IMG/VR virus record: IMGVR_UViG_3300046804_001959 | Source of the DNA: a virus | Taxonomy: Duplodnaviria > Heunggongvirae > Uroviricota > Caudoviricetes | Length of the DNA: 64,000 bases | Direction: 5' to 3' (one strand) | In this document: positions 1 to 64,000 of the stretch, in pieces | Position numbering within the stretch: position 1 is the first letter of the stretch | How the letters are laid out: each line of letters opens with the position of its first letter | The notes under the pieces: model-generated | Told to the model about the DNA's origin: nothing | Seen by the model: only the letters and a program-made list of their open reading frames with translations | Database searches by the model: none | Made by a program: the position numbers and the translations under genes

Positions 1-1220
1 GCCAGTGTCCTTTCGTTCGGTAACGAAGGCTGAGAAGAGATCAATCGCAGGGACGGTCTTTTTTCTGATTTTGGTGGAGCGTTCGTACTTTTCATAGAGT
101 TCTCTAAACGTTTCAACGCTCGTGTAAAACGCCTCATAGAGATCCGGGACATCACCAGGTGAGAAGAGGGTGATATTACCTCCAGATAAAAGTCTTTCAT
201 ACATTACCTTGTTAAACTGGACACCGTAGTCCAGATGACGAATACGATTGTCTTCAGTGCCCTTGTTGTTCTTTAGGACAAGAAGATCCTCCACTTCGAG
301 ATGCCAAAGGGGGTAATAGAGTGTCGCCGCTCCACCGCGGACACCACCTTGGCTACAAGACTTAACAGCAGATTGAAAATGCTTCCAGAAAGGAACAACG
401 CCAGTGTGACTAGCATCACCACGGCGAATAGGAGATCCAATAGCCCTAATACGACCGCCACCAATACCAATTCCGGCTTTCTGACTAACGTACTTAACGA
501 TCGCAGAAGACGTTGCATTTATCGAGTCCAGCGAGTCGTCAGTCTCGATAAGTACGCACGAGCTAAACTGACGTTGAGGGGAGCGGACGCCTGCCATAAT
601 AGGAGTAGGCAAACTAATGTCAAATGTACTGATTGCGTCATAGAGATCCTTTACCCATTTGATTCTGTCTTTGGTATAGTTCTGAAACAGCGTCATGGCA
701 ATCAACATGAAAGCCATCTGAGGTGTTTCGTAGAACTTACCAGTCACGCGGTTCTTGATCAGATACTTGCCGCGGAATTGCTCCATGGCAGCATAGGTCA
801 GAAGGTTGTCACGGTCATGATCGATGTAGTCGTTTAGTTCGTACCACTCTTGCTGAGAGTATACTTCACCAAGCTCTGAATCGTAGTAACCATGAGACTT
901 CACTTTCACATAGTGAGTCAGCAGATGGTCAGGATAGTACTTACCATAGACTTCCTTGCGGAGGTTGTAGTTGATCAGACGACCAGCTACGTACTGATAG
1001 TTCGGTGCATCTTCTGAAATGAGGTCGGCTGCAGCCTTGATCAGGGTTTCCTGAATATCCGTAGACTTGATGCCGTTGTAGAACTGAATGTGTGTCTTGA
1101 TTTCAAGATCTGATACCGAAACGCCTGAGAGACCTTCGCAGGCATACATAGCAACTTTGTGGAACTTATTAATATCGAGGGGTTCGCGCGTTCCATCACG
1201 CTTCGTGACTTGAATCATCT
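1..1220 (-). CDS. nrdA: Ribonucleotide reductase class I alpha subunit. The gene is truncated by the window start, so the C-terminus is missing; start codon at 1218-1220.
   Basis: The ORF track does not list this frame because it runs off the window start; translating the minus strand from the ATG at 1218-1220 gives MIQVTKRDGTREPLDINKF (ATP cone), ...LPTPIMAGVRSPQRQFSSCVLIE (NrdA active-site region), ...GGGRIRAIGSPIR. Confidence 0.88.
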
Positions 1221-1456
1221 GTTCTCTTTCTTAGCAATATCTTGCCATCTTCTACGATCCATACGAGATCGTCGCCTATTGACCAACCAAGTTGATCCAA
1301 CAATTCTTGAGGTAACTCTATATATAACTCGCCGTCATCATCTTGCTTGACTATAGTACTAAAAGATAACCGTTTCATGTCCAATGCCTTAGCGTATTGG
1401 CGATGATAAAGAAGTTGGTGATAAAGGCTTGACCTATTAGCACAGTTCTTACCCAT
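1196..1456 (-). CDS. Small hypothetical protein. The likely start is the internal Met at about 1378.
   Basis: 86-aa ORF upstream of nrdA. The internal segment MKRLSFSTIVKQDDDGELYIELPQELLDQLGW is a plausible 60-aa product. Confidence 0.3.
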   Translation of the reverse strand: MGKNCANRSSLYHQLLYHRQYAKALDMKRLSFSTIVKQDDDGELYIELPQELLDQLGWSIGDDLVWIVEDGKILLRKRTDDSSHEA

Positions 1457-1529
1457 GCAACCTTGTCTGCTTCTTTATCGCATGGACTGGCTTTTTCGCC
1501 AAGAGCTTTAAACCAAATCCTTTTCCATG

Positions 1530-2234
1530 TCACGGTAGCTTCCTTTCGAACTCTTCCCATGCCTTGATATCATCGAGCGCCTTCTTCACGTCTGGGAAGT
1601 GATGGCTGATAATATCCCAACACTGTTCGGCTACGATACGATGTTCCTTCTGAGTTGCCTTATCCATACGCAACTGACAGTAGTGAACCCACGAACGTAG
1701 AGAACCCGACATGATCATGACTGATTCGGTACAACCTTCAGGTAGAACTGCACGAGCCTGTTCCTTGGCAATACCACGATCGACTGCCCATTGATATGCA
1801 AAGTTAGCAGCGTTGATAGCTTGCTGTTGTACTACGTTCCATTCCTCAGCCAGACGATTCTCGTCAGGAGTTAGTTCGACGGAGTTCTGTCGGTTCTTGG
1901 CATCCTGGAGTCTGGCTTCACGTCGTACAAATCCCAGATCCTTTGTTGGATCTGCATAGCGTTGTGAATATTCTTGAAATGAAAAAGAACGGTGGCGAAG
2001 GATTTGACGAGCGATGTCCCGTGTCGTTTTGATTTCCATGGAAACATGGACCATCTCCAACGGTGACCAGTGTTGGTTACGAATGAGATACTGAACCAAC
2101 TTCGGTGCTGTAGCAGTGTTGTTTTGATTGGATGGATTGGATACTCGAGCTGCCCATGCCACGAGTTCGTTTGCAGTCGTGCACTCGGTGTATGCACTTG
2201 GCTTGGTAATACCGATAAGATTCACTTCAGACAT
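1530..2234 (-). CDS. thyX: Flavin-dependent thymidylate synthase ThyX
   Basis: Contains the ThyX signature RHRSFSFQEYSQRY (RHRx7-8SxRY). 234 aa. Confidence 0.9.
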   Translation of the reverse strand: MSEVNLIGITKPSAYTECTTANELVAWAARVSNPSNQNNTATAPKLVQYLIRNQHWSPLEMVHVSMEIKTTRDIARQILRHRSFSFQEYSQRYADPTKDLGFVRREARLQDAKNRQNSVELTPDENRLAEEWNVVQQQAINAANFAYQWAVDRGIAKEQARAVLPEGCTESVMIMSGSLRSWVHYCQLRMDKATQKEHRIVAEQCWDIISHHFPDVKKALDDIKAWEEFERKLP

Positions 2235-2378
2235 TGTATAGCTTTCCTAGTTCTTCGATCGTTTGTTCGAGTTTGTTGAGTAGTTCTTTCTTAGCAGGAT
2301 CGTTTGCAATATCTTCTGCTTTTAGAGTAGCGATCTTTGCTTTTATAAGGTCGTACTGTCCGAGTAGAATGTCACTCA

Positions 2379-2744
2379 TCAAATAAAATCCTCTAGAGTT
2401 GCTGAAGTCATACCGATGTGGTAAGGCTTCTTACGACGAATCATGTTCTCGATCATGTTACGAGTACCTCGAGACTGACCATCCCATATAATGATGGCTG
2501 CATCTGCATATTCGGCCATGGCTCGATTGCGCTGTGGACCAGCAGAGTTACCGAATCGATTCCAATCAGCAGGCATCTCCTTGATCGGGATATTGTTAGC
2601 TCTAGCCCATTGTTCACCGAGCTGATCAGGACCGACTGCTGTCCCGCTTACCACTTCAGTGATCTCATAGCCAGAACTCTGAATGGTATCGACTACCAAC
2701 TTGTAGTCATGAATGTTACGCGAACCCGCTATGATCACTTTCAT
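2379..2744 (-). CDS. SLOG-superfamily protein (DUF2493/YpsA-like), function unknown
   Basis: MKVIIAGSRNI...VVSGTAVGPDQLGEQWA...AIIIWDGQSRGT is typical of the phage DUF2493 Rossmann-like family. Confidence 0.5.
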   Translation of the reverse strand: MKVIIAGSRNIHDYKLVVDTIQSSGYEITEVVSGTAVGPDQLGEQWARANNIPIKEMPADWNRFGNSAGPQRNRAMAEYADAAIIIWDGQSRGTRNMIENMIRRKKPYHIGMTSATLEDFI

Positions 2745-3009
2745 TGTTCACCTCAAATGTTTTCACAGTCTGGAACCGTGTCTTACTTACATAACCTGTT
2801 GATTTGAGAAACTCGATGCGTTCGAGCGCATCGGTGTACTCGACATACACACCATCGTTGAACCACCACCAACGATCAAGTCCAAAGATCCAGCGAGGAA
2901 CTCGACGATACTCTACAAGCCACTTGCCATCCGTACGAAAGATGCGAAGCTTGGTAATAGTGATGTGATCAAACTCTACGCCGTACTCGTTAGCTACTAG
3001 CTCAGCCAT
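2716..3009 (-). CDS. hypothetical protein
   Basis: 97-aa ORF in the minus-strand gene array. Confidence 0.4.
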   Translation of the reverse strand: MAELVANEYGVEFDHITITKLRIFRTDGKWLVEYRRVPRWIFGLDRWWWFNDGVYVEYTDALERIEFLKSTGYVSKTRFQTVKTFEVNNESDHSGFA

Positions 3010-3280
3010 ATCCGTTTCCTACAAGTTGGAAAAATTTAGGATCAAAGTATAGAACACCTTGAGCCCCAGTAGAATCTTCTCGTGAAACTACCTTTACATA
3101 CTTATCAAAGTATTCGAGTCCACGGAGCTGAATGATAAGCATCTGAGCGTAATTTACCATGTTGGCATTGTAGACGACCCACGTTAACTCCTGTTCTGGT
3201 AGATTCATGACCGCTTCAACGGTCTTTTCTCCAAATTGCAAAGTGCAGTTTTGCAGTAGGTCCTGAGTAGTTGCATTCAT
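3002..3280 (-). CDS. hypothetical protein
   Basis: 92-aa ORF with tight spacing to its neighbours. Confidence 0.4.
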   Translation of the reverse strand: MNATTQDLLQNCTLQFGEKTVEAVMNLPEQELTWVVYNANMVNYAQMLIIQLRGLEYFDKYVKVVSREDSTGAQGVLYFDPKFFQLVGNGYG

Positions 3281-4235
3281 CGATAACTTCCTTGATATAT
3301 TCAGCTGACAATCCCGATAGGATCATGTCGTTGACGTCCTTCTGTTCTATCTCAGAAGGCCAGATGACTACGCGATAGCCAGCGTCAATGGCCTTCTGCA
3401 TCCTCTTAATGGTATCAGGGTGCCGAGGCTCATTATCAAATACTACCACGATTTTCTCTTTAGGTAAACCGGTTTGTTCGACTTGAGCAGCAAGATCTCC
3501 GCCTGCTGCAGCCATGGCGTTAGGCAAGAACATCGAATCGATCGGTCCCTCTAGTAAATATATATCCTTGCTAGAGTCGATACTGTCCATGCCGTAAACC
3601 TTTGGTTTACTTTCGTCGAGCATGATGGTAATGTACCTTACACCGTCTTTTCGAAACGATCGACCCTGAAAACCGAAGAGTTGCTTGTCCTTGTCAAGGA
3701 AAGGGATGATCAGACGAGGCTCGTCCTTCTCTCCGATCTTGATCTTGTCAGGGATCATGCTGTTGACCCACGCGCCGAACTTGGGAGCATAGAACAACTT
3801 GTAGTGAAGATGGACTGGGATCTGACGTGACTGCACGTACTGTTTCACTGGGTGATCAGGTTTAAGCTGACTCACCTTCTTGATATCTGAAAGAGCCGTA
3901 GTCTTGACGAAGACAGGAGGCTTCATCTTCTCGGCAAAAGTCTCGACGTCCTTCTGAGTACCAGATTCCTTGATCTGTTCTTTGACGTATTCCAGATACA
4001 GAGTAGGATCGATCTCCTTCAAGAAGTATCGAAACTTCATGGAGGCATTACAGTTGTGGCAGTAGTAACGAACCTTGCCACCCTTCTCGAGGATATGCCC
4101 GCGCTTCTTTCTCTTATCTTTCTTCGAGTCGCCGCAGATAGGACAGCGGCATCGATAGACATAAGGACTGACCCGTTCGAAGCCTTCGAGGCGGAACGAG
4201 AGCAGACTGATGTATTTGTGTTCTATCCAAAGCAT
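3216..4235 (-). CDS. DNA primase (T4 gp61-like; zinc ribbon plus TOPRIM)
   Basis: Zinc ribbon CRCPICGDSKKDKRKKRGHI...CHNC. TOPRIM region YLLEGPIDSMFL. The N-terminal region resembles T4 gene 61 (RFRCPVCGDSKTDQNKARGW). Confidence 0.8.
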   Translation of the reverse strand: MLWIEHKYISLLSFRLEGFERVSPYVYRCRCPICGDSKKDKRKKRGHILEKGGKVRYYCHNCNASMKFRYFLKEIDPTLYLEYVKEQIKESGTQKDVETFAEKMKPPVFVKTTALSDIKKVSQLKPDHPVKQYVQSRQIPVHLHYKLFYAPKFGAWVNSMIPDKIKIGEKDEPRLIIPFLDKDKQLFGFQGRSFRKDGVRYITIMLDESKPKVYGMDSIDSSKDIYLLEGPIDSMFLPNAMAAAGGDLAAQVEQTGLPKEKIVVVFDNEPRHPDTIKRMQKAIDAGYRVVIWPSEIEQKDVNDMILSGLSAEYIKEVIDECNYSGPTAKLHFAIWRKDR

Positions 4236-4293
4236 ACTATCTCCAAACTGTTAGCTTCATTATACCCAAGTGGAGATATATGTACATGCTTTT

Positions 4294-4836
4294 TTAAATA
4301 AACTTGCCCTTTAAATTAAAGTTTATCGCGAGTCTTCTTTCGACATCGAGCGGCAAGTTCGTGCTGTGCATGTTATCGATATGATTACCTCCTTCGAAGA
4401 AGAGTAATCGATTCTCGTTATGATTTACTTCTGTTCCGTCTTCAAATAAAGTAGGAGCAGTAGTACAAGTATTGATATAGAAGAGAGCGACGTAATGCTT
4501 GTATGGGCAGTCATTATGCCAACCATGAGCGCGCTTTCGACCCTGGTTCATCATACTGTTGACGTTTACGCTGATGATATGATCGGTGACGAATCCAAGT
4601 TTTTCTTCAAAAAAATAGAGCATCGGCCGAATCGTCTGCCAATAACCAAAGGCATCTTCGATCGGTTCTTGCTCTGAATAGATTCTTTTCATGAAGTACC
4701 AGTCTTTTTCAGTCTGGCCTTGGTATCCTTCAGGTAGGATAGATGAGAAGTTCCATCGAAAGGATGGATGTTCGATCATCATTTTTATTTCATTAAAATA
4801 ACTTCTTGGTAAGAAGTCGTCGATCACACATCTCAT
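4294..4836 (-). CDS. Hypothetical protein (possible double-stranded beta-helix / 2OG-Fe(II) oxygenase-like)
   Basis: 180 aa. WHNDCPYKH...NHIDNMHS gives a possible HxD...H arrangement. Weak. Confidence 0.3.
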   Translation of the reverse strand: MRCVIDDFLPRSYFNEIKMMIEHPSFRWNFSSILPEGYQGQTEKDWYFMKRIYSEQEPIEDAFGYWQTIRPMLYFFEEKLGFVTDHIISVNVNSMMNQGRKRAHGWHNDCPYKHYVALFYINTCTTAPTLFEDGTEVNHNENRLLFFEGGNHIDNMHSTNLPLDVERRLAINFNLKGKFI

Positions 4837-4839
4837 AAT

Positions 4840-5322
4840 TTATCCAGCTCCAAATATTGAACTCCATGGCACCAAAGCGATGATGCCACCTACAATAGCA
4901 GAACCACCAATTACTGTCCACATCCATTTTTCCATAGCAGTGATTCTCGCACTCAATGTATTGTGCTGAGTGGTCGACTCTGCGCGCATCTCTTTAATTT
5001 CTTTCATCAGTTCGTCGTACTGATCATCAATCTTCTCTTTGATCTCACGTTCTCCTGATGAAATTCTCTCATGTAAAAGTTGTACTTTTTCGTCTGTTTC
5101 CACTCTACGCGCTTCCACTAAATCTGATAGCTGCTTACTTATAATTTCTTGAGAAGTGAGCTTAGTCTCGTGTACTGCAAGCAGGTTTGAAACGCTGTTC
5201 GAGATGTCAGTCAGCTTGTCGATGGTAGTATCCAAACGATCAACAAGCGCGCCTACGACTGCCATATCCTTACGTAGATACGACACATCTTCGGCGAGCT
5301 TGTTGACGTTTGTAGTTGCCAT
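4840..5322 (-). CDS. Coiled-coil protein with a C-terminal transmembrane anchor
   Basis: Heptad-rich N-terminal 130 aa, then WMWTVIGGSAIVGGIIALVPW at the C-terminus. Confidence 0.45.
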   Translation of the reverse strand: MATTNVNKLAEDVSYLRKDMAVVGALVDRLDTTIDKLTDISNSVSNLLAVHETKLTSQEIISKQLSDLVEARRVETDEKVQLLHERISSGEREIKEKIDDQYDELMKEIKEMRAESTTQHNTLSARITAMEKWMWTVIGGSAIVGGIIALVPWSSIFGAG

Positions 5323-5597
5323 TATTCTGTCGGAGCCTTCGGTGCAAACTTCTCTGCGCCAGTAATTCCAAGACTTGCAATGACGATGTACATCATAGCT
5401 TCGAACATGAACTGTTCGACTGTGTAATCCCAGAATAGGTTAGCGATATAGCCTACAGCGACTAGCACTGTAGCAAGCATGGCCACCCATCTCTTCGACG
5501 ACGGGTTACCGTTCCCGTCAGCCATCATTCCTTTAAAGTATCCTGCGATATCCATTTTGTCCTCCTTAGAAAGGACCGTGATCCTCGTCAGATTCAT
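5322..5597 (-). CDS. Small two-TM membrane protein (holin candidate)
   Basis: 91 aa. WVAMLATVLVAVGYIANLFW and MMYIVIASLGITGA are hydrophobic helices with a charged C-terminus. Sits next to the spanins. Confidence 0.4.
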   Translation of the reverse strand: MNLTRITVLSKEDKMDIAGYFKGMMADGNGNPSSKRWVAMLATVLVAVGYIANLFWDYTVEQFMFEAMMYIVIASLGITGAEKFAPKAPTE

Positions 5598-6015
5598 GAT
5601 ACTTGTCGATCGCTGCCATCATCTTAATTTCATTATCTACTTCAATTGACTCGGCCTCGGCGTTGATTTTGTGTGCCTCTGCGAGAGCTTTGTGATCCGT
5701 TGTGCCAAGAGTTTGTGTCTTGACGTTTGGATCGAACTCTGTTACTTTCATGCCCATCATCGTCGCGAAGGCACCTACGAAGGCACCTACGATGGTCGAG
5801 AACGCTGGGCCGATGATCTTAAAGATCTCGTTGTTGTCGATCAGCTCGTTCGGCATGAACATACCGATGAGGAAGATTGCAACGACAGCAAGCATGATAG
5901 TGCCAAGAATCGTGGCAGCCATCTTCATGATGGTCAGTTGGATCTTACCCTTCTCGAGTTCGAGTTGCTCGAACGAAGTGATCTGCGGTGTTGAGAAAAA
6001 CGACGTCAGACTCAT
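5566..6015 (-). CDS. Membrane protein (multi-TM), lysis-region neighbour
   Basis: 149 aa with several hydrophobic spans (MAATILGTIMLAVVAIFLIGMF; IIGPAFSTIVGAFVGAFATMMG). Confidence 0.4.
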   Translation of the reverse strand: MSLTSFFSTPQITSFEQLELEKGKIQLTIMKMAATILGTIMLAVVAIFLIGMFMPNELIDNNEIFKIIGPAFSTIVGAFVGAFATMMGMKVTEFDPNVKTQTLGTTDHKALAEAHKINAEAESIEVDNEIKMMAAIDKYHESDEDHGPF

Positions 6016-6230
6016 TTCTTTTTTCTACCCTTTGTAGCCTTCTTCACTTGAGTCACAGCATCAGTGATCTGATCATTGATAACTACTGCGGCTTTATTAA
6101 TCTCTTCGTTGGCTTTCTTCAGTTCTTTTTCTGCAAGAGCTTTTGCAAGCTCTATATCTTCTGCTGTTACTTTGCCGTCTCTATCAAGATCAAGAGCTCT
6201 TGCAAACCAGTTTTTAATCTTTTCCCACAT
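6012..6230 (-). CDS. Small protein with an EF-hand-like calcium-binding loop
   Basis: DLDRDGKVTAEDIE matches the 12-residue EF-hand loop pattern D-x-D-x-D-G-x-V-x-x-x-D/E. 72 aa. Confidence 0.35.
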   Translation of the reverse strand: MWEKIKNWFARALDLDRDGKVTAEDIELAKALAEKELKKANEEINKAAVVINDQITDAVTQVKKATKGRKKK

Positions 6231-6241
6231 ATCACTCTCCG

Positions 6242-6451
6242 TTATTTTCTATTCGATGTTGATGCCAGTTTACGAGCCACGCTAGCAGGTAACCCGTCTT
6301 TTGAAACGTTAAGTAGCCCAAGTGCAGCGATTAGCAGCAGGAGGCCACGTGTGTCGTCTTTGTTACTTGCACGGTTCAATGAGTTAGCGATCACATTGAT
6401 CAAGCTATCATTCGAATCATCTTCTACTGGTAGATCTTTAAACTTCTTCAT
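6242..6451 (-). CDS. hypothetical protein
   Basis: 69-aa ORF. Confidence 0.3.
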   Translation of the reverse strand: MKKFKDLPVEDDSNDSLINVIANSLNRASNKDDTRGLLLLIAALGLLNVSKDGLPASVARKLASTSNRK

Positions 6452-6660
6452 TGCTTTGGCTCTTCTACTGTGACTGAAGTCTCTGTCACGGTGAGATTGT
6501 TCTTCTTAATAGTCTTCAGTTCCTTCGGCGCTTGCATAAGAATTGCAGGAGGTTCTGGCATGTATGCCTGCGGAACCAGTCTTGTCTTCTTACCACCAAA
6601 CATGCTACATGCAGATAAAGAGGCAACTAGAGCAACCAAGATTACTTTCTTCATGATCAT
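6448..6660 (-). CDS. Outer-membrane lipoprotein spanin subunit (o-spanin, Rz1-like)
   Basis: Signal peptide plus lipobox (LVASLSAC), 70 aa, Pro-rich. Immediately downstream of the i-spanin, overlapping by 4 nt. Confidence 0.6.
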   Translation of the reverse strand: MIMKKVILVALVASLSACSMFGGKKTRLVPQAYMPEPPAILMQAPKELKTIKKNNLTVTETSVTVEEPKQ

Positions 6661-7175
6661 TTCTCCTTCGGAGCCTTCAAGTTGGCCGCATCTATAGCTT
6701 GCTTGTTATCTGTGATCCATCTTTGCAGACTGATCAACTGTTGTTTGTTTTCATGACATACTCTATAGTTAGACAACACCACAGCAAGAGCTGCGTTGTC
6801 CATGATGCCGGAAGGAGACTTATCAGATGCTAGCTGAGCGTCAGGATCAGCGAGTCTTGCTGCTGCATCATGTAGTTCGATCCAACCGTTGGAAAGGTTG
6901 TTAGTACCTTCACCGAGGTTGACGAGCTTGTCTCTGTAGATCACTTCCTTATCATGAATTGTATTCACACGGTCGACGAATTCTGTAGTTACGTTGTCAG
7001 AGATCTTAGCATTCTCAGTCTTAAGATCCGAGATCTGCTTCTCTGCCTTTGCTTGGTAGTTGGCCAGCTCGATCTCAGCATGAGCAGAACCTTTCATGTA
7101 TCCCCAACCTGCCGCACCGAGTACGATAAAGATAATCACCATGATCTTAACAGGAAGTGGGATCAAACCAAACAT
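6657..7175 (-). CDS. Inner-membrane spanin subunit (i-spanin, Rz-like)
   Basis: N-terminal TM (IMVIIFIVLGAAGWGY) followed by a long coiled-coil periplasmic domain. 172 aa. Confidence 0.6.
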   Translation of the reverse strand: MFGLIPLPVKIMVIIFIVLGAAGWGYMKGSAHAEIELANYQAKAEKQISDLKTENAKISDNVTTEFVDRVNTIHDKEVIYRDKLVNLGEGTNNLSNGWIELHDAAARLADPDAQLASDKSPSGIMDNAALAVVLSNYRVCHENKQQLISLQRWITDNKQAIDAANLKAPKEK

Positions 7176-7176
7176 A

Positions 7177-7503
7177 TTATTTTCCTTGGAAACCCTTAAA
7201 TCTCTTGAGAACCTTTGACTTCTTGACTGGTGGTTCTCCTTGTGGTCCTACACCGAGACCTGCAACGTTACCAGCACCGACAGAGTTGCATGCTACTTCT
7301 TCGTTGGTCTCGCCTTGAAGATAGTTTGCAGCAGTAGAGATGTAGTCTTCTGCCAAAGTAATCTTCGACTGAACCCACTCTGGAAGATTGGTATCTCTCT
7401 CCAGCGAGTCATGAATACGCTGAGCGTTAGCAATAATAGACTTGAGCTGTGACATTGCCATGTCACCTTCGTAGTCGTACTCTTGTTTTTCCTTAGCCAT
7501 CAA
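7177..7503 (-). CDS. hypothetical protein
   Basis: 108-aa ORF. Confidence 0.35.
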   Translation of the reverse strand: MMAKEKQEYDYEGDMAMSQLKSIIANAQRIHDSLERDTNLPEWVQSKITLAEDYISTAANYLQGETNEEVACNSVGAGNVAGLGVGPQGEPPVKKSKVLKRFKGFQGK

Positions 7504-7889
7504 ATTTTCCTTAGCAAGCTTACTATCTTATCGTCCATTACAATATCGCTTGTGTATATCGTCTTGTTATCTGCACCGATGCCATGTATTCTATCAGGGA
7601 GTCGTCCTAATAAAACAATGAACGGCTTCAACATATGGTGATAGCCGTCCAACTTAAAGAAGAGTAGTCTTGTTGCTTCGTTGCCGAATACATTATACAG
7701 GACAACGAGATGGTTTACAATCAGTCTGTCTTTAAGTTCTCCGGATTCTTCATAACGATTGAGTAATCTTTTAATATACTTGAACCGAGCGAGATCTTCA
7801 TAGAACTCAAGGTCCTCGAAACACTGTGGGTTATCATAACACTTCGCAGCATATATTACAAAATTTGAATCATCAAGCTTTTCGATCAT
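7500..7889 (-). CDS. hypothetical protein
   Basis: 129-aa ORF. Confidence 0.4.
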   Translation of the reverse strand: MIEKLDDSNFVIYAAKCYDNPQCFEDLEFYEDLARFKYIKRLLNRYEESGELKDRLIVNHLVVLYNVFGNEATRLLFFKLDGYHHMLKPFIVLLGRLPDRIHGIGADNKTIYTSDIVMDDKIVSLLRKI

Positions 7890-8140
7890 TATGCAATTCT
7901 TACTTTGACAACCCCTGCAGCAGTATAGTATAGTTGTCCAAGAGCTACACCTGCGGTGTTAGCTGCAGTATCGTCTGCATAGGGACCTTGTACGATTGCT
8001 TTGCGTAATGTTGATAATGTAGCAGACTTTGTCGTGTTAGCGGAGATATCCTCGACGATGAAGATATCCCCGCTAGCGATCGACGTGTTGGCCGTGCCAA
8101 TGGATGTCAGTTCTGTAATCTTCTTGGCACGATCAGTCAT
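7889..8140 (-). CDS. hypothetical protein
   Basis: 83-aa ORF with 4-nt spacing to the next gene. Confidence 0.35.
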   Translation of the reverse strand: MTDRAKKITELTSIGTANTSIASGDIFIVEDISANTTKSATLSTLRKAIVQGPYADDTAANTAGVALGQLYYTAAGVVKVRIA

Positions 8141-8143
8141 TTA

Positions 8144-8989
8144 TTAGGCGTCCTTCATTACGGTATCTTCAGCGTCGGTCGAAAGGTTTCCGCCCATCGC
8201 CACGAGAGTTTCGTACTGAACGCGACCTGCGCGACCACCAGTTCCGACTGTGCGAAGTACCCAACCAGTGTGAGCTGCACCGTGTTGTACACCTGAAAGA
8301 ACCGCAACTGCTGTAGCAGTTTCACCGGTCAGTGTACCACCACCGGCAGTCGTAACGTCACCAGCAGCCTTCGTCAGTGCAATGTTAGCACCGTTTGGTG
8401 TAGCAGAAAGAGCTACTACTGTGGTGTTCGAGAACGAGATGTAGTATGTAGCAGTATCTGTCAGACCACCAGGTGTCGACAGCGTGTTACCTGCGTATAC
8501 AACCTTATCGCCTACCAAGAACTTCGAGTTAGCGGCAGTAATAGCGATGGTGTTGCTTGCAACTGCAGTGTTACCGTTGAAAACAATAGCAGCAGGTGCC
8601 GCGATCGTAACAGCTGGTGCTACACCGCTGAAACCACCGAGAGCGATGTTTGCAGTCAGAGCAGTTACACGACCAACTGCAACCGTCGAGTTAGCAGCCG
8701 AGGTGTTCGATCCACCTGTCGAGTTAGCTACAGTAACAGCAGCGTTAGCCGAGTAACCCGAACCGGCATTGACAACGATGTACTGAGCGACAGCGGCATT
8801 GCTCTGCGCCAGATTCATTTCTGTTACGTCAACACCAAACTGACCTACAACCTTGCCTGTAACGAAAGCGTTTGGCGTTACGTTACCGAACAGGTTTGTT
8901 TGGTTAGTAGTGTTTGCAGTCTTATTAAGTTGAGACACGGCCCACAGGACTGAGTTTGCCGCGTCGTCTGTATTGCCCCATTGAGCCAT
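8144..8989 (-). CDS. Ala/Thr/Gly/Asn-rich protein (possible virion or fibre-like structural protein)
   Basis: 281 aa, low complexity with repetitive NTxAxS-type segments. Confidence 0.35.
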   Translation of the reverse strand: MAQWGNTDDAANSVLWAVSQLNKTANTTNQTNLFGNVTPNAFVTGKVVGQFGVDVTEMNLAQSNAAVAQYIVVNAGSGYSANAAVTVANSTGGSNTSAANSTVAVGRVTALTANIALGGFSGVAPAVTIAAPAAIVFNGNTAVASNTIAITAANSKFLVGDKVVYAGNTLSTPGGLTDTATYYISFSNTTVVALSATPNGANIALTKAAGDVTTAGGGTLTGETATAVAVLSGVQHGAAHTGWVLRTVGTGGRAGRVQYETLVAMGGNLSTDAEDTVMKDA

Positions 8990-9021
8990 TTTTTATCTCC
9001 TGTTGAACTTTCTTTTATTTA

Positions 9022-9210
9022 TCATTCTTCAGATGTGAGCATATCGATCATGTATGCTGACATATTTTTATTAAACTTCTTTGGCTTACCGTTGTGTACG
9101 ACCGTACCTTCTTCCATCTGTACGATCTTGTTTTCAATCTTTATCTCTGTATCAGTTTCTGTTGAGATAGATTGATTACCAATGATAATGTTACCAGCTT
9201 TGATTGCCAT
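9022..9210 (-). CDS. hypothetical protein
   Basis: 62-aa ORF. Confidence 0.3.
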   Translation of the reverse strand: MAIKAGNIIIGNQSISTETDTEIKIENKIVQMEEGTVVHNGKPKKFNKNMSAYMIDMLTSEE

Positions 9211-9218
9211 GTTACACC

Positions 9219-10694
9219 TTATACGTGTTTCATCAGTTGCTCGTGAGAGTGACCGATCTTCTTCTGGAAATCTTCCTTCTCGTTCGGCTTCATGCCAGCA
9301 TACTTATCGAGTAGCTTAGCAGCATGTGCACCCGAAACGTGCTTCGAGTCACCGTGTGTGAAGTGAATCGTAGATCCGCCTTGCATCGATGTCTTCGCCT
9401 TCTGAAGTTGGTTGATGATGTGCTGGCCTGCTTCAGTCTTTGGCTTCTCAAGAACCTTGTTCTTCTGAAGAAGTTCGATCTTCTTCATGTGCTCAGGGTT
9501 ATTGTGCATCAGCTTTTCTTTTGTCTTCGGATGGATGGTAAAGTCCTTACCACCTGCCTTCTTCGGACGGCCGCGAGCTTCGTCGAGTGTGTCTGCGTTT
9601 AGAGAATCGATGAAGTCTTGCTCTTCCTTCGTCAGCTTATTAACCGCTCGAGCAATGCCTTTTTCACGCTTGCCCATATCTTTAAAGTTCTTCTTCGAGT
9701 TCTCATCAGAAGCAATCTTGAGACCGGCAGTAATACCTTGAGTGCCAATTTTCGTAGCAGCCTTGTTGATGTAACGACCCATTGTGGCCTTCGACAACTC
9801 GTCGAGCTGTTCGAACGATTCATCTACACCCTTGACAAAATTCTTACGGATATTCTTAGATGCCTTAGTATAACCCTTTGTTCTCTTGTTGTAAGTATCG
9901 GTATCGTCGTTAGCATCAGCATCAATGATATCTTTACGAGCTTTGCTTCTGTAGCTGTCAAGAGTCTTGGTTGACAACTCGTCGATCTGCTCGGCATCTT
10001 CTGAAACGATACGTGCACTCTTTGTTGAAGGATCGTTACGATAACGATTCAGCGCTTTGTATGCATTTGTTGGATGAACAGGAACTTTCTTCTTGTGGCC
10101 AAGAAGATGAGTTACTTCGATGTACTGTTTGTTCTTCTCAGCAGTCGACTTCGGCAAACCAGTTTTGTTTTCGCCTTCTTCTAGGTCGACTTCTTCTTTG
10201 GCAAGAGTATTGTTACCAAGACGATCGATAGCGTTTCTAGCTCCGACCTGTCTCTTCAACTTCTGATCTCCAGTTGCAGTCTTGCTCTGTGCTAAAGCCT
10301 TCTTAGAATAGTTCTTCAGAAGAGCATCAGAAAGCTCATCGATCTGCTCAGCTTCTTCCTTTACGCCATACTTTTTCTTGGCATCTGCAACAGACTTCTT
10401 GGTCTGGCGCTGGGCCTTCAGCTCAGCTTCAAGAGCATCGTCGATCTCTTCCTTGACTGGCTTCTTTTCCTTGGCAAGCAGAGCACGAACCTTGTCAGCA
10501 GTCTTCTTGTTTGCTTCAGTCGGCTCATCAGAAGTAGGAACATATCCTTCTTCCATGTCATCATCTTCTTTGCCTTCGTCTTCGCACTCGCACTTGGCGC
10601 AGCCGCATTCTTTGCACTTCTTGGCTTCGCCGAGAACACCGCGAACGGCGTCGAGAAGATCAGCACTGAAGTCTGTAAACTTTTTAGTAAGCAT
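9219..10694 (-). CDS. Lys/Glu-rich protein with an internal repeated motif
   Basis: 491 aa. A Cys cluster (CKECGCAKCECED) is followed by three copies of the module (E/D)AEQIDELS / ESFEQLDELS. Confidence 0.5.
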   Translation of the reverse strand: MLTKKFTDFSADLLDAVRGVLGEAKKCKECGCAKCECEDEGKEDDDMEEGYVPTSDEPTEANKKTADKVRALLAKEKKPVKEEIDDALEAELKAQRQTKKSVADAKKKYGVKEEAEQIDELSDALLKNYSKKALAQSKTATGDQKLKRQVGARNAIDRLGNNTLAKEEVDLEEGENKTGLPKSTAEKNKQYIEVTHLLGHKKKVPVHPTNAYKALNRYRNDPSTKSARIVSEDAEQIDELSTKTLDSYRSKARKDIIDADANDDTDTYNKRTKGYTKASKNIRKNFVKGVDESFEQLDELSKATMGRYINKAATKIGTQGITAGLKIASDENSKKNFKDMGKREKGIARAVNKLTKEEQDFIDSLNADTLDEARGRPKKAGGKDFTIHPKTKEKLMHNNPEHMKKIELLQKNKVLEKPKTEAGQHIINQLQKAKTSMQGGSTIHFTHGDSKHVSGAHAAKLLDKYAGMKPNEKEDFQKKIGHSHEQLMKHV

Positions 10695-10707
10695 TGGTTA
10701 CTCCTGA

Positions 10708-11145
10708 TTATCTTTTAAGGGTTGCTCTTAAGAACCACGCATGTTTCTTGTGCTGATCAAGGCGGTCTTCTAGAAAATTAACTAATCCGTTTTCACCATA
10801 TTTATCGGCGACGTCTCGTGCTGCCTTCAGGCTAATGAGTACCTTTTGGTTATCATCGAAAAGCTTCTCTGCCATGGCTACAGGAGTAGGGATCGTTTCT
10901 TCTCCCATCACGGTCGTCAGCTCATCGAGTCTCTTGAAGGATCCAGGTGCATAAGCGTTCTGAGCTCTGATCTCTTCGGCGAATGCATCCACAGCTCCGT
11001 AAACTTCAGAGTAGATGGTTTCAAACAAACCATGGTACTGATAGAAGTCAGGACCTTCTACGTTCCAGTGGAAATAGTGTGCCTTCAAATACATTGAGAA
11101 TGTATCTGCAAACGCTTTCTTCAGCGGTACTACGATCTCTTCCAT
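10708..11145 (-). CDS. dps: Dps-family ferritin-like DNA-protection protein
   Basis: FADTFSMYLKAHYFHWNVEGPDFYQYHGLFE and DQHKKHAWFLRA follow the Dps ferroxidase-site pattern (HW..G..F...H). 145 aa. Confidence 0.65.
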   Translation of the reverse strand: MEEIVVPLKKAFADTFSMYLKAHYFHWNVEGPDFYQYHGLFETIYSEVYGAVDAFAEEIRAQNAYAPGSFKRLDELTTVMGEETIPTPVAMAEKLFDDNQKVLISLKAARDVADKYGENGLVNFLEDRLDQHKKHAWFLRATLKR

Positions 11146-11438
11146 TAGTTACACTTCCATCTTCTCAATGACATTGCCTTACGAGTCGGTTTACCCTTCT
11201 CGTCTTTCATCGGACCTTTCATGCCACTCATACGAGCACAGAAAGACTTACGTCTCTTGGCATCCTTCGATCCTGGTTTAACTTTACCTGTAACTGCGGT
11301 CTGAAGCTTCGAACCGGGATTAGCACGACGATAAGCTTTTACACCCTTCTCAGTCATACCAGCACCCTTTTCGGTAGCAATGAAATGACCTTTCGAGTCT
11401 TCACCGCGTTCTATGATGAACTCTTTAAAGCCTATCAT
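11145..11438 (-). CDS. Small basic protein
   Basis: 97 aa, Lys/Arg-rich C-terminus. Confidence 0.35.
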   Translation of the reverse strand: MIGFKEFIIERGEDSKGHFIATEKGAGMTEKGVKAYRRANPGSKLQTAVTGKVKPGSKDAKRRKSFCARMSGMKGPMKDEKGKPTRKAMSLRRWKCN

Positions 11439-13036
11439 TCTGCGTCCTTCTCGATGTTTGCTTCACGACGAACTTTTCTCCAAGTCCATCCCTTCGGTGT
11501 ACGGACTTTGATCATACGAAAGTCTGATTCGACTTCTTTCTCTTCTTCTACCACGTCTGGATGCATCTCGAAACCTGGCTTGATGAAGATGCCGCATTCA
11601 TTGGCAGTCAGACCTACACCGATGCCAGCAGCATACTCGATCTCGAACATCTCGTTCAGATCTGCTTTTTCCTGGCCTGGCGTGTCCTTCTGATATGCTT
11701 TGACAAGTGACTTCGTACCTACTTCAAGTTGAGATGGCTTGTAAGAGTCGTCGATTACCTTCTTCTTGATCTGGTCCTGAGCGATACGGATCTGTTGTGG
11801 ATCCATATCTTTTTCAGGCTTGATGTTCTTTTTGTTACGCTTGATGTATTGAACTTCACCGCGCTCTTGTGTACCAGTCTCTTTATGAGCAGCGGTTCTG
11901 ATACCCATGTAACTTACTTTGCCGTGTTTGTTTAGTGGAGCAACCTTGTTACCTACCTGATCTTCGACAGATTCTGCTGCATCTCTGAACGCAGCTGCAG
12001 TCGGTGCACCCTTTGAGCCAGGCTTACGCATGCGTTCACCTGATCCACGCTTAATACGTTCGCGCTTGGCATGAATGTTATCCCATAGACCACGCTTCTC
12101 TACCAATTCGTTGAACGCTCCGTCGAGAGCATCGTGTGATGTCTTCTCTTCGCGAAGGTCTGCATCGAGTGTCCATGCTCTGCCTTTGGCGATGTAGCTG
12201 TTGACACGAGAGAATGCGTACTGTTCTTGTGTAACTCGTGCATCTTCGTCCCATGCAAAGAGGCCGCGCTCGAACACTTCTCTAAGTGTCGAGAACGGGA
12301 TGCCTGTCTTTTCGGCTTTCTTGACGAGTGTGGATGTAGTGGTATCTTCTGGAAGAACGGCGTTGAGCAGTCTCTTGAGTGTGATAGCCATCGAGTCGTT
12401 GTTTTCGCTAAGATGATCGATCGATTCTCCGATGATATCTACGAGTTGCATCGAGCTCTTATCGTTAAGGCTCTCTACGATACGATTGAACTCTTCGTTG
12501 GTGGCAGCAGGAGCGAGGTGCTGCAGCTTCTCTCCCTTGTTAAAGGAAGCGAGACGCTGATACTCCATCTTACGGATGCGTGGAAGCAGGCGACCAGCCA
12601 ATCTTCTGATCAGCTTCACCTTCTTGTCTACGACTTTGTCTACTTGAATCTTTTCTGCAGTCGTCAGCTCTGCATAAGGTGTTCCCTTACGAGAAGCAAA
12701 CCTCATCTTGACGATGTTACGAGCTTGGACAATGGCTCGAGCCTTCAGCTTTTCGTCTGAGGCGAGCTTATGTTTTGAAACTTCTTTGGCTCTCTGCATC
12801 TTCGGCTCTTTGGCACGAAGAGTGCGTGCTCTCTTCTGTCTTTGGACAAGAGTGAGAGCTTTCTTTTCAGCTAAGGTATCAGTTAGGACTACGGTATCCT
12901 CGTTGTGCTGGCGATTACCGAGACCTTTGAGCTGAGGACGGATCTCGATTCCATCAAGTGGTTTGCCAGTGACAGACTTACCGGTTGGTTTTTTCAATTC
13001 TTGCTTGTCGACCGGTTTTTTATTCTTATCTTCCAT
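11435..13036 (-). CDS. Hypothetical protein, Lys-rich, 533 aa
   Basis: Long ORF with no recognisable motif. Confidence 0.5.
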   Translation of the reverse strand: MEDKNKKPVDKQELKKPTGKSVTGKPLDGIEIRPQLKGLGNRQHNEDTVVLTDTLAEKKALTLVQRQKRARTLRAKEPKMQRAKEVSKHKLASDEKLKARAIVQARNIVKMRFASRKGTPYAELTTAEKIQVDKVVDKKVKLIRRLAGRLLPRIRKMEYQRLASFNKGEKLQHLAPAATNEEFNRIVESLNDKSSMQLVDIIGESIDHLSENNDSMAITLKRLLNAVLPEDTTTSTLVKKAEKTGIPFSTLREVFERGLFAWDEDARVTQEQYAFSRVNSYIAKGRAWTLDADLREEKTSHDALDGAFNELVEKRGLWDNIHAKRERIKRGSGERMRKPGSKGAPTAAAFRDAAESVEDQVGNKVAPLNKHGKVSYMGIRTAAHKETGTQERGEVQYIKRNKKNIKPEKDMDPQQIRIAQDQIKKKVIDDSYKPSQLEVGTKSLVKAYQKDTPGQEKADLNEMFEIEYAAGIGVGLTANECGIFIKPGFEMHPDVVEEEKEVESDFRMIKVRTPKGWTWRKVRREANIEKDAE

Positions 13037-13119
13037 CAGAGTTTCCCTTGGGCTTATCTGTTATTACAACGGGATTGCCGTAGCCTAACCGCAAATCTAT
13101 TTATAACAAAAGAAAACTC

Positions 13120-14457
13120 TTAACGACTAATTTCTTCCCAGTCAAACGAAGCGTATACGCTAGCACCATTAGTATCAGATGCAACAACTAACGCCAACTC
13201 ATATGGTGTATCGGTTAATCCATTTCTTTCTAATTGAAATTTAAATAGAGCTTCTTTTAACAGGGATACAGGTGTGGAACCTTGGTTAGATCCATTAGTA
13301 TAGCCAGATGCAACAATTCTACCACTGGTTACTGATGTTGCAGTAGTATTATACTCTACTGCCGAATCGGAACTAACGTTACTCCAACTTCCACCGGTTG
13401 TTGTACAGCTCTGAACAATAGACCATTTATAGTTGGCATTATTAGTTGTTGCCAATAATGAAAGAGCAGTGAGAATAATAATGGCATCTAAAGCGGTTGA
13501 TTTAAGCCTAATAGAAAGGACTGGATATGATGTTGAAGCAGTTGTAAGAGATCTGGGAGATCCAATTGCATGTCCAGCCGATTGTTGAAGACCCCTTAAT
13601 TCATAACCGCCCTCAGAGATAACCGACGAACACACTTGTGCCATCGTCGAAGAACTAGCAGTGGTTCCAGTATTCTTGATCTCATAGCGTAGAGGCAAAG
13701 ATGCTGTAGTGATATAAGTCGATGTGATCTTGTTAGCATGGTTGAAAGTATGGCAATGGATAATCTTGCCATCGATAACAAATCCCATACGAACAGAACC
13801 GAGACCCAACCACTCGATATCCATCCAGAAGATCTGAGCCTTCGAAGGATCGAGAAGAATACCTGATGGACAAGGACCGATACCTTGACCTGGCACATTG
13901 ACTGATGAACCTTGCAGAGTATCGTTTGACCAATCAGCCTGAGCGACCCGAGTCTCTACTATAGAACCACTGACAGATGATCTCTCTACGAAGTAAACAT
14001 CGGTTCCATCGATCTCGAGGTACATACCGTTGTTTGCACCAAAGTAACCTACTCTTTGACGAAGGTTTGCTTTTGGAGTGGCAGGAACAACCGTGTTGAG
14101 AATAAACAACGATTTACCAGGCTGATAAGAGAAGACTTTAGTCGTCTCTCTTACGATCTCAGCATTGGCAGTCGTAGGAAGATTTAGGTTGACTAGACCT
14201 TGGTTGGCACTAAATGCATATGTAGTTCCAGCTGTATTCGATGTATTCCATAGACCATTGTCTTTATATCGGTGAGACGAATCGAACAGCGTCAATGGAA
14301 CAGACATGCGAGCACGTCCGAAAGCATCGACTGCAACACCAGATGGATTAGCAGGACCTACTAGGTTTCCATATGGATCTGCCAACATGAATGCTTCGAA
14401 GAGCGTTACGTTGTGCGGTTGCTTCCATTCATGCGAGTCGATACGCCATTGTGCCAT
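13120..14457 (-). CDS. Hypothetical protein, 445 aa
   Basis: Long ORF, Ser/Thr/Asn-rich C-terminus. Possibly structural. Confidence 0.5.
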   Translation of the reverse strand: MAQWRIDSHEWKQPHNVTLFEAFMLADPYGNLVGPANPSGVAVDAFGRARMSVPLTLFDSSHRYKDNGLWNTSNTAGTTYAFSANQGLVNLNLPTTANAEIVRETTKVFSYQPGKSLFILNTVVPATPKANLRQRVGYFGANNGMYLEIDGTDVYFVERSSVSGSIVETRVAQADWSNDTLQGSSVNVPGQGIGPCPSGILLDPSKAQIFWMDIEWLGLGSVRMGFVIDGKIIHCHTFNHANKITSTYITTASLPLRYEIKNTGTTASSSTMAQVCSSVISEGGYELRGLQQSAGHAIGSPRSLTTASTSYPVLSIRLKSTALDAIIILTALSLLATTNNANYKWSIVQSCTTTGGSWSNVSSDSAVEYNTTATSVTSGRIVASGYTNGSNQGSTPVSLLKEALFKFQLERNGLTDTPYELALVVASDTNGASVYASFDWEEISR

Positions 14458-15068
14458 TAACTAATCCAGTTCTTAAATCTGACGATGAACGACTCATGAA
14501 TACCCATTCCCTTACGAACGTCATGGTACAGTTCATCTTTGTGTGCTTTACTCATTCCAGATGGTGCCATCTTATGGAATGACTCTTTGTCTCCAGCTGC
14601 AGCGTGCTTACGCATAGCAGTACCAGAAGCAGACTCGATTCCGCCTCCACCTTCCTTGCGTTCACCACCTACTGACTTCACTTTGATGCTCTTGAAGTTG
14701 TAGTGACCGTGACGTCCTTCAGCACCGTTGTACTTATGAAGAAGATCATGAAACTCTTTCACGCGATCTGAGCCGACATGCATGGTAACATGAGTGTAGC
14801 CTTGCTTATGCAGCTTCGACATCTGATGAAGTAGAGTAGGGTGATCCTTACTCATAGCCTCGACGTGTGCACCCTTGACAGCACGAGAAAGATGCTTGAC
14901 CTTCTGCTCAGGTGTTAGCGGGTTCTTCTTGGCATCATGAGATCCAGTCGTCAAGATCTTATGGTCTGCGCCTTCTTTTTTGGCAGCATCCATCACATGC
15001 TTGACTACCATCTCGTGGCCGGCATGGACTGGATTGAATCGACCTTGTGTGATATGAATGGACTTCAT
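14457..15068 (-). CDS. HxGH-motif nucleotidyltransferase (cytidylyltransferase / NMNAT-like fold)
   Basis: GRFNPVHAGHEMVV is the (T/H)xGH motif and IESASGTAMRK is the ISxTxxR-like motif. It overlaps the next gene by 4 nt. Confidence 0.55.
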   Translation of the reverse strand: MKSIHITQGRFNPVHAGHEMVVKHVMDAAKKEGADHKILTTGSHDAKKNPLTPEQKVKHLSRAVKGAHVEAMSKDHPTLLHQMSKLHKQGYTHVTMHVGSDRVKEFHDLLHKYNGAEGRHGHYNFKSIKVKSVGGERKEGGGGIESASGTAMRKHAAAGDKESFHKMAPSGMSKAHKDELYHDVRKGMGIHESFIVRFKNWIS

Positions 15069-16234
15069 AGTGCTTTGTCCCTGTTAAAGTTAGCAGCCGA
15101 GAACTCAGCACGATCAACGATCTTAGTAGGACGATTATGTCTTACAACAACAAATCCCTCGGGTTTTGATTTCTTTCCATTGATGCTATGATCAAACTCT
15201 GCACCGCTCGAGAGCGTATGAGCGAGAACATCCTTTGCCTTCTGCAAGTACTTATGCTGGTTGAGGATGTTCTGAAAGTGTGCACGGTTACGTTGAACAT
15301 GACTGATGGCAGCTTCCATCGCAGCGGTCTTAGCAGCCTTCGAAGCGGGAGTCTTGACTCCTTCGATCTTCTTCATGTGCGACTTCATGTAGTGATCCAT
15401 GAAAGCTTCTACAGTAGGCTTTGTACCTGTACGAACCGTATGGTTGATGTATGTCTTGAGAGGAATCTCATGGCCTTTGATAGCTTCGAAGGTTTCAGGC
15501 TTCGCTTGCTTATTAGCCTTCGCAGCGAGAGTCATAGCTTTCGCAAAACGTTCTTTCTGCTGAGGTGTGTACTTGATCTGCGAGAGATCATGATCGGTAG
15601 AGATGAGATGCACATCGCGATGCAGACCGAACTCGTTGAGATCAGGAGCGTACTCAGCTTGCATATCCTCAAGAGTCTTGCCGTTGTACTTCGTGTGTAC
15701 AGCTACACCTACCTTGGCATTCTTTGCAGCCTTGCCATGTGGAGAGTTGGCAGGAGTCGAGTATGTGATGGTGTTCGGTGTAAAGTGAACACGACCGTTG
15801 GTTTCATGCACATCTTCAGGAGTATGCATGATATCGCCTTGGAAAACACCCTTCTTTGGAGTCACCTTAGGAAGATGATGCAGAGCAGCCTTTAGTTTCG
15901 CTACCAGGCCTGGAGCATGGCCATGGTTCTTCTGGATATCTTCATCGGTATAGTTGATCTTCGGGTTCTTGTTGAACACCGACTTGGATGCAACGAAGAA
16001 TCGACCAGTCTGAGGATGGCGACCGAACACAACAGAAGGAGAACCATCATACTTCATGGTTACCTTCGTAGCGTTGTTCTTACCTGACAGACGATCGTGA
16101 ACGTCTTTCAGGTTATGAAAGGCATGAGAGAAACCCTCGTTGCCTGCATTGATCACGTGATCTTCAGCATGCTCGAGATGCTTGAGCACCTTCTCATCGA
16201 CTTCTTCTGCAAGGAAATTTCTAAAACTTGTCAT
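15065..16234 (-). CDS. KxDG-motif protein, possibly an ATP-dependent polynucleotide ligase or adenylyltransferase
   Basis: TMKYDGSPSV resembles motif I (KxDG) of covalent nucleotidyltransferases and of T4 Rnl1 (KEDGS). An EGFVVV motif lies near the C-terminus. Translationally coupled to its neighbours. Confidence 0.35.
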   Translation of the reverse strand: MTSFRNFLAEEVDEKVLKHLEHAEDHVINAGNEGFSHAFHNLKDVHDRLSGKNNATKVTMKYDGSPSVVFGRHPQTGRFFVASKSVFNKNPKINYTDEDIQKNHGHAPGLVAKLKAALHHLPKVTPKKGVFQGDIMHTPEDVHETNGRVHFTPNTITYSTPANSPHGKAAKNAKVGVAVHTKYNGKTLEDMQAEYAPDLNEFGLHRDVHLISTDHDLSQIKYTPQQKERFAKAMTLAAKANKQAKPETFEAIKGHEIPLKTYINHTVRTGTKPTVEAFMDHYMKSHMKKIEGVKTPASKAAKTAAMEAAISHVQRNRAHFQNILNQHKYLQKAKDVLAHTLSSGAEFDHSINGKKSKPEGFVVVRHNRPTKIVDRAEFSAANFNRDKAL

Positions 16235-16836
16235 CGTATTCTCTTTACCGATCCATCGTGGTTAACGAACCAAGCTTCGAACTGAATTCCTGGATACTCG
16301 TCAGAGAGTTCCAAGAAAGCCTTGAGGTTACTCATGGCATCGTCATACAGTCGAGTCTTAGTGTAGTTCTGTGTATTTAAGTATTTCCGAAAGATCACTT
16401 TCTTGGCTTCGGCCGAAGAGTCGATGCCAAGGTTACCAGCACGTTCGACATGCATCTCGTCGATAGGTAGACCATGATCACGGAAGGTCTGAAGGAACAT
16501 CTTCTTGTTGTCAAAGTCTGCGCGCGCAGTACAGATGATCGCGCGAGAATGAGGGTTCTTCTTGGCCTTGACGATTGCCTTGGCCTTCTCGATCATCTTA
16601 ACAACAGGAACAGAAGTCTTACGAAAAACAGCGGCCGATTTGAATTCCTTAAAGTCGTACTCTTCACCGGCTTTCCTCTTATATGTATTAAACTCTTGGT
16701 TGTCTAGCATTCGAACGACTTTGCCGTCCTTGACGACCGCAACCTTCGCCTTCGTATGGAAGAGCGTCTCATCGATATCGAATATCGTGAGAGTACCTGT
16801 ACCGATGAACTTTTTAAAACGACTTACTTTCTTCAT
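16231..16836 (-). CDS. HAD-superfamily phosphatase (Pnk 3-prime-phosphatase-like)
   Basis: IFDIDETLF is HAD motif I (DxDxT) and ICTAR is motif II. 201 aa. Confidence 0.6.
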   Translation of the reverse strand: MKKVSRFKKFIGTGTLTIFDIDETLFHTKAKVAVVKDGKVVRMLDNQEFNTYKRKAGEEYDFKEFKSAAVFRKTSVPVVKMIEKAKAIVKAKKNPHSRAIICTARADFDNKKMFLQTFRDHGLPIDEMHVERAGNLGIDSSAEAKKVIFRKYLNTQNYTKTRLYDDAMSNLKAFLELSDEYPGIQFEAWFVNHDGSVKRIR

Positions 16837-16852
16837 ATTCTCAGTCTACAAT

Positions 16853-16876
16853 GTTTTCGAAATAATGTACATGCCT
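16853..16876 (-). promoter_or_regulatory. Phage promoter motif (ttcgaaataaTGTACAtgcc)
   Basis: One instance of the recurring GTGTACA-containing motif, upstream of the HAD phosphatase gene. Confidence 0.5.
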
Positions 16877-17873
16877 AAATGTACTGCGTCGTGCTTTTTG
16901 GCGCTTTTGCTATCGCGAAAACACCGAGTCTGGCTTTGTTCACGAACAGAGAACCAAACTTGGCTCCTCTGTCAGAGGTATATCTGGCAAAGTAGATCGC
17001 CGTAAAGTCTCCGTCAGGAATATCACCGTTTAGTCCTTTGTGTAGAGACGTAATCTCGTACATCATGCCCTTCTTTTGCAGCTTCATGTTACCGAGATGA
17101 AACTCATCTACGTTATGAATACCACGTTGTGATTTTCCATAGTCTTTACCGTAGATAGCTCTGCCAATACCTGTATTATCTTTTACTACTCGTGCAATGG
17201 ATTCTTTTGGGGACAAACCTTCCGGTCTCAGAGCTGCTAGATCTTTTACGAACTGTACAGCATCGTTATTAGTATGATACCATGTGTCATCTGATAGCCC
17301 GCCGTACTGCTGAAAGTGACTTGCCTTCGTTCCGGCCTTATGCGAGATCCATGCAACTTGGTTGCCTTTGATATCGACTATCGAGAAGTCGGCCTTCGGT
17401 GCTCGACCTCCTGGATTCGGAGTACTGATGATTCCGGCACACTCTACGGTTCTACCACCGATCTTTAACTTGATAGAAGGAGTTTTTAGTTTTGCAAGCA
17501 AAGATTCTAGCTCTCCTCTGAACAGAGTCAACTCAGCATCTTCGGCTGCAGTACCAGATCCTTCTCCCTTACCACCAAAATCTGGTGTCTTATAGAAGTC
17601 CTTCGGATAGGTGACTGTCACCTTGACGTTAGTCTGAGCATGCTTGCCAGTAAACGTGGCCTTGAAACCGGATCCTTTCATCATATAATGAATGTCTTTT
17701 GGATCTACAGTCAGGTTGCCGATCTTCTGTTTCTTGTCAAGCTTTACTGGACCTTTAACTGTTCCGAATGGAGATTCATTCTTTATTTTTTCCACAAAGA
17801 TAGCGACGCGAGAACCCCCGCGTTTCGTCAAGTCGTTGTGTGCTAAGATCTTGTACTGAACTTCTTTCTTCAT
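16875..17873 (-). CDS. Hypothetical protein, 332 aa
   Basis: ORF with no recognised motif. Confidence 0.45.
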   Translation of the reverse strand: MKKEVQYKILAHNDLTKRGGSRVAIFVEKIKNESPFGTVKGPVKLDKKQKIGNLTVDPKDIHYMMKGSGFKATFTGKHAQTNVKVTVTYPKDFYKTPDFGGKGEGSGTAAEDAELTLFRGELESLLAKLKTPSIKLKIGGRTVECAGIISTPNPGGRAPKADFSIVDIKGNQVAWISHKAGTKASHFQQYGGLSDDTWYHTNNDAVQFVKDLAALRPEGLSPKESIARVVKDNTGIGRAIYGKDYGKSQRGIHNVDEFHLGNMKLQKKGMMYEITSLHKGLNGDIPDGDFTAIYFARYTSDRGAKFGSLFVNKARLGVFAIAKAPKSTTQYI

Positions 17874-17948
17874 GATCTATTTATCAAACAAAAGAAAACC
17901 GACCCGAGCATTGCTGCTGGGTCGGCCGTGTTACTTCTATTTATATTA

Positions 17949-18542
17949 TTAGGCTGCGACGAACCAGTCTGGTACTGGACGCTTGGTCCATGCCATCTTG
18001 AAACGATCTTGTTTCGTCTGATAGAACTTACGATAAGATCCTACGATATCTCGATAGTCCATACATTCAGGGTTGGCTTTCATGGCCAACGGCTGAGGAG
18101 TCTTTGGACCGATAGGGATATTACGAGGTGGGTTCTTCAGAGCTTCGCGAAGGAGCTTGTCAGTGCCATGAACCTTGCCGTAGCGATACGTGTACTCGTC
18201 GCAGAGTGCTACAAAGTGGACGTAGTGCCAGTTGTAGTTGTTGTTCGACTCTGCAGTCCATACCGTGCAAGGATGATGCATGTGCACAGCTCGATAGAAC
18301 GTTTCTTCGCGTTCGTCAGGAAGAATCCATGCCTTCGACATTGTCTTGCCAGACTTTGAAGGGATACGAGTCTGATGGCCATCGAGCATGCGATGAACCG
18401 TCGAGAGCATCTGAGCCGACTCGACGATCATCTTCACGACATGCTTGTCACACTGCAGCTGAGCTGCCTTGACCGGATCGCTATCAAGAATGAAGAGGTT
18501 CATAGTCCTGCCTTTTGTACCAATTCCTTGTAACCACGCCAT
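17949..18542 (-). CDS. Hypothetical protein. The N-terminus faintly resembles pyrimidine-dimer glycosylases.
   Basis: MNLFILDSDPVKAAQLQCDKHVVKMIVESAQML. 197 aa. Confidence 0.3.
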   Translation of the reverse strand: MAWLQGIGTKGRTMNLFILDSDPVKAAQLQCDKHVVKMIVESAQMLSTVHRMLDGHQTRIPSKSGKTMSKAWILPDEREETFYRAVHMHHPCTVWTAESNNNYNWHYVHFVALCDEYTYRYGKVHGTDKLLREALKNPPRNIPIGPKTPQPLAMKANPECMDYRDIVGSYRKFYQTKQDRFKMAWTKRPVPDWFVAA

Positions 18543-18925
18543 GAAGGATGGATGTGGTCTGGTTGCAACGAGTTTGTTTTGATAACAGTATCTGTATGCT
18601 CTGCGGCGATCTGTTGTACTGCAGCGTTCACTAACGGCTTACAGAACTTTTGATTACAAGGAGGAAGGATCCACACCACATTCTGAGAACGAATGCGATG
18701 ACGGATCTTGTTCAGTTCCTTGTATGTATTTACACCTGAATGGTCGTTCGTGCCAAGGCTGATAACGACCTTCTTGGCCTCGAGTGGAGTATTACCCCAC
18801 TTACGATTCCATTGCCATGTATTCCAACCACCCTTCGAATACGAAACGCATTCTTTGGGTGCAAACATCTTCGTGCCAACACCGATAGAATCACCGATGA
18901 TAAGACACGCCAATAGCATGCTCAT
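18500..18925 (-). CDS. SGNH/GDSL-family hydrolase
   Basis: Block I LIIGDSIG (GDSx) and block V DHIHP (DxxH). 141 aa. Confidence 0.65.
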   Translation of the reverse strand: MSMLLACLIIGDSIGVGTKMFAPKECVSYSKGGWNTWQWNRKWGNTPLEAKKVVISLGTNDHSGVNTYKELNKIRHRIRSQNVVWILPPCNQKFCKPLVNAAVQQIAAEHTDTVIKTNSLQPDHIHPSWRGYKELVQKAGL

Positions 18926-19185
18926 ACTTGTAACCCCGTAACTTGTTTGATGTATTGAGTGGCAATACTCTGTGCCGTCTCGGTAGCACCGACGATGACT
19001 GTATCAGAGATCACCACGTTGTTGTCAGGAGCTGACATCATCCATGGCATCATAGCGAAACCGTTAGGTCCCATGCCAACTGTACGCGGTTTAATAAGTT
19101 CCGTGACTCCGTTCTCTTGTTTAACTCGCGAGATTACTTCCTCGCCAGACATGAGCTTGATAGTATATACTTTATTCTGTTCCAT
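18922..19185 (-). CDS. hypothetical protein
   Basis: 87-aa ORF. Confidence 0.35.
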   Translation of the reverse strand: MEQNKVYTIKLMSGEEVISRVKQENGVTELIKPRTVGMGPNGFAMMPWMMSAPDNNVVISDTVIVGATETAQSIATQYIKQVTGLQV

Positions 19186-19441
19186 TTTTCACCTTATGTA
19201 CTGCTTCCATTGCACGTGCTGGTCCCCATGATTCGAGATACGGAGCATCTTCGAAGAAGAGGACTGGGATTTCTTCGTCAGACACTACACGACAACCGAC
19301 AATGGCTTCGTCGATGTGCTTCTGTCCGAACTCTTCAGCTTCTTGCATGCTTACAGTATCCTTCGCATGCTCTGGACTGTCACACTCAATGACATAACGC
19401 ATGCGAAACATGCTGATAGTTTCAACTAGATATTTTGACAT
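19172..19441 (-). CDS. hypothetical protein
   Basis: 89-aa ORF. Confidence 0.35.
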   Translation of the reverse strand: MSKYLVETISMFRMRYVIECDSPEHAKDTVSMQEAEEFGQKHIDEAIVGCRVVSDEEIPVLFFEDAPYLESWGPARAMEAVHKVKNGTE

Positions 19442-19623
19442 TACAGGTTTCCTAACTCTTTCACAACGTCTTTACGACTTGCCCAGTGTCTTGCCCACTC
19501 TTCAGCAGCTTCTACAGTCCTGTGTGTATTTGTCTGAGGCTGACACCAAATCGGTAGCCACCAACGCCAGTGCTGAACTTCGTAACCGCTATAGCGATCT
19601 TTTACGATTCGATATTTAGCCAT
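19441..19623 (-). CDS. hypothetical protein
   Basis: 60-aa, Trp-rich ORF. Confidence 0.3.
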   Translation of the reverse strand: MAKYRIVKDRYSGYEVQHWRWWLPIWCQPQTNTHRTVEAAEEWARHWASRKDVVKELGNL

Positions 19624-19837
19624 TCATAATCTCCTGAAACTCAGTTTCACCGAGGCAACTTGAGTAGCTCCATGTTCTATCACAAACATGGCAAGACACC
19701 ATTCCTGAAGTCACGTTACGATCTGGATTGATATTGTTGCCATGCTTATCATAGACCGGAGGATAGTATGCACACGTAGTCATACCCATGCCGACATTGA
19801 ATCGGCATTCTCCTTCACAACCAGGATTAGGGTTCAA
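19616..19837 (-). CDS. Cys-rich small protein
   Basis: 73 aa with CEGEC...C...CHVCD...C. Confidence 0.3.
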   Translation of the reverse strand: MNPNPGCEGECRFNVGMGMTTCAYYPPVYDKHGNNINPDRNVTSGMVSCHVCDRTWSYSSCLGETEFQEIMNG

Positions 19838-20078
19838 GACCCATATCCTTCAACTGTTCAGGAGTAGAATACCACTTGAGCAGAAGTTCAAGAGCATCGA
19901 TGTGCTTCTGGATCTGAGCATCATCTGCTTCCTGATCACCCCACACAAACACCCACTTACCAGCTCCGAGGTCCTGCTTCAGAGTTTCCCATGTGTTACG
20001 AAGCTGACCAACGACGATGTTGTCGATGGTTTCCCAATCAAGTTCTACAGAAATCTTAGACATATCAAAGTGCTCCAA
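19827..20078 (-). CDS. hypothetical protein
   Basis: 83-aa ORF. Confidence 0.35.
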   Translation of the reverse strand: MEHFDMSKISVELDWETIDNIVVGQLRNTWETLKQDLGAGKWVFVWGDQEADDAQIQKHIDALELLLKWYSTPEQLKDMGLEP

Positions 20079-21201
20079 AGTAGTTAAAGGTTTGCTGCTT
20101 CTCGCGAGTCAGCTTGAGGCGAGTGCCGTCCTTGGCACGATACTCAAAGGTTCCGGTCTGACCGTTGACGTTGAACAGTTCAGACTGATCGAAGCTGTAA
20201 GTCAGATCGCCTTCGTCATCGTTTCCGAGAATGGCGTTGATAGCATCGCTACCGTTGTCGTTCAGCTCGATAACGATGGTGTTGCAAGCCAGCGGGTTGC
20301 GGTTCCACGTCTTGTTGTACAGATACTTATCTTCGATTTGAGTACCGTCAGCTTCGAACAACTCGACCTTGAACTTGGCCTCGTCACGATTGTCGTACTC
20401 AGGCTTGGCATTCAGCAGCTGCATGACCTGCTGTGGAGTTTCACCGTAGCGATTCATGTCCTCGACCATTGCCTTGAGCATATCGAAGTTGAACTCAGTG
20501 AACAGCGTGGCGATCTTAACGATCTGATCGATATGAGTCTTATCTTCGAGATTATCGTTGCAGTACTCGATGATGAATTCGCCTGTGAGACCCTTGAAGT
20601 CGATCATGTAGAAGATACGACCAGGACGATTGCGCATGTGCTGGTCGATCCGCCATTTGTCGTTGCAAGTCAGGACGAACAGCTTCTTCGAAGGGAACAC
20701 ACCATCGAGCAGAGTCAAGATAGCTTCCTGCTTACGATGATCGTAGACCTTCTCGAACTCGTCGAAGAGAACGATGCAGGGCTGATCGATATCGGCAAGG
20801 AACTTGTTGAAGTTATCTCCAGACCAATCGTTGTTGATGACGATGGTCGGAATATCGTAGTTGTAGCCTAGGATCGAGAGCTGCTTAGCAAGCAGAGTCT
20901 TACCAGAACCCTTCTCGCCAGTCAGCATGACACCGGTGCTGGAAGGACGATCACCGAACGTACGATGAATACGGTCAGCATGCCGCAGACAGTCGCCGTA
21001 GTACTTACTCAGCGGCTTGAACTTGTCAGTTTCCTCGAGATAGAGGTTTCCAAACTGATCCTGCTTGATGATATAGTTACCAGCAGGCAACTTCTCGTGC
21101 AGATCGAGAGCAGCTTCGTCAGAGACGCGATACGTATTACCAGAACGAAGAAAATAAGTCACAGTATCATCCTTTACAGCGTTGATAGACCTTTCTACCA
21201 A
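20065..21201 (-). CDS. P-loop (AAA-type) ATPase
   Basis: Walker A MLTGEKGSGKT and Walker B IVLFDEFE. 378 aa. Confidence 0.6.
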   Translation of the reverse strand: MVERSINAVKDDTVTYFLRSGNTYRVSDEAALDLHEKLPAGNYIIKQDQFGNLYLEETDKFKPLSKYYGDCLRHADRIHRTFGDRPSSTGVMLTGEKGSGKTLLAKQLSILGYNYDIPTIVINNDWSGDNFNKFLADIDQPCIVLFDEFEKVYDHRKQEAILTLLDGVFPSKKLFVLTCNDKWRIDQHMRNRPGRIFYMIDFKGLTGEFIIEYCNDNLEDKTHIDQIVKIATLFTEFNFDMLKAMVEDMNRYGETPQQVMQLLNAKPEYDNRDEAKFKVELFEADGTQIEDKYLYNKTWNRNPLACNTIVIELNDNGSDAINAILGNDDEGDLTYSFDQSELFNVNGQTGTFEYRAKDGTRLKLTREKQQTFNYFGAL

Positions 21202-21223
21202 CTTTCACACTTATTGTACACCC

Positions 21224-21496
21224 TTAATACTCAGGGCCCCAAGATTTATCAGTACGTTCATACACTTGAAACCAGTCTACACCGTATGCAGGACAGACGT
21301 GTATCTGTTTAGGTAGGTTGTTACTATCTTTCTCTCCACCTTCACCGCAGATGAAGTAGATATCGCCCATCTGCTCATGAAGCAGCTCGTGCTTGATCAG
21401 AGACTTGATCTTACGGAGCTCACGAAGCTCACCTTCGTACGCTTCTACTTCGAGGTTCATCTTACTTTCTATCCAAAATAATGCTACCGGCAACAA
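21224..21496 (-). CDS. hypothetical protein
   Basis: 90-aa ORF. Confidence 0.35.
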   Translation of the reverse strand: MLPVALFWIESKMNLEVEAYEGELRELRKIKSLIKHELLHEQMGDIYFICGEGGEKDSNNLPKQIHVCPAYGVDWFQVYERTDKSWGPEY

Positions 21497-21544
21497 CCAA
21501 TACGAGTTGAGCTACAAACAACCCGCCAAAGATATACATACCTG

Positions 21545-22654
21545 TCATACTTCCTTCTCCACAATAATCGAGCAACACTTACCACCAAATCCAAACGAGT
21601 TCACCAACACCTTCTTGACATCAGTATCGATGTTCTCTGTCACCACATCCATGTCTGTGTCCTTGCATCCAGCAGTATGAGGGATCACGCTGTTCTGAAT
21701 TGAAAGAATGCTGTAGATGGTCTCGAGTACACCAGCTGCAGCGAACGTATGACCAATCTTACCTTTGTTGGAGTAGATCGGTGCATCAGTAAACTCTCGA
21801 ACCACGTTGTACTCTACCACATCTCCGAGTGGTGTACTCGTTCCATGAGAGTTGACCGAGTCAACGCCTTCAAGATCTAGTTTTTCAAGACACGCGCGAG
21901 CACCAGTCCCAGAAGGAGCAGTAGTATCGTGTGCGTCAGAAGCATTTGCCACTCCTGTAATACGAGCATACACCTTCGAACCCATCTGTTCGGCTTTCTC
22001 GCGAGACTGCAGAATGATGCAACCTGCTCCTTCACCCATGATAAAGCCATCACGATTCTTATCGAAAGGACGAGATACCTTACCAAGTGCTCTGATTACA
22101 GAGAAGAAGTACAGATCCATGGCATTGACACCTGCATCGGATCCACCTACGATCACGTAGTCGTAGTCGTCGAGCAGTCGCATGGCATAGTCGATGCTGA
22201 CCAGCCCGGTCGCACACGCCGAGTATGTCATGGTATTGATACCAGTGTATCCGTACTTGATCGAGATCTGACTGCAGAGGTAATCCATCGTCGAGCGAAG
22301 GATCTGCTTCGGCATAAGCCTCTTGCCAGCTGCCTGAGCTTTTGCTTTCGAAGAGTTTCCGCCGGTGAGAGTCGAAAAGATCACACCTACGTTAGACGAA
22401 TGTGGTAGAGCAGCCATCTGTAGTGCTTGATCGACTGCATGCATGCCATAGTAGACTGTACGGGGAGTCAAATCTTCGTCGATCTTGACATCGGGATAGA
22501 ACCCGTACTGTACTTTTAGACCGTGGCCTTCATGAACATGAGGATCGATAGGCATATGAAAGTCATGGTCGTTGAGCATGTTTTTCCAACACGTAATAGG
22601 ATTATCTCCTAACGCGTCGATCATGCCAAACCCAACTACACAAGCTTCTTTCAT
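21545..22654 (-). CDS. Beta-ketoacyl-(acyl-carrier-protein) synthase, FabF/FabB-like (KAS I/II fold)
   Basis: Active-site Cys in YSACATGLVSIDYA, His in HGTSTPLGD, Lys/His in KGKIGHTFAAAG, C-terminal NSFGFGGKCCS. 369 aa. Confidence 0.8.
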   Translation of the reverse strand: MKEACVVGFGMIDALGDNPITCWKNMLNDHDFHMPIDPHVHEGHGLKVQYGFYPDVKIDEDLTPRTVYYGMHAVDQALQMAALPHSSNVGVIFSTLTGGNSSKAKAQAAGKRLMPKQILRSTMDYLCSQISIKYGYTGINTMTYSACATGLVSIDYAMRLLDDYDYVIVGGSDAGVNAMDLYFFSVIRALGKVSRPFDKNRDGFIMGEGAGCIILQSREKAEQMGSKVYARITGVANASDAHDTTAPSGTGARACLEKLDLEGVDSVNSHGTSTPLGDVVEYNVVREFTDAPIYSNKGKIGHTFAAAGVLETIYSILSIQNSVIPHTAGCKDTDMDVVTENIDTDVKKVLVNSFGFGGKCCSIIVEKEV

Positions 22655-23067
22655 TCTACAACCTTCTTGTATCGATTAATCGTGCCATCTGGTTCAACTA
22701 CCATGATCTCATCGAGATCCTTGTTCTCGGCCATGACACGATGTTCACCTTCGGCAATCACACGATCGTGTTCACGAAGCTTACGCATCACAGCGTTCGC
22801 TATACCATACTTATTACGATCGGTATCGATAGCCTCTTGTGCTGCATCAGCACATGCACGATACAGTTCGTCAGGAAGTTCCCAACTCATTTCTGTAACG
22901 ACGTTACGGCCGTCTGGCATCTTTCCAAGACCACCGACTCGGCGAAGATATGCTTGGCCACCGTCTACCGAGATGGTTCCACAATGGCAAGTTACGAAGT
23001 CATGACGGTGTTTCGAGACGATGAACTCGCCACACTTATTACAAATCACTGCATTCTGAACGATCAT
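22651..23067 (-). CDS. Zinc-ribbon protein
   Basis: CNKCGEF...CHCG gives four Cys. 138 aa. Confidence 0.4.
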   Translation of the reverse strand: MIVQNAVICNKCGEFIVSKHRHDFVTCHCGTISVDGGQAYLRRVGGLGKMPDGRNVVTEMSWELPDELYRACADAAQEAIDTDRNKYGIANAVMRKLREHDRVIAEGEHRVMAENKDLDEIMVVEPDGTINRYKKVVE

Positions 23068-23294
23068 GCTACGAGCCTTTCATGCACTTGCTTGATGTGC
23101 TTACACTTGTTGTAGAAGTTGAAACCTGGACAATCGCATACCCAACCTTGATCGAGCATCGTCACGTGGTACTGCTTACCCTTACAGTTGACGTAAGGCC
23201 AAGTCAGACCGACCAGATGGTGATCATGAAAATTCACCCCAGGCAAAGCCAGAGGTGTGCGAAAAGCGGAGTATCGAGGTGTATGGTCAATCAT
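23064..23294 (-). CDS. SWIM zinc-finger protein
   Basis: VCDCPGFNFYNKCKHIK matches the SWIM pattern CxCx(n)CxH. Confidence 0.5.
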   Translation of the reverse strand: MIDHTPRYSAFRTPLALPGVNFHDHHLVGLTWPYVNCKGKQYHVTMLDQGWVCDCPGFNFYNKCKHIKQVHERLVA

Positions 23295-23474
23295 GTATTC
23301 ACCTTACTACGAAAAATTAATTTTGTACACCCCCTAAAGCGAGCAGTATCAAAATTATAAAAAGAAAACCGTAGAAGACAAACCGAAAATAAATCTTGGC
23401 GACCTTGAGTCCGATCCAAAGAAAGAAACCCAAGGCCGCCAAGAACGGCGTAGCCAGCAAGAGGAGCAGAAAGC

Positions 23475-23930
23475 TCAGCACCGTCTCTTACCGGTCGCCG
23501 GGTCGGCCGCATCAGACTTGGAAAGGACAACAAGTCCGCCTTTGTTATAGGCTTGGCCGACGATATAATTACTACTGACTTCGAGCTTGGCCCGCTCGTA
23601 AGCCACGTCCTTCGTGAAGTGTGTACCGATCTCGTTCTGAGAAGGGTATTGCTTGCGGTGGTCCGATACCTTGTACTGAGGCATCGCCGTACCACGAAGC
23701 TTAGGCTTGTAGTTGCCTTGACGGTAGTCGATGTACTCGTCGAGAGTCTTGGACTTGATACCGAAACGCTTGTTGCGCTTGCAGTCCTCGCGCCATTCCA
23801 TGCAATACTTATGGAACTGAGCGTCGCTGAGTTTAGACTTACGCTTACTGTGATTGGTGGTAGTGTAAGCAGGACCAAGAAGATGCATTGTCATAGTAAC
23901 CTCCAGATCCTGGTATACACTACCAGCCAA
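23475..23930 (-). CDS. hypothetical protein
   Basis: 151-aa ORF. The overlapping ORF 23291..23878 in another frame is judged spurious. Confidence 0.4.
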   Translation of the reverse strand: MAGSVYQDLEVTMTMHLLGPAYTTTNHSKRKSKLSDAQFHKYCMEWREDCKRNKRFGIKSKTLDEYIDYRQGNYKPKLRGTAMPQYKVSDHRKQYPSQNEIGTHFTKDVAYERAKLEVSSNYIVGQAYNKGGLVVLSKSDAADPATGKRRC

Positions 23931-23943
23931 TTATTGTACATGC

Positions 23944-24759
23944 TTACTTGACGTTGATGATGCCCTTAAAGTCGTAAGGCACAACGACCGAGTGGACCTT
24001 GCCGTTCTTCACACCTTCGGCAATGTCCTGTAGAGCCATCGCAGCCATGTACTGAGTAGCACCACGGTTGGCGTTCAGAGCAGCGATACGCTCGGCTTCG
24101 AGCTTAGCGGTCTGAACTTCAACCTGCTTACGCTTCTGTTCGTTCTGAGCCTGAACGAGAGCGTTAGCCGAGGCAACGATGTTATCAGCAGGCTTGATCG
24201 AACGAACCAGAACCTGCGAGACGTCGATCACACCGTCAAGCTTTTCAGCTGCCAACTGAGCAACGATTTCCTGACGAACCAGGTTTTCGATCTCTGCGCG
24301 GTTATCAGCCATCTTCAACGACTCGTACTTACGAGCAACCTTATAAGCAGCGTTACGACCGAGCTGACGAACATAGTTGTACATCAGCAGCGTGTCACCT
24401 TCTTCGGTATCAGCATGGAAGCCACGGTTCTTCTCGATGTAGATCTCAGCGACAGAGGTCGGGTTGATCGAGTAAATGACCGACAGATCGAAGTCAGCGA
24501 TCGTCGAGTTGTCAGCAGCCAGCGGAGTCATGTCGGTAATGTCAACCGAGACGTCCTTGGTCGGGAACGTCAGCACGTCACCGAAGATAACCTGGTTGAC
24601 AGTACCAGGCTGCAGCTCAGTGGTCTCGATGGTCTTGTCGAACGAGCGACGAACACCGACTTCGCCAGTTTCGATTCGAGTACATGCAGCCGAAGCGATA
24701 GCGAGAGCCGAGACAGCAGCGAGCTTAAGATAACGATTCATTCTAAATAGTCCTTTCAA
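23944..24759 (-). CDS. SPFH/band-7 (prohibitin/HflK-like) lipoprotein
   Basis: Signal peptide plus lipobox (LAIASAAC), a band-7 domain, and a C-terminal coiled coil with an Ala/Gln-rich tail. Confidence 0.6.
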   Translation of the reverse strand: MKGLFRMNRYLKLAAVSALAIASAACTRIETGEVGVRRSFDKTIETTELQPGTVNQVIFGDVLTFPTKDVSVDITDMTPLAADNSTIADFDLSVIYSINPTSVAEIYIEKNRGFHADTEEGDTLLMYNYVRQLGRNAAYKVARKYESLKMADNRAEIENLVRQEIVAQLAAEKLDGVIDVSQVLVRSIKPADNIVASANALVQAQNEQKRKQVEVQTAKLEAERIAALNANRGATQYMAAMALQDIAEGVKNGKVHSVVVPYDFKGIINVK

Positions 24760-24935
24760 TTAAAACAAAATAACAATACAAGCAACAATCAAAAATGCCA
24801 AGATAGAACATGCTAAACTATACCCCGCGATCTTGGCGACTTGGAGTTGTTCTCGACCAGTCGCGGAGATAAACGCTTGAATGCCAAGGAATATCGCCGT
24901 GAAGATGGCCAAAAATGCAAAAACCATTTTAATCA
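24759..24935 (-). CDS. Small two-TM membrane protein
   Basis: Own translation of a 58-aa ORF absent from the ORF track (shorter than the track's apparent 60-aa cut-off): MIKMVFAFLAIFTAIFLGIQAF...LACSILAFLIVACIVILF. Confidence 0.35.
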
Positions 24936-25580
24936 TTAACCTGGTCCACTTCCATTACCCCAACCATCGTTGGCAGCTGGTTGATATCCAGCATAGTCCC
25001 AACGTTGTTGGATTCTTGCTTCAACTTCATCAAAATGCAACGGTGTAAAGTCTGTCTGTTCGACACACACGCACAAATAACGAGGATCTGGTTCGTCCAT
25101 CGTAAACGGCACTCCATTTGATGCCGTGTACTTTGTTACATTTCGCATGATCTGATTGGCATGCAGGTGACCGTGCACGTTCACACGGAATCGACCAGTC
25201 ACGCAGTCCGGATGCAGAGGGATATGGCTCAGGATGAACTTATCCACGAATACACGAACACCATGGATCTGCTCGAAGCCAACTTCACGATAGTCATCAT
25301 CACGGAAGATATCGTGGTTGCCACGGATCAGGATTTTGCGACCGTTCAGCTTCTTGACCAGATGCAGGTGCTTGCGATTGATCACCACATCACCGAGGAA
25401 GTAGACAGTGTCGTGTTCCTTGACCTTGGCATTGTGACGCTCGATCATAGTCTCGTTCATCTCGTCGTTTGACGTAAACGGTCGCAGCGGACTACCATCA
25501 GCCAGCTTGAACTTTTCCCACGAGTTCGTGTGACCAAAGTGATGGTCAGAGATCACGAACCGATTTACGAACTTTGTCAT
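24936..25580 (-). CDS. Calcineurin-like metallophosphoesterase
   Basis: Motifs DHHFGH, GDVV, GNHD and GHLH. Confidence 0.7.
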   Translation of the reverse strand: MTKFVNRFVISDHHFGHTNSWEKFKLADGSPLRPFTSNDEMNETMIERHNAKVKEHDTVYFLGDVVINRKHLHLVKKLNGRKILIRGNHDIFRDDDYREVGFEQIHGVRVFVDKFILSHIPLHPDCVTGRFRVNVHGHLHANQIMRNVTKYTASNGVPFTMDEPDPRYLCVCVEQTDFTPLHFDEVEARIQQRWDYAGYQPAANDGWGNGSGPG

Positions 25581-25659
25581 TTCATTGGTTTCCCGCAGCA
25601 GATTACTGTCTTCATTTCACTAGTGGTTTTCCTACCACATACAGAGCAGTATCGAACCA

Positions 25660-25806
25660 TTAATAATGGCCTTCTTCCCAACCGATGCGATATGCTTCTT
25701 GAATAAGAAGCTCAACTCGTTCGTTTTCAGTCTTGGCTTGATTCCACAGGCGATACAAATCTTTGTCGTTCTGGATTCTACGGAAAGCCTTTTCACGGAT
25801 AGTCAT
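25660..25806 (-). CDS. Small hypothetical protein (48 aa)
   Basis: Own translation: MTIREKAFRRIQNDKDLYRLWNQAKTENERVELLIQEAYRIGWEEGHY, with a GGAGA RBS 6 nt upstream. Confidence 0.3.
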   Translation of the reverse strand: MTIREKAFRRIQNDKDLYRLWNQAKTENERVELLIQEAYRIGWEEGHY

Positions 25807-25869
25807 AACGATCTCCATTCGGTATATTCTTACCCTATACCAAACAGCATAATATGTACACAGTTATTT

Positions 25870-26349
25870 TCACAGAACAGTGATTTTTGTGAAACCTTCT
25901 TCTTCAGTAGGCATCTGTGCACTGTTGACCATCGAAGCCAGAACCGAGTTCGGAATGGTCTTGCCTTGACGAGAGTCGAGACGACGAAACCATTCCTCTT
26001 CGCTAAACTCAACGGTTCCAGGCAGAGGGAACACCACAGCCTCGAACTCGTAGCCGTACGGCTTGAGGTAATCGATGAACTTCTTACGTGACTTTGCAGT
26101 CAAGTTCGTTCGATCGATTACCACATCGTTGCCACGTTCTGCATTCCATTCGAGACGCTTCCACATGATCTTCTCAGCAAGACTGATCGAGTCCTTGAAG
26201 ATCTGATCGTAGGTGAACCCGAACAAGCTTCCCATAAACTCGATGATGTTGTCAGTCGAGATAGGAGCCACCGTTGAGGTCTTGTTCTTACTAAACCACG
26301 TCGACTTTCCCGAGGCAGGAACACCAACAAGAATAGTGCAGTTAGGCAT
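25870..26349 (-). CDS. pnk: Polynucleotide 5-prime-kinase (T4 Pnk kinase-domain-only homologue)
   Basis: ILVGVPASGKSTW (P-loop) and VVIDRTNL...FEAVVF parallel the T4 Pnk N-terminal domain. 159 aa, with no HAD domain. Confidence 0.75.
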   Translation of the reverse strand: MPNCTILVGVPASGKSTWFSKNKTSTVAPISTDNIIEFMGSLFGFTYDQIFKDSISLAEKIMWKRLEWNAERGNDVVIDRTNLTAKSRKKFIDYLKPYGYEFEAVVFPLPGTVEFSEEEWFRRLDSRQGKTIPNSVLASMVNSAQMPTEEEGFTKITVL

Positions 26350-27613
26350 TATACTCTACTCCAGGAAACCAAGCATCGCGAATCGCTTCGTACTTTGCAG
26401 TCTTGGTCAGGTTGTTACGAATCGTATTGCGAACATCAGCCCAATACTTCTCGTTGCTGAGCTCTTCGAAGTTCTTGAAGATCAACGCTCGCATATACTG
26501 ATCATACTTTCCAGCATGTTCGATAGCAAAGGTCTTACGATCGATGTTATCGTTACGTATCCACTGCAACTCGTTAGCCAACACATAGGTTGCATCAGCA
26601 ACCGCAAGATTGAATTGACCTTCAAACTGCGTCAACCGGTCGCGATCCTCAGCAGGCAAATGAGCCTTCACGTCATCGAGCTTCTCATCGAGAATCAACT
26701 CAACGATGTTACGATCCTGAAGGATAGCTTCCTTAGCCTTGTGAATCTGCAGATACCAGTGGCACTTCAGCTTCAGCATATGACCATCGTCGAAACGAAC
26801 AACAAACCCCTCCAGATCCTCGAGGTCGCGAACGTACTCGAGGAACGACTTCATCGTATGATTGTCCATCTGCATGCCGATATCCCACTGACGAACAACA
26901 GGGATACGATACTGAGGAGCTACATCCATCATCCACTTAAACGAACGATACTCTCCGGTATGCATATTACGAGCAGCAGTCAAGATCAATTGATCTTCCT
27001 TATAGTCAAGAACAATACGCTGCTTACGCGAACACCATTCGAAGATCGGAGTGTAGCCGCATTCAATTACCCACTGAGCAAACCGAACGTACTCGGGATT
27101 GCGAGCAACGAACTCTTCGACAGGCTTTGCCACATCGGTAGCACCCATCTTCGTGCCCCAGATCATCTCACCATTCACAATGAACGGAGCGATCATCGAG
27201 CCATCCAGCTTCTCAAGGATAGCATGAGGACGAGACAGATCGACTACATGATCCTGAGTTTCTTCACGTTCGTTGACGTTGAAGAACTTATGGAACGGAC
27301 GACGAAGGATCTCGCCAGTCTCTGAGTCGAAGATGATACCACGACACTCACGACGAATGGCAGCCACACTATCTTCGATATAACGACTACCAATTAGTCC
27401 CGGTTCGGAATGAATAATCTCTTCGCGATAAACATCAGGAAACGTATCAGCCATCATCACGTTGTAGTTGATGACAGTATAGCCTTCCTTCTCAGCCACA
27501 ACGAATTCGTCGCGACCTTCGATTGCAGGCAGCACATCAGAGATGTTGATGATGGTGGGAAATTCGTAGTTCATGATAACCTCAAAAAGAAATGGTTGAA
27601 GCGACCGATCCAC
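26342..27613 (-). CDS. rnlA: RNA ligase 1 (T4 RnlA-like)
   Basis: ECRGIIFD, motif I EKLDGSM, motif IV EGFVVRF, KLK. Co-linear with T4 Rnl1. 423 aa. Confidence 0.8.
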   Translation of the reverse strand: MDRSLQPFLFEVIMNYEFPTIINISDVLPAIEGRDEFVVAEKEGYTVINYNVMMADTFPDVYREEIIHSEPGLIGSRYIEDSVAAIRRECRGIIFDSETGEILRRPFHKFFNVNEREETQDHVVDLSRPHAILEKLDGSMIAPFIVNGEMIWGTKMGATDVAKPVEEFVARNPEYVRFAQWVIECGYTPIFEWCSRKQRIVLDYKEDQLILTAARNMHTGEYRSFKWMMDVAPQYRIPVVRQWDIGMQMDNHTMKSFLEYVRDLEDLEGFVVRFDDGHMLKLKCHWYLQIHKAKEAILQDRNIVELILDEKLDDVKAHLPAEDRDRLTQFEGQFNLAVADATYVLANELQWIRNDNIDRKTFAIEHAGKYDQYMRALIFKNFEELSNEKYWADVRNTIRNNLTKTAKYEAIRDAWFPGVEYNA

Positions 27614-27700
27614 CCTGCAGTCACTAGCAATTTACGAAAGATCACTCGAGATCGCTTCAACCATTATCAGCTTACACTGATTTCGAAATATTGTACACCG

Positions 27701-27931
27701 TTAAGTGCGAGCAAAGTTACCGACTACTACGTTAGTATCGCCGAGCTCGCTCATACGAAAGCGAACGCGTGCTTCGACTTCACGACGAACTTCAGGATAA
27801 CGAGCCATCATCGTCAGAAGCAGAGACTCGAAGTAGCCAGCGTTGAAAGAGTAACGATGCTCAGCAGGAACGTCTGCGCTGTTGACAAGATAGTCAGTCA
27901 GGTCGAGGTCAGACTTATCACTCAGGTTCAT
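27701..27931 (-). CDS. Hypothetical protein. The likely start is an internal Met (MNLSDKSD...).
   Basis: The 124-aa ORF 27701..28075 begins inside the neighbouring gene, so a later start is more plausible. Confidence 0.35.
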   Translation of the reverse strand: MNLSDKSDLDLTDYLVNSADVPAEHRYSFNAGYFESLLLTMMARYPEVRREVEARVRFRMSELGDTNVVVGNFART

Positions 27932-27932
27932 A

Positions 27933-28157
27933 TCAATATCCTTCCTTATGCATTTGAATACCCTTGATGTGCGGCGAGATCTGGCTGGCAGAGTACTGAA
28001 CGCCGTGGATCTCGAAGAACCAACGACCACCGATACCGTTCTCGTTAGCAACCCATTCAAGGCTGAAGAAGTCACGATCGCGAGCAGGGCTAAAACCGAA
28101 GGTCCAAGGACGGCCGGTACGGATTTCGAAAGCGCCGCCAGAAAGAGTGGTAATCAT
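27933..28157 (-). CDS. Hypothetical protein. The start is reassigned to MITTLSGG...
   Basis: The ORF-track start (MMKDTNM) overlaps a TATAAT -10 element. An AAGGA RBS precedes the third Met. Confidence 0.4.
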   Translation of the reverse strand: MITTLSGGAFEIRTGRPWTFGFSPARDRDFFSLEWVANENGIGGRWFFEIHGVQYSASQISPHIKGIQMHKEGY

Positions 28158-28173
28158 GTTTGTGTCCTTCATC

Positions 28174-28222
28174 ATTATAGGTTTACCTTACCAAAGTTTT
28201 GATAAAATGTACACCCTAGAAA
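28174..28222 (-). promoter_or_regulatory. Promoter: GGGTGTACA, 17 nt, TAAGGT, then a downstream TATAAT
   Basis: Near-identical 50-nt copy at 38788..38835. Confidence 0.6.
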
Positions 28223-28458
28223 AACGAATCACGGCGCTTTTTTTCTTCTTTCTGCCACTTTTTGTAAAGCTTGTCGACGTCTCCGTGAGAGGCCAGCTTT
28301 GCTCGCATCAGCTCTTCCCCTTCAGGCAGGTTCCAGACCTCGAAAAATTCGATGCCCAGACAGATCTCATCGATGGTCTGATTTTCTTTCTCGATCATGC
28401 TGGTACTGAGGCTCTTGAGGGCGCCTGCGAGTTCTTCATCGGTAACTAGCTTCGTCAT
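28216..28458 (-). CDS. hypothetical protein
   Basis: 80 aa, with a GGAGAAG RBS and a promoter motif upstream. Confidence 0.45.
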   Translation of the reverse strand: MTKLVTDEELAGALKSLSTSMIEKENQTIDEICLGIEFFEVWNLPEGEELMRAKLASHGDVDKLYKKWQKEEKKRRDSFF

Positions 28459-28479
28459 GATCTTCTCCTGTTGATAAGA

Positions 28480-28512
28480 TCACTCTACTCAGTTTTCGAT
28501 ATAATGTACACA
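28480..28512 (-). promoter_or_regulatory. Promoter: TGTACA-N17-TAGAGT upstream of 28216..28458
   Basis: The motif, then an RBS GGAGAAG, then ATG. Confidence 0.55.
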
Positions 28513-28530
28513 AAAAAATGGGCGACCCGA
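28502..28530 (-). terminator. Rho-independent terminator (GGGCGGCTTTCGGGTCGCCC plus T7 on the minus strand)
   Basis: GC-rich hairpin followed by a U-run, read on the minus strand. Confidence 0.55.
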
Positions 28531-28659
28531 AAGCCGCCCATCATGCGTGTAGCAGGAGGAACCCCACCTTTAACCCTGCCTATTCCAATCGTCAGTTAAG
28601 ACACTTGCCTCTTCCACGGATGAAACCGTAGATCCACGCACCACATAGTGTACAACTAT

Positions 28660-28896
28660 TTATACAAGTTCTTCACTATCCAGAGAAATTTTTGTATTAT
28701 TTTCGATAAAAAATGCAGGAGTAAACCCATCAAAACCCGCTCCGAAGTTCAGAGATCGGCAAAGCTCGCGAGCCTTTTCTACCGATAGACCACCACGAAT
28801 GGTATGTCCAGTGTTGACCTCGACCACGTCAGCGTAGACACTGGACGGGCTGTCGATGTGGGCAGTGTAGTTCTTGACCTTGTAGTTAACCATCAT
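28660..28896 (-). CDS. hypothetical protein
   Basis: 78-aa ORF immediately downstream of the helicase gene. Confidence 0.4.
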   Translation of the reverse strand: MMVNYKVKNYTAHIDSPSSVYADVVEVNTGHTIRGGLSVEKARELCRSLNFGAGFDGFTPAFFIENNTKISLDSEELV

Positions 28897-30308
28897 TTAA
28901 ACTCCGCAAACTTGTTTCGATTGAACTTGTTGACTGGCTTTGACTCATCGAGTAGGCGACTGCCTGAGCCAGAGTTGTCAAAGACAGGAACATCATCGTC
29001 TTGTAAGACATCTTCCTGTGCAGACATCTCTACGTTGTACAGTCTCATCTTCGAGTAGTCGACACCGATGACGAATCGCTTATGAACGGCAGGATCACCG
29101 TAACGATTCTTCAGCTGCTTGACCATGATCTGACCGAGCTGTCGAAGCTCGTCGCTCGTGATCAAGGCAAACATAAAGTCGGCGGTAGCTGGTAGACCGA
29201 ACGACTCTGAGGTATCCTCGAGACCGACGTCAGAGTTACTGAAACCTGAACGATTAGTCTGAGTAGCCGAGATGATGGGTACGTTGAACTCGACGGCCAA
29301 GCCACGGAGCTCTTCGGCGATCGCCTTGATGTAGGTGTACGAGTTCACGTTCGATCCCGGCTTGATCCTCGACGACGCGCAGATGTTGAGGTAATCGATG
29401 TAGATGATGTCGGGTACGAAGTTCTTCTTTATCTTCAGTTCGTTCAAGAGATGCCTGAAGTTTGCTGAGCCTGCGCATGCTGTAGGGTATTCCTTCACGA
29501 TGAGCTTGCCTTTGGCTCGCTCTTTGACTCGACCTACCAACTTGTAGTAGATGGCTTGCGGTAGTTCTTTGAGATCGTCGAGCGTAACACCGAGAAGGTT
29601 GGCATCGATACGTTCGGCGATTCTTTCTTCGGCCATTTCCATGGTGATGTACAGGACGTTCTGACCTGCCATCAAGTTATGAGCCGCGTTGTGACACATG
29701 AACAAGGACTTACCGACACCAGTACCGGCGAGAGCGATGTTCAGAGTCTTACGAGGCAGACCACCTTGAGTGATCTTGTTGAAGAAATCCAGATCGAAGC
29801 CGATACGAACTTCCTTACGATGATAGAACTCATATCGTTCTGCTGCATCATCAAGGAAGTCATGACCGATGTGTGTATCGAAAGAAACACCGAGCGCATC
29901 GGTCAGGATCTGAGGGATAGCACCGACCGAGATGCTATCCTTCTTGCTGTCGTCTACGATCTGAATGGATTTCATCAAGGCATTGTAGAGTGCCTTGTCT
30001 TTACAGAACTTCTCGGTATTATCTACGAGCCATTCGACGTCTCGATCTTCTGACTTCTGAAGACCGTTGACGAGCTCCTTCGCTGCCTTGAACTGGTCGT
30101 CAGACAGTCCGCTAGCATCGTTGAGCTCGATCTCGACGGCAGACTTTGTAGGGAAGTTGTTGTACTTCCCTACGTAGTCGTTGATGATGGAGAAGATTTT
30201 ACGTTCTACAGTGTCGGTAAAGTATTCCTCCTTGAGAAACGGGATTACCTTGCGACTGTAGTTTTCGTTTTCGAGTAAGTTAGCAAATATGACATGTTCA
30301 ATTCTCAT
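28893..30308 (-). CDS. Replicative DNA helicase (T4 gp41 / DnaB-like)
   Basis: Walker A LAGTGVGKS, ISMEMAEERIAERIDAN, SATQTNRSG...ESFGLPATADFMFA. Co-linear with T4 gp41. 471 aa. Confidence 0.88.
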   Translation of the reverse strand: MRIEHVIFANLLENENYSRKVIPFLKEEYFTDTVERKIFSIINDYVGKYNNFPTKSAVEIELNDASGLSDDQFKAAKELVNGLQKSEDRDVEWLVDNTEKFCKDKALYNALMKSIQIVDDSKKDSISVGAIPQILTDALGVSFDTHIGHDFLDDAAERYEFYHRKEVRIGFDLDFFNKITQGGLPRKTLNIALAGTGVGKSLFMCHNAAHNLMAGQNVLYITMEMAEERIAERIDANLLGVTLDDLKELPQAIYYKLVGRVKERAKGKLIVKEYPTACAGSANFRHLLNELKIKKNFVPDIIYIDYLNICASSRIKPGSNVNSYTYIKAIAEELRGLAVEFNVPIISATQTNRSGFSNSDVGLEDTSESFGLPATADFMFALITSDELRQLGQIMVKQLKNRYGDPAVHKRFVIGVDYSKMRLYNVEMSAQEDVLQDDDVPVFDNSGSGSRLLDESKPVNKFNRNKFAEFK

Positions 30309-31372
30309 TCATCCTCCATCTCGTAGACGTCTTCCACAGTGTCTTCTTGCATGATTTTGCCAGAAGCAACACGATACTTATCCTCGATGAACTTCACGAA
30401 CTTCGGGCAGATCAAGATCGGATGCCAGAAACTGAAGTTGTAGGTGTCGTTCATGCGATAAGACTTGTCGAAGATCTCGCCAGTTTCCATGTCGACCTTC
30501 TGATACCAGCCGTTCTTTGGCTTGATAACGTGGCCAGACTCGAGAGCGAGATCGAGAAGGCCAGACCACTTGCTGATACCTTCTTCCCATGTGACTTCGA
30601 TGGGGATCTTGCTCTTTTCTTTGACGAAGCGAGACTTCTCTACGTTGATGATGAAGTTGTAGCCAACGATGTCGGAACCTTCCTTCTCTTGCTGACGACC
30701 GATGATGTAGATGTTGTCAGCTGAGTAGTAGATGCCAGTACCACCGGAAACTACAGGCTTAGAGAACATTTCCTGAGTCATGTAGGTGTGGTTCACCACG
30801 ACCATCGGAATGTCCTTGAGATTGAGGTGCGGTGTCACCATACGGAACAGAGACTTGAGCTGCTTGGCTCGAGTCATGTCTGCTGCCGAATTTTGCTTGA
30901 GTGCGTCTTCGACTTCCTTCTTCGAGGCAAGGTTACCGACCGAGTCGATGACGATCATGACACGATCGCCACGGTTGATGTTCTCGAGTTGAGCCATCAC
31001 GTCGAACTTCAGCTGCTCGACATCAGTGATGGGAGTATGAAGGACACGAGACTTATCGATGCCAAAGGTATCGAAGTACGACTGCGGAGTACCGAACTCA
31101 GAGTCGTAGAACAGGACTACAGAGTCTCGATACTTGTCCATGTATGCCTTCGCCATGAGAAGGCTGAACGATGTCTTGAAGTGCTTCGAAGGACCTGCCC
31201 AAATCGTGAGGCCAGGTGTGAAGCCGCCGTTGATCTGACCTGAGAGAGCGATGTTGACTGCTGGGACCGTGGTAGGAATGAGATCCTTGGCAGTAAAGAA
31301 CTTGGAATCTTCGAGGATATCGGAATCTTTGATCGTAGTATTCTTACGTAGTTTGTTCATGAGGTCAGACAT
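30305..31372 (-). CDS. uvsX: Recombinase UvsX (RecA-like). The start is reassigned to MSDLMNKL.
   Basis: Walker A WAGPSKHFKTSF. IDSVGNLASKKE...MTRAKQLKSLFRMVTP is near-identical in layout to T4 UvsX. RBS AAGGAGA. Confidence 0.88.
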   Translation of the reverse strand: MSDLMNKLRKNTTIKDSDILEDSKFFTAKDLIPTTVPAVNIALSGQINGGFTPGLTIWAGPSKHFKTSFSLLMAKAYMDKYRDSVVLFYDSEFGTPQSYFDTFGIDKSRVLHTPITDVEQLKFDVMAQLENINRGDRVMIVIDSVGNLASKKEVEDALKQNSAADMTRAKQLKSLFRMVTPHLNLKDIPMVVVNHTYMTQEMFSKPVVSGGTGIYYSADNIYIIGRQQEKEGSDIVGYNFIINVEKSRFVKEKSKIPIEVTWEEGISKWSGLLDLALESGHVIKPKNGWYQKVDMETGEIFDKSYRMNDTYNFSFWHPILICPKFVKFIEDKYRVASGKIMQEDTVEDVYEMEDE

Positions 31373-31394
31373 AAATTCTCCTTGCAATATTGTC

Positions 31395-31432
31395 CAGTAT
31401 AATCGATGTGTGGTTATTTGTACACCGGTAAT
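31395..31432 (-). promoter_or_regulatory. Promoter: TGTACA-N17-TATACT upstream of uvsX
   Basis: The spacing is identical to the other copies. RBS AAGGAGA. Confidence 0.6.
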
Positions 31433-32061
31433 TCCATCGCCCAGTTAACTTCTGCTTTATTAATATTATACTCTTCACCGATGGTTCCTTTAATCCATAC
31501 ATTGTAAGGCATGCAAATTCGCAGATGATTACTTCGTGTGGGAGGTACTGCATGATATAGATCCGGCGGGAATATGTATAAGTCTCCCGACGTGCACGGC
31601 ATTCTACGTGATTCTTCGTTTCGATGGTTTACATTCTGCGAAGGCAACCATATCTGCTTGAAACGAGAGTAGTTGATGAAGTCGATAGCATCGTCCATCC
31701 CATTGCCGTTGAAGTAGAACACACCTGACAAGATGCAGTTCTGATGGCAATGCGGTGTGTGCTGTGCACCTGGTTCGTTGTAAGTGAACCATGAGTTGGT
31801 AATGTTAAACTCCACCGACGGTGGAGGTGACATGATCTCATTGATATAGATCGACGTATGATGTCTGATAAAGTCTTTGATACCGATCAGCTCATGATGG
31901 TATCGATCTAGCACATATCGTTCGAGACTGAGACGATGCGGGCCTGTTCGATCACACATCTCTTCAGGCGCATGCGTCAATGCGATTGCCATCTCTTCCT
32001 GAGTAATCTCACGACCGATGTTGGCATGATACACCGACACCGGAAACAAATCATGGAACAT
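31414..32061 (-). CDS. 2OG-Fe(II) oxygenase-like protein (phage TIGR02466-like family)
   Basis: HTPHCHQNC...GDLYIFPPDLYHAV gives an HxH...H arrangement on a predicted jelly-roll. 215 aa. Confidence 0.45.
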   Translation of the reverse strand: MFHDLFPVSVYHANIGREITQEEMAIALTHAPEEMCDRTGPHRLSLERYVLDRYHHELIGIKDFIRHHTSIYINEIMSPPPSVEFNITNSWFTYNEPGAQHTPHCHQNCILSGVFYFNGNGMDDAIDFINYSRFKQIWLPSQNVNHRNEESRRMPCTSGDLYIFPPDLYHAVPPTRSNHLRICMPYNVWIKGTIGEEYNINKAEVNWAMELPVYK

Positions 32062-32303
32062 TAGCTACTCAGTATCTTGTTCAGACGAGTAATAAACTGA
32101 TCGATCTTGGCAGCACGATTTGGCCAGTTGATGATCGGGTTCTTGTCTGCATCCTTCTGGAGGTTTTTGAGTAGAGGCATGATGGCATCGTACATTGCTT
32201 GAGCCTTGTCGTTGCCTTCTTGTTTAAAATCGTCTTCAGATCCGGTCGTGAAACCAAAATCAAAGTCTAAGTCTAAGTCGATGTTTGCCATTAGTTGAAC
32301 CAA
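32061..32303 (-). CDS. hypothetical protein
   Basis: 80-aa ORF just downstream of the polymerase gene. Confidence 0.4.
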   Translation of the reverse strand: MVQLMANIDLDLDFDFGFTTGSEDDFKQEGNDKAQAMYDAIMPLLKNLQKDADKNPIINWPNRAAKIDQFITRLNKILSS

Positions 32304-34798
32304 TCCTCGAGTGTTGCGCGTTTCTCTACTTGCCAGCCAAGAGTGGTAGCGATGGATTCGATGGGCTTGAGATAGCCTTTCTCGAACTGAAGATCGTAGT
32401 CGATGTAGTCGTTCATCTTGAACTCAGCAGGCATACCGTTGGGACAAGAGATCACGTAGTCCTTTGCGGGATTGGGATTCTTGAGGTATACGTACTTGAT
32501 CTTCTCGCCGCTGGCAATGGTTTCATATTTATTCGTGAGCTTCAACTTCTTGAGCATCTCGTTGTAGATTACTGAGCCACGAACATGGATAGGTGTCTGA
32601 CTCTGAAAGTTGCCACGAACCCAATACTTCTCGATGTCCTTAACTGAGGAGGTGAAAGCGATGTCTTCGAACGAGAGTTGACGGAACTTTTCCTTGAACT
32701 CTCCTACAAACTTCTGAAGATCTGATTCGTTTCCATCCATGATGATCTCGAGCGACTTCTTAATGTTTGCACGACATGCAGTGGGAGTGGACGAACGAAC
32801 AGCTTCGATGCCCATCATCTTCAGCTTCGGCTTCTCGTACTCGACTCCTTCGGAGTTCCATACGTTGAGGATGTACATCTTCTTGGCTTTCCAGATGCCC
32901 TTGTTAGCGATGTTCTCTCGCTTCATCTGCATCTTCTGCTCGTAGGCATGCATGTAGGTAGCCAACTCTTGATAAGAGCGGTCGATGTACGGCTCGATCT
33001 TTTCCTTACAGATCTTGTCGAGGTACTGCACGACCTTCTTGGTTTCAGGTACATCTTCACCGAACACGTTCTTCACGAGATATTCGAGAGACACATAGAT
33101 CGAGTCGGTATCTGATGCGATGACATAATCGAAGTTTTCTGTCTTCAGGATCTTGTTGAGATACTCGTTGATCTTGTTCTCGATCCAACGAATGCTCAGC
33201 TGACCAGAAGTGGTGATGGCTTCGGCGTTGTTCACATCGAACCAACGGAACCACTTGTTACCAAGAGCACCATAAGCCGAGTTCAGCTGAATCTTCTTGG
33301 CCATCTGCATGTTATCGAGACGAGCAATTTCCTTGACGAGTTTCGGATCCTTCGTCTTCTCGTATTCCTTCTTACACTCGATCATCTGCTTCTTGTACTT
33401 GGTACGATCGTTGTACATGCGATCCATCAGACTCGGTAAGAAGCCACGCTTGGACTTATCATATATACAAAGGTTGGCGGCGATAGTGCAGTTCGTCTTA
33501 TCAAGATAGTCACCGAACTGACTAGCGCCACCAACAAGTAGGTCGTCGATCGACACCTTATCTTTCAAGCGAGTGACAAGAGTCTCGGGGGAGATGTTGT
33601 ACTGCATGATAAGGTGTGGGTAAAGGGAGTTCAAATCGAACGACACAACCCATTTGCTCATACCGATCTTTGGTTCCTTAACGTAACCACCTACGAAGGC
33701 CCGATCCGGTTTGTTCTTGTCGTTCTGAGGAACGACGATGTTCTTGTTCATCAGGTAGTTGTGAGTGATAACGTCCCACTGCCGAACGGTAGCGAGAGTA
33801 TCCTCGTAGTTGACCTTGGCATCGTAAGCCAATGCCATCACCAACTCGATGAGCTTCAGCTTGTCTTCGAGTCGCTCGACGATCTCAACGTCTCGAATGT
33901 TGTACTCGATGTAACGTTGGAAGTTACGCAGACGTAGATCGTCGAGGTTCTCGTAGCCTTCATCACGATAGTCTACCTTACCTTCACCTAGCTCAACGTG
34001 AGCGATGTAGTCAAGGCGGTAGGACTCTTGCTGAGTGTATGTAAACTTCTTGTACAGCTGAATGTAGTCAAGCACGGCGATTCCAACAGGAGTGTAGATG
34101 GTGCTCTTGCGTCCACGGATTTCGACGTTGTGCTCACGAAGGATTTTCCATGGCGAGAGACGTTCAGCGTGATCGCCTCCAAGAACCTTTCGAATCCTGT
34201 TGACAAGATATGGAATGTCGAAGAACTCGATGTTCCAACCGGTGACAACGTCAGGCGAATAGAGTGATCCGTTCCAGACTTCGAGAAAGGCGAGTAGGAG
34301 AGCAGATTCGTCTGCGCACTTGTAGTATTGTACATTGTCTTGATGCTCCTTGTATTCGCCGCAACCAAAGACAGTCTTTCTACCATTGCGGCCGATGGTA
34401 ATAGCTGTAACTTCATTGTCTGCCTTCTCGATATCGGGGAAACCACCTTCAGCGGTGGTCTCGATGTCGATCGAGCAAACGGAAACGAGAGCGGGATCGT
34501 ACTTGATCTCGCCCTTGTAGTTGTCATAAATATACATGTACGGCCAATCAGACAAGCCATAGATGTTCATGCCTGCAACGCCTTCATAGTTTTGAAGGAA
34601 TTCACGGGCTTCAGACATCGAGTCGAAGTCCATTCGACCAACGTACTCACCTTTCAGGTTCTTGTACTCAGTCTGTGCATTTGCTTGAACGAATAAATAA
34701 GGCTTGTATTTGGCCGAAAACTTTACGGGTTTACCATCCGATATTCCGCGGACGAGGATATGATTACGATGACGTGTGATGTTCGTGTAAAATTTCAT
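32291..34798 (-). CDS. Family B DNA polymerase (T4 gp43-like) with a 3-prime-5-prime exonuclease domain
   Basis: Exo I SIDIETT, Exo II TGWNIEFFDIPYL, Exo III YNIRDVE. Pol motifs DLNSLYPHLI, KIQLNSAYGALG, ASDTDSIYV, KKMYIL. 835 aa. Confidence 0.95.
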   Translation of the reverse strand: MKFYTNITRHRNHILVRGISDGKPVKFSAKYKPYLFVQANAQTEYKNLKGEYVGRMDFDSMSEAREFLQNYEGVAGMNIYGLSDWPYMYIYDNYKGEIKYDPALVSVCSIDIETTAEGGFPDIEKADNEVTAITIGRNGRKTVFGCGEYKEHQDNVQYYKCADESALLLAFLEVWNGSLYSPDVVTGWNIEFFDIPYLVNRIRKVLGGDHAERLSPWKILREHNVEIRGRKSTIYTPVGIAVLDYIQLYKKFTYTQQESYRLDYIAHVELGEGKVDYRDEGYENLDDLRLRNFQRYIEYNIRDVEIVERLEDKLKLIELVMALAYDAKVNYEDTLATVRQWDVITHNYLMNKNIVVPQNDKNKPDRAFVGGYVKEPKIGMSKWVVSFDLNSLYPHLIMQYNISPETLVTRLKDKVSIDDLLVGGASQFGDYLDKTNCTIAANLCIYDKSKRGFLPSLMDRMYNDRTKYKKQMIECKKEYEKTKDPKLVKEIARLDNMQMAKKIQLNSAYGALGNKWFRWFDVNNAEAITTSGQLSIRWIENKINEYLNKILKTENFDYVIASDTDSIYVSLEYLVKNVFGEDVPETKKVVQYLDKICKEKIEPYIDRSYQELATYMHAYEQKMQMKRENIANKGIWKAKKMYILNVWNSEGVEYEKPKLKMMGIEAVRSSTPTACRANIKKSLEIIMDGNESDLQKFVGEFKEKFRQLSFEDIAFTSSVKDIEKYWVRGNFQSQTPIHVRGSVIYNEMLKKLKLTNKYETIASGEKIKYVYLKNPNPAKDYVISCPNGMPAEFKMNDYIDYDLQFEKGYLKPIESIATTLGWQVEKRATLEDWFN

Positions 34799-34872
34799 GA
34801 GGTCTCCAGTATCGGCTCATTATTAGTTATAACCAGACCGCGAATTAAAGTAAACAGCAAAGGCAAGAAAAA

Positions 34873-36045
34873 ATGCAACTGACTGAACATTTTACCCTCG
34901 AAGAGATGACTGTATCGCCTACTGCGAAGAAGCTCGGTCTTTCGAACCAACCAACTCCTGAACATATCGAAAACATGAAGTACTGCTGCGAGAAGATCCT
35001 CGAACCAGTTCGTGCACACTTCGGCAAGCCGGTAAAGATCAACTCATCTTATCGTTCGCCTCTCGTCAACAAGGCAGTCGGCGGATCGAAGACATCACAA
35101 CATGTCAACGGTCAAGCTATTGACTTTGAGATCGAAGGTATCGATAACAAAACAGTCGCTGACTGGGTTGCTGACAACCTCGAGTTCGATCAAGTGATCC
35201 TCGAATTCTACACTGCTGGTGATAAGAATTCTGGTTGGGTACACGCTTCGATCAAGAAGGAAGGTGGCAATCGGAAACAACGTCTGATAGCGACAAAATC
35301 AAAGGCGGGCGGGACTGTTTACAAGCCTGTTGCTGACTTTGATCCTTCGACTCTACCTGGTCAATCTCAGCCAGCAGCTCCCGCAGCCCGGCGTCAAGCC
35401 ACTGCTCCAGCTCCTGCCGCTCAATCTGGTCTCGGTCCATTAGCACAACTCCAAGCTAAATGCGGCTTAACGCCTGATGGTAAATGGGGACAGGGTACTT
35501 ATCGTGCAGCACGTGACTACTTCAAGCTAACGAATGCACAAGCTGCTCACTTCTTCGGCCAGTGTGCACACGAGTCGAACAACTTCAAGGCATTCTCTGA
35601 GAATCTAAACTACTCTGCTCAAGGTCTACAAGGAATCTTCAAGAAGTACTTCCCGAACGCAGCTATCGCCGCTCAGTATGCTCGTAAGCCAGAGAAGATC
35701 GCTAACAAGGTATACGGTGGTCGCATGGGTAACGGACCAGAATCGAGCGGAGACGGCTACAAGTATCGTGGACGCGGACCAATTCAGCTGACCGGAAAGG
35801 ATAACTACACCGCATTCTCTCAAGCAGTTGGTCGTCCGGATGTTCTGACAAACCCAGATCTTGTTGCAGGCGAGTTGGCTTTCGAGTCAGCATTGTGGTT
35901 CTTCCGTAAGAATGGTCTATTGGCTATCGCTGATAAGGGAACATCAGTTCCTGTGATCACACAGATCTCGAAGCGAGTCAACGGAGGAACGATCGGTCTA
36001 GATGATCGAATCAAGAAGACTCAACAGTTCTTCGCATGGGGATAA
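34873..36045 (+). CDS. Two-domain endolysin: N-terminal peptidase M15 (VanY-like), linker, then C-terminal GH19 lysozyme/chitinase-like domain
   Basis: M15 motifs SSYRSPLVNKAVGGSKTSQHVNGQAIDFEI. A Pro/Ala-rich linker. GH19 motifs GQCAHESNNFK, YRGRGPIQLTGKDNY. The only convincing plus-strand gene. Confidence 0.75.
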   Translation: MQLTEHFTLEEMTVSPTAKKLGLSNQPTPEHIENMKYCCEKILEPVRAHFGKPVKINSSYRSPLVNKAVGGSKTSQHVNGQAIDFEIEGIDNKTVADWVADNLEFDQVILEFYTAGDKNSGWVHASIKKEGGNRKQRLIATKSKAGGTVYKPVADFDPSTLPGQSQPAAPAARRQATAPAPAAQSGLGPLAQLQAKCGLTPDGKWGQGTYRAARDYFKLTNAQAAHFFGQCAHESNNFKAFSENLNYSAQGLQGIFKKYFPNAAIAAQYARKPEKIANKVYGGRMGNGPESSGDGYKYRGRGPIQLTGKDNYTAFSQAVGRPDVLTNPDLVAGELAFESALWFFRKNGLLAIADKGTSVPVITQISKRVNGGTIGLDDRIKKTQQFFAWG

Positions 36046-36050
36046 ATTGA

Positions 36051-36078
36051 AGGGGACCGAAAGGTCCCCTTCTTTTTT
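36051..36078 (+). terminator. Rho-independent terminator after the endolysin gene
   Basis: AGGGGACCGAAAGGTCCCCT followed by TCTTTTTT. Confidence 0.65.
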
Positions 36079-36170
36079 ATAGTGCTAGAATAGCGTACAA
36101 ACAAAATGCACACATAGCAGCCACGCTCAGATGAGCAGCCCGAGAAACGGGCAGTATAAGATTAGACATT

Positions 36171-36704
36171 TTACTTTTCCTTACGTTCTGCTAGAAATTC
36201 TGCAGTCGAAGGAGCAGCAGATGTTTCCTCTTCAGTATCGATTTCTACCTTCTTCGGCTTCTTGTGTTCTGGAATGATAGCTTCAAGAGCGATCTTCAGA
36301 ATGCCGTTCAGGAGCGAGGCACCACGAATCTCGACATTATCTGCGAGACTGAAGGTGCGTGTGAAAGGACGCATAGCGAGTCCTTGATGTAGGATCTGAG
36401 GCCAAGTCCATTCACCGCGAGAGTCTTGCTCTGCTGGTTCACCTGACTTGACATTACCCTTGATGATGAGCTTGTCATCGACGATCTCGATCTCGAGATC
36501 TTGCTTACCGAAACCGGCTACTGCCATCTCGATAGTGTATCGATTGTCATCGATCTTTTTGAGATTATATGGAGGATATTTGGTGGCCAGCTTTGCAGTT
36601 TCGTCTGCTACTGTTGCCATTCTTTCGGCGACCTTATCGAATCCGACAAAGAAACGATCAAGGTCCTTAAACGTGTGGTTGAAGTCCCAACCTGCCATAT
36701 GCAT
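36171..36704 (-). CDS. Small heat-shock protein (Hsp20/alpha-crystallin family)
   Basis: YNLKKIDDNRYTIEMAVAGFGKQDLEIEIVDDKLIIKG...NGILKIAL is an alpha-crystallin domain. Confidence 0.75.
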   Translation of the reverse strand: MHMAGWDFNHTFKDLDRFFVGFDKVAERMATVADETAKLATKYPPYNLKKIDDNRYTIEMAVAGFGKQDLEIEIVDDKLIIKGNVKSGEPAEQDSRGEWTWPQILHQGLAMRPFTRTFSLADNVEIRGASLLNGILKIALEAIIPEHKKPKKVEIDTEEETSAAPSTAEFLAERKEK

Positions 36705-36732
36705 TCTCCTTATTAAGCGAGTTTATGTGATG

Positions 36733-37176
36733 TCACCCATTAGGCGTGACGGGTTTATTTATAAGATAAAGTTGGACGCCGGCTTCAAGAAACATCTGTT
36801 TTGTAACGTGCCAGTTAAAATGTGGGACATCATCGATAGGTTGATACGAGATCACCTTCTTGATGCCCTTCTGAATGATAGACTTCGCACACTCGTTGCA
36901 TGGAAGCAGTGGACTGTACAGCGTGCAGCCTTCTACTGAGAGCGGAGCGTTGTCGAGTGCATTACGTTCTGCGTGTGCTACGAAGAGGTGCTTCGTCGGT
37001 CGGTCAGCATATCTCTCTACGAGATCCTTCACTCCACGAGGAAATCCGTTGAAACCAACAGATACGATACGATTCTGCTTGTCGACGATCACGCATCCAA
37101 CCTGTGTAGTAGGATCCTTCGACCACGTGGCAATATGATCGGCGAGATCAAGAAAACGTTCAGACCACTTACTCAT
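36733..37176 (-). CDS. dCMP deaminase (cytidine/deoxycytidylate deaminase family)
   Basis: HAERNA (H-A-E zinc ligand) and PCNECA (PCxxC). Confidence 0.85.
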   Translation of the reverse strand: MSKWSERFLDLADHIATWSKDPTTQVGCVIVDKQNRIVSVGFNGFPRGVKDLVERYADRPTKHLFVAHAERNALDNAPLSVEGCTLYSPLLPCNECAKSIIQKGIKKVISYQPIDDVPHFNWHVTKQMFLEAGVQLYLINKPVTPNG

Positions 37177-37658
37177 TTCTTACCTGCTTTCAAAATACGT
37201 TCGCGAAGGGCCGACGAACTATAACTATGCTTGCGTGGGCAATAGTGAATTGGAATATCAAGATCAGATCCAGTAAAGTCAGTACGACCGACGTAGTCTT
37301 CACCAAGGAAACGAATGTCCCAGTCATAACCTACAAGCATATTGTAAAGATCTGCTTCAGTGTCGTACGGAACGACCTGATCAACATACTCGCACGACTC
37401 GACCTGCACAAAGCGCTCGAACAATCCTTGAATAGGCTTGTTCTTTTCAGGTCGATCGAGAGTAGGATCTGACTGAAGAGCTACTACCAAACGATCACAG
37501 TGCTGCTTAGCATCATACAACATGAGAACATGACCTGCATGGAACAGATCGAAGCAACTCGCTACGATTCCTACGCGTTCAGCCATTCTGCAATTACTCC
37601 GATTATAATGATAAAGGCAAGAAGACCCAAGCAACCCGTACCAGTTAAACCTTCCCAC
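37173..37658 (-). CDS. Cytidylyltransferase-like nucleotidyltransferase (second HxGH protein). The likely start is MAERVGIV.
   Basis: GIVASCFDLFHAGHVLML resembles the TagD/RfaE-domain-II signature. Confidence 0.55.
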   Translation of the reverse strand: MGRFNWYGLLGSSCLYHYNRSNCRMAERVGIVASCFDLFHAGHVLMLYDAKQHCDRLVVALQSDPTLDRPEKNKPIQGLFERFVQVESCEYVDQVVPYDTEADLYNMLVGYDWDIRFLGEDYVGRTDFTGSDLDIPIHYCPRKHSYSSSALRERILKAGKK

Positions 37659-37679
37659 ATCTCACGCTGACGTGGATGA

Positions 37680-37889
37680 TTAGTCATACTCTACACCAGG
37701 ATCTTGCTTACGACCAGAATGATGATCGTCAGATACGCAAACGAGTTGAACGGTCGACTTCTTATACATTCTGGCAACAGTTTCCATCGAGGCGTAACAT
37801 GTAGCTTCGTCTTTGTACTGAATTTCCTTCTTGGAGATAAAATCACCATGCGAATTCATTAGAAATACGATCAGCCAGAACTTCATCAC
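37680..37889 (-). CDS. Small protein, paralogue A of a tandem pair (N-terminus MMKFWLIVFLMNSHG)
   Basis: 69 aa with a hydrophobic N-terminus. Paralogous to 37886..38086. Confidence 0.4.
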   Translation of the reverse strand: MMKFWLIVFLMNSHGDFISKKEIQYKDEATCYASMETVARMYKKSTVQLVCVSDDHHSGRKQDPGVEYD

Positions 37890-38086
37890 TTTGCCTCCAG
37901 GACATGACGATACTCATCGTCACTGATGCAGTGCATCTGCAGACTCAACTGGGTGTTCAGATGAACGCGAGCCACTTCGCCGGCGAACGCTTCACACTGC
38001 TGACGATCTGCCGCTTCGTAAACGTCCTTGGCCTGCATCTGACCATGAACGTCGAACAGGTATACGATCAACCAGAACTTCATCAC
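37886..38086 (-). CDS. Small protein, paralogue B of the tandem pair (N-terminus MMKFWLIVYLFDVHG)
   Basis: 66 aa. Shares the N-terminal 15 aa and the ...CxSDD... pattern with paralogue A. Confidence 0.4.
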   Translation of the reverse strand: MMKFWLIVYLFDVHGQMQAKDVYEAADRQQCEAFAGEVARVHLNTQLSLQMHCISDDEYRHVLEAK

Positions 38087-38373
38087 TTGATCTCCACGAG
38101 GTTGGACGGAGCGGCGCAGAAGCTACCTGCATCAGTACGAACCTTGATCATACCGGCAAGGAAACATGCCTTCGTCTCGGCCTCACTCTTATCGAGACCG
38201 AGCAGAGCTACGTAGAACAACGCAGAACAGGCGACGACCATGAAACCGCCGAAGCTGAACACCGAGTTGAAAACGTTCTTCACAATATCCTTCATAACAA
38301 AATCCTTTTTGATTAACGGTTCATCCACTTTGCGAAAAGACCGACTTCTCGGCCGTAGGCTTCGATCTCCCAC
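38083..38373 (-). CDS. Small membrane protein. The likely start is MKDIVKNV.
   Basis: Contains the TM segment FGGFMVVACSALFYVALLGL. Confidence 0.35.
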   Translation of the reverse strand: MGDRSLRPRSRSFRKVDEPLIKKDFVMKDIVKNVFNSVFSFGGFMVVACSALFYVALLGLDKSEAETKACFLAGMIKVRTDAGSFCAAPSNLVEIK

Positions 38374-38771
38374 GGAGAATCGAAGTAGTGATCTTCCTTG
38401 GCCTTCGGCTTCCAGATTTCACCCATCCACTTGCTGTACATCTTCAGGCCGCCTCGTGCTGCGACCATGATGCCACCCTGCAGTTCGTTCTTGGCATGCT
38501 GCTTGACATGGACCATTTCATGGCCAAGAGTCTTGATCATCTCGTTGATGTCTTGGTAACGGAGGGCGATTGTGAAGAAACGAGGGTTACGAGTACCGTC
38601 TTCGTCGACGCATTCACCCTGAACATCGAGATCCTTGCGAACTTCGAGGTCAATCACGAGGTTGCGGACCATGCGGGGATCCATCAACTGATGCGCAAAA
38701 AATTCGGCAGCTTCCTTGAGGAGGGCCTTTTCGTTACGCTTGCCAACCATGCCGGTGATAGTGATCTGCAT
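38313..38771 (-). CDS. HExxH zinc metallopeptidase-like protein. The start is reassigned to MQITITG.
   Basis: HEMVHVKQH, with a downstream WEIEAYG glutamate. The ORF-track start overlaps a TATAAT element. Confidence 0.45.
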   Translation of the reverse strand: MQITITGMVGKRNEKALLKEAAEFFAHQLMDPRMVRNLVIDLEVRKDLDVQGECVDEDGTRNPRFFTIALRYQDINEMIKTLGHEMVHVKQHAKNELQGGIMVAARGGLKMYSKWMGEIWKPKAKEDHYFDSPWEIEAYGREVGLFAKWMNR

Positions 38772-38787
38772 GTTTTCGTCCTTCATC

Positions 38788-38835
38788 ATTATAGGTCCAC
38801 CTTACCAAAGATTTGATAAAATGTACACCCTAAAA
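38788..38835 (-). promoter_or_regulatory. Promoter: GGGTGTACA, 17 nt, TAAGGT, then TATAAT
   Basis: Copy of the element at 28174..28222. Confidence 0.6.
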
Positions 38836-38836
38836 A

Positions 38837-39454
38837 TCAGCGTGAACGATAATTTGGTCTTGGAAATGAAAACTGCGCGTTTGATGTATTATCCTGATGA
38901 ACGTAGTGAAGGAACAGTTGGACTAATGAGTCGATCTCGAGAGCGTCTCTCCAGTGCCATTTTCCTCCGTAGTTTGTTCCTCCGTTAAAGATGATGGCAT
39001 CTCCTTCTTCAAGTTCCACTGGAATAGCATCGCTCTTATCATCTTTTTCGCTGAACCATAAAGCAACGTTGCCTTGTCCTCTCTTACACATAGTCAGAGT
39101 TAACGAATACTGACATGCTTCTCTGTCTCGATGAACGAGGAGCTCGGATCCATGATAATATTCTCTTGAATATGCATAAGAAGGAACCATATCATCGATT
39201 CCCCATATTTGCTCGGTAAGATGCTTGCAATAAAGGAGAATACTATCGTCAAAGATATTGTGTGCTACTCTTTCAATATTACCTGTTAAATTCGATCCAG
39301 TTTCGACTTCACGCAGAGTATCGCTCGTCTGCGTAATATCAATAAAAGATTTGTACAGTTCTATGATTTCTGGAGTAAGAACGTTTTTGATCTTCACGAA
39401 ACCATACTTTTCGAAGTGCTCTCTCAGAGCAGGCAATTCACTATCGTTAATCAT
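38837..39454 (-). CDS. 2OG-Fe(II) oxygenase (PhyH-like)
   Basis: LLVHRDRE (HxD) ... GGKWHWRD (distal His). 205 aa. Confidence 0.5.
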   Translation of the reverse strand: MINDSELPALREHFEKYGFVKIKNVLTPEIIELYKSFIDITQTSDTLREVETGSNLTGNIERVAHNIFDDSILLYCKHLTEQIWGIDDMVPSYAYSREYYHGSELLVHRDREACQYSLTLTMCKRGQGNVALWFSEKDDKSDAIPVELEEGDAIIFNGGTNYGGKWHWRDALEIDSLVQLFLHYVHQDNTSNAQFSFPRPNYRSR

Positions 39455-39460
39455 GTTTCC

Positions 39461-41518
39461 TCACTTACTTGTAGCTCTGTACACTCCGTCCCAGTTGAGT
39501 GGCTCATCTGTCTTCAGATCGTAGATTCGCTGTTCCATCATCTTGTAGTATGCAGCTAGTTCTCCTCCCCATAGAGGTCCCATTTCATGGACCATCGTCA
39601 TCGCACGATCCCAACGACCAGCACGATAGTGTCCAAGGAACAGATTGTGAGCTTTCTCTGCAGCGCTGTCCTTCTTCTCAAGAACAGTGAAGATACGAGC
39701 TGGTTCTGTCTTACCCTTCACAGCGATGAGATCGAGCTCGACTACTTGGTATACATCCCTAACCATGTCTGCTGTGACTGGCCCGGCAACGAGTTTAACT
39801 CCATAAGGTTTGGATTGACCTTCGAGACGAGAAGCCAGATTAACGCCGTCACCCAAGCAAGTATAATCGAAACGCTGATCACTACCCATATTGCCGACAA
39901 CCACAGTGGCAGTGTTAATGCCAAGACCCATCCCAAAAGCTGGGATCCCTTCTTTTTCGATTTCTGCATTGAACGCCTCCAAATCCTTTAACATATCCAT
40001 TGCCGTGCGTACAGCGTTCTTGGCATGGTCTGGATCGTCGAGCGGTGCGTTCCAAAATGCCATTTGTGCATCACCAATATACTTATCGAGTGTTCCCTTG
40101 TTATCGATGATACGCTTTGTCATGGCCGTCATGTAACGGTTCATGATCTTCGTCAGACCTTGTACATCTTCGCCGTAGTGTTCTGAGATGGTAGTAAATC
40201 CACGAACGTCAGTGAACATGATCGACAACTCTCTGCTTTCGCCACCCAACTTCAACAGTTCAGGGTTCTTCTGCAGTTTTTCTACCATGTCAGGCGAGAG
40301 GTATGTTCCAAACTGCTTCTTGATCTGCTGCTTCTGCAGATACTCGCTGATGAACTTGACTGTATAGATATGTACGTAGATCAGTAAAGTTGCGATTACG
40401 TTGAAGCTGATATCCAGTATTATACCATATGTGCCGAATAAGTAAACCGGTAAATACACATAGGCTGCAACGAGAGCAGCGATATATACATAAGAGAATC
40501 TAAAACGAGAGATCACTACCAGTGCCAGGAACAGAGCAAGAAACCCACCAAGATCTGCCAGCGGAACCCAGTTCGGGATCGAAACAGAGTCTCCGTTTAT
40601 CAGAGTCTCAAGAAGACTGGCTTGTAGCTGATGGGGATACTGCGCACCTGAAGGAGTCGCTACAGGGTTACTTAATCCAGCTGCAGTCACTCCAACAATC
40701 GCGATTTTACCTGTCAGATCAGGTAAAGGATCCGCACCGATTTCGTATGACTGGAATCGATAGTTCGGATTAATGAAAACTCGGCCGTACTCATCTGTCT
40801 TAATAGTTTCGAAAGAAGGAATTCGTAATGCCTCAACGCCCGTCTGATTTATCTTCGCTTGATACGAAGAGTCTCCTGCAGCTACACGGAGCATCTCTAC
40901 AGCAAATGACGGATAGTATTCGCCTGATGATTGAGATAGAAGAGGAACTCGGCGAACAACTCCATCTGATTCGGGAAGCGTCGACGTTACACCTACACCG
41001 ACGGCTGCTTCTTGAAGACTTTGTATATTACTTAGAACGCATGGGTATTGAGGAAGAAATTCAGTCGGCAGTCCGTCACCGATTACGGCAACCCCGGTAC
41101 GTCGAATCGTTTGCGTATTCTTTGATGGTGCACAATCGGACGTTACGGTCTGACTCAGAACAGTAGGATACTGATTTAAGGCATTAGCAAGAGCTGCGTC
41201 AGTCCCCATCCGATCAGGCTCAGGGTAAAGTATAGTACTGCCAACAAGAGCAGCCCCTCGACCATAAACCTCAGCATGAATGTCAGCGTAGACCTTACGC
41301 GGGAACGGATACTGTCCATATTTCTCGATCGCTTTCTCACCAATATTTATCAAAACGATCTGTTCCGACTTCTTCTGCTCTGACAGCATGAGATAGTCGT
41401 AAAACTTGAGACGTGTAGCTTCGACGAGGTAGGGATCTGAGATCTTGACAGCGAGAAGAATGGCAAAAGTAAACAGCGCCATCCACGGAGATAATAAAAG
41501 TTTAGTTACCTTTGACAT
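39461..41518 (-). CDS. CHASE2-domain sensor fused to a class III adenylate/guanylate cyclase. The likely start is MSKVTKLLL.
   Basis: N-terminal TM and a periplasmic CHASE2-like region, then 3-4 TM helices, then a cyclase domain with FTDVRGFTTISE and YIGDAQMAFWNAP. Confidence 0.75.
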   Translation of the reverse strand: MSKVTKLLLSPWMALFTFAILLAVKISDPYLVEATRLKFYDYLMLSEQKKSEQIVLINIGEKAIEKYGQYPFPRKVYADIHAEVYGRGAALVGSTILYPEPDRMGTDAALANALNQYPTVLSQTVTSDCAPSKNTQTIRRTGVAVIGDGLPTEFLPQYPCVLSNIQSLQEAAVGVGVTSTLPESDGVVRRVPLLSQSSGEYYPSFAVEMLRVAAGDSSYQAKINQTGVEALRIPSFETIKTDEYGRVFINPNYRFQSYEIGADPLPDLTGKIAIVGVTAAGLSNPVATPSGAQYPHQLQASLLETLINGDSVSIPNWVPLADLGGFLALFLALVVISRFRFSYVYIAALVAAYVYLPVYLFGTYGIILDISFNVIATLLIYVHIYTVKFISEYLQKQQIKKQFGTYLSPDMVEKLQKNPELLKLGGESRELSIMFTDVRGFTTISEHYGEDVQGLTKIMNRYMTAMTKRIIDNKGTLDKYIGDAQMAFWNAPLDDPDHAKNAVRTAMDMLKDLEAFNAEIEKEGIPAFGMGLGINTATVVVGNMGSDQRFDYTCLGDGVNLASRLEGQSKPYGVKLVAGPVTADMVRDVYQVVELDLIAVKGKTEPARIFTVLEKKDSAAEKAHNLFLGHYRAGRWDRAMTMVHEMGPLWGGELAAYYKMMEQRIYDLKTDEPLNWDGVYRATSK

Positions 41519-42965
41519 AGCTATATCCTGTACATGGTCCGGTCGAGCACGTAATCTCCATCTTGGCAGAGTCTGCCGCCGTAGAGTTCGTTTGCTGTAC
41601 CGTGACACCTATTCCAGGATTATTTATGATCAATTGAAACTGCTTGGTTGCGGATCCCTGCTGTGTGATATTAGCGTTTAGACCTCCAAAGGGAGCGGAG
41701 ACCTCAAGAAAGTGATTGCCTGTTCCCTGTTGCAATGCAGTCACAGCGTTGCCGTTTCCTAACAAGTTGAAGAATGCGGACTTAGATCCTGTATCATTCT
41801 GCTGAGCAGAGATCGTGTTGCCAGTACCAGAAGTTATGATCTCTGCATACTTGTTGTTATGCTGCTGAGTTAAGCTGAGTGTGTTGCCGCTTCCAGTAAT
41901 CGAAACTTCTGCTAAGTTCTTGCCGATAGCTGTCGTAGCTGTTCCTTGATTGATCGTAACAGTGTTGTTCGAACCGTTGATTACCATCGACTGGTTTCCG
42001 TTGACACCTCTTACTTGATTGTAGCCTGAGAACTGCTCGACATGAACGCTGTTAAAGTTGCCATAACTCTCGATATAGACTTTATTCTGAGTGATGGCAT
42101 TGGTCTGCTGGATCTTCGTCGACTGTGCATTACTGATCGCTGCAGCTGGATATGTAGGTTCGACTGGGCCTGGAGCTGGAGGTGGAGGAGCAGAAGATCC
42201 CGCGTTTGGTTGAACAGGAGTAAACGTAGTACCGTTCAGTAAAGTTGTTCCCTGTAACTGATCGATGAATAGGATAGGAGACAGCGCTGTGTCGCCAAGA
42301 TTGAACGAAGCAAAGCCGAGCGTGTATGTTCCATCTGACGGAACGGTGAACACTGCTACTTGCCATCCTGTTGCACCGTACGAGTTGGTAGAGTAGTTGC
42401 CTGTTCCAGTATTAGTGAACCCGAGAAGTGCAAAGTTCTGTGTCTGACCATTGATAGTAGGAACACCTGGGCCACCAGTCAGAGTGATCAGAGACCCGTC
42501 GTTGTATGGCATGTAGTCAGTTGAGACGTACTGCCATGCAAACGTGTAGGTAACACCTGCTTGTAGAGTAACCGTCTTACTGATCGAAGAAGCGTTGGTA
42601 GGCCACATGTTACCGTTCGAGTAGATCGTGTTCTTGATCGACGTGATAGCTGATCCTGCCAGACCGAGAGTCGTCATAGCATTATCAAACGTGGGAGAAC
42701 CGCCTCCAGCTTGAACGGATGCCATGTAGGTTCCGTATGGAGTGACTGTCCAGCACTTACCTCCACCTGGGCAGTAATTCTGCATACCCGTCGTAACTTG
42801 TACACCAGATCCGTTTGATCCCCATGTTGTACGAAGCGTAGTTGACCCGTTACTGACTGTCCAGCTCGAATAGTCTCCGTTCTCGAAACCGTAGTTGGTT
42901 ACTTGCGCGTGCACTACTTCACTGAAAAGTAGAAACAGTGCAGTTAGGATGTACCTTATCATCTT
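41502..42965 (-). CDS. Secreted protein: N-terminal beta-rich domain, Pro-rich linker, C-terminal curlin (CsgA-like) repeats. The likely start is MIRYILTALF.
   Basis: Signal peptide. APPPPAPGPVEP linker. Repeats of the type GNGNAVTALQQGTGN, SGNTLSLTQQHNN, TGNTISAQQNDTG match the curlin consensus S-x5-Q-x-G-x-G-N-x-A-x3-Q. Confidence 0.55.
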   Translation of the reverse strand, partial: KMIRYILTALFLLFSEVVHAQVTNYGFENGDYSSWTVSNGSTTLRTTWGSNGSGVQVTTGMQNYCPGGGKCWTVTPYGTYMASVQAGGGSPTFDNAMTTLGLAGSAITSIKNTIYSNGNMWPTNASSISKTVTLQAGVTYTFAWQYVSTDYMPYNDGSLITLTGGPGVPTINGQTQNFALLGFTNTGTGNYSTNSYGATGWQVAVFTVPSDGTYTLGFASFNLGDTALSPILFIDQLQGTTLLNGTTFTPVQPNAGSSAPPPPAPGPVEPTYPAAAISNAQSTKIQQTNAITQNKVYIESYGNFNSVHVEQFSGYNQVRGVNGNQSMVINGSNNTVTINQGTATTAIGKNLAEVSITGSGNTLSLTQQHNNKYAEIITSGTGNTISAQQNDTGSKSAFFNLLGNGNAVTALQQGTGNHFLEVSAPFGGLNANITQQGSATKQFQLIINNPGIGVTVQQTNSTAADSAKMEITCSTGPCTGYSYVKGN

Positions 42966-44110
42966 GTTCCTGACTCCTGAATCACAGTGATGTTGCCTTG
43001 AGGACGACCTGTTCCGGATGTGGTCCACTTGTCATCCATAAAGTTATAGACGTCTACGATCCCATTCTGTACAGAAACGAACTGTAGCTCTGTATCCTTT
43101 GGAAGCCATGTTACAACGAGTTGGTTCTTATCGTCAGAGATTCGCGAGTATACCCATCCAACCTGAACCTGTTTCTTAAAAGTAGGAGAAACGTTAGTAT
43201 AGATTGGTTCCTTCGGTCTCTGACCATCGTTGTACTCGGCATATACTTGTTGAAGTTCTTCTTGTGTAGGCATACGAATCACTGCCACAGCAACCTCTTC
43301 GGTGCTGTCTCCTCCAGTATTCGGATCTTTGTTATCGTCTGAAGCGGCTTTCGCTGGGTTGACATACTTCTTCAAAGCTTCACGTGCTGCATTGATAAGA
43401 GATTGACCGTCATCAGTCTCAAGGGGAGCGATCTGAATGTTGTTGTCCATGCCTTTCATCGTAGGATTAATTACGACAGGAGGAGCAGGAGGAGCATATC
43501 CGTTTTCTACAACGGTAGCTTGGAACGGCTTTGTCAGAGATACAACACCCGCAGCAGTCATGACATCGATCGCTCCAGCTGGACACTCGAAGTTGATCTT
43601 TGTGATATCTTTGTCGTTGTAGCATTCTGGAACGAGAACGACTGTAGATCTGCCTGCTTCGTCGACTGACATGACGAAGTCTGTACCTCTTACGGCAATC
43701 GTCGCGGTGGGTGTCCGTATACCAACACCGCGAGCGTTACCATGAGCGATAGCACCAGAAGTGTATCGCGCTGTTCCCAGAGCCAGCTTAAGACCGAGCT
43801 TACCTTTGCTCTTATTGTTTCCATCATAGACGAAATCATCGATGAGTAACCTTGAGTTCTGTGTGATGTTGACGGTTGTAGCATCCACGAAGGTGATCTT
43901 GAATCGACCTTGTGAATTGGTAGAAACTGTGTCGTTCTTTTCGATGCCAGAACCTGGAGCAGCCGGAACTACTTTCGCTCCGCGCTTGACGGTTCCTCCG
44001 CCCTTAAACTCCGATATCGATCCCACACCAGCAAAGGCAGGGACCGATATCAGGAGTAAGAGATTAATGACCAGTCTTGATATTAAACGTACCATTTGAA
44101 CCCACTGCAT
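42959..44110 (-). CDS. FecR-domain secreted/periplasmic protein
   Basis: Signal peptide. FKITFVDATTVNITQNSRLLIDDF...ALGTARYTSG...TATIAVRGTDF matches the FecR domain pattern. Confidence 0.55.
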   Translation of the reverse strand: MQWVQMVRLISRLVINLLLLISVPAFAGVGSISEFKGGGTVKRGAKVVPAAPGSGIEKNDTVSTNSQGRFKITFVDATTVNITQNSRLLIDDFVYDGNNKSKGKLGLKLALGTARYTSGAIAHGNARGVGIRTPTATIAVRGTDFVMSVDEAGRSTVVLVPECYNDKDITKINFECPAGAIDVMTAAGVVSLTKPFQATVVENGYAPPAPPVVINPTMKGMDNNIQIAPLETDDGQSLINAAREALKKYVNPAKAASDDNKDPNTGGDSTEEVAVAVIRMPTQEELQQVYAEYNDGQRPKEPIYTNVSPTFKKQVQVGWVYSRISDDKNQLVVTWLPKDTELQFVSVQNGIVDVYNFMDDKWTTSGTGRPQGNITVIQESGTR

Positions 44111-44837
44111 TGATATTTACTACGGTTTCTGAAGCTCCGTATTGCTGGGTTGTAACGGTATTAAGCGAACCTGTTAGGTTGACGTAAAGCGAGTGACCAA
44201 ACGTTCCACCGAGACCCGTCTGTGTAACGTTGAACGCGTTATAGTCTCCTGTTACAAGAAGAGTCTGAGTAGCGTTAGGCGAGAGAGCGTCGATGGTGAA
44301 AGTGTTGTTGTCACCGCTGATGTCCATCGAGTTACGAATGTTTGCACCCGAACCATGGAATGTGAGCGAGTTTGAGTCACCAGTAAAACGAGCGTTCATA
44401 TCAAACTGATTACAGATCGAATCAGTTACGAGAGTGCCGCAACGAATGTCTGCGGTGTTGAGATCACCGATCTGACGAATGGTTGCAGTCGCGATGCCTG
44501 TACCACCTGTAGCAGATACTAGACCCATGTACAGCTGGTTGCCGTTACCTGTTTGAATAGCGATAACGCTTTGATTATCACCGCGAAGGTAGATAGGATC
44601 GTTGACATCACCGATGATGTTAGCAGTGCCGGTCTGTACAACGTTAACGTCGACGTTACCACCTTCTTGATCGATGTAGACCTTGTTGGTAGTCGCCACT
44701 GCTGCAGCTGTGACTTCGTTCGGAGAAGTAGTTACGATTGTAGGTGGAGTTGGAGCTGTAGGCAACACGGCCTGTGCGATCGCAGAGGTTCCATAAACAA
44801 GAGCAGCACCAACGATGAAAGACTTAACGAGTCTCAT
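44064..44837 (-). CDS. Curlin-repeat protein (CsgA/CsgB-like amyloid subunit). The likely start is MRLVKSFIVG.
   Basis: Signal peptide ending AIAQA. Repeated Q-x-G-x-(G)-N units: VYIDQEGGNVDVNVVQTGTANI, IAIQTGNGNQ, NAFNVTQTGLGG, NTVTTQQYGAS. Confidence 0.55.
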   Translation of the reverse strand: MRLVKSFIVGAALVYGTSAIAQAVLPTAPTPPTIVTTSPNEVTAAAVATTNKVYIDQEGGNVDVNVVQTGTANIIGDVNDPIYLRGDNQSVIAIQTGNGNQLYMGLVSATGGTGIATATIRQIGDLNTADIRCGTLVTDSICNQFDMNARFTGDSNSLTFHGSGANIRNSMDISGDNNTFTIDALSPNATQTLLVTGDYNAFNVTQTGLGGTFGHSLYVNLTGSLNTVTTQQYGASETVVNINAVGSNGTFNIKTGH

Positions 44838-45648
44838 TGGTTGTTTCCTTCTGTTTAAATCTCCATAGATTCTTCTTTTCACCATCCTTGATCAACTCAA
44901 CAACGGCCGTTTCTATGGCTGAACGGATCGCATAACTACCTGCTTCGTTCGATGTCTGCTGACCATCGAATTCAAAGGCCTTGGTGGCCATATCAAAGAA
45001 TTTAAATGCCGTAACTCCCTCGGAAGTAGAGAGCACGTTCTTTTCTACAGTTACAGACGTCAGCACTTCACCGGTCTGAACCGAAACGAGGCGCATACTA
45101 ATCGTAACTTGATCTTCTGAGTACTGTTGATACGGGCCGATGCCGAGGAATCGAGCTCCTGTACCACCGGTCTTGGTGTTCGAACTATAGTCGATGATTC
45201 CTCCTTCAAGGATCAGACCGGCTACCATCAGAGGAGGAAGAGGTTCGGCGTTCTCACCTGCAACTTGCTCTCTCATCTGACGAACGAGCTGACGTTCTTT
45301 GATCAGCGAATCGATACCTACACGCTCGACTGGACGAAACCACTTTCCGCCTCCAACATCTGCCAAAGTTTTGATAACGTAGGCATCTGCACCTTGAGTC
45401 ACAGCAGTTGAGAAGCTGGCTTGAGTAGCAGAAGGCTTACGTTGTCCTGTACGATCGGTAAACGAGTAGATGGCGATAGGAATTACCTGACCGTCGAGTT
45501 CGGGTAAGTTCTTGAAGAGTTTCGGGTTTGCAAATCTTTCTACCTCAGCATCTGATCTCAAGATATAAGACTGGTTAGCCATCGGATGCAGTGCACCTAC
45601 GCAGCCTGATGTAGCAAGAAGAATCGGAAGTACGAGTAACTTTTTCAT
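44824..45648 (-). CDS. csgG: Curli production/transport lipoprotein CsgG
   Basis: Lipobox LLATSGC. IAIYSFTDRTGQRKPSATQASFSTAVTQGADAYVIKTLADVGGGKWFRPVERVGIDSLIKERQLVRQ aligns convincingly with E. coli CsgG (VSVYNIQDETGQFKPYPASNFSTAVPQSATAMLVTALKDSRWFIPLERQGLQNLLNERKIIR). Confidence 0.8.
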   Translation of the reverse strand: MKKLLVLPILLATSGCVGALHPMANQSYILRSDAEVERFANPKLFKNLPELDGQVIPIAIYSFTDRTGQRKPSATQASFSTAVTQGADAYVIKTLADVGGGKWFRPVERVGIDSLIKERQLVRQMREQVAGENAEPLPPLMVAGLILEGGIIDYSSNTKTGGTGARFLGIGPYQQYSEDQVTISMRLVSVQTGEVLTSVTVEKNVLSTSEGVTAFKFFDMATKAFEFDGQQTSNEAGSYAIRSAIETAVVELIKDGEKKNLWRFKQKETTNETR

Positions 45649-45657
45649 GACTTCTCC

Positions 45658-46098
45658 TTAGAATGCAAACGTGGCGATGGGAACAGTCACGACGGTAGTG
45701 TTACCTTTTGCATCTACGACAGTCAACTTTACTTCAGTACCAGTCTTGACGTAACTGATCGTGTTTCCGTCAAGATTAAATGTTCCGGCTTGTGCAGAAC
45801 CTTCTGCAAATAGATTGTTAGAAAGCTGTGTAGCCAACTGAGCATACACTTGGCTGGTGAACAGCGCCATGAACTTAGCAAGAGGAGTGTTAGCTGCCTC
45901 TGCTTTGGCAAGAGCAGCTTTCGCTGCTTCAGCATCCTTGATAGCTTGTTCACGAGATCTTTCTTGAGCGTCTATCGATTGCACATGAGAAGACCACCCG
46001 TAGCCATTAAAGCTCGGGCTCTTAAACTGTTGTACTATCGGATCAGCTTTTGCTTGGCTGCTTGTCAGCAGGGCCAGCAGGAGCAGACTCTTTCTCAT
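45658..46098 (-). CDS. CsgF-like curli assembly protein
   Basis: Signal peptide. The mature N-terminus QQFKSPSFNGYGW parallels CsgF (FQFRNPNFGGNPN). A beta-rich C-terminus ends in an aromatic residue. Confidence 0.5.
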   Translation of the reverse strand: MRKSLLLLALLTSSQAKADPIVQQFKSPSFNGYGWSSHVQSIDAQERSREQAIKDAEAAKAALAKAEAANTPLAKFMALFTSQVYAQLATQLSNNLFAEGSAQAGTFNLDGNTISYVKTGTEVKLTVVDAKGNTTVVTVPIATFAF

Positions 46099-46172
46099 CT
46101 TGTTTTTCCTTCTTCAGCGTCAGCTTCTTGTCAGAAGAAAGATTAAACTCAAGCGAGAAAACTTTGAGGATC

Positions 46173-46439
46173 TCAATTTTTAGGGATATTGTCACTGTGA
46201 TCCTCCTTAATCTGCAATACTACACTCACCTTCTGGTTTAGTCTAATTAAATCGTTGTCTAACATGCGAATACGATCGATCAAAGCGATAAGAATGACAT
46301 TCGTCTCGCCAATCAACGGCATCAGTTTATCTGTAACAAATTTGTAAATAAAGAACACGAAGTATCCCATGCCTACTGAGGCAACGATAGGAAATCCGTA
46401 CTGTTTTACTAGTTCAGCGACTACATTTAAATCCATCAA
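46173..46439 (-). CDS. Small membrane protein, holin-like (BhlA/UviB-type architecture), paralogue 1
   Basis: 88 aa. N-terminal TM QYGFPIVASVGMGYFVFFIY followed by a coiled C-terminus. Paralogous to the next gene. Confidence 0.4.
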   Translation of the reverse strand: MMDLNVVAELVKQYGFPIVASVGMGYFVFFIYKFVTDKLMPLIGETNVILIALIDRIRMLDNDLIRLNQKVSVVLQIKEDHSDNIPKN

Positions 46440-46723
46440 TCTCTTCTCGCATCGTTCTTGCCATCGGCTCGAGCGATACGATCGAGATCCGGCTTCAGTC
46501 CAAGTGCTGAACTTACAACCGCATCCACGCGAATGATATCATGGTTCATGGTCTTGACACGATTGTCGAGGCCCATGATGATACCTTGCATTCCTTTAAT
46601 AGCTTTCACAACACTTTCTAAAATATAATTGATGACAAAATAAACGAAAACTCCACCGAGCAAAGCAGCCGCGATGGGGAAACCGACATCAGCAATTAAC
46701 TTAAATATAGCGTCGTAGTTCAT
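46436..46723 (-). CDS. Small membrane protein, holin-like, paralogue 2
   Basis: 95 aa. DVGFPIAAALLGGVFVYFVINY, then MGLDNRVKTMNHDIIRVD. Shares GFPI...D..I.R...L..D.IR motifs with paralogue 1. Confidence 0.4.
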   Translation of the reverse strand: MNYDAIFKLIADVGFPIAAALLGGVFVYFVINYILESVVKAIKGMQGIIMGLDNRVKTMNHDIIRVDAVVSSALGLKPDLDRIARADGKNDARRD

Positions 46724-46738
46724 ACGACTTATTTATAA

Positions 46739-47758
46739 TTACCTCGTCACCGAGGCACTACACTTCGTGCATATATTGTTATAAGCCCGATCGATGGTTT
46801 CTACGTGCTTATCACTGAACCACATCTCACGAATATCTTGTTCAATGATGTTGCCAAACACGTAGTCAAAATTGTAGTCGTTACAGCAGAGAATAGCATC
46901 GCCTCTTGAATTGACGCTCAACCACTCGTAGATCCTATCACCCCAGTTTTGACAACCTACGACCGTACGGTTCTTCATTCGATCTTCCATGTACTTGGCT
47001 TCGCTGATGTAGTCAGCGATGAGACCAGTACGATCGATGAGATCTGATTTCTCAATATCAAAGTTAGGGAACATCTTCGCTGCCAACTCTACCTGCTGTT
47101 GATGTTCACCGGTTCTGATATCAAGATCGATATCTAACTCATCGAACTTCGGACCCTTCTGAAGAGATCCGGTCTTGAAAGATACTTCATCGAGACCGTT
47201 GATGATAAGCTTGACTCTACCTTGAAGCTTGCGTGTAACAGCATGCTTATGTAGGTTCTGAAGATTCGCCATCAAGTCATCGAATCTCTTCTCAGGAAAA
47301 CCAGAGCGCTTCGACCACAGCTCTGCATCAGAGATGATAGGCACGTTGAGGCCGATCTCTTGGATTACAGAAGGAGTATACTTGTTGATGATATCGAGTT
47401 TCTCTGGTGTAAGGTTGACACCGTTACTCAGAATGAACGTCTTCAGACCGTAGTGCTTAGCCAGCTCGAGAAGCTTCTCGAAGTCCTTGTAAAGGAGTAC
47501 TTCGCTGTAGTGAGTAGTCAGAAATAGATCGAACCGCGGACTGACTACTCCGTTGCCGTTTGGAGTGTTCCTTTCAACTATCAGCTTACGGAATATCTTT
47601 TCGACATCCTCGATCGGCATCTGCTGTTTGCCTTCTTCAGGCTGAGGAATGTATCTAACAGGACAATACCAGCACTTGGCATTACAGAACCCAAAGAGGT
47701 CGATAGCCAAACGCTGGATCTGATAGGACTTCAAACGAGAACGAATAAATTGAGACAC
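46739..47758 (-). CDS. Radical SAM enzyme with a C-terminal SPASM-like cysteine cluster
   Basis: CNAKCWYC is CxxxCxxC. The C-terminal CCNDYNFDYVFGN...CTKCS cluster is SPASM/twitch-like. 339 aa. Confidence 0.7.
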   Translation of the reverse strand: MSQFIRSRLKSYQIQRLAIDLFGFCNAKCWYCPVRYIPQPEEGKQQMPIEDVEKIFRKLIVERNTPNGNGVVSPRFDLFLTTHYSEVLLYKDFEKLLELAKHYGLKTFILSNGVNLTPEKLDIINKYTPSVIQEIGLNVPIISDAELWSKRSGFPEKRFDDLMANLQNLHKHAVTRKLQGRVKLIINGLDEVSFKTGSLQKGPKFDELDIDLDIRTGEHQQQVELAAKMFPNFDIEKSDLIDRTGLIADYISEAKYMEDRMKNRTVVGCQNWGDRIYEWLSVNSRGDAILCCNDYNFDYVFGNIIEQDIREMWFSDKHVETIDRAYNNICTKCSASVTR

Positions 47759-47937
47759 ATTTCACCTCACAAAAAACTGTATGTGAGGTATTTATTCTTC
47801 TTTCAAGAACAGCTGGTCTGCAGACAAGAATAGCTCGTCGAACTTCTTGAGCCACATTTCCTTGAATTCAGGGTTCTGTGCACGCTGAGATGCAACCAAA
47901 ACATTCTTCAACCGACGAGCAAGAACAAGATCATATT

Positions 47938-48249
47938 TCATTTTACAACTCCTACCAAAAGAATACCTACGATGAAACTATTTACTGCCAAGAGAGCCTT
48001 ATCGTTCATCTTATGAGCAGCATAGGCCCAGATGCCTGCGCCGATGATCGAGAGGATGAGGTCGATCTGATGATAACCACCAGCGCGAGCACTCGCAGCT
48101 GCGATGACACAAGAGGTGCCGATCCATTTCAGAGCATTAAGCACAGTGAGCGTTCTCCAAAGAAGTGAAACCCCACGAAGCGCAGCGATAGAGGCTACCA
48201 TCTTCGAGTTCGAGGATGTCGCCGACTGACATCGAAGAGCAAGAACCAA
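47938..48249 (-). CDS. Small membrane protein (the annotated start overlaps the neighbour and is uncertain)
   Basis: Hydrophobic helices VIAAASARAGGY...LILSIIGAGIWAYAA and LLAVNSFIVGILLVGVV. It overlaps 48137..48478 by about 110 nt, so one of the two starts is wrong or uses a non-ATG codon. Confidence 0.3.
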   Translation of the reverse strand: MVLALRCQSATSSNSKMVASIAALRGVSLLWRTLTVLNALKWIGTSCVIAAASARAGGYHQIDLILSIIGAGIWAYAAHKMNDKALLAVNSFIVGILLVGVVK

Positions 48250-48478
48250 GACGTTCGACTTCGATGACGCATTCGTCCCAGAGGTTCATGGCACGGAAGG
48301 CTTCTTCCATCTCATCAGTAGCAACGTTGGCGACGTGAGTGTAGTACTGGAAGTTATCGGGATCGAACTTCGAATCGAACGAGCGGCTGAAGAAAGCCTT
48401 CGCTTTCGGGAAAGACTCATCACGGTTGATGGCATCGACTTCAGCATCGGTGAGGCGGATCTGATAAACCTTAATCAT
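48137..48478 (-). CDS. hypothetical protein
   Basis: 113 aa. A promoter motif and a GAAGGAAACG RBS lie upstream. Confidence 0.45.
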   Translation of the reverse strand: MIKVYQIRLTDAEVDAINRDESFPKAKAFFSRSFDSKFDPDNFQYYTHVANVATDEMEEAFRAMNLWDECVIEVERLGSCSSMSVGDILELEDGSLYRCASWGFTSLENAHCA

Positions 48479-48496
48479 TTCTTCGTTTCCTTCTTG

Positions 48497-48546
48497 ATTA
48501 TAGGTTTACCTTATATTGTTTTCGAAATATTGTACACCCTTAAAAC
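48497..48546 (-). promoter_or_regulatory. Promoter: GGGTGTACA-N17-TAAGGT and TATAAT
   Basis: Upstream of 48137..48478. Confidence 0.6.
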
Positions 48547-48548
48547 AC

Positions 48549-48590
48549 AAAAAAACGCACTCAGAACAAGCCTGAGTGCGTTTTTTTTCG
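48549..48590. terminator. Bidirectional rho-independent terminator
   Basis: A7, then CGCACTCAG...CCTGAGTGCG, then T8. A U-run follows the hairpin on either strand. Downstream of the OMP gene. Confidence 0.65.
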
Positions 48591-48601
48591 ATCGTTCAAG
48601 A

Positions 48602-49171
48602 TCAGAACGTATGAGTTACGTTCAGGCCAAGAGCGTCAGAGCGAGTTGTGCCAGTGGTGCGATAGTAGTTAGCACCTACAGCATTACCAGAACCTACATC
48701 GACTGCAAGACCTGCATGCAGACGGTTTTCAGTCAGACGACCGGTTCCTTCGAACGCTTCGCGATGGCGATATCCAGCGGTCAAGGCAACGGGACCATAA
48801 AGCGCGCGCTTCGCCTTTACTGCTCCACCCCAGAAAACAAAGTTTGCACCTTGCTTGAGGTTCTGTCCAATTTCACCATACGCTTCTGTATGGAAACCAA
48901 GAACGTCCGGAAGACGTGGACCTACACGAGCTGCGACCTTCGAGTCAACTGCGCCTTCGCGAGCTGCCTGCTTGGTCTGAAACTCAGCGCCATAATTCAA
49001 GAATGAATTAAGAGGGGCGGAATAGTCGACACGATACTCGGTCGAGTCAGGAGCCCGTCCACCACGAACATCAGCAAAACGAACTTCTGCTGTTACAGTT
49101 CCAGCCATTGCTGGTGCTGCAGAGATAGCAGAGAGAGCCAAAGCCGAAAGTGATAGAATAGTCTTATTCAT
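48602..49171 (-). CDS. Outer-membrane beta-barrel protein (Lom/OmpX/OmpW-like)
   Basis: Signal peptide (ALALSAISAAPAMA). Alternating amphipathic beta-strands, a C-terminal ...THTF aromatic, and Tyr/Gly/Arg-rich girdle residues. 189 aa. Confidence 0.55.
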   Translation of the reverse strand: MNKTILSLSALALSAISAAPAMAGTVTAEVRFADVRGGRAPDSTEYRVDYSAPLNSFLNYGAEFQTKQAAREGAVDSKVAARVGPRLPDVLGFHTEAYGEIGQNLKQGANFVFWGGAVKAKRALYGPVALTAGYRHREAFEGTGRLTENRLHAGLAVDVGSGNAVGANYYRTTGTTRSDALGLNVTHTF

Positions 49172-49235
49172 ATAGTTTTTCCTTGTACTGTTGATCGACG
49201 GTCGATAGGCTCAACCGCCAAAGCCTGCAATCAGA

Positions 49236-49676
49236 TCAGAACTCACGCATAAACTCTCCTGAGCCATGATTATGCCAATGTCCATTGACCTGTATTCTCA
49301 TACTAAGATTTCTACTGGCTCCAAACTCATAGAGCCATGATAGAACTTTTGAATCGATCTGTTTACCTATCTCCCTGACTTCGAGATAGGATCCTCCACT
49401 CCATGGTCTCCAATCACAGATGACTCCTGAAATATCAGGTCGAAGCCATTCCGGAAAGGCGATCCGATCATCAGCGAGCCACGCGCATTGATAACTCTTG
49501 CATGATTCTGGACGAAATTCATAGATTGTGCAGGATTTCCCAAAGAAGTGGCACGGTCTGCCGGGATACATTTCATGACCGCGAATGTTTGAAGTATGCC
49601 AACCTTCACAGCATGCGGTACAATCTCCGCATGACCTATTATTTATATTGGTTGTCATCTGTGCGGTGCCCATCAA
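49236..49676 (-). CDS. YkgJ/UPF0153-like Cys-rich metal-binding protein
   Basis: CGDCTACCEGW is the CxxCxxCC motif. Additional Cys are scattered through the protein. Confidence 0.45.
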   Translation of the reverse strand: MMGTAQMTTNINNRSCGDCTACCEGWHTSNIRGHEMYPGRPCHFFGKSCTIYEFRPESCKSYQCAWLADDRIAFPEWLRPDISGVICDWRPWSGGSYLEVREIGKQIDSKVLSWLYEFGASRNLSMRIQVNGHWHNHGSGEFMREF

Positions 49677-49832
49677 TCTTTACTCTTTGGATAGCGATGA
49701 TGATAGATGTCGTCGAAGTCTTTCCAGATATCATCGTCGACCATACTGCTGAGTTCTTTCATGACGCGATAGCCGAGATAGGAAAGGATCCCTACCACGG
49801 CCACGCTCGCTGCTCCGATGATAAGCGGCTTC

Positions 49833-50474
49833 TTATCCATTGGCTCGCAGCCAGTTTAGGATATTTTCAGGTGAAGTCTCACCGTAAGGATCGGTCTCGC
49901 AGTTGTCTTCGAAGCCCGGCTCGATGAACCACTTCTCGATCTTGCCGTTGTTGACGATGCATGCATAGCGCCACGAACGTTCACCGAAACCGAGGTTGTC
50001 CTTCTGAACTGCCATCTGCATATCACGAGTAAAGCGAACAGAACCGTCAGGGATCATCTTCACCTTCTTGATCTTCTGCTGCTTAGCCCAGCAATTCATC
50101 ACGAAAGCATCGTTGACCGACACACAGACGATGTCGTCGATGCCGAGTTCCTTGAATGCCTTGTAATTTTCTTCAAAGCCAGGAAGTTGATACGTAGAAC
50201 ATGTGGGAGTGAAGGCACCTGGAAGAGAGAAGAGGACTACGCGCTTCTTGGCAAAGTAGTCGAAAGAACTCTTATCTTCCCAACGAAACGGATTCGGGCC
50301 TTCGATCGAATCGTCTCTTACGCGTGTCTTGAATACCACATTAGGCACAACTTCAGGGAGTTCCTGAACCGTGCCGTTTTCAAACTTATGCCAATAGCGC
50401 TTGACTGGAATTGTTTCTGCCATAATATTCTCCATGAATGAAAGCGGAGTGGAAGGATTTGGTTGTACCTTCAT
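49833..50474 (-). CDS. Peroxiredoxin (Prx5-like / AhpC-TSA family). The start is probably internal (MENIMAE or MAETIP).
   Basis: FSLPGAFTPTCS contains the peroxidatic Cys. The thioredoxin fold continues with DDIVCVSVNDAFVMNCWA. Confidence 0.75.
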   Translation of the reverse strand: MKVQPNPSTPLSFMENIMAETIPVKRYWHKFENGTVQELPEVVPNVVFKTRVRDDSIEGPNPFRWEDKSSFDYFAKKRVVLFSLPGAFTPTCSTYQLPGFEENYKAFKELGIDDIVCVSVNDAFVMNCWAKQQKIKKVKMIPDGSVRFTRDMQMAVQKDNLGFGERSWRYACIVNNGKIEKWFIEPGFEDNCETDPYGETSPENILNWLRANG

Positions 50475-50981
50475 GACCTAGCCAATTACCTATCGTAATC
50501 TTCGGTCAACGACTCGTTCGCCGGTTGAGCAGGAGGACCACTCCCCGAGTCTGCCTTACCCCCACTGGCGAGGGTGTTATTCAGCCACACTCCTTACGCC
50601 ACCCGTCGGCAGCGATATCTATGTTGCCCTGCGGGATCCACCCCCGCGTACCAGCCGCATGGCCGGATCTTAGTCTCAATGCACGTATGTCGTGTCCCAG
50701 ATCAAGGGCAAAAACTGGTCGGCAGTTTTGTATCATACCGAGGATACGTGGACTTACAGAGACCGGCATTACCCGTAAAGATATCTCGCCACGTTATGAA
50801 GGCTACTGAGGTGTTGCCGCGCTACTGGCAGTCATTTCGCTCTTTACGTTCCCAGCTTCCCCCATATCGCTGAGTCACCACGGGAACTTCCTTCATCCGT
50901 TTTGTTTTCAACGCACACGCCGACGAACTTAATCCCCTGCCCTAACGTTGGTTCAGCAGACGGTACTGCTTATTCTTAAAC

Positions 50982-51056
50982 TGGCTCCTCGAATAGGATT
51001 CGAACCTATGACCGATCGGTTAACAGCCGATTGCTCTACCGCTGAGCTATCGAGGA
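50982..51056 (-). tRNA. tRNA-Asn (anticodon GTT)
   Basis: Hand-folded cloverleaf. Acceptor TCCTCGA/TCGAGGA, D arm GCTC/GAGC, anticodon loop CTGTTAA, T loop TTCGAAT, CCA encoded. Confidence 0.8.
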
Positions 51057-51077
51057 ATGAAACTCTTTATATTCTGA

Positions 51078-51112
51078 ACCTACATTATATATTAAATAAT
51101 GTACATGGTAAA
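51078..51112 (-). promoter_or_regulatory. Promoter: TGTACA-N17-TAGGTT immediately upstream of tRNA-Asn
   Basis: The motif lies about 20 nt 5-prime of the tRNA 5-prime end. Confidence 0.5.
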
Positions 51113-51222
51113 AGACGCAGTTTTTTACAGAAACCGCCATCCCAAAAACTGGAACCTGCATTATACCCAAGCAGCTTGGATGCTAGCTATCTATTGTCCG
51201 GTATCTCCGACATTTCGATCTT

Positions 51223-51300
51223 TGGTACCCTCGGTAGGATTCGAGCCTACAACCTCTCGCTTCGTAGGCGAGTGCTCTATTCCAGTTGAGCTACGAGGGC
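51223..51300 (-). tRNA. tRNA-Arg (ACG)
   Basis: Hand-folded. Anticodon stem CTCGC/GCGAG, anticodon loop CTACGAA. Confidence 0.75.
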
Positions 51301-51470
51301 ATTAAATGGCCGCCAATCCTTTGCAGGGACTTTAACACATATAGCCAAGATAATTGGTTGGCCGACCCATTTTTCTATATGTGCTGCTAGCCCTCCGGTA
51401 GCGACTAGACGTCTTACGCTTTCCGAACTCTAGCTGTCGTCGAGGATTCGAACCCCAACGGGCGATAAAC

Positions 51471-51545
51471 TGGTACCCGGTGACGGGATTGAACCGCCGA
51501 CCCTCTCGGTGTAAACGAGACGCTCTACCGCTGAGCTAACCGGGC
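51471..51545 (-). tRNA. tRNA-Val (TAC)
   Basis: Hand-folded. Anticodon stem TCTCG/CGAGA, anticodon loop TTTACAC. Confidence 0.75.
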
Positions 51546-51546
51546 A

Positions 51547-51630
51547 TGGTACTCCAAGAGGGACTCGAACCCCCACGCACTAGGCACTAGTTCCTAAGAC
51601 TAGCGTGTCTACCATTCCACCATTGGAGCA
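51547..51630 (-). tRNA. tRNA-Leu (TAG), type II
   Basis: Hand-folded. Anticodon stem CTAGT/ACTAG, loop CTTAGGA. Long variable arm TGCCTAGTGCGTG. Confidence 0.75.
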
Positions 51631-51857
51631 TTCAAAACTTTGGGATCTTGTGTCTTGCTTCTCATAGGTGAGATTTAACGGTTCTACCAGCAGTCCAACA
51701 TTCAGCGGGTTCCCTATTCACTTCGCTTAGTCCCAAACTTGGCTGACCCGTGGGACTCGAACCCACCTTAGCGCTTATATCTTTGCATAATACTCCCGAG
51801 CATACAATGCAAAGACCCCGGGGCGCATTCTCACCTGACTTAGGGCCAATAAACTCA

Positions 51858-51933
51858 TGGTGCCTTCGGAGGGAGTCGAACCCCCGACACGTGGATCTTC
51901 AATCCACTGCTCTACCAACTGAGCTACAAAGGC
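51858..51933 (-). tRNA. tRNA-Phe (GAA)
   Basis: Hand-folded. Anticodon stem GTGGA/TCCAC, loop TTGAAGA. Confidence 0.8.
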
Positions 51934-51959
51934 AAAACTTCTTAGAAGAATGCACTGAT

Positions 51960-52345
51960 TGCCTATTAACACGCATCTTAAGCGGGACTTACATCAATAC
52001 ATTCATCTAAGAAGTCTTAGATCAGGATGAGATTACTCCTGAGTAATGAGAGTCTTTGAGCCGTACCGAATCCCTTGCGAGGATTGTTAACCCGTTATCC
52101 ACTCGAGCTGTCGCCAGTCATCGAGTATCTCTCAGTGCTGCCTTTTTTAGCGTCTGGCGTTTGACGCGTCACATCATGCTATTCGACCATCAATCTTCCG
52201 CCTGCCTTGCGAGCAGTTCGAAGGCGCTAACCTCCTACGTCTTCAATCCAATCAATCACTTCCGCCTTGCGAGCTTCCATGAACCACATTCCTTTCGGTG
52301 TGGTATTAAGCACCTTTCACATGATGCCGGGACAGTCTTTGCGTT
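51960..52345 (-). ncRNA. Candidate structured ncRNA segment A (ORF-free, between tRNA-Phe and the class I TAG tRNA)
   Basis: No credible ORF. Repeated CTTGCGAG hairpin-loop modules, for example AATCC-CTTGCGA-GGATT and CTGC-CTTGCGA-GCAG. Lies inside the tRNA transcription unit. Confidence 0.4.
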
Positions 52346-52349
52346 TTTA

Positions 52350-52425
52350 TGGCGTGCAAAGTTGGGATCGAACCAACTACCTACATATCCTAAAAATGTT
52401 GCTCTACCAGATGAGCTATTTGCAA
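52350..52425 (-). tRNA. Class I tRNA with anticodon TAG (identity undetermined; U1xC72 mismatch)
   Basis: Hand-folded. D arm GCTC ATCTGGTA GAGC, anticodon arm ACATT-TTTAGGA-TATGT, T arm GTTGG TTCGATC CCAAC. Short variable arm despite a Leu-type anticodon. Confidence 0.5.
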
Positions 52426-52429
52426 AGAA

Positions 52430-52885
52430 CCTACCAAGATGTGCTGTCCCTGTCGCTTCACTACCTTTTGAGTAGCAAAATACAACACACCTCATGTCTT
52501 TCGGCTTGCGGCCTAATTAACCATGCTTCGCGGATCCGGTTATCCCTTCTTCGCTTGCATTACTACATCGCCTTTCCTTGCGAGGTCAGACTCTGTAACT
52601 ACCTATTAGTGTACAGCATTCGTTGACTTGGTTTGTTGCAGCTCGGCCACCACAGCCTCTTGGAACTCAGCGACTGCCTCTGTTCCTATCCTTTCGGACT
52701 ACAACTTCAACTTACTGCCTCACGCCATCCTACTGACGCTGAGTTGCTTTCGACCGAGATCGAGTCAACTCACACTTAGGCTTGTATAGATGGACTCTTG
52801 CGAGCGCAGCTGCGTAGGCTTTACTGCTTTGGCCTCCGTTACCGGAAGTTACCCTAATGACGCTATACCGCCATTCGTTATTTTC
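52430..52885 (-). ncRNA. Candidate structured ncRNA segment B (ORF-free, downstream of the promoter motif at 52888..52926)
   Basis: No credible ORF. Further CTTGCGAG / GCTTGCGGC modules. Preceded by a GTGTACA-N17-TAGAGT promoter. Confidence 0.4.
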
Positions 52886-52887
52886 TT

Positions 52888-52926
52888 ACTCTATCAAAGA
52901 ATTCAGATAATGTACACCCTTAAAAC
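52888..52926 (-). promoter_or_regulatory. Promoter: TGTACA-N17-TAGAGT firing into ORF-free segment B and the tRNA cluster
   Basis: Same architecture as the other copies. Confidence 0.55.
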
Positions 52927-52945
52927 GCACATTAGCTAAAATAAT

Positions 52946-53021
52946 TGGTGGAGAATATCGGACTCGAACCGATCACCTCCTGCTTGCAAAGCAGGCGCTC
53001 TCCCAGATGAGCTAATCCCCC
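52946..53021 (-). tRNA. tRNA-Ala (TGC)
   Basis: Hand-folded. Anticodon stem CCTGC/GCAGG, loop TTTGCAA. Confidence 0.8.
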
Positions 53022-53028
53022 ACTAACT

Positions 53029-53103
53029 TGGTGCCGCAGGATGGAATCGAACCACCGACAAGTGGCTTATGAGACCACCGCTCTACCGCTGAGCTACCGC
53101 GAC
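53029..53103 (-). tRNA. tRNA-Met (CAT). The elongator, initiator or Ile-lysidine type is not resolved.
   Basis: Hand-folded. Anticodon stem GTGGT/GCCAC, loop CTCATAA. Confidence 0.75.
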
Positions 53104-53108
53104 GAAAC

Positions 53109-53182
53109 TGGAGCGACCGAAGGGATTCGAACCCTCTCCATCAGCTTGGAAGGCTGAGTCCTCTCCCAGGAGAACGGTCGCA
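53109..53182 (-). tRNA. tRNA-Gly (TCC)
   Basis: Hand-folded. Anticodon stem TCAGC/GCTGA, loop CTTCCAA. Unusual D arm. Confidence 0.7.
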
Positions 53183-53257
53183 TGGTGCCGGTTGTGGGAT
53201 TCGAACTCACGACCTACCGCTTACAAGGCGGTTGCTCTACCACTGAGCTAAACCGGC
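53183..53257 (-). tRNA. tRNA-Thr (TGT)
   Basis: Hand-folded. Anticodon stem ACCGC/GCGGT, loop CTTGTAA. Confidence 0.8.
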
Positions 53258-53262
53258 AAAAA

Positions 53263-53338
53263 TGGTCGGGAAGACAGGGATCGAACCTGCGACCTCGCGG
53301 TCCCAAACCGCGCGCTCTCCCACCTGAGCTACTTCCCG
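53263..53338 (-). tRNA. tRNA-Pro (TGG)
   Basis: Hand-folded. Anticodon stem CGCGG/CCGCG, loop TTTGGGA. Confidence 0.8.
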
Positions 53339-53389
53339 TTGTGGCTTATTATATATACGAGATATTTCAAGCCGCTGAAATTAATTTAC

Positions 53390-53533
53390 TGTCAACCAAC
53401 TTCCACATGATCTGCTCGACGATGTTGGCTTCTTCATCCATGTCTGCTTCAAACAAAGCAGTCTGGAGAGCGCCGACACTGCCATCGACCAGTTCATCAA
53501 AGTACGGTGCATCTTGTTCAAAAACGTTCATAA
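53390..53533 (-). CDS. Small acidic protein (47 aa) embedded in the tRNA cluster
   Basis: Own translation: MNVFEQDAPYFDELVDGSVGALQTALFEADMDEEANIVEQIMWKLVDSK, with an AAGGA RBS. The coordinates are approximate (the ORF was not in the track). Confidence 0.4.
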
Positions 53534-53547
53534 TATATCCTTTACAA

Positions 53548-53623
53548 TGGATGCCCCTTCAGGGATCGAACCTGAACTCTTCGGAATCAAAATCCGACGT
53601 GTTGCCAATTACACCAAGGGGCA
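53548..53623 (-). tRNA. tRNA-Gln (TTG)
   Basis: Hand-folded. Anticodon stem TCGGA/TCCGA, loop TTTTGAT. Confidence 0.8.
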
Positions 53624-53630
53624 ATATAGA

Positions 53631-53716
53631 TGGTGGGTGACCAGGGAATCGAACCCCGTATGTCTTTCGACGCCAGATTTACAGTCTGGTGTAGTCGCCA
53701 ATGCTACTCGTCACCC
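53631..53716 (-). tRNA. tRNA-Tyr (GTA), type II
   Basis: Hand-folded. Anticodon stem CCAGA/TCTGG, loop CTGTAAA. Long variable arm. Confidence 0.75.
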
Positions 53717-53722
53717 AAAACT

Positions 53723-53798
53723 TGGTGGACCCCGTGGGGCTCGAACCCACGACCTACAGGTTAAAAGCCCGTTGCTCTACCTACTGAGCTAGAGGTCC
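53723..53798 (-). tRNA. tRNA-Lys (TTT)
   Basis: Hand-folded. Anticodon stem ACGGG/CCTGT, loop CTTTTAA. Confidence 0.8.
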
Positions 53799-53802
53799 GA
53801 AA

Positions 53803-53878
53803 TGGTAGACGATACAGGGCTCGAACCTGTGACCTAGGGCTTAAGAGGCCCGCGCTCTACCTACTGAGCTAATCGTCC
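53803..53878 (-). tRNA. tRNA-Lys (CTT)
   Basis: Hand-folded. Anticodon loop CTCTTAA. One mismatch at the base of the anticodon stem. Confidence 0.6.
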
Positions 53879-53886
53879 ATTAAACT

Positions 53887-54120
53887 TTAACCGATGTAGA
53901 TCCGATATCCATCAGAATCTACAGGTGCACCGACCGAGCGGCGCTCGATGTAGTACGAATCGATGAATCGATCACCGTCGCGAGTGTACACACCATGGGC
54001 AGTCCGTGCTTCTTCTTCAGAAGCGTACACACCCAGGAGTTCCGAACCTTCGTAGTCGAACTCGCCTAACAGCACAAAAACTTCCATGACAAAATTCCTT
54101 TTCAATCTGTATATTCTCAA
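53887..54120 (-). CDS. hypothetical protein
   Basis: 77-aa ORF between tRNA groups. A promoter motif lies upstream. Confidence 0.4.
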   Translation of the reverse strand: MRIYRLKRNFVMEVFVLLGEFDYEGSELLGVYASEEEARTAHGVYTRDGDRFIDSYYIERRSVGAPVDSDGYRIYIG

Positions 54121-54175
54121 CCTACTACGCAGTAGATAATTTGTACACCCTAAAAACGAACTTTATCGAAAAAAA

Positions 54176-54252
54176 CTGGTAGGGACGGCGGGACTCGAAC
54201 CCGCACTGTGAGGATTTTAAGTCCCCTGACTCTGCCTTTGGCCTACGTCCCC
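54176..54252 (-). tRNA. tRNA-like gene with a Leu (TAA)-type anticodon loop, but a short variable arm and an irregular D arm
   Basis: Hand-folded. Acceptor GGGGACG/CGTCCCT. Anticodon arm GGGGA-CTTAAAA-TCCTC. T arm GCGGG TTCGAGT CCCGC. The D region GGCCAAAGGCAGAGTCA is non-canonical. Confidence 0.45.
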
Positions 54253-54328
54253 ATGGGGTGAAGGAGGAGTTTCGAAATCCCGACCTCTCGGTCCACAACC
54301 GAGCGCTCTGCCTCTGAGCTACCAACAC
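54253..54328 (-). tRNA. tRNA-His (GTG)-like with G-1, two U-U mismatches in the acceptor stem, and a weak T stem
   Basis: Hand-folded. G-GTGTTGG TA GCTC... Anticodon arm CTCGG-TTGTGGA-CCGAG. The 3-prime acceptor strand is CCTTCAC, where CCAACAC would be expected. Confidence 0.5.
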
Positions 54329-54329
54329 C

Positions 54330-54416
54330 ATGGCGGAACGTCTGGGAATCGAACCCAGTCTACCCATAAGGTAGTACAGGTTAGCAACCTGCTGCATTAC
54401 CATCCTGCCCACGTTC
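54330..54416 (-). tRNA. tRNA-Ser (GCT), type II
   Basis: Hand-folded. Acceptor GGAACGT/ACGTTCC. Anticodon arm GCAGG-TTGCTAA-CCTGT. Long variable arm. Confidence 0.7.
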
Positions 54417-54422
54417 CTGAAA

Positions 54423-54499
54423 CTGGTGACCCCACCGGGTGTCGATCCCGGTTCTCAGCTGTGAAAGAGCTGGATTCTAGCCAACGTAAACTATGGGGC
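54423..54499 (-). tRNA. tRNA-Glu (TTC)-like (atypical D and T loops)
   Basis: Hand-folded. Anticodon arm CAGCT-CTTTCAC-AGCTG. T arm CCGGG ATCGACA CCCGG. Acceptor GGCCCCA/TGGGGTC. Confidence 0.5.
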
Positions 54500-54584
54500 C
54501 AAAGTGGCTGCAGCGCAAGTATGGGCCATTGACGAACAATGAAGCATTGGCTGGCAATTTAAACGGGACACGTACCACATAAAA

Positions 54585-54674
54585 ATGGAGGAAGCGGTGG
54601 GATTCGAACCCACGGTACCTTTCGGTACGACGGTTTTCAAGACCGTTCCATTCAACCGGACTCTGGCACGCTTC
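54585..54674 (-). tRNA. tRNA-Ser (TGA), type II
   Basis: Hand-folded. Anticodon arm ACGGT-CTTGAAA-ACCGT. Variable arm CGTACCGAAAGGTACCG. Confidence 0.8.
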
Positions 54675-54679
54675 CAAAT

Positions 54680-54755
54680 TTGGTGCGAATGACAGGGCTC
54701 GAACCTGTGACCTAACGATTATCGGTCGTTTGCTCTACCAACTGAGCTACACTCG
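54680..54755 (-). tRNA. tRNA-Ile (GAT)
   Basis: Hand-folded. Anticodon arm AACGA-CCGATAA-TCGTT. Confidence 0.8.
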
Positions 54756-54790
54756 CACATAAAGAGTTTCTAACGATTTCAAAGAACAGA

Positions 54791-54865
54791 CTGGCGAAGG
54801 TGCCGGGATTCGAACCCAGAACGACGGTTTTGGAGACCGTAATGATAGCCGTTTCACCACACCAA
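54791..54865 (-). tRNA. tRNA-Trp (CCA) with two U-U mismatches in the acceptor stem
   Basis: Hand-folded. Anticodon arm ACGGT-CTCCAAA-ACCGT. Acceptor 5-prime GTTGGTG against 3-prime CACCTTC. Confidence 0.65.
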
Positions 54866-54871
54866 CGTAAT

Positions 54872-54948
54872 CTGGCGATCTAGAAGGGACTTGAACCCTC
54901 GACCTCTCGCGTGACAGGCGAGTGCTCTAACCAACTGAGCTACTAGAC
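54872..54948 (-). tRNA. tRNA-Asp (GTC)
   Basis: Hand-folded. Anticodon arm CTCGC-CTGTCAC-GCGAG. Confidence 0.8.
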
Positions 54949-55006
54949 CATGAACCAGTATTTATACCCTTCTACACGATCGACGCTTATTTGTACACCT
55001 TTATTT

Positions 55007-55450
55007 TCAGTTTAGATGACGAACAGCGTGGTCAGCAGCGTGAGTAGCAGCGAACGATGCAGGCTTGACCTTCGCATCCAGACCGAGCGAGCCTTTCACC
55101 CAACCAAGAGCTTCCTTGATCGCGATCGAAGACTTGTGCTTCGGGTTCGGATTAATGTCAAGGTGCACTTCCATGTGACGATCGCCGAGAACATCGATGA
55201 TGCTCGTCGCAGCAAGAACCGCCATCTGCACTTCGTTCAATAAACGCTGCTTCAGGTTACCGAAGTCAGGCATATCCACCGATTCGTGGAACAACTTGCA
55301 ACCACGCTTGGAGTCCATGTGGACGATGATCACGGTGCTGTACTTGGCATACCACATCTTGTTCTTTTTGAAACGAATAGAGTCACAGCCGATGTAGACT
55401 GACGATTCCTTGCTCGAATCAAGAATCGCTTGCTTTGCTTGTTCAATCAT
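55007..55450 (-). CDS. RNase H-like fold protein (YkuK/DUF458-like)
   Basis: MIEQAKQAILDSSKESSVYIGCDSIRF...YSTVIIVH resembles the N-terminal pattern of that family. 147 aa. Confidence 0.35.
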   Translation of the reverse strand: MIEQAKQAILDSSKESSVYIGCDSIRFKKNKMWYAKYSTVIIVHMDSKRGCKLFHESVDMPDFGNLKQRLLNEVQMAVLAATSIIDVLGDRHMEVHLDINPNPKHKSSIAIKEALGWVKGSLGLDAKVKPASFAATHAADHAVRHLN

Positions 55451-55466
55451 TGTACTTACTCAAAAA

Positions 55467-55544
55467 TGGAGGGCCGGGTGGGATTCGAACCCACGGCTTT
55501 CAGGATTTGCAGTCCTGTGCGATGGACCACTCCGCCACCGACCC
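55467..55544 (-). tRNA. tRNA-Cys (GCA)
   Basis: Hand-folded. Anticodon arm CAGGA-CTGCAAA-TCCTG. Confidence 0.8.
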
Positions 55545-55545
55545 T

Positions 55546-55640
55546 TGGTACTCCCGGTAGGACTCGAACCTACATCGTCGGCTAATCTGGCCGTCATGCC
55601 TTATAAGGACACCGCTCTACCATTGAGCTACAGGAGTAAA
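55546..55640 (-). tRNA. tRNA-like gene, about 95 nt, type-II-like (anticodon loop CTTATAA; identity undetermined)
   Basis: Hand-folded. Canonical acceptor (ACTCCTG/CGGGAGT), D arm and T arm (GTAGG TTCGAGT CCTAC). Anticodon stem GTGTC/GGCAT with two G-U pairs. A long extra hairpin GACGGC-CAGATTA-GCCGAC. Confidence 0.4.
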
Positions 55641-55641
55641 T

Positions 55642-55718
55642 TGGCGCGCCGTGCAGGACTCGAACCTGCCACCTCAAGTTTAGAAGACTCGCGCTCTATC
55701 CGGATGAGCTAACGGCGC
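55642..55718 (-). tRNA. tRNA-Arg (TCT)
   Basis: Hand-folded. Anticodon arm CGAGT-CTTCTAA-ACTTG. Confidence 0.8.
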
Positions 55719-55724
55719 AATTGA

Positions 55725-55958
55725 TTAGGCGATGCGACCTATTCGATGGAGGAGATTGGCAACCTTGACCAGTTCTTCATCTGCGGATCGCTCAGTTTCT
55801 GATGTCATAACCAGCATAGTTTTGTAATGAAACAAAGCGCGCTTGAGAACAGGCATATCGGCTGGTGCGAACGTACCGCCTTTTGCTTCTTTCGGTTTGC
55901 TCTTAAAAATTTCCATTACTTCGACTCCAACAACCAAGTGTTTGCAGTATCCATCCAA
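55725..55958 (-). CDS. hypothetical protein
   Basis: 77-aa ORF. Confidence 0.35.
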   Translation of the reverse strand: MDGYCKHLVVGVEVMEIFKSKPKEAKGGTFAPADMPVLKRALFHYKTMLVMTSETERSADEELVKVANLLHRIGRIA

Positions 55959-56103
55959 TCCAAAGCCTCGAGAGGCAACGATTCTCCACGACGCTGAGCG
56001 TTCAACAGTTCGCAGAAGGTTACTTCTACTGCCTTCGGATCAGCCATAGTAGGAAACGCGAAAAGTTCAACTTCCATGATTCACCTCCGTAGTATACTAT
56101 ATA

Positions 56104-56319
56104 TCAGCGAGACGTAAACACCGCCACGATAAAAACAACCAAAAAGATAACCGCAGCGATTGCCAGCGGAATCCAGAACGGTGAGAGAACCCACAGCCAC
56201 GACCAGGCAATATAACCAGTAAGCTTGAGAGTGATGAAGATCAGACCAAGCAGGCCGAGGATGGGAAACTGAACGGTAACGTTTTTAGATTCAGACATAA
56301 CGAGCTCCAGTATAATCAT
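56104..56319 (-). CDS. small membrane protein
   Basis: 71 aa with two hydrophobic helices. Confidence 0.35.
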   Translation of the reverse strand: MIILELVMSESKNVTVQFPILGLLGLIFITLKLTGYIAWSWLWVLSPFWIPLAIAAVIFLVVFIVAVFTSR

Positions 56320-56605
56320 AGACGGTGAAGTGAGTGGCGTCAGCGATCAGACAGTCTTGCATCGCACGATGGCGGCCACGAATATAAGTACGGCCGTTAG
56401 TTGCGGGCATTTCGCGACCGATAGCGACGGTACGAGGACCACGATAGCGAAGACGGACACGGACACGTTCAGCGCGATAAGCGGCGAGCACTTGTTCGCG
56501 AAGTTCGATCGGAATCCAATACGCACGGACGGGGTAGTAGTTTTGACGAGTCGCGTCGGCGGGGACGGTGTAGGTCGATTCGATCTGTGCAACGGTAAGA
56601 GTCAC
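56291..56605 (-). CDS. hypothetical protein
   Basis: 104 aa, Arg-rich. Confidence 0.35.
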   Translation of the reverse strand: MTLTVAQIESTYTVPADATRQNYYPVRAYWIPIELREQVLAAYRAERVRVRLRYRGPRTVAIGREMPATNGRTYIRGRHRAMQDCLIADATHFTVYDYTGARYV

Positions 56606-56651
56606 TGATATTTCCTTTCAACTGATAATATCATCTTACTGCAGTTTCGGA

Positions 56652-56981
56652 TTATTGTACACCCCTTGTTTTCGAATTTAGCAAATCTTTTGCTCTTTTT
56701 TTGACCCAATCATCGAAAGGCAAGAAAGCACCTGAGGCACCGGTCCAGTCAGAGAATTCCTTGTCGTAGAATCCTATGACCTTCTTCTGCTTCTGTAGCT
56801 CTACGAGCTCGTCTGCCCATTGTTGCCACTTATGGTCGTCGATGACGTTCTCATCCATCTCGTAGTAGAGATATGAGTGGACCAGCATCTGAATCCTACG
56901 TTGGCGAATCTTTTCAGACAACGTCTGAACCTCGTTCACCATCGGATCATCGTCCAACCACGCAGAGAGGTCGGCTGCCAT
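56652..56981 (-). CDS. hypothetical protein
   Basis: 109-aa ORF. Confidence 0.4.
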   Translation of the reverse strand: MAADLSAWLDDDPMVNEVQTLSEKIRQRRIQMLVHSYLYYEMDENVIDDHKWQQWADELVELQKQKKVIGFYDKEFSDWTGASGAFLPFDDWVKKRAKDLLNSKTRGVQ

Positions 56982-57373
56982 TACTCAGACAACCACTGAG
57001 CAATGGAGCCATACTTCAGGTCGAACTTGTACTCAAGCGCTTCGAGCCCATAGAACTTGAACTCGTCCTCTGAGATGCCTTCAGCATCAGCGATGATCTC
57101 GACTGCACGCTCACGAGTAGAACCGTGTACCATCTGCATGATACCATCCACACGGCACACAAAGTCTTCGAAGTTACGAGCTTGCTGCTCTGCTTCCTGA
57201 GCGTTCTGCTCGTTAAGACGATTGACAAGATACTCGAAGTCCTCATCGAACTCTTTGACCGATTCGAACTTAGCATAACGAGGCCGGCTACCGTACACGT
57301 CCTTGTACAGATCCGAGTAGATATCGCCGTCCTTCGAGTTGGTCAGCGTGTTGATGTCCGAGAGAGTAAGCAT
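56981..57373 (-). CDS. hypothetical protein
   Basis: 130 aa. A GGAGG RBS is embedded in the upstream hairpin. Confidence 0.45.
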   Translation of the reverse strand: MLTLSDINTLTNSKDGDIYSDLYKDVYGSRPRYAKFESVKEFDEDFEYLVNRLNEQNAQEAEQQARNFEDFVCRVDGIMQMVHGSTRERAVEIIADAEGISEDEFKFYGLEALEYKFDLKYGSIAQWLSE

Positions 57374-57378
57374 AAGAA

Positions 57379-57442
57379 AACCTCCGTTGTTACATTCTTA
57401 CCCTACAACGGAGGTTTCTTTTTGTACACCCTAAAAGTGATT
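57379..57442 (-). promoter_or_regulatory. Promoter (TGTACA-N17-TAGGGT) overlapping an 11-bp perfect inverted repeat that contains the RBS
   Basis: AACCTCCGTTG...CAACGGAGGTT followed by TTTCTT, then ATG. Confidence 0.5.
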
Positions 57443-57456
57443 TTTATCGAAAAAAA

Positions 57457-57657
57457 TTACACTGCGATGTTGAACGCAGCGAGCTTGGCAACCACTTCGT
57501 CGATAGTATCGAGGATGGTATCAGGGCCACGATCGTCGACTGTACGGATCATGACCTTGCCGCGGTGTTCTACGACACCGATAAGATGGTTAACGTTGAC
57601 CAGGTACTTACCACCTGATTCGTTGATGAACTCTACGAATTGCACTTTGTCGCTCAT
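57457..57657 (-). CDS. hypothetical protein
   Basis: 66-aa ORF upstream of regA. Confidence 0.4.
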   Translation of the reverse strand: MSDKVQFVEFINESGGKYLVNVNHLIGVVEHRGKVMIRTVDDRGPDTILDTIDEVVAKLAAFNIAV

Positions 57658-58049
57658 TTCTTTCTTCCTATGTTATACTTCGTCACGAGGTTCCATTCGT
57701 TCTTTTCTTTGAACGGAAGGATTTTAATCTGGTTCAATGGAGTCTGTGGATCTTCGATCTTTTCTGGCTCAACGACAGCGATCAGTCCCCAATCAGACAG
57801 AAGTTTGGTGATGGTATTCCTACGACCCTTGTCCTCGGACGAGAAGTCAGACGGCTTGCCATCAAGAGCAAACAGTTCCTTGAAGTGTACGATGTAGTAC
57901 TTACCTTGTTTGTGGAGGATATGACAAGATTGGTAAAGTGTCTTGTCCTTGCGTGAAGCTACGCCGATGCGAGTCAGAGTCTCACGGACCTTCAGGAAAT
58001 CGTCTTCTTCGCCCAGCCTCACTTCAACTAAACTTTCGATGATACTCAT
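57654..58049 (-). CDS. regA: Translational repressor RegA
   Basis: FLKVRETLTRIGVASRKDKTLYQSCHILHKQGKYYIVHFKE matches T4 RegA (FLKVKETLTRMGIANNKDKVLYQSCHILQKKGLYYIVHFKE). Confidence 0.85.
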   Translation of the reverse strand: MSIIESLVEVRLGEEDDFLKVRETLTRIGVASRKDKTLYQSCHILHKQGKYYIVHFKELFALDGKPSDFSSEDKGRRNTITKLLSDWGLIAVVEPEKIEDPQTPLNQIKILPFKEKNEWNLVTKYNIGRKK

Positions 58050-58432
58050 GTTTCACCCTTCTGAATCTTTTTCTTTATTATCTTTATCTGTTCAGAGGAG
58101 AGGATATCAAGGGCAGCCTTGGCAGCACGACGATTGTAACCGTAGTACTCTGCAACCGCTTCGAGATCTCCATCCTTTTCTTTCTTCACCCACTTAGCAA
58201 AGCGTTTACTGGGGCGAATAATATTTATCAAAAAGGAGTATTGCAGTTTGTGATCCAGATGATGGTTGCAGTTCATCATGTTGGCTGCATGGATAGTATC
58301 AGCGAAGTATGAGAGAGACTTGTTGGTCAGCCAAGGACTGTAAGTCTTCTCGGCGAGAGCATCATTCTCCGTACCTTTCATCAGGTTCTTCTTCGTCGAG
58401 TTGATCGAGTTCACGAAGTCGAAGGGATTCAT
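58046..58432 (-). CDS. Clamp-loader small subunit (T4 gp62-like)
   Basis: RPSKRFAKWVKKEKDGDLEAVAEYYGYNRR parallels T4 gp62 ([32 protein letters not shown]). Its position between gp44 and regA is also syntenic with T4. Confidence 0.7.
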   Translation of the reverse strand: MNPFDFVNSINSTKKNLMKGTENDALAEKTYSPWLTNKSLSYFADTIHAANMMNCNHHLDHKLQYSFLINIIRPSKRFAKWVKKEKDGDLEAVAEYYGYNRRAAKAALDILSSEQIKIIKKKIQKGET

Positions 58433-58604
58433 CTTTGCGGCCTTTCATAATCACGTCAGCAGACTTGTCAAAGAAGTCTGCACACTTTTCACATATTTCC
58501 AGTGTGTGAAGGCCTTCGACTGTTTCCAACCTCAGTTCATGGAACTGAGCCTTCTTCGGATACTTATCTTCACACACTGGACACTTCTTCTTACCGAAGA
58601 TCAT
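58362..58604 (-). CDS. Zinc-ribbon small protein inserted between the gp44 and gp62 homologues
   Basis: CPVCEDKYPKK...CEKCADFF gives four Cys. 80 aa. Confidence 0.4.
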   Translation of the reverse strand: MIFGKKKCPVCEDKYPKKAQFHELRLETVEGLHTLEICEKCADFFDKSADVIMKGRKDESLRLRELDQLDEEEPDERYGE

Positions 58605-59536
58605 ACGAACTCGCAGTCAGCCATGATCTCGGTGACACATGCCACGAGGTTGATCTCAGGATCGGCAGCGAAAGCGTTCTGATACTGGTACTTCGAGAGG
58701 TGTAGCACCAACTGAGGTACACTACCTTTGCCGATGTAGTCTTCAGCCTTGTCGAAGAACAGACGGAAGAACTCGGTCGGCTCGACATCAGACTCGGCAA
58801 CCCACTTACGGACAGCAGTGAAGTTCTTATCCTTCATGTAACCAATCAGCTTAGCGAGAGCAGAATCCGTGAAGTTCCTAAGAATCCCAGTGTCAATGCT
58901 GCCAGTAGCACTATACCTCTGAAGCTCGTTGATAACACGTCGCCAATCTGGAAAGTGAGTCTTGATGACTTCAGCAACGACCGCCTTTTCATAAGAAACC
59001 GATTCAGCTTCGAGGATTCCACATACCCTCTGAAGAAACTGCTTCGCGAGATTGGGAAGTTCTGACTTAGGAATCTTAAACTTGACAACCGAGCATCGAG
59101 AATGTAGTGGCTCAATAATCCGATCGACAAAATTACAAGTAAGAATGAATCCACAGTTTGCACTGAATTCCTCCATAAAGTTACGCAGCGCTGGCTGAGT
59201 GGACTGAGGGTTGAGATAGTCAGCCTCGTCGAGGATCACCATCTTTCTGCCACCCATCAGAGACACCGAGCTGGCAAACTGAGAGATGTCGTTACGCAGC
59301 ATGTCGATGTTGCCATTCATCGAACCGTTGATAACGATGTAGTCGCATCCAAGCTCTTCACACATGGCTTTTGCCACAGTCGTCTTACCGACGCCTGCAG
59401 TACCAGAGAGAATGAGGTTTGGAATGTTCTTCTGATCGACGAACTGTTGGAAAGTCTTCTTCAGTTCGTCGGGGAGAATAGTGTCAGCAACAGTCTTGGG
59501 ACGATACTTCTCGACCCACAAAAAATCTTCAAGCAT
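58601..59536 (-). CDS. Clamp-loader large subunit (T4 gp44 / RFC-like AAA+)
   Basis: Walker A LILSGTAGVGKTT, Walker B MVILDEADYL, SRC-like motif EPLHSRCSVV. 311 aa. Confidence 0.88.
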   Translation of the reverse strand: MLEDFLWVEKYRPKTVADTILPDELKKTFQQFVDQKNIPNLILSGTAGVGKTTVAKAMCEELGCDYIVINGSMNGNIDMLRNDISQFASSVSLMGGRKMVILDEADYLNPQSTQPALRNFMEEFSANCGFILTCNFVDRIIEPLHSRCSVVKFKIPKSELPNLAKQFLQRVCGILEAESVSYEKAVVAEVIKTHFPDWRRVINELQRYSATGSIDTGILRNFTDSALAKLIGYMKDKNFTAVRKWVAESDVEPTEFFRLFFDKAEDYIGKGSVPQLVLHLSKYQYQNAFAADPEINLVACVTEIMADCEFV

Positions 59537-59659
59537 AATATATCTCCGTCAAAATCAAAATGCCGGTTACGAGGTCCGGCGTCGCCTTTTCGTATCGACC
59601 GCTCCACTCTACGAGTGCCTTTTATACGCTGGCATCTTATGGTGGCCAGTCACCATCCG

Positions 59660-60319
59660 TTAGGCTTCGAACGAAGAGTTGGATTCGACGGCGATCCAGT
59701 ACTCTACGGTTGCACCCTTCCAGTGGCTGAGACCCTTCGACGAGATCGATACGTCGTAGGAACCAGGAATCAGTTTGATGCAGTCAGCACGGAATACCAT
59801 GCGGAAGCGTGCTTCAGTTTCACCAACTATGACGCTGAACGAGTCATTGGTAGTACCACGAGTATCGACTGCCTGCAGAAGGATCTGACCGTCCTTACCG
59901 ACGATGGCGATTTCAGGAAGCTGAGATACGCTCAGTGCCTTCATCACTCGGTTAAGTGCTTCTTCGGTGATCAAGCAGTTGACTTCAGGATTCGGAAGCT
60001 CGATCTCACGATCGGGCGGAACGATGATCAGCGAAGGATCGGTAACAGCATAGTTGAACTTGTTGTTGCCTTCGCTGATGACCACGTGCGAGTCCTTGAC
60101 ATCGATCTCAGGTTCATTGAACAGAGAAAGAGTGCCGATGAACCTCGACAGGTCGTACACTGCAAAACTCTTGTCGAATTCTTGACTGATCGTTGCGCGA
60201 GCAAGAACAGACTTGGTCGACGAGATGGTACGGATTACATTACCCGGCTTGAACATGATGTTCTTGTTAATAGCCGAGAAGTTCTTCAAAATTTGCAGCG
60301 TAGCATTATCTAGTTTCAT
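59660..60319 (-). CDS. Sliding clamp (T4 gp45-like)
   Basis: MKLDNATLQILKNFSAINKNIMFK matches the T4 gp45 N-terminus MKLSKDTTALLKNFATINSGIMLK. 219 aa. Confidence 0.85.
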   Translation of the reverse strand: MKLDNATLQILKNFSAINKNIMFKPGNVIRTISSTKSVLARATISQEFDKSFAVYDLSRFIGTLSLFNEPEIDVKDSHVVISEGNNKFNYAVTDPSLIIVPPDREIELPNPEVNCLITEEALNRVMKALSVSQLPEIAIVGKDGQILLQAVDTRGTTNDSFSVIVGETEARFRMVFRADCIKLIPGSYDVSISSKGLSHWKGATVEYWIAVESNSSFEA

Positions 60320-60349
60320 AATAAAGTCTCCATATGTTCGGAATATTCA

Positions 60350-60385
60350 TCTTACACGTTGTAGTATTAATTGTACACCTTTAAT
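60350..60385 (-). promoter_or_regulatory. Promoter: TGTACA-N17-TAAGAT upstream of the gp45 homologue
   Basis: Motif copy. Confidence 0.5.
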
Positions 60386-61355
60386 TCTTCTTCTTGAGTG
60401 CAGCAGGATCTGCGGTAGCTGCAGCACCTACTCGAGCAAGGTCGGGCAGAGAACCACCGAACACGTAAGAACCAACGTGCTTCAGTTCCATCCACGGACA
60501 CAGCCAGACATGCATGCCAGCGTTACGAACCCACTGACAGAACATGTAGTCTTCTGAGAGGTAACGCTTCGAGTAATCCTTCAGCAGACCCCCGTTCGGA
60601 TCTTGTACGAATGCCAAGATATCGTCTGCCTTTGCCTTTGGGTTCTTGTCAAGGAATTCCTTGAGTTCGGCATTGAGGTTCGTACGCTTGTGATCGATCG
60701 GAGTATCGAAGAATGCCATGATCTCACGGCTACCGTCGAAGTGTTCGGTACGAACGTGATCAGGCTTGTAGAACTGCTGAGGATACTGTTCGATGAACTT
60801 CTCGAAGGTGTTACGACGAATCATCATGAAACCGGTACCAGCTTCGAGCACTTCGACAGGCTGACCGAGCGGGATCTCGCGAGTCTCACCGGTCGGGTTG
60901 AAGACGTAGTCGCCTACGAACTTCTCGAGCTGGTTAGGATCTTCGTCAGCCATTCCCTTGTCGACAGCAAGCTTGATCTTTTCCCAGCTGATGCACTTCT
61001 TTGGATACGGACCAGCGATGATGTCGTAGTTGTCCTGAGTTGCATCAGGATTCTGCAGAGCGAGTAGAGCGATCACATCGTTCGGATTGAAACCGATGTC
61101 CGAGTCGATGAACATCAGGTGAGTATCACCTGAACGCATGAACTCATCTGCGCAGTAGTTACGAGCTCGAGTAATTAGCGACTCGTTGAAGAGGAAGTAG
61201 AATCGAACCTGAATACCGTAATGGGTACAGAGAGCCGAGAGGTCAGCGATCGAACGAGTGAACATACCCGCACACTGGCCACCGTACATCGGTGCAGCGA
61301 CGAAGAGCTTACGCTTCCTTAGCTCTTCGATTGGAACTTGAATTTCAATACCCAT
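60381..61355 (-). CDS. Putative glycosyltransferase (GT-A-like with a DxD motif)
   Basis: LFVAAPMYGG...THLMFIDSDIGF. 324 aa. Confidence 0.35.
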   Translation of the reverse strand: MGIEIQVPIEELRKRKLFVAAPMYGGQCAGMFTRSIADLSALCTHYGIQVRFYFLFNESLITRARNYCADEFMRSGDTHLMFIDSDIGFNPNDVIALLALQNPDATQDNYDIIAGPYPKKCISWEKIKLAVDKGMADEDPNQLEKFVGDYVFNPTGETREIPLGQPVEVLEAGTGFMMIRRNTFEKFIEQYPQQFYKPDHVRTEHFDGSREIMAFFDTPIDHKRTNLNAELKEFLDKNPKAKADDILAFVQDPNGGLLKDYSKRYLSEDYMFCQWVRNAGMHVWLCPWMELKHVGSYVFGGSLPDLARVGAAATADPAALKKKN

Positions 61356-61357
61356 AA

Positions 61358-61783
61358 TTAGTCCTTATATTCATTGTCATGTACATGGAGTTGGATGATG
61401 GCGTAGTGGATAACCTTCATGAGGTCCTTTCGCCATTCTTTTGGATCGCCCTTGCGACCGTAACGCTGAGTGTACTTCATCATATTCCCGATGTTGAAGC
61501 CTGTACCGTGACCACCATCGATGATGAACTCGGTTGCCTGAAACTTGTTGCGGGAATAATGCTGATCGTACGTAGCATCTACGTAGGCCTGAATCTCTTT
61601 GATGAGCTCGCCTTCATTGTATTTATAATCGATGAGAGGCTTCGTCTTCAAACCAGGAACAAAATTTGTCGTAGTTGTTTTCAGTGGTTCTACTTCAACA
61701 GCGCTCAACGTAGTTCCATGTCCCACAATAGTTTGCGTTCCCATATTTTCATCCTTATCTTCATAATATTTGTAAGCACTCAT
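61358..61783 (-). CDS. hypothetical protein
   Basis: 141-aa ORF. Confidence 0.4.
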   Translation of the reverse strand: MSAYKYYEDKDENMGTQTIVGHGTTLSAVEVEPLKTTTTNFVPGLKTKPLIDYKYNEGELIKEIQAYVDATYDQHYSRNKFQATEFIIDGGHGTGFNIGNMMKYTQRYGRKGDPKEWRKDLMKVIHYAIIQLHVHDNEYKD

Positions 61784-62811
61784 GCAAAGAAATCCTCTAG
61801 AGTTGCGGGTTTATTTTCAGATAGACCAGACCACTTGCGGCCTTGCCAATGCGGGTAAGATGCTCGTGAAAGGTGTACTGATTTTGGCTTTTCCATACAC
61901 TCGAAGTCAAGTTCTCCCTTGTCGTTGAGAAGCGGATCGACCCACTCGATAAAGTTGACTCGACTTTTTGCACACAACTTCTTCATCTCGTCCTTGAAGA
62001 TGAGACGTGCTTCATTACGCTGAGCCCACGATCCGTAGAACGGTGTGCCTTTGTAGTAGCCAGTCTTCGGAAGGACACGAGATTCGTTTTCGATAGGAAG
62101 TAGCTCGTAGGCAGATACTGATTCTACCTCAAGTGCAGCCAATTGTACATGGTATCTGTTCGCAAGATCTCGTGTCGCCTGTTCCATGTTCGGCTGACGG
62201 TTAAGGTGGTGACGAACGTCGATGTTGCCAAAGTAGAACTCTACGAGCTGATGATGAGGTTCTACGAACGTATTCAGTCCTTCCTTCAGGGCACCGTGTA
62301 GAGTCTTAAACGGAACAGAGTTGACGAACCAACCAGGACGATACATGCAGATAGCATGACTATCACCTGCCACCGCACGATTCGCTACTTCGATCTCGCG
62401 AACGGTGATAGCAGTGTCTTCGATCTTCTTCAGGTTTTCCCAATCAACGAGGTGCCAGTCAGGATGGATATCACCTTCGAGACGAGGCTTCAACATCTCG
62501 CTGTACTTCGGATGGTCGATCCATAGAGAATAGACAGGAGCTTTCAGCTTCGAGTAACGAATCAGCTTGTCGATGTTGCTATAGTTCTTCATACCGCCGA
62601 AGAGGTTCAGCGAGCCGAACCAGTCGTTTCCGTGATACACGTACACTTCGTCGAACGAACCTGGATCGGGGTGAATATCACCAGTACGGTCGAGATGTAC
62701 GTTACCGAACTCGTTGCTTAGTTGCTCTGCATAGATGGCAGCCTGAGCAGCACGATGTGAGTGAATGTTCGAAGAGACAGGAGTGAACGGAGAAGTTACA
62801 AGGATTTTCAT
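61780..62811 (-). CDS. Hypothetical protein, 343 aa
   Basis: ORF translationally coupled (4-nt overlaps) to its neighbours. Confidence 0.45.
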   Translation of the reverse strand: MKILVTSPFTPVSSNIHSHRAAQAAIYAEQLSNEFGNVHLDRTGDIHPDPGSFDEVYVYHGNDWFGSLNLFGGMKNYSNIDKLIRYSKLKAPVYSLWIDHPKYSEMLKPRLEGDIHPDWHLVDWENLKKIEDTAITVREIEVANRAVAGDSHAICMYRPGWFVNSVPFKTLHGALKEGLNTFVEPHHQLVEFYFGNIDVRHHLNRQPNMEQATRDLANRYHVQLAALEVESVSAYELLPIENESRVLPKTGYYKGTPFYGSWAQRNEARLIFKDEMKKLCAKSRVNFIEWVDPLLNDKGELDFECMEKPKSVHLSRASYPHWQGRKWSGLSENKPATLEDFFA

Positions 62812-63686
62812 AGGTTTTTATCCCAATCACGATAAGAGTCTACACGATCGTAGATGGTAGGATCCTGCAGTACAGGTTCTTTCCCAACATTCCAAAACAG
62901 GATATCACGGCCAGTATTCTTGGGAATGTACTTCCATACTTTGCCGTCGTATGTATCTATACAAGGAAACGGTGGCATGTTCTCGGTTTTTTCTGGAGAA
63001 GTGAAAGCAAGTGGTTCAGAGATGACCTCTTCGACTCGACCTGCTTCACCGGCCTTGAGGTTACGGGCAACAGCCACGCTATGGAACTTGGCATTCGGCC
63101 ATGCGATCTGCAATGCTCGACTCAAGACACCAGTCGAAGCAGCCACGTACACCTCTTCAGGCTCGTCGATCATGGATGCTGCGTGTACGATACCAGCAGT
63201 GGCGAACTCATGCTTCAGGCCAAGCGGGACGAAGAAGGCATCATTCTCTTCTGCGTACTGCTTAGCTGCAGCATTGAGGTTCGGCATGGCAGCGATACGC
63301 TTGAAGATCACGTCTGCACCCTGTTCGATGCAACATGCCTGATGGTGTGAGATACGCTTGCTCGATGGCATGAAGAGTGTGATCTTCTTGTTGTGATGCT
63401 TGGCCACATCCATCAGAGAAACACCAGCCAGACCAGTACGAGGCTGTGAGTATACGATGTGCGAGTAGTTCGTCTTCGATGCAAGCAAGTCACCAGCACG
63501 AGTCTTCGTGCCGACGATGAGGTCGTCCCTTACGCAACGAATCCCGTCGTGTACAGTCACGACAGGATCCGGGTTGTACGGCGTCCATCCATCGGCCAAC
63601 GAGAGGTAGTAGTCCTTTGCCCATTCCCAGCCAAAGATACCTACGTCTTTGTTGATCCCATCGAGGACATGGTTGTTATGCGCCAT
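62808..63686 (-). CDS. Possible PLP-dependent (PALP fold) enzyme
   Basis: 292 aa. Weak resemblance to the ACC-deaminase / D-Cys desulfhydrase family (GDLLASKTNYSH candidate Lys region). Confidence 0.3.
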   Translation of the reverse strand: MAHNNHVLDGINKDVGIFGWEWAKDYYLSLADGWTPYNPDPVVTVHDGIRCVRDDLIVGTKTRAGDLLASKTNYSHIVYSQPRTGLAGVSLMDVAKHHNKKITLFMPSSKRISHHQACCIEQGADVIFKRIAAMPNLNAAAKQYAEENDAFFVPLGLKHEFATAGIVHAASMIDEPEEVYVAASTGVLSRALQIAWPNAKFHSVAVARNLKAGEAGRVEEVISEPLAFTSPEKTENMPPFPCIDTYDGKVWKYIPKNTGRDILFWNVGKEPVLQDPTIYDRVDSYRDWDKNL

Positions 63687-63984
63687 TCGTTAGCCTATCA
63701 TATTTGTTGGTCTTGAGCGACCAGTTAATGGGATATACCCAATCATATGGGATCTGCATCGTCTGAGACTTGATACCGAACTTCACTGCCATGTACTTGT
63801 AGTGCATGCACAGCTTGTCTTCGAGGTTCAGGTACTGATGTGTATGGATCGGGTTTGAAGGATGCGCCTTCAGATAATCCATGTGTTCGACCTGCATCTT
63901 GGCTGCATCGTTCAGCGGAATGTATGCACCAAACTCATCGATCTCGTACTTGCTCTTGCTCATGAGGTTCGGGCAATCGAACAC
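63676..63984 (-). CDS. Hypothetical protein (may extend beyond the window end)
   Basis: 102-aa ORF near the window edge. Confidence 0.35.
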   Translation of the reverse strand: MFDCPNLMSKSKYEIDEFGAYIPLNDAAKMQVEHMDYLKAHPSNPIHTHQYLNLEDKLCMHYKYMAVKFGIKSQTMQIPYDWVYPINWSLKTNKYDRLTNGA

Positions 63985-64000
63985 CTGACTCAGACCATCG

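Follow-up and report, generated by a model that had tools for sequence, protein, structure and literature searches.

Nucleic-acid end healing by a phosphatase followed by sealing by a ligase is encoded in adjacent genes in systems such as bacterial Pnkp(-Hen1) and T4 Pnk-Rnl1. The described ligases closest to the protein considered here are the ATP-dependent RNA ligases Rnl5 (Naegleria NgrRnl, PDB 5cot), Rnl2/REL1 (T4 Rnl2, TbREL1) and Rnl1 (T4 RnlA), and T4 itself carries two RNA ligases. We have analysed a locus in the window, a 64,000-nt stretch of a phage genome of ~164 kb, in which genes for a HAD phosphatase, a DUF6267 protein and an HxGH adenylyltransferase adjoin. The locus resembles Pnkp(-Hen1) and Pnk-Rnl1 in placing a phosphatase next to a candidate ligase; in contrast to them, it contains neither a kinase nor a methyltransferase, the phosphatase is optional across lineages and the constant partner is the adenylyltransferase. 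There is, in our judgement, about an even chance that the region is a phage-specific module for healing and sealing breaks, built on an unrecognised ligase family. The features of the locus are as follows.

17949..18542, minus strand, DenV-like pyrimidine-dimer glycosylase (PF03013 E 4e-5; phrog_624)
17938..17945, minus strand, TATAAATA, a T4-type late promoter motif 64 nt ahead of the gene for the 332-aa protein
16875..17873, minus strand, 332-aa protein, first gene after the late-promoter motif (phrog_13937, function unknown)
16231..16836, minus strand, HAD-superfamily phosphatase, 201 aa, relative of the Pnk phosphatase domain (from the ORF call, motifs and phrog_415)
15065..16234, minus strand, DUF6267 protein, 389 aa, predicted divergent ligase-type covalent nucleotidyltransferase
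14457..15068, minus strand, HIGH-motif (HxGH) adenylyltransferase-like protein, 203 aa, NMNAT/PPAT-like
14455..14459, minus strand, TAATG, in which the stop codon of the adenylyltransferase gene overlaps the start codon of the following gene (read from the sequence)
13120..14457, minus strand, virion structural protein homologue, 445 aa, final gene of the string (phrog_1645 E 2e-140)
11435..13036, minus strand, 533-aa Lys/Arg-rich protein with DUF5824 (PF19141 E 6e-7; phrog_23027)

The initial annotation described the HAD, DUF6267 and HxGH genes as a translationally coupled operon of three. All three ORFs are real, as are the ATGA overlaps at both junctions (16231-16234 and 15065-15068, where the plus strand reads tcat) and the motifs reported for the proteins, DIDET in the HAD, TMKYDGS in the middle protein and HAGH in the third. 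The overlaps are not special evidence of coupling, however, since a 4-nt overlap is the commonest same-strand junction here (~13 of ~65), and they reflect genome compaction. Nor do the three genes constitute the operon by themselves; they are part of a longer string, which continues through the TAATG overlap into the structural gene.

The motifs of the DUF6267 protein lie at the following positions.

16040..16060, minus strand, ligase motif I, TMKYDGS, residues 59-65, with K61 as the predicted nucleotidyl acceptor
15209..15565, minus strand, insertion made up entirely of helices, residues 224-342, separating the motif III/IIIa region from motif IV
15110..15160, minus strand, ligase motifs IV-V, EGFVVVRHNRPTKIVDR, residues 359-375

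The DUF6267 model has the nucleotidyltransferase-domain fold of the covalent nucleotidyltransferase superfamily, with a KxDG motif I (MKYDGS) whose lysine occupies the nucleophilic position. K61 is placed at the end of strand 57-61, ahead of strand 67-72, and motif I of ligases sits in the same strand-loop-strand setting. QGD, EG and the first lysine of motif V occur in that order, on strands, a correspondence read from motif order and secondary structure rather than from a residue-level structural alignment, and on these same grounds K61 is predicted to lie in a nucleotide pocket. Conservation was counted in representatives of 50% clusters (150 sequences; 32-75% identity), 93-100% of which keep K61, D63, G64, Q132-G133-D134, E359-G360, K371 and R375. 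In motif I, K61 is found in 141/145, D63 in 138/147 and G64 in 142/147 representatives; motif III QGD is kept in 139-142 of 148; and in motifs IV-V, E359 is retained in 134/139, G360 in 137/139, K371 in 137/137 and R375 in 132/137. Motif III carries D in place of E, and the E-to-K spacing of motifs IV-V is 12, compared with 13 in T4 Rnl1 (EGYVAV..KIK) and in the Rnl1 of the window.

Sequence comparison did not link the protein to any known ligase family. Its only Pfam match is DUF6267 itself, searches of NCBIfam and of the PDB (phmmer and hmmsearch) with DUF6267 returned nothing, and in hhalign comparisons with T4 gp30 and Rnl1 the probability stayed below 1%. The comparison of 15065..16234 with ligases that the initial annotation had called for bears out the fold, a nucleotidyltransferase domain, while sequence profiles and hhalign against gp30 and Rnl1 give no match. 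Compared with Rnl5, Rnl2/REL1 and Rnl1, DUF6267 has no detectable sequence homology, holds its helical domain inside the nucleotidyltransferase domain rather than appended to it, replaces the second motif V lysine by V373 (KxVDR), and has an additional invariant N-terminal HxxHxED helix and an obligate HIGH-motif adenylyltransferase partner, which to our knowledge accompanies no described Rnl family. It differs from T4 gp30, the ATP-dependent DNA ligases and NAD+-dependent LigA in the absence of a profile match and of an OB or DNA-binding domain, and from LigA also in the absence of domain Ia, BRCT or Zn finger. The model stops 14 residues past motif V and, apart from the helical insertion (residues 224-342), has no further domain. 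In the reading we prefer, DUF6267 would be a very divergent lysine-nucleotidylating polynucleotide ligase in which K61 of KYDG takes AMP, motifs III (QGD), IV (EG) and V (KxVDR) complete the pocket, and the 120-residue helical insertion stands in place of the usual OB or C-terminal domain.

The HAD phosphatase is predicted to be the healing component. Its motif I was read from the sequence, and the D-x-D-x-T pattern is invariant in the alignment.

16765..16779, minus strand, HAD motif I, DIDET, residues 20-24

Across 14 sequences of 31-94% identity, the residues of motifs I-IV (D20, D22, T24, T103, K145, D165 and D166) do not vary. The sole PHROG match of the HAD is phrog_415 (E 3.7e-8, residues 16-174), four further family members matched only this PHROG, and the phosphatase half of T4 PseT (residues 154-298) matches it at 3e-24. 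Because the HAD and the PseT phosphatase half share phrog_415, the end-healing and sealing interpretation advanced in the initial annotation is reasonable. The HAD is thus related to the Pnk phosphatase domain and may act on polynucleotides. Other searches were less productive: no match exceeded the thresholds of Pfam and NCBIfam, a PDB profile search with the HAD alignment found nothing, and hhalign of the 14-HAD alignment with PseT aligned only 15 columns, around motif I, with 28% probability. Like the PseT domain and the stand-alone phrog_415 phage HADs, the protein has DxDxT and all four catalytic motifs; it differs from PseT in being a separate protein of 201 aa, with ~78 residues between motifs I and II, and in its lack of linkage to the kinase gene of the window. 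In the preferred reading, this Pnk-type HAD, translationally coupled upstream in the present lineage, would remove 3'-phosphates and so render ends sealable.

A bona fide Pnk-Rnl1-phosphoesterase set is located 9 kb from the module in the same genome.

24936..27613, minus strand, T4-type RNA repair set comprising Rnl1 (26342..27613), kinase-only Pnk (25870..26349) and phosphoesterase (24936..25580)

Rnl1 (PF09511 E 6.8e-34) and the kinase-only Pnk (AAA_33, aligning only with T4 PseT residues 1-144) were both correctly identified in the initial annotation, which went on to propose that the HAD supplies the missing Pnk phosphatase. Nothing is missing from this set, because the phosphoesterase (phrog_547, E 2e-47) is encoded directly downstream of the kinase, and a phosphoesterase likewise accompanies the kinase in bacterial Pnkp.

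The same annotation raised the possibility that the module is a second RNA or tRNA repair pathway directed against anticodon nucleases, an interpretation we consider rather unlikely. The HAD would clear 2',3'-cyclic or 3'-phosphate, the kinase-only Pnk would phosphorylate the 5' end, DUF6267 would reseal the tRNA and the HxGH enzyme would be accessory. The KxDGS motif and the spacing of motifs IV-V are indeed Rnl1-like, a helical accessory domain without an OB fold is typical of RNA ligases, and a fusion to a Pol-beta-type nucleotidyltransferase occurs in one relative of DUF6267. The profile that the HAD shares with the Pnk phosphatase domain is in keeping with tRNA repair, as are the weak matches of 3/14 family members (best E 0.029) to the HAD_SAK_1 of RNA-repair proteins, and the two RNA ligases of T4 offer a precedent. 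Against this, the window already contains the complete Rnl1, kinase and phosphoesterase set, none of the loci examined links a kinase to the DUF6267-adenylyltransferase pair, and the universally linked adenylyltransferase is left without a role. Moreover, the pair belongs to the core genes of T4-like cyanophages; an Rnl1 match is lacking in most of these phages, reviews of them report no gp30, and this HAD was found in none of the cultured phage records, cyanophages included. Repair directed against anticodon nucleases is thus not specifically indicated.

Linkage across loci distinguishes the constant from the optional components. Wherever 4 kb of room is available, the adenylyltransferase gene is downstream of DUF6267 on the same strand (42/42 loci); the two are fused in 9/66 loci, both domains occur in one protein in 41/47 long representatives, and S-PM2d138 is a DUF6267/adenylyltransferase fusion with a linker of ~12 residues. 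The HAD is present in 13/84 DUF6267-centred loci and the pair is missing in 21/63 HAD-centred loci, although the HAD beside the pair recurs in lineages in which DUF6267 is only 31-54% identical. The conserved unit is the ligase-like protein plus the HxGH adenylyltransferase; the triad of genes as a conserved unit was ruled out.

The adenylyltransferase has an (H/T)xGH motif and an ISxTxxR-type motif on a Rossmann-like fold; the former was read from the sequence as follows.

15015..15026, minus strand, HAGH motif, residues 15-18

G17 and H18 are conserved in all 18 adenylyltransferases compared, most of which have Thr in place of the first His of HxGH. The family consensus, TxGH, is accompanied by invariant GSDR and KYNG motifs, and these features set the family apart from its nearest described systems, the NadM/NadR-type enzymes (MjNMNAT 1f9a, Francisella NadM-Nudix 2qjt, phage KVP40 NatV) and PPAT. 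The fold is nearest NMN/NaMN adenylyltransferases, with PPAT almost as close structurally, and the top PDB profile match is the TmcAL-family protein MJ0951. In the preferred reading this enzyme would make or regenerate the adenylyl donor at the ligase, by NMN + ATP -> NAD+, using the NMN released on ligase adenylylation; alternatively, it may adenylylate 5'-phosphate ends directly.

A pathway acting on small-molecule nucleotides instead of nucleic acids appears distinctly unlikely. The HxGH enzyme would then produce NAD+ or another adenylylated cofactor, for example in opposition to an NAD+-depleting defence, the HAD would be a nucleotidase, and DUF6267 would perform lysyl-AMP chemistry on a non-polynucleotide substrate or simply bind nucleotide. 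Such a pathway would suit the NMN/NaMN-like fold, the NMNAT label that JGI automatically assigns to some fusions, and the occurrence of the adenylyltransferase family in jumbo phages without a DUF6267 match. Cofactor and nucleotide-sugar pathways commonly pair a HAD with a HIGH-motif transferase, as in GmhB/HldE, and relatives of the HAD are encoded away from the pair, in one pair-less case adjoining a PnrA-like nucleoside-binding protein and a PAP2 phosphatase. However, the adenylyltransferase scores far below the NMNAT equivalog cut-offs (25 bits against at least 127, with only the first ~70 residues aligning) and matches none of the PHROGs annotated as NMNAT, and a scan of 29 window proteins revealed neither Nampt nor another partner for NAD salvage. 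In addition, DUF6267 combines a ligase fold with conservation of all its candidate nucleotidyl-transfer motifs, a class in which we know of no member acting solely on small molecules.

The distribution of the pair bears on a sealing function. Among 'Synechococcus phage' records, DUF6267 is found in 362 and the adenylyltransferase in 375, against 377 with gp41, and both are present in 61/61 'Cyanophage' records; T4 gp30-like matches in Synechococcus phages number fewer than 63, and Rnl1 matches fewer than 43 records against 377. Beyond virus records, 185,579 species genomes yielded only 31 DUF6267 loci, nearly all on MAG or phage-sized contigs. The pair is confined to viruses and occurs in nearly all T4-like cyanophages, and the gene order gp43-UvsX-gp41-...-pair is common to the window, S-PM2, Syn9 and S-SZBM1. 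Cyanomyoviruses have been described as having no g30 homologue, distant unidentified homologues being considered possible but absence more probable (PMC2984593). As nearly all T4-like cyanophages carry the pair and have no recognised DNA ligase, it may be their missing nucleic-acid sealing enzyme. With regard to substrate, we lean slightly towards duplex-DNA nicks arising in replication, repair or maturation before packaging, over broken tRNA. A gp30-type ligase is present in DLP6, a T4-like Stenotrophomonas phage, and DUF6267 matches one Stenotrophomonas phage record, not necessarily DLP6; therefore, complementarity between the pair and gp30 may not be strict.

In the window, TATAAATA occurs eight times, all on the minus strand, compared with 1.0 expected, and 0/100 shuffles reached this number. 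The match at 17938-17945 is the only T4-type late promoter motif nearby and lies upstream of a fourth gene (16875..17873); together with that at 13098-13105, which belongs to the DUF5824 gene, it brackets five genes. The 38 nt that precede the HAD gene contain no promoter motif, and scans for sigma-70 promoters and terminators did not rise above chance. TATAAATA also occurs within 130 nt upstream of DUF6267 in 29/93 HAD-less loci against a background of 1.7%. DUF6267 stands behind late-type, not early, promoter motifs, unlike T4 gp30. In the module, the genes would be read together with late genes.

The same arrangement could arise if the proteins served chiefly in virion structure or assembly, or entered the cell as cargo along with the DNA, and if adjacency reflected the packing of late genes and not a common pathway. 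T4 Rnl1/gp63 has the additional role of promoting the attachment of tail fibres, and a ligase fold might similarly be retained for a morphogenetic role. This we regard as very unlikely, although the late-promoter motifs heading the string here and DUF6267 in 29/93 other loci, the ordinariness of 4-nt overlaps in this genome and the variable giant fusions of up to 1246 aa would accord with it. So would the next gene, whose product shares 58% identity with proteins that bear the annotation virion structural protein in cyanophages, and the detection in purified S-SZBM1 virions of the adenylyltransferase homologue, annotated 'cytidylyltransferase', and of its downstream neighbour (PMC9146016). That homologue was detected from only 2 peptides, however, and the virion list does not include the DUF6267 homologue (PMC9146016). 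In cyanophages the pair sits in the replication module, far from rather than adjacent to the homologous structural gene. All three proteins keep their catalytic motifs almost unchanged across deeply diverged relatives, a pattern that speaks for enzymes.

The neighbours of the module vary in constancy. The gene for the 332-aa protein, for which a PDB sequence search gave no match, precedes the HAD gene in only a few of the related loci, while the DenV-like glycosylase gene does so in most of the close relatives and is a conserved neighbour in this clade. A DUF5824-type protein is encoded downstream of the pair in 16 loci and is tied to it by fusions, Melnitz gene 17 joining the adenylyltransferase to DUF5824 and P0245 combining the adenylyltransferase, phrog_23027 and DUF6267.

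The initial annotation described three overlapping minus-strand ORFs, and these were found exactly as described; the ATGA overlaps claimed for both junctions and all of the quoted motifs (DIDET, TMKYDGS and HAGH) are likewise present in the sequence:

16836..16231, minus strand: HAD phosphatase, ORF of 201 aa
16234..15065, minus strand: DUF6267 protein, ORF of 389 aa
15068..14457, minus strand: adenylyltransferase, ORF of 203 aa

The best-supported interpretation of this triad is a break-healing and sealing module, in which the Pnk-type HAD protein would act as the 3′-phosphatase, optional across lineages, the DUF6267 protein would be a new ligase-family enzyme, and the dedicated adenylyltransferase is suggested to supply or regenerate the adenylyl donor. 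The 4-nt overlap is the commonest junction type in the window, where a crude gene set has it at ∼13 of ∼65 junctions between genes on one strand, and it reflects genome compaction, not special coupling. The string continues past the triad, the adenylyltransferase stop codon overlapping the start codon of a 445-aa gene (TAATG) whose product is a homologue of a cyanophage virion structural protein (phrog_1645, E 2e-140).

The DUF6267 protein matches its Pfam family end to end (E 1.5e-101), with no second Pfam match. The ligase-like character proposed for 15065..16234 found no echo in sequence or profile comparison, as searches for ligases by PDB phmmer, PDB profiles and NCBIfam were empty and hhalign of DUF6267 against T4 gp30, the T4 DNA ligase, and T4 Rnl1 produced no match; the predicted structure, by contrast, resembles the ligase superfamily, so that the link is made by structure comparison and short motifs only. 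The AlphaFold2 model, for which 27 aligned sequences were the input, has high confidence (pLDDT 87.5, pTM 0.85). Foldseek with this model yielded no match at E ≤ 0.001; the top list, entirely at E > 0.001, consists of DNA ligases, LigA, Rnl2, capping enzymes and T4 DNA ligase. Across the structure comparisons, the best matches are RNA ligases. The predicted motifs lie on β strands of the model in canonical ligase order:

motif I: MK61YDGS
motif III: FQGD134
motif IV: E359GFVVV
motif V: TK371IVDR

The E-to-K spacing between motifs IV and V is 12 in DUF6267 compared with 13 in both T4 Rnl1 and the window Rnl1. Among 150 representatives of 50%-identity clusters, 32–75% identical to the query, K61 is retained in 141/145, G64 in 142/147, E359 in 134/139, G360 in 137/139 and K371 in 137/137, and an HxxHxED helix at the N-terminus is conserved as strongly as the ligase motifs. 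The model also contains a helical domain of 120 residues inserted ahead of motif IV and has no OB fold, and valine takes the place of the second lysine of motif V. By predicted fold and motifs, DUF6267 constitutes a new and highly divergent ligase-superfamily family, very probably with catalytic activity. A literature search found no mention of DUF6267 and we found no published precedent for its assignment to this superfamily.

The HIGH-motif nucleotidyltransferase encoded at 14457..15068 matches Pfam CTP_transf_like at E 3.9e-5 and the PHROG 'cytidyltransferase' at E 4e-46. Its best NCBIfam matches are archaeal-type NMNATs at scores far under the cut-off (25 bits vs 127) and its best PDB profile match is the TmcAL-family protein MJ0951 (E 0.004); we call it a putative NMNAT/PPAT-like adenylyltransferase. 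The enzyme is tightly associated with DUF6267, lying downstream on the same strand in 42/42 DUF6267-centred IMG/VR loci whose downstream flank extends for 4 kb or more. Both are encoded within one ORF in 9/66 loci, both domains occur, in either order, in 41 of 47 long representatives, and S-PM2d138 is a natural fusion of the two. DUF6267 and the adenylyltransferase are an obligate pair, and the short linker in the fusion argues for channelling. No prior recognition of this pairing was found: no paper linking cyanophage, RNA ligase and cytidylyltransferase was located and the polyvalent-protein paper does not cover the pair.

The adenylyltransferase family is also present in jumbo phages of Salmonella, Klebsiella, Xanthomonas, Serratia, Pseudomonas, Escherichia and Erwinia (phage records H69, H72 and H78–H80), in which tblastn detected no DUF6267 match, suggesting that the enzyme can act on its own, with no ligase-like partner. 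A rival reading of the module is a small-molecule NAD or cofactor pathway, which we regard as improbable.

A third member of the module may be encoded close by:

11435..13036, minus strand: 533-aa Lys/Arg-rich protein (DUF5824, phrog_23027, phrog_16028)

The adenylyltransferase is often fused to a DUF5824-type protein, as in gene 17 of Methylophilales phage Melnitz, and the 533-aa protein is a homologue of this fusion partner. The family, recorded at L083:4953-6905 as well as in the window, recurs on the downstream side of the pair in 16 loci, and the 1246-aa fusion relative P0245 combines the adenylyltransferase, phrog_23027, which is the N-terminal family of the 533-aa protein, and DUF6267 in one chain. 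The 533-aa protein looks like a third member of the pair's module.

The HAD protein had been proposed as a Pnk-type phosphatase, and this reading gained support at the profile level. None of its four HAD motifs varies across 14 relatives. Pfam and NCBIfam gave nothing significant, with weak, scattered matches to DUF2608, NIF, HAD_SAK_1, LNS2 and class B acid phosphatase. The sole PHROG match is phrog_415 (E 3.7e-8, residues 16–174), as it is for four other family members, and residues 154–298 of T4 PseT, the phosphatase domain, match the same profile at 3e-24. Direct hhalign of HAD against PseT aligned motif I only. HAD is found in 13/84 DUF6267-centred loci, always touching DUF6267 or the adenylyltransferase, including lineages with DUF6267 only 31–54% identical; it was found in 0 cultured phage records. 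In HAD-centred loci DUF6267 follows in 42/63, and in the remaining 21, with HAD 55–61% identical, the gene lies near the clamp loader, lysozyme or gp43 polymerase. Thus, HAD is a recurrent but optional companion of the pair. Two such relatives (L138:4965-5570 and L149:4995-5600), located in other T4-like phage contigs with the clamp loader or lysozyme on one side and the gp43 polymerase on the other, lack DUF6267 in the surrounding 5 kb. The genes after HAD in L149 encode a homologue of PnrA-like nucleoside-binding lipoproteins and a PAP2 phosphatase, a neighbourhood which hints at nucleoside salvage.

The HAD protein had further been taken for the phosphatase missing from another set of genes. 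The Rnl1 and kinase-only Pnk of this set are both real, and a third gene adjoins them:

26342..27613: Rnl1
25870..26349: kinase-only Pnk
24936..25580, minus strand: phosphoesterase (phrog_547, E 2e-47; weak Metallophos_2, calcineurin-like)

The phosphoesterase gene lies directly downstream of the kinase gene, an arrangement known from bacterial Pnkp, so the Rnl1/Pnk set needs no distant phosphatase and the claim falls. A Pnkp-like trio of kinase, metallophosphoesterase and ligase is spread over these three window genes. A weak match to the T4 PseT phosphatase domain at 1569–1688 (E 0.21), considered as a Pnk-phosphatase remnant, was rejected as it falls in ThyX. The phage carries two separate break-repair sets, the classical one (Rnl1, Pnk kinase, phosphoesterase) and the putative new one (HAD, DUF6267, adenylyltransferase).

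The distribution of the pair was compared with that of other replication and repair genes by tblastn of each query against phage records:

DUF6267: 362 'Synechococcus phage' records, 61 'Cyanophage' records
adenylyltransferase: 375 'Synechococcus phage' records, 61 'Cyanophage' records
gp41 helicase: 377 'Synechococcus phage' records, 61 'Cyanophage' records
T4 gp30 DNA ligase: fewer than 63 'Synechococcus phage' records, no 'Cyanophage' group among the matches listed
Rnl1: fewer than 43 'Synechococcus phage' records, no 'Cyanophage' group among the matches listed

DUF6267 and the adenylyltransferase each matched 24 Prochlorococcus phage records and, combined with counts near that of gp41, this indicates that the pair is a core feature of T4-like cyanophages. 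DUF6267 is also present in Pelagibacter and Methylophilales phages. In 185,579 species genomes it was detected at only 31 loci, nearly all on MAG or phage-sized contigs; the family is virus-restricted. Matches labelled cellular include the Nonlabens xiamenensis 1Q3 isolate (L179, 188-kb contig) and a Prochlorococcus single cell (L176, 189-kb contig), which are probably co-sequenced or infecting T4-like phages. A 2010 review of cyanomyovirus genomics did not find a g30 ligase homologue, considering unidentified distant homologues possible and absence more probable (PMC2984593). A gp30-type ligase is present in T4-like Stenotrophomonas phage DLP6 and one Stenotrophomonas phage record matches DUF6267; this is a possible exception to DUF6267/gp30 complementarity, if the two are the same phage.

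The evidence leans slightly towards duplex DNA nicks as substrate, owing to the core status of the pair in phages without gp30 and mostly without Rnl1, its position in the replication module of cyanophages, the DenV neighbour in this clade and the separate Rnl1 set in this genome. Counter to this lean stands the predicted fold of DUF6267, with RNA ligases as its best structural matches. A second tRNA repair path is a rival reading, which we consider unlikely.

Expression of the module was addressed through promoter motifs. The T4 late-promoter consensus TATAAATA occurs in 8 exact copies in the window, all on the minus (coding) strand, compared with 1.0 expected, and 0/100 shuffles of the window reached 8:

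TATAAATA, minus strand: 13098, 17938, 28657, 36756, 46730, 49640, 54959, 61620

Five copies are intergenic and two lie 61–64 nt ahead of a start codon, and the eight are consistent with T4-type late promoters. The nearest (17938–17945 and 13098–13105) flank five genes, encoding a 332-aa protein with no assigned function, HAD, DUF6267, the adenylyltransferase and the structural protein. A scan of 11000–19500 for sigma-70 promoters and intrinsic terminators revealed no excess over shuffled expectation. In 29/93 HAD-less loci a copy of TATAAATA precedes DUF6267 by no more than 130 nt, as against a 1.7% same-strand background. In S-PM2, S-SZBM1 and Melnitz the looser 7-base core ATAAATA, a short motif given here as a raw occurrence, precedes the corresponding gene or string by 27–47 nt. 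In ∼30 close relatives (L089–L129) TATAAATA is found exactly 147 nt upstream of DUF6267, within the 3′ end of the HAD gene, where it coincides with KYINT codons and was rejected as promoter evidence; in those phages it might serve DUF6267 as an internal late promoter or be a codon coincidence. The window HAD has KYLNT at this position and TATAAATA is missing there.

Proteomics of S-SZBM1 virions detected a single enzyme, the 'cytidylyltransferase' S-SZBM1_140, with 2 peptides; its downstream neighbour _139 was also detected, and the DUF6267 protein is not in the virion list (PMC9146016). S-SZBM1_140 shares 45.5% identity with the window adenylyltransferase, and directly upstream of it is the S-SZBM1 DUF6267 gene, _141. 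Combined with the promoter motifs, this suggests that the module is likely expressed late and is perhaps virion-associated. A mainly structural or injected role, for which the virion detection speaks, is a rival reading that we consider highly improbable.

A more specific form of the break-sealing interpretation, which we judge decidedly improbable, is that the pair is the missing nick-sealing DNA ligase of cyanomyovirus-type (Kyanoviridae-like) T4 phages, a self-recharging two-enzyme ligase expressed late and possibly in the virion. The ligase domain would take AMP from NAD+ and free NMN, from which, with ATP, the adenylyltransferase domain would at once remake NAD+, and the late, possibly virion-borne module would seal nicks before packaging or just after injection. 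If true, some of the ocean's most abundant viruses would possess a ligase of novel architecture. DUF6267 and the 'cytidylyltransferase' are found in virtually all T4-like cyanophage genomes and are represented in thousands of metagenomic protein clusters, currently annotated as a hypothetical protein (Pfam DUF) and an auxiliary metabolic gene without clear function, respectively. The pair is a concrete, testable candidate for the ligase missing from cyanomyoviruses, and the puzzle of a ligase with a dedicated adenylyltransferase could reveal a new route of adenylyl-donor supply.

The window phage is uncultured and T4-like, encoding a gp43-type polymerase, UvsX, a gp41-type helicase, ThyX and a DenV-like glycosylase. 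The order gp43-UvsX-gp41-...-DUF6267-adenylyltransferase is common to the window, S-PM2, Syn9 and S-SZBM1. An identical copy of the window DUF6267 protein is carried on a 164-kb JGI contig, and megablast of window 13000–18000 against 50,697 phage records gave no nucleotide match. Other genes in the window include:

1530..2234: ThyX
23944..24759: SPFH/Band 7 protein
31414..32061: 2OG-Fe(II) oxygenase, between UvsX and gp43
34873..36045, plus strand: peptidase M15 and chitinase-class-I-like lysin
21545..22654, minus strand: 369-aa ORF with beta-ketoacyl synthase N- and C-terminal domains (E 6e-25 and 9e-20)

The last of these, a fatty-acid/polyketide condensing enzyme, is unusual cargo in a T4-like phage.

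Follow-up and report, generated by a model that had tools for sequence, protein, structure and literature searches.

The 64-kb window (the whole 64,000-nucleotide stretch of DNA that was analysed) carries a recurring element, TGTACA-N17-TAnnnT, whose copies are very likely the early (prereplicative) promoters of a T4-like myovirus, read by unmodified host RNA polymerase with a primary sigma-70-family factor. Most likely this lineage spells the familiar early promoter of T4-type phages (PeSL-like cassette) in its own way, and we do not read the element as an activator box; only its -35 box (TGTACA in place of TTGACA) is unusual. The copies occur non-randomly, are consistently placed in strand and in gaps, keep strict spacing and conserved bases, and interchange with TTGACA or TTTACA in relatives; where transcription starts, when the promoters act (early vs. 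middle) and which sigma factor is involved are inferred. A previous sequence-only reading had proposed a single dominant early or middle promoter class and had favoured an activator site akin to the MotA box rather than an ordinary sigma-70 -35 element: the one conserved class, dominant and prereplicative (early-type), stood, while the activator preference did not.

The window, which encodes gp43, gp45/44/62, regA, uvsX, gp41, gp61 and 26 tRNAs, derives from an uncultured T4-like myovirus. Its nearest sequenced relatives are T4-like cyanophages and pelagimyophages (about 51% identity in DNA polymerase), and a CHASE2-cyclase gene is common to the window, HTVC008M and Melnitz. A GOLLD RNA match with a tRNA-Leu nested inside lies at 52024-52493. 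The genes served by the motif constitute the prereplicative set: gp45-44-62-regA, uvsX-gp41, gp61, RNA ligase, small ORFs and tRNAs.

In the window the strict motif has 17 matches, where 0.44 would be expected and none of 100 shuffles reaches 17, so the proposed recurrence is borne out, and 16 of these matches fall on the minus (coding) strand, the orientation previously described. The shorter GTGTACA was found 24 times against 6.75 expected. When all 4096 hexamers lying 17 nt 5' of TAnnnT on the coding strand were ranked, TGTACA came first (16 vs. 0.66 expected), and a weight matrix, trained on the very sites it scored, returned 16 minus-strand hits but nothing from the plus strand or from 20 shuffles. 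The share of the window without a maximal ORF or RNA gene (6.5%) holds 17 of the 49 TGTACA hexamers (binomial P = 6e-9). All minus-strand copies except one occupy short gaps before genes, tRNA groups or the GOLLD RNA (Table 1), and their placement directly 3' of the preceding gene or tRNA end and directly 5' of the next start (sole exception 62144, a doubtful class member) confirms, site by site, that both protein genes and tRNA groups are preceded. Previously listed coordinates were correct to within 1 nt at 17 sites, and the three copies listed as weak fared differently: that given as 4272 sits at 4281 and is indeed a variant (spacer of 16 nt, TATAAT), that given as 25851 is a full member at 25855 (TGTACA-N17-TAGGGT), and that given as 28653 (28649) was rejected as a member, having no -10 hexamer.

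Table 1. Predicted promoters and related matches in the window (start, first position of TGTACA on the plus strand).
Position	Strand	Start	Element	Context	Remark
4259..4286	-	4281	TGTACA-N16-TATAAT	before gp61 primase gene 3216-4235	variant; outside the range of the previous reading
16843..16871	-	16866	TGTACA-N17-TAGACT	fills 38-nt gap after stop of 16875-17873	ATG of HAD-phosphatase-like gene 16231-16836 6 nt past -10
21192..21220	-	21215	TGTACA-N17-TAGAAA	before ATPase gene 20065-21201	weaker copy; no T at -7
23301..23329	-	23324	TGTACA-N17-TAAGGT	before 76-aa gene 23064-23294	ATG 6 nt past -10
23912..23940	-	23935	TGTACA-N17-TATACC	in gap after 23944-24759	weaker copy; no T at -7
25832..25860	-	25855	TGTACA-N17-TAGGGT	before small ORF and phosphoesterase gene 24936-25580	spacer complementary to downstream ribosome-binding region
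27669..27697	-	27692	TGTACA-N17-TAAGCT	before RNA ligase gene 26342-27613	
28185..28213	-	28208	TGTACA-N17-TAAGGT	before small ORF 27933-28175	reference copy of 86-nt cassette
28482..28510	-	28505	TGTACA-N17-TAGAGT	before 80-aa ORF 28216-28458	GC hairpin and T7 run directly 5'
31396..31424	-	31419	TGTACA-N17-TATACT	before uvsX (30305-31387) and gp41 helicase (28893-30308)	
38799..38827	-	38822	TGTACA-N17-TAAGGT	before 158-aa gene 38313-38789	extended cassette
48508..48536	-	48531	TGTACA-N17-TAAGGT	before 48137-48478	extended cassette; 17-bp terminator hairpin (48549-48587) immediately 5'
51077..51105	-	51100	TGTACA-N17-TAGGTT	before tRNA-Asn 50982-51056	predicted start 14 nt upstream of tRNA
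52888..52916	-	52911	TGTACA-N17-TAGAGT	just past tRNA-Ala, ~390 nt upstream of GOLLD RNA	arrangement conserved in L020
54119..54147	-	54142	TGTACA-N17-TAGGTT	past tRNA-Leu, before small ORF (ATG 54087) and tRNA group 53878-52946	
54969..54997	-	54992	TGTACA-N17-TAGAAG	13 nt upstream of tRNA-Asp and tRNA group 54949-54177	weaker copy; no T at -7
56633..56661	-	56656	TGTACA-N17-TAAGAT	before small ORFs 56291-56605, then tRNAs 55718-55467	
57400..57428	-	57423	TGTACA-N17-TAGGGT	past terminator (57460-57481), before 56981-57373	-10 and predicted start in hairpin loop; hairpin masks ribosome-binding site
60349..60377	-	60372	TGTACA-N17-TAAGAT	before gp45 (59660-60319) and gp44 (58601-59536)	further downstream gp62 (58046-58432) and regA (57654-58049)
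62121..62149	-	62144	TGTACA-N17-TAGAAT	within coding region 61780-62811	strict match without flank features; doubtful

Among 18 sites the spacer measured 17 nt in 16, and 16 or 18 nt in one each. T-12 and A-11 were present in 18/18, T-7 in 15/18 and G-13 in 14/18, and the copies without T-7 (21215, 23935 and 54992) are the weaker ones. Every -10 hexamer listed previously was found, and the flank consensus given then was roughly right (wTTwAgGG-TGTACA-wwww.Tc.aa). At the predicted -1/+1, T (12/18) is followed by A (12/18). We propose that TGTACA would serve as the -35 hexamer touched by sigma region 4, and TAnnnT, 17 nt downstream, as the -10 touched by region 2, while the G at -13/-14 would add a contact like that of an extended -10. 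An UP-like role would fall to the T/A-rich tract immediately 5', and transcription would start ~7 nt past the -10, at the A of the conserved T-A step. Over 146 distinct sites (window and relatives) no start codon lies 0-5 nt past the -10, and the main mode is found at 23-29 nt, as expected if transcription starts 7 nt past the -10. A spike of 16 sites has the codon exactly 6 nt past, several of these being the repeated ATGATG 5'-UTR cassette and not true starts; with its ATG at this distance, promoter 16843..16871 would produce a candidate leaderless mRNA.

Three copies had been described as sharing an extended version, and the same three also came out, independently, as a family of 86-nt repeats (28137-28222, 38751-38836 and 48460-48545) that precedes three unrelated ORFs. 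The ATG codons overlapping TATAAT in these copies, which had been called spurious, probably do belong to the 5'-UTR; a ribosome-binding site (AAGGA) and another ATG come after them. Exchange between cassette copies would hold them uniform inside one genome. A hairpin and T-run lie 5' of sites 28505, 48531, 57423 and 51100. Many copies stand directly past a terminator hairpin or tRNA, and their 5'-UTR and ribosome-binding site are conserved, which makes them terminator-promoter cassettes of the PeSL type. These combine a stem-loop, an AT-rich tract, a sigma-70-like N17 promoter and a ribosome-binding site, with the -35 spelled TTGACA, TTTACW or TTGYVH depending on lineage (PMC4122927). As in RB49/phi1, T4/PST and KVP40/nt-1, the window holds many copies of a composite element before unrelated small ORFs, with a lineage-specific -35 spelling and a ribosome-binding site with start codon (PMC4122927); unlike them, several copies follow a tRNA and the upstream stem-loop is not universal. 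No report of the TGTACA spelling was found in the literature searched, and the pelagimyophage and Melnitz studies, which used generic sigma-70 predictors only, report no such motif (PMC7029224, PMC9004378).

The early promoters of T4, which are found before tRNA genes, have GTTTAC at -36 to -31, a GT-rich stretch 5' of -12, UP-like tracts and further conserved positions (PMC1524935, PMC2988021). The predicted promoters of the window likewise come from a T4-like phage, stand before small early ORFs, tRNA genes and prereplicative genes, and share the -35 hexamer, the 17-nt spacer, TAnnnT with A-11 and T-7, the G/T-rich stretch 5' of -12, the A/T-rich upstream tract and conservation far past the hexamers. 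Their GTGTAC is one base apart from GTTTAC (PMC1524935, PMC2988021), with G for T at -34 in nearly all copies. They differ further in a -10 that is G-rich in the middle (TAAGGT, TAGGGT) instead of TATAAT, and in an upstream tract that is T-rich and then AGGG instead of A-rich.

The canonical TTGACA-N17-TAnnnT has no site within the 64-kb window, so the two spellings can be compared only across relatives. Promoters of related phages, which had been suggested for comparison, show the same layout, with TGTACA swapped for TTGACA or TTTACA at orthologous sites. At the uvsX promoter, the window and the 87% and 72% clades have TGTACA; the 79% clade has TTGACA there, with the 17-nt spacer and TATACT the same as in the window. 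The orthologue of the tRNA-Asn promoter (51100) in L055 reads TTGACA. Some contigs of the 87% clade carry TTTACA, at the orthologues of site 23324 (L022 and L070, with TGTACA in L035) and of site 28505 (L026 and L084, TTTACA-N17-TATAAT). We regard this replacement at orthologous metagenomic promoters as the decisive evidence for the promoter reading. TGTACA was counted 34 times in the 87% clade and 42 times in the 72% clade, whereas the 79% clade had 8 TTGACA and 6 TGTACA, the two occurring together on single contigs in an otherwise identical layout.

TGTACA differs from TTGACA at -34 and -33, the most important -35 positions for E. coli sigma-70, and its near-total invariance is above what is usual for a -35 box. 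Together these features leave room for a host sigma of altered specificity or a helper factor; the gene for such a factor may be located in the genome beyond the 64 kb examined, as may a second class of early promoters.

That ordinary early promoters are read here by a host primary sigma that prefers another -35 sequence, with the change from TTGACA to TGTACA as the mark of a host shift among these phages, seems unlikely to us. TGTACA use does track phage clade: it extends to a lower-GC (36-37%) T4-like lineage (L014/L018, a gp32-region locus without detectable similarity to the window) and is missing from every fetched locus of the cyanophage-like clade (DNA polymerase ~52%), which uses TTGACA (20) or TTGACT (13) with N17 and TGTACA never (0). 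Nevertheless, the coexistence of TTGACA and TGTACA in single 79%-clade genomes, and the alternation of TTTACA and TGTACA between near-identical relatives, suggest that one polymerase probably reads all three, and the extended cassette, scanned against 185,579 bacterial genomes, had just two hits, at chance level.

We judge it decidedly unlikely that TGTACA is instead the site of a phage-encoded or virion-delivered activator that replaces or retargets sigma region 4 in a middle-type, MotA/AsiA-like manner. Such a factor would suit six bases that are invariant across >100 distinct sites in several clades and depart from the sigma-70 consensus at both positions named above, and the paired -35 spellings on the 79%-clade contigs could in principle mark two classes. 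As with T4 MotA promoters, a phage-specific conserved upstream element is joined to a sigma-70-type TAnnnT -10 before uvsX, the gene 45 cluster and tRNAs, which in T4 have MotA-dependent middle promoters (PMC2988021). The MotA box (TGCTTtA), however, has its centre at -30, lies 11-13 bp from the -10 and depends on motA and asiA (PMC2988021, PMC1524935), whereas the window element occupies -35 and keeps strictly to a 17-nt spacer, and one orthologous promoter can read TGTACA, TTGACA or TTTACA, depending on the relative, with the rest unchanged. The MotA box pattern showed no enrichment in the window (11 found vs. 7.7 expected). PHROG profiles detected no MotA, AsiA, Alt or sigma-factor families there, and tblastn with T4 MotA and AsiA against the window and ~1 Mb of related loci returned nothing better than E = 1.4. 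Within the 64 kb there is also no second sigma-70-type promoter class able to express an activator first. T4-like cyanophages and pelagimyophages are without MotA and have sigma-70-like early and T4-type late promoters.

TGTACA is a perfect 6-bp palindrome under stricter conservation than the -10 hexamer, as might befit a dimeric-repressor operator or a methylation/restriction site overlapping the -35 for early shut-off control, an explanation that we hold to be highly improbable. The dyad symmetry ends at six bases (flanks AGGG upstream, A/T only downstream), the upstream flank varies by clade (AGGG, AACA, GTTG or TTTA), and non-palindromic TTGACA and TTTACA stand in at orthologous sites. The strict 17 nt to the -10 is a prediction of polymerase contact, and the ~29 intragenic TGTACA copies are not depleted.

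The early promoters proposed here are accompanied by a separate class of late sites: the T4 late motif TATAAATA occurs in 8 copies (1.0 expected), all on the minus strand. One of them (54959-54966) lies 2 nt beyond the weaker TGTACA copy at 54969..54997.

There are 17 matches to the motif TGTACA-N17-TAnnnT in the 64-kb window where 0.44 are expected, a count that no shuffle reaches; 16 of them lie on the minus strand, which also carries nearly all of the genes. Hence, the recurrent promoter-like element described in the sequence-only reading is real, and its positions were right to within 1 nt at 17 sites. The extended core GTGTACA is over-represented as well (24 copies, 6.75 expected), and when all 4096 hexamers were ranked by enrichment at 17 nt 5' of TAnnnT on the coding strand of the window, TGTACA came out on top (16 versus 0.66 expected), while TTGACA scored zero. 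Canonical E. coli-type promoters were not enriched in the window (28 found, 21 expected). As many as 17 of the 49 TGTACA hexamers fall in the 6.5% of the window that lies outside maximal ORFs and RNA genes (P = 6e-9), so that the intergenic bias on which the promoter claim hinged is present in the window. The promoter sites lie directly 3' of the stop of an upstream gene or tRNA and directly 5' of the next gene, tRNA or RNA, the exception to this placement being a strict match at 62144, which is inside a gene and hence a doubtful member. They precede gp45-44-62-regA, uvsX-gp41, gp61, the RNA ligase gene, small ORFs, three tRNA groups and the GOLLD RNA, and all are co-oriented with what follows. 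A repeat finder recovered the promoter families independently (D6-D9 and D11-D13), and the three extended copies reported earlier were found again as the 86-nt family D8. Some individual copies had to be reassigned: the one called weak near 25851 lies at 25855 and is a full member, the one placed near 4272 exists but starts at 4281, its TATAAT following a spacer of 16 nt, and the weak copy at 28653 (28649), which lacks a -10 hexamer, does not belong to the class. Those at 21215, 23935 and 54992 are present, but lack T at -7 and are weaker copies.

The consensus of 18 sites is wTTwAgGG-TGTACA-wwww.Tc.aa......G-TArr.T-rA.aaTATaA. T-12 and A-11 of the -10 hexamer are invariant (18/18 each), T-7 is kept at 15/18 and a G stands at -13 in 14/18, while the spacer measures 17 nt at 16 sites and 16 or 18 nt at one site each. 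TGTACA shares four of six positions with TTGACA and has no dyad symmetry outside its six bases, being flanked by AGGG upstream and by A/T only downstream. Seven nucleotides past the -10 a T (12/18) is followed by an A (12/18), at predicted positions -1 and +1, which would be the usual pyrimidine-purine step of a start site and explains the conserved downstream AATATA. The downstream TATAAT/AATATA was rejected as the true -10, since it lies 28 nt from TGTACA (too far) and the T-A step fits a start site. Across 146 distinct sites from the window and its relatives, the first long ORF never begins 0-5 nt past the -10; it begins exactly 6 nt past it at 16 sites (several of these cases being a repeated ATGATG 5'-UTR cassette) and mainly at 23-29 nt, with a ribosome-binding site before it. 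This start-codon spacing is what transcription starting 7 nt past TAnnnT would predict.

Related metagenomic loci, grouped by the identity of their DNA polymerase to that of the window, carry the pattern on the coding strand in every clade with a polymerase at least 71% identical; none of the 29 loci of the ~52% clade has it. The counts of TGTACA, TTGACA and TTGACT were 34, 1 and 2 in the 87% clade, 6, 8 and 1 in the 79% clade, 42, 1 and 0 in the 72% clade, and 0, 20 and 13 in the about 52% (cyanophage-like) clade. The uvsX promoter reads TGTACA-N17-TATACT in the window and in the 87% and 72% clades, but TTGACA-N17-TATACT in the 79% clade, its spacer having diverged in sequence at constant length. 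Likewise, the tRNA-Asn promoter has TTGACA in the related locus L055 versus TGTACA in the window, orthologues of window sites 23324 and 28505 have TTTACA in some 87%-clade contigs, and single contigs carry both TTGACA and TGTACA sites in an otherwise identical layout. As the hexamer is exchangeable with both the canonical sigma-70 -35 and the T4 early -35 elements, at the same distance and with the same -10, we read TGTACA as a -35 box, and we consider this exchange between orthologous sites to be the decisive part of the sequence evidence. The upstream flank varies by clade (AGGG in the window, AAAATAAACA in the 87% clade, AAAATAGTTG or TTTTTTA in the 72% clade), and TGTACA, the A/T-rich start of the spacer, its 17-nt length and TAnnnT are kept. 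Two further loci with a gp32-like gene (L014, IMGVR_UViG_2517572140_000004, and L018; GC 36-37%), without tblastx similarity to the window, have TTTTAGGGG-TGTACA-N17-TATAAT with a TGG extended -10. The idea of a motif common to unrelated phage families was dropped, as these loci turned out to be the gp32 region of another T4-like phage; their sites indicate that the TGTACA promoter reaches a second, more distant T4-like lineage. The single match in locus L013, at the contig end, is possibly due to chance.

GTTTAC fills positions -36 to -31 of the T4 early promoters, which also show A-rich UP-like tracts, a GT-rich stretch 5' of -12, and A-11 and T-7 as conserved bases; such promoters stand before tRNA genes as well as novel ORFs, and their -33 position is variable in related phages (PMC1524935). 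A further account calls them 'uber' UP/-35/TGn/-10 promoters and notes additional conserved positions in them (PMC2988021). The sites in the window show a related -35 hexamer (GTGTAC, one base apart from GTTTAC, with five of six positions shared) at 17 (+/-1) nt from TAnnnT, and a co-oriented upstream placement. Indirect support that they would be recognized by the unmodified host sigma-70 holoenzyme right after infection comes from the start-codon spacing and the T/A step. In the PeSL cassettes of T4-type phages, a sigma-70-like promoter with N17 is combined with a stem-loop and an AT-rich tract on one side and a ribosome-binding site on the other, and the spelling of the -35 depends on the lineage (TTGACA, TTTACW or TTGYVH; PMC4122927). 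This composite arrangement recurs here, in the order stem-loop, promoter, ribosome-binding site: a hairpin and T-run lie directly 5' of sites 28505, 48531, 57423 and 51100, the ribosome-binding sites are 23-29 nt past the -10, and some copies are without the stem-loop. The multiplicity of the repeat families is PeSL-like too, with many near-identical copies next to unrelated ORFs and the 86-nt promoter-plus-UTR cassette before three of them. No relevant publication came up in a literature search for TGTACA as an element of phage promoters, and in work on the nearest sequenced relatives, early promoters were predicted only with generic sigma-70 tools (PMC9004378, PMC7029224). We reason that the TGTACA sites, as judged from sequence, join the known T4-type early promoters and PeSL cassettes as a new lineage-specific member and are not an activator box; the single promoter class proposed at the outset stands, its activator role does not.

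That role had been modelled on the T4 MotA box, whose centre is at -30, at 11-13 bp from the -10, and which depends on MotA and AsiA (PMC2988021). Whereas the MotA box, (a/t)(a/t)TGCTT(t/c)a, sits at -30, the conserved element of the present sites takes the -35 position, with a spacer of 17 nt, and its hexamer is interchangeable. TGCTT-N12-15-TAnnnT is not enriched in the window (11 found, 7.7 expected, no strand bias). A search for a motA/asiA-like gene pair came back empty: MotA, AsiA, Alt and sigma families had no match in the PHROG scans of the window (one of which listed 25 of 30 families, three genes, at 38837-39454 and 44064-45648, being outside the scan), and T4 AsiA and MotA gave a best tblastn E of 1.4 against the window and ~1 Mb of related loci. 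The T4 late motif TATAAATA, a -10 element that has no -35 partner, is present at eight sites in the window, all on the coding (minus) strand, versus 1.0 expected, several of them in gaps upstream of genes (e.g., Hsp20, 36171-36704, and 11435-13036). It forms a separate set; the TGTACA class, having a -35 element and a TAnnnT -10, was rejected as a T4 late promoter. Only site 54992 has both classes, TATAAATA following the weak -10 of its TGTACA-class copy by 2 nt.

TGTACA is near-invariant despite mismatching TTGACA at -34 and -33, which could reflect a host sigma with an altered -35 preference (unlikely, in our view) or a helper factor (less likely still). Such a changed recognition specificity, whether through a host sigma region 4.2 preferring T-G-T-A-C-A or through a small, possibly virion-borne phage protein retuning sigma region 4, is a doubtful proposition. 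If it were true, the turnover from TTGACA to TGTACA across sister clades would represent promoter-reader co-evolution in a host shift. A host scan of bacterial genomes for TTTTAGGGGTGTACA-N15-GGTANNNT gave only two matches, in Lachnospiraceae MAGs, at chance level. Read as early promoters, the TGTACA sites do not reveal a new mechanism. They provide a high-confidence promoter model for a widespread uncultured T4-like group, with metagenomic relatives in many IMG/VR samples and contigs abundant in lakes and estuaries, that can serve to delimit operons in its genomes, and that flags candidate leaderless genes and marks the tRNA groups and the GOLLD RNA as probably transcribed from early-type promoters. 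With the swap of TTGACA, TTTACA and TGTACA at orthologous sites, nature has in effect run a small experiment on how the -35 is recognized.

Five or more unrelated genes, among them those at window sites 16866 and 23324, start 6 nt past the -10 without an alternative start, and are candidates for leaderless mRNAs. The start codon exactly 6 nt past the -10, with no ribosome-binding site, was observed at 16834-16848 and 23292-23306 (minus strand) and in the related loci L035, L064 and L014/L018, and the arrangement is preserved in orthologues. Hairpin-embedded promoters were encountered at 57365-57425 (minus strand) and at the 25855 site, as well as in relatives (L011 4173, L037 1913, L020 2129): base pairing joins the spacer, GAAACCUCCGUUG, to the ribosome-binding region 3' of it, CAACGGAGGUUUU, and leaves the -10 and predicted start in the loop (-22.1 kcal/mol, z = -5.3). 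On RNA that reads through from upstream the ribosome-binding site would be masked, and on RNA started at the promoter it would be free; such masking resembles that of some T4 late genes. Stems of at least 11 bp exist at about 5/151 sites only, so the hairpin is occasional and not part of the promoter class; as a general feature it was rejected, with stems of at least 8 bp at 23% of sites versus 16% of shuffles.

Gene identities were taken from PHROG and Pfam profiles. T4 core genes are present, the gene order gp45-44-62-regA is the same as in T4, and the 64 kb yielded no RNA polymerase or sigma family. The best cultured match of the DNA polymerase is to T4-like cyanophages (~51% identical), and a CHASE2-cyclase gene is common to the window, Pelagibacter phage HTVC008M and Methylophilales phage Melnitz. 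No close cultured relative was found at the DNA level (a 10-kb megablast against 50,697 phage records matched tRNA genes only), nothing in cultured phages matched the 86-nt cassette (best E = 3) and an exact look-up of the window gp45 protein found no record; IMG/VR holds many metagenomic relatives, with polymerase identity groups of ~87%, 79%, 72%, 60% and 52%. The genome also has a signalling and curli-like module (39461-45648, minus strand). What looks like the one convincing gene on the plus strand lies between those for the DNA polymerase and Hsp20; judged by its sequence, it appears to encode a peptidase-M15-like plus lysozyme/chitinase-like cell-wall hydrolase.

Positions of genes, RNAs and late motifs in the window
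Feature	Position	Strand	Basis or remark
thyX	1530-2234		profile match
gp61 primase	3216-4235		profile match
denV	4294-4836		profile match
RNA ligase	26342-27613		profile match
gp41 helicase	28893-30308		profile match
uvsX	30305-31387		profile match
Family-B DNA polymerase gp43	32291-34798		profile match
Putative cell-wall hydrolase	34873-36045	+
CHASE2 adenylate/guanylate cyclase	39461-41608	-	~40% identical to Melnitz and HTVC008M cyclases
FecR-domain protein	42959-44110	-
Curlin-repeat-like protein and CsgG-like lipoprotein (putative)	44064-45648	-	look of sequence only
Peroxiredoxin-like gene	49833-50474
manA RNA motif (RF01745)	50442-50614	-	62.5 bits, gathering score 55.2
26 tRNA genes	50982-55718
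GOLLD RNA (RF02032)	52024-52493	-	171 bits, gathering score 150
tRNA-Leu(tag)	52350-52425
TGTACA promoter upstream of GOLLD	52888-52916
regA	57654-58049		profile match
gp62	58046-58432		profile match
gp44	58601-59536		profile match
gp45	59660-60319		profile match
Late motif TATAAATA	13098, 17938, 28657, 36756, 46730, 49640, 54959, 61620	-

A full-length GOLLD match lies inside the tRNA island, with a tRNA-Leu nested within it and a TGTACA promoter ~390 nt upstream, a distance that would be compatible with GOLLD having a variable 5' half. The arrangement of GOLLD, tRNA and promoter was also observed in the related locus L020 (3611-4082, 179 bits), and published work already places GOLLD in phages close to tRNA islands, at times with tRNAs in the linker (PMC12286853). 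The manA motif lies right before the start annotated for the peroxiredoxin-like gene and overlaps it, and the motif recurs in L004 (1239-1408) and L020 (5770-5941). A tRNA-like 3' end at 51735-51764 (GGGACTCGAACCC plus flanking acceptor-like sequence), where neither ARAGORN nor Rfam called a tRNA, may be a degenerate or interrupted tRNA. Another relative recovered by the same motif search (L008) carries a permuted tmRNA (RF04321; 90 bits) at 7323-7592.

Follow-up and report, generated by a model that had tools for sequence, protein, structure and literature searches.

A phage-carried beta-ketoacyl synthase from a distinct, mostly viral branch of the FabF/FabB family

The genome of an uncultivated T4-like phage includes a native, intact gene for a KAS I/II-family beta-ketoacyl-ACP synthase (KS), which evolves under strong purifying selection. 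Judged from its phylogeny and distribution, the KS belongs to a large, mostly viral and distinct branch of the FabF/FabB family that has so far gone undescribed. The enzyme is probably catalytically competent, and we think it rather likely that it is an ACP-dependent elongating synthase, a lipid-remodelling auxiliary metabolic gene (AMG) product that acts on the type II fatty-acid synthase (FAS) of the host. The phage lipid genes recognised so far are desaturases, and the elongation of fatty acids has not been regarded as a step under direct phage control. If the KS is active, phages would act on membrane lipid synthesis at its flux-controlling step, where carbon-carbon bonds are formed, and in lakes, rivers and oceans the physiology of hosts would be affected.

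The gene, its phage and its family

In the ORF list of the 64-kb window, which is the whole stretch of DNA analysed, the KS is a 369-aa ORF with an ATG start on the minus strand (positions 21545–22654), exactly as the first-pass annotation had given it. Its assignment draws on the ORF itself, Pfam, AlphaFold, Foldseek and dN/dS. The start codon overlaps the stop of the upstream DUF7695 gene (22651–23067) in an ATGA at 22651–22654 (minus strand), and a Shine-Dalgarno-like AAGAAGG within that upstream gene, 7 nt 5' of the start codon (22662–22668, minus strand), may serve as the ribosome-binding site. The overlap implies co-transcription and translational coupling of the two genes. A sequence scan of the minus strand between the DUF7695 gene and the KS found no terminator-like site; scans for σ70 promoters and terminators gave counts not above shuffled expectation.

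The genomic setting is viral on both sides, with phage ATPase phrog_2376, UvsX, DnaB, gp43 and structural genes flanking the KS. The window comes from an uncultivated T4-like phage and its T4-type context is confirmed: it holds UvsX, a DnaB-like helicase, clamp and clamp-loader genes, an RNA ligase and 26 tRNA genes, and its gp43-type DNA polymerase is 50% identical to the polymerases of T4-like cyanophages. The GC content of the KS (0.482, versus 0.471 for the window) and its codon usage, which falls inside the range of neighbouring genes, fit this setting, and dN/dS against ten relatives is 0.02–0.10. The same KS with the same flanking genes is present on approximately 30 independent IMG/VR contigs (loci L091–L124) and on contigs of 160–164 kb from several assemblies. 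Viral flanks, recurrence on independent contigs and purifying selection, the operational marks of a viral AMG, are thus all seen for this gene.

At 27–31% identity to FabF, the KS failed every NCBIfam equivalog cutoff in the profile search. The best-scoring NCBIfam-type profiles are FabF models, though below cutoff (TIGR03150, the FabF equivalog, 229.2 bits versus 493.75; PRK07314, 225.9 bits versus 387), and the FabB model PRK07967 gives 153.1 bits versus a cutoff of 630. Phylogeny against FabF and FabB, a check proposed in the first-pass annotation, set the family apart from canonical FabF and E. coli FabB as a clade of its own (NJ tree, 100/100 bootstrap). The description "FabF/FabB-like" therefore holds at the level of the condensing-enzyme family, but the protein is an ortholog of neither enzyme and sits in a separate, mostly viral clade. 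IMG labels exactly this protein "3-oxoacyl-ACP synthase II".

Members of the clade occur on at least 147 IMG/VR contigs and fall into more than 110 protein clusters, and a single variant 84% identical to the KS was found on 150 contigs. No PHROGs family was matched by the KS, and INPHARED contains no relative above 35% identity, leaving the clade without a cultured phage. KS-like matches in the phage collection were limited to canonical host-type genes, approximately 30% identical, in unannotated or prophage-type records, and megablast of the 15 kb around the KS against this collection gave no nucleotide match. The earlier view that a condensing enzyme is not T4-type gene content is accurate for cultured phages, where no PHROG was matched and INPHARED relatives reach at most 35%, but in uncultivated phages the KS is a recurrent accessory gene (147 contigs). 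A near-identical host gene, which the first-pass annotation had named as evidence of chimerism, was not found, the nearest cellular homologue being 39–44% identical at the amino-acid level. One Deinococcales MAG lineage nests within the otherwise viral clade, with a stable chromosomal copy inherited across at least 12 species; this position within viral diversity makes it a candidate case in which a core metabolic enzyme moved from virus to cell.

Fold, active site and ACP-docking surface

Pfam domain calls were judged against gathering thresholds, and both ketoacyl-synthase domains exceed them: PF00109 (N-terminal; 5.7e-25, 88.8 bits versus a cutoff of 20.8) and PF02801 (C-terminal; 9.1e-20, 71.3 bits versus 20.8). 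Together with the viral flanks and the start/stop overlap, these domains support the original description of the gene as a phage-encoded FabF/FabB-like beta-ketoacyl synthase. The AlphaFold model (pLDDT 94.5, pTM 0.95) has the thiolase-type alpha-beta-alpha-beta-alpha fold of KAS I/II enzymes, and Foldseek aligned it with PaFabF (8qer) at a TM-score of 0.93 (E = 2e-40). FabB structures matched equally well, so the FabF/FabB subtype cannot be assigned from the fold. Nine short loop deletions in the alignment make the KS approximately 40 residues shorter than FabF, and despite these deletions its core is modelled with high confidence.

The active-site motifs of the KS are TYSACATGL (Cys147), NSHGTSTPLGD (His270), NKGKIGHTFAAAG (Lys297 and His302) and NSFGFGGKC (Phe356). 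Alignment with E. coli FabF and FabB, and with FabF proteins of solved structure, places these residues on FabF Cys163, His303, Lys335, His340 and Phe400. On the minus strand, the nucleophile Cys147 is encoded at 22214–22216, the first catalytic histidine, His270, at 21845–21847, Lys297 at 21764–21766 and the second catalytic histidine, His302, at 21749–21751; each is invariant in all 110 family members. The full set of invariant positions (110/110, FabF numbering) is C163, F229, D265, H303, T305, T307, G310, D311, E314, K335, H340, N396 and G399–G402. Lys299 of the KS is likewise invariant in the family, yet it aligns with FabF Met337. The first-pass annotation had described a complete KAS I/II constellation with a Lys-x-x-His element. 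The Cys, both His, the Lys and NSFGFGG are indeed intact, but the spacing was misread: the catalytic lysine is Lys297, in a K-x4-H arrangement with His302 that corresponds to FabF K335/H340. The active-site Cys, whose integrity in relatives had been suggested as a check, is retained in 110 of 110; a CLF-like Gln, raised at the same time as possible counter-evidence, does not replace Cys147, and the triad is kept.

Elongating KAS enzymes share a gating consensus consisting of N396-x-x-G-F-G-G-x-N404 in loop 1 and Asp265 in loop 2 (PMC7138838). Within the family, N396, GFGG, F400 and D265 are all invariant. The loop-2 gating residue is Asp240 in the KS (21935–21937, minus strand; equivalent to FabF Asp265; 110/110). 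Loop 1, identified by alignment and from PMC7138838, spans residues 352–360 (N-S-F-G-F-G-G-K-C; 21575–21601, minus strand) and contains Phe356 of the gate as well as Cys360, which is specific to the family. This Cys occupies the position of FabF Asn404 in 109 of 110 members, and the adjacent Thr403 position is Lys or Arg in every one of the 110. Asn404 is conserved in type II FAS elongating synthases, where it couples loop 1 to Asp265 (PMC7138838). Loop 2 of the family has the length of that in FabB and shares its A-P-S-G core (DAHDTTAPSGTG in the KS versus DGADMVAPSGEG in E. coli FabB).

ACP docking by FabF involves the basic residues K65, R68 and K69 (region 1) and R127, K128 and R206 (PMC7138838). 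Region 2 is represented in the KS by Lys111-Arg112 (22319–22324, minus strand), which align with FabF Arg127-Lys128; across the family the K128 position is Arg or Lys in 106/110 and the R127 position is Lys or Arg in 66/110. The P131 position is Pro in 95/110, and the R206 position is Arg or Lys in 57/110. Region 1 is eroded, with K65 falling within a deletion and the R68 position basic in only 57/110. The replacement of Asn404 by Cys and the erosion of region 1 suggest that gating, substrate range or carrier partner may differ from those of FabF and FabB. If active, the family would be a natural experiment on KAS gating, built on a minimal 369-aa scaffold with Cys for Asn404, and would be useful for enzymology and for the engineering of fatty-acid and polyketide synthases.

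Gene neighbourhoods and proposed function

The first-pass observation that no ACP, FabD or FabG gene lies nearby holds for the whole 64-kb window by Pfam, tblastn and phmmer. There was no PP-binding match among the 48 small ORFs, no Fab family among the best 25 of the 39 Pfam families matched by the 52 larger ORFs, and nothing at E < 0.1 in tblastn and phmmer searches with E. coli AcpP, FabD, FabG, FabH and PlsX. Near-identical contigs extend approximately 12 kb past the window ends, and this DNA also has no ACP or Fab genes; in total, the partner search covered approximately 76 kb, from a genome of about 164 kb. No second KS- or CLF-like ORF adjoins the KS in the ORF list or the neighbour annotation. 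Individual candidates in the window were set aside: the 90-aa ORF downstream of the KS (21224–21496), considered as an ACP, has no Pfam match; a weak ACP-like tblastn match at 29436–29669 (E = 0.03) lies within the DnaB-like helicase gene and is spurious; and the ORF at 42959–44110, with a weak desaturase match (tblastn, E = 0.014), encodes a FecR-domain protein. Since ACP, FabD, FabG and FabH are all missing from the window, the KS would have to use the ACP and the reductive enzymes of the host.

Fatty-acid desaturases are the most recurrent KS neighbours in five other viral subclades. A membrane fatty-acid desaturase is located two genes downstream of the KS in subclades C and D, and a divergent three-His-box desaturase lies within 4–6 kb of it in subclades B, E and F; the three-His-box cluster as a whole is represented in 5 subclades and 22 loci. 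In subclades C and D, an APS kinase and a sulfotransferase also share a stretch of at most 6 kb with the KS and the desaturase. The APS kinase is a repeated neighbour, seen in 4 subclades, and a 2OG-Fe(II) oxygenase is directly downstream of the KS in 4. At locus L155, a co-directional block encodes APS kinase, an ACP (PP-binding, 5e-8; approximately 4 kb upstream of the KS), four 2OG-Fe(II) oxygenases, the KS, a soluble acyl-ACP desaturase overlapping the KS stop codon (FA_desaturase_2, 3.7e-52) and a PhyH dioxygenase. This is the one ACP in the fetched flanks of approximately 100 family loci; a 65–66-aa ORF downstream of the KS at L001 and L003 was considered and rejected, having no DSL motif and no ACP match. 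Canonical cellular FabF loci, examined as a control, show a plsX-fabH-fabD-fabG-acpP context that the viral KS loci do not. No functional neighbour is universally conserved, and the upstream DUF7695 and SWIM genes are kept only in the closest clade.

It should also be noted that the desaturase and ACP neighbours belong to relatives 42–50% identical to the window KS. The subclade of the window (A) has no desaturase and no ACP within 64 kb, so the lipid theme is borrowed from relatives. A specialised product would account for the neighbouring 2OG-Fe(II) oxygenases, APS kinase and sulfotransferase just as well as bulk membrane lipid would.

As an elongating synthase, the KS would be expressed during infection and would work on the host type II FAS. 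By analogy with the family, an acyl chain would be moved from host acyl-ACP onto Cys147, malonyl-ACP would dock, and His270 and His302 with Lys297 would drive its decarboxylation, so that Claisen condensation would give a beta-ketoacyl-ACP two carbons longer. Access to the active site is predicted to be governed by the GFGG/Phe356 loop and Asp240. In this way the KS could keep acyl elongation going or redirect it during the shutdown of host expression, and so alter the supply of membrane lipids, the length of their chains and their unsaturation; in related phages it would act alongside phage-encoded desaturases. In E. coli, FabF controls the elongation of 16:1 to 18:1 and membrane thermal adaptation. 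Retention of Asp265, which is Asn in actKS (PMC7138838), and the lack of an adjacent second KS point to a FAS-like rather than an iterative-PKS-like enzyme. It is conceivable, though we hold this only tentatively, that in aquatic T4-like phages the compact, virus-evolved KS with its re-wired gate (Asn404 to Cys) forms, with phage desaturases and sometimes a phage ACP, a modular viral lipid toolkit whose range and regulation are unlike those of FabF and FabB, and that the KS passed from a virus to Deinococcales, where it is now a resident gene.

An unlikely alternative is that the KS performs a step in a phage pathway whose product is a small molecule or specialised lipid, such as a hydroxylated, desaturated or sulfated acyl compound, with a dedicated carrier and tailoring enzymes encoded beyond the window. 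The L155 block, the four-gene grouping in subclades C and D and the recurrence of APS kinase and downstream 2OG-Fe(II) oxygenases, each in 4 subclades, are all consistent with such a pathway, and the Asn404-to-Cys gate and eroded docking region 1 would suit a non-canonical carrier or substrate. However, none of these partners is in the 64-kb window, an ACP accompanies the KS at one of approximately 100 loci, and the partner sets vary from one subclade to the next, which gives no sign of one conserved pathway. Furthermore, 2OG oxygenases and APS kinase may be ordinary T4-like cargo, as both are common in the hyperplastic regions of such phages.

Among the activities of Cys-His-His synthases is decarboxylation of malonyl-ACP uncoupled from condensation, and the KS might act mainly on malonyl-ACP alone, either as a decarboxylase that drains the host pool to throttle lipid synthesis or as a priming synthase that starts new chains; we consider this improbable. 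The D265A and D265N variants of FabF, in which the Asp265/Asn404 network is weakened, nearly abolish crosslinking of a C8 probe and largely spare a malonyl-like C3 probe (PMC7138838), which lends the idea some weight in a family with Cys for Asn404 in 109 of 110 members. Nevertheless, Asp265, the GFGG hinge and Phe400 are invariant, leaving the gate otherwise intact; the repeated linkage to desaturases of long acyl chains argues for long-chain substrates, and an activity that only damages the host sits poorly with the stable copy in at least 12 Deinococcales species. A catalytically dead protein, serving as a CLF-like partner, scaffold or ACP-binding decoy, is highly improbable. The failed equivalog cutoffs and the loss of approximately 40 residues relative to FabF would fit one, but those losses are nine short loop deletions around a confidently modelled core, and all 110 family members keep the Cys, both His and the Lys, along with the oxyanion and gate positions and the counterparts of Thr305 and Thr307. 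Strict catalytic conservation with dN/dS of 0.02–0.10 is the pattern expected of an enzyme, and on the residue conservation in the family alignment a CLF-like or dead protein was rejected. Finally, there is next to no chance that the KS is a host fabF or fabB fragment placed on phage DNA by assembly chimerism or contamination. Such contamination exists generally, as the canonical host-type genes in the phage collection show, but here the start codon overlaps an upstream phage gene, composition and codon usage match the neighbours, the flanks recur on approximately 30 independent contigs and on 160–164 kb contigs, and the family is monophyletic apart from FabF/FabB (100/100), with its nearest cellular homologue 39–44% identical. 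Synteny, composition, the start overlap and the distance of cellular homologues rule this explanation out. An elongating synthase acting on the host FAS is the reading we favour.

Comparison with known systems

Bacterial FabF (KAS II; E. coli, P. aeruginosa, B. subtilis) shares with the phage KS the Pfam pair, thiolase fold, active site, GFGG/Phe gate, Asp265 and docking region 2. The phage enzyme differs in being only 27–31% identical and approximately 40 residues shorter, in having Cys for Asn404 and Lys or Arg for Thr403, and in combining a loop 2 of FabB length with the loss of part of ACP-docking region 1. It is also phage-carried and lies outside any fab operon (acpP-fabF, fabH, fabD, fabG). 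Bacterial FabB (KAS I, PRK07967) is an equally good structural match and has the same loop 2 length and A-P-S-G core, but the KS reaches 153 bits versus 630 and has no fabA partner. The role specific to FabB is elongation of cis-3-decenoyl-ACP, and there is no sign of such a role for the KS.

Type II PKS KS-alpha/CLF proteins belong to the same superfamily and have the same domain pair. The phage KS scores lower against their profiles (125 bits for PRK07103), has no adjacent second KS-like gene, and carries Cys where CLF has Gln and Asp265 where actKS has Asn.

In the virus literature, "fabF" appears in bulk AMG lists only. KEGG-based tallies of viral "fabF", "fabG" and "fabZ" (e.g. PMC10653327) apply the same automatic label to such genes, but they are read or contig counts without sequence-level, phylogenetic or context analysis, in which the distinct viral clade goes unrecognised. 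Automatic "fabF" labels in virome AMG tallies therefore conflate the KS clade with host FabF.

A functional parallel may be the viral desaturases, accepted membrane-fluidity AMGs of cyanophages and cold-environment phages (PMC5776448, PMC7300359, PMC7678222), with desaturase AMG function reported in the title of PMC5776448. Like them, the KS is a lipid enzyme of host type that T4-like and other aquatic phages carry in their variable regions, with a proposed role in host-membrane remodelling. Unlike them, it would catalyse carbon-carbon condensation rather than desaturation, and it would need ACP-bound substrates.

The ketosynthase gene and its phage genome

The beta-ketoacyl synthase (KS) gene occupies 21545-22654 on the minus strand, begins with ATG and encodes 369 aa. 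All four motifs quoted in the first-pass annotation (SACATGL, HGTSTPLGD, KGKIGHTFAAAG and NSFGFGG) are present in this ORF. The Lys-x-x-His arrangement described there requires correction: the catalytic lysine is K297, which lies five residues ahead of H302, as K335 does relative to H340 in FabF. Both Pfam ketoacyl-synthase domains were detected with scores far over threshold, the closest solved structures are FabF proteins (E ~1e-44, ~30% identity), and the motifs align onto the catalytic residues of solved FabF structures. On a 164,150-bp JGI contig, the exact protein carries the automatic IMG label 3-oxoacyl-ACP synthase II.

The window belongs to a T4-type myovirus genome. It encodes a gp43 DNA polymerase with 50% identity to T4-like cyanophage counterparts, along with a DnaB-like helicase, structural PHROGs, UvsX, the gp44/gp45 clamp loader and clamp, an RNA ligase, ThyX and 26 tRNA genes. 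No deposited phage is similar to the window DNA at the nucleotide level.

The start codon of KS and the stop codon of the DUF7695 gene upstream overlap (ATGA), with a ribosome-binding-like AAGAAGG 7 nt ahead of the start. GC content is 0.482 for KS vs 0.471 for the window, and the codon-usage correlation of KS with other phage genes (0.775) falls within the range among those genes (0.44-0.88). Approximately 30 independent IMG/VR contigs (loci L091-L124) share both KS (83-87% identical) and the same neighbours, dN/dS is 0.02-0.10 against ten of these contigs and against a further family locus, L007, and the nearest cellular homologue is only 39-44% identical. Based on the start overlap, composition, shared synteny, low dN/dS and distance from cellular homologues, the KS gene is native to the phage and assembly chimerism is excluded, which bears out the original description of KS as phage-encoded.

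The two genes upstream of KS (22651-23294, minus strand) encode the DUF7695 zinc-ribbon-like protein and then a small SWIM zinc-finger protein. The DUF7695 gene is translationally coupled to KS, and both genes are conserved alongside KS in the closest clade only (L091-L122).

Elsewhere in the window is a co-directional module of a kind rarely seen in phages (39461-46098, minus strand). It comprises a CHASE2 sensor fused to an adenylate/guanylate cyclase domain (39461-41608; also matching phrog_35576, 7e-238), an unannotated 508-aa ORF (41502-43028), a FecR-domain protein (42959-44110), a weak curlin-repeat protein (44064-44885), CsgG (44824-45648; 1.9e-52) and CsgF (45658-46098; 2.2e-18). Together these genes resemble a cassette for curli-type (type VIII) secretion and signalling carried by the phage, which implies a diderm host. 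The 26 tRNA genes form a block on the minus strand (50982-55718) that covers 20 amino acids, with two each of tRNA-Leu(tag), Lys, Arg, Ser and Ile; one Ile anticodon is tat. Host-type cargo, also on the minus strand, includes a MazE-like antitoxin-domain protein (1196-1456), an SPFH/Band-7 membrane protein (23944-24759), an HSP20 small heat-shock protein (36171-36704), a cytidylyltransferase-like protein (37173-37658), a radical-SAM/SPASM protein (46739-47758) and a Redoxin/AhpC-type peroxiredoxin (49833-50474). Ferritin-like and 2OG-Fe(II) oxygenase matches were also detected.

Classification and distribution of the KS family

FabF models are the top NCBIfam matches to KS (229 and 226 bits), and KS scores below every equivalog cutoff by a wide margin (494 is needed for FabF; 153 vs 630 for FabB). 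No PHROGs family matches KS. Among 50,697 phage records, the sole matches are ~30% identical, canonical host-type genes in unannotated or prophage-like records. OR849884, OR844991, OR848561, OR846837 and others are unannotated Staphylococcus, Listeria, Enterococcus and Escherichia "phage" records with canonical host-type FabF/FabB (~30% to KS), which suggests that they contain host DNA. In the metagenome protein collection, the KS family forms a graded series of 367-400-aa proteins, from 95% down to 42% identity, with several members on 130-240 kb contigs, and 147 IMG/VR contigs carry a family member. In a neighbour-joining (NJ) tree of 90 sequences, all viral, Deinococcales and Flavobacteriales KS fall in one clade; the long branch that parts it from canonical FabF and E. 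coli FabB has 100/100 bootstrap support.

By score, phylogeny and context, KS is outside the FabF and FabB equivalogs. Its sequence resembles that of a KAS I/II enzyme, with the defining features of the superfamily except for one conserved gating residue. The earlier assignment as a FabF/FabB-like condensing enzyme is supported, and KS is best placed in a KAS clade that is compact, carried mostly by viruses and marked by a signature of its own. Uncultivated T4-like phages commonly carry members of this clade, which cultured phages lack. Searches of the open-access literature turned up no account of a family of phage ketosynthases or 3-oxoacyl synthases; viral fabF appears there only within KEGG-based tallies of auxiliary metabolic genes (AMGs; PMC10653327).

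One genome from each of 185,579 prokaryotic species was scanned for KS relatives. Identity above 36% was confined to ~13 contigs of Deinococcales MAGs and one of a Flavobacteriales MAG, in a pattern-based scan that could miss cellular relatives without the two search motifs. Approximately 12 species-level Deinococcales MAGs (L011-L022 and L024) have a chromosomal phage-type KS with the GFGGKC signature (39-44% identity), including two copies in MAG JANMUC01 (L012, L024). The flanks of these copies are cellular (MFS transporter, subtilase, MnmG/GidA, YchF and S41 peptidase). In 100/100 NJ replicates the Deinococcales clade joined a single viral subclade (L140-L170), and viruses formed a clade without Deinococcales in 0/100; therefore, the cellular copies lie within viral diversity. 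Given the NJ tree and the motif-pattern scan, this is most simply read as a candidate virus-to-cell transfer of KS into Deinococcales.

Gene neighbourhoods of KS

The reported lack of ACP, FabD and FabG genes near KS was confirmed and extends to FabH and PlsX, across the whole window and ~12 kb past its ends (near-identical contigs). In the same scan, canonical cellular FabF loci showed the plsX-fabH-fabD-fabG-acpP neighbourhood (positive control), which was not found at the viral or Deinococcales KS loci scanned. ORF clustering around ~100 family loci revealed no universal KS neighbour. The most widely shared neighbour is a ~271-aa protein (22 loci in five subclades) with all three His boxes known from membrane fatty-acid desaturases. 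It shares 25% identity with a desaturase, recognised by Pfam, that is encoded two genes downstream of KS in subclades C and D. Other recurrent neighbours at family loci are APS kinase, sulfotransferase and, immediately downstream of KS, a 2OG oxygenase.

At locus L155, on a viral contig (IMGVR_UViG_3300005583_000005), a co-directional block (3043-10786) encodes APS kinase, ACP, four 2OG-Fe(II) oxygenases, KS, an acyl-ACP desaturase and a PhyH dioxygenase. The ACP is genuine (PP-binding domain, DSLD motif), and the soluble desaturase gene (FA_desaturase_2, 3.7e-52) overlaps the KS stop codon. For the window's own subclade, no desaturase, ACP, APS kinase, sulfotransferase or KS-adjacent 2OG oxygenase partner was found within the window.

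On three phage contigs of 196-237 kb (L001, L003 and L004), the KS-desaturase pair is followed 3-5 kb downstream by APS kinase and sulfotransferase genes (~14460-16860), which adjoin QueC and radical-SAM (7-deazaguanine-type) genes. Sulfation chemistry may be among the activities of these phages.

Catalytic residues, putative function and fold

FabF reference positions (PMC7138838) were mapped via an E. coli FabF/FabB alignment onto a 110-sequence family alignment. C163, F229, D265, H303, T305, T307, G310, D311, E314, K335, H340, N396 and G399-F400-G401-G402 are invariant (110/110). The catalytic constellation is thus intact, as first proposed: Cys, both His and Lys are present throughout, with neither triad loss nor a chain-length-factor-like Gln. 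ACP-docking region 2 is kept (R/K at position 128 in 106/110; P at P131 in 95/110), and region 1 is eroded, with K65 in a deletion and R68 basic in 57/110. Two positions depart from the type II FAS consensus: Asn404 is Cys in 109 of the 110 members, and Thr403 is Lys or Arg in all of them. The L155 KS is the sole member seen with Ser at the Asn404 position.

Judging by its enzyme family, KS is probably an active ACP-dependent elongating condensing enzyme, which the phage would use together with the ACP and reductive enzymes of its host. During infection, such an enzyme would keep fatty-acid elongation going or bias it. It could also remodel membrane acyl chains, in keeping with the part that FabF plays in cis-vaccenate production and thermal adaptation. 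Linkage to desaturases at related loci suggests such remodelling as well, in line with the role generally accepted for desaturase AMGs of viruses (PMC5776448, PMC7300359, PMC7678222).

We consider it unlikely that KS serves a dedicated specialised-lipid pathway with partner genes elsewhere in the genome. It is more doubtful still that KS works as a decarboxylase or priming enzyme directed at malonyl-ACP, a reading prompted by the N404C substitution within the gating network. Set beside the invariant catalytic residues, a dead or decoy protein is very improbable, and the chance that KS is a chimera is negligible. As an elongating enzyme, KS would plausibly represent a new and testable kind of lipid AMG in phages, with a putative function, and the sole such gene in the window; its family is an interesting natural gate variant.

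In Foldseek, the AlphaFold model of KS (pLDDT 94.5, pTM 0.95) matched FabF with a TM-score of 0.93 and FabB about equally well. KS is ~40 residues shorter than FabF through nine short loop deletions. Loop 2 of the KS family is equal in length to that of FabB, and the A-P-S-G core is common to both.
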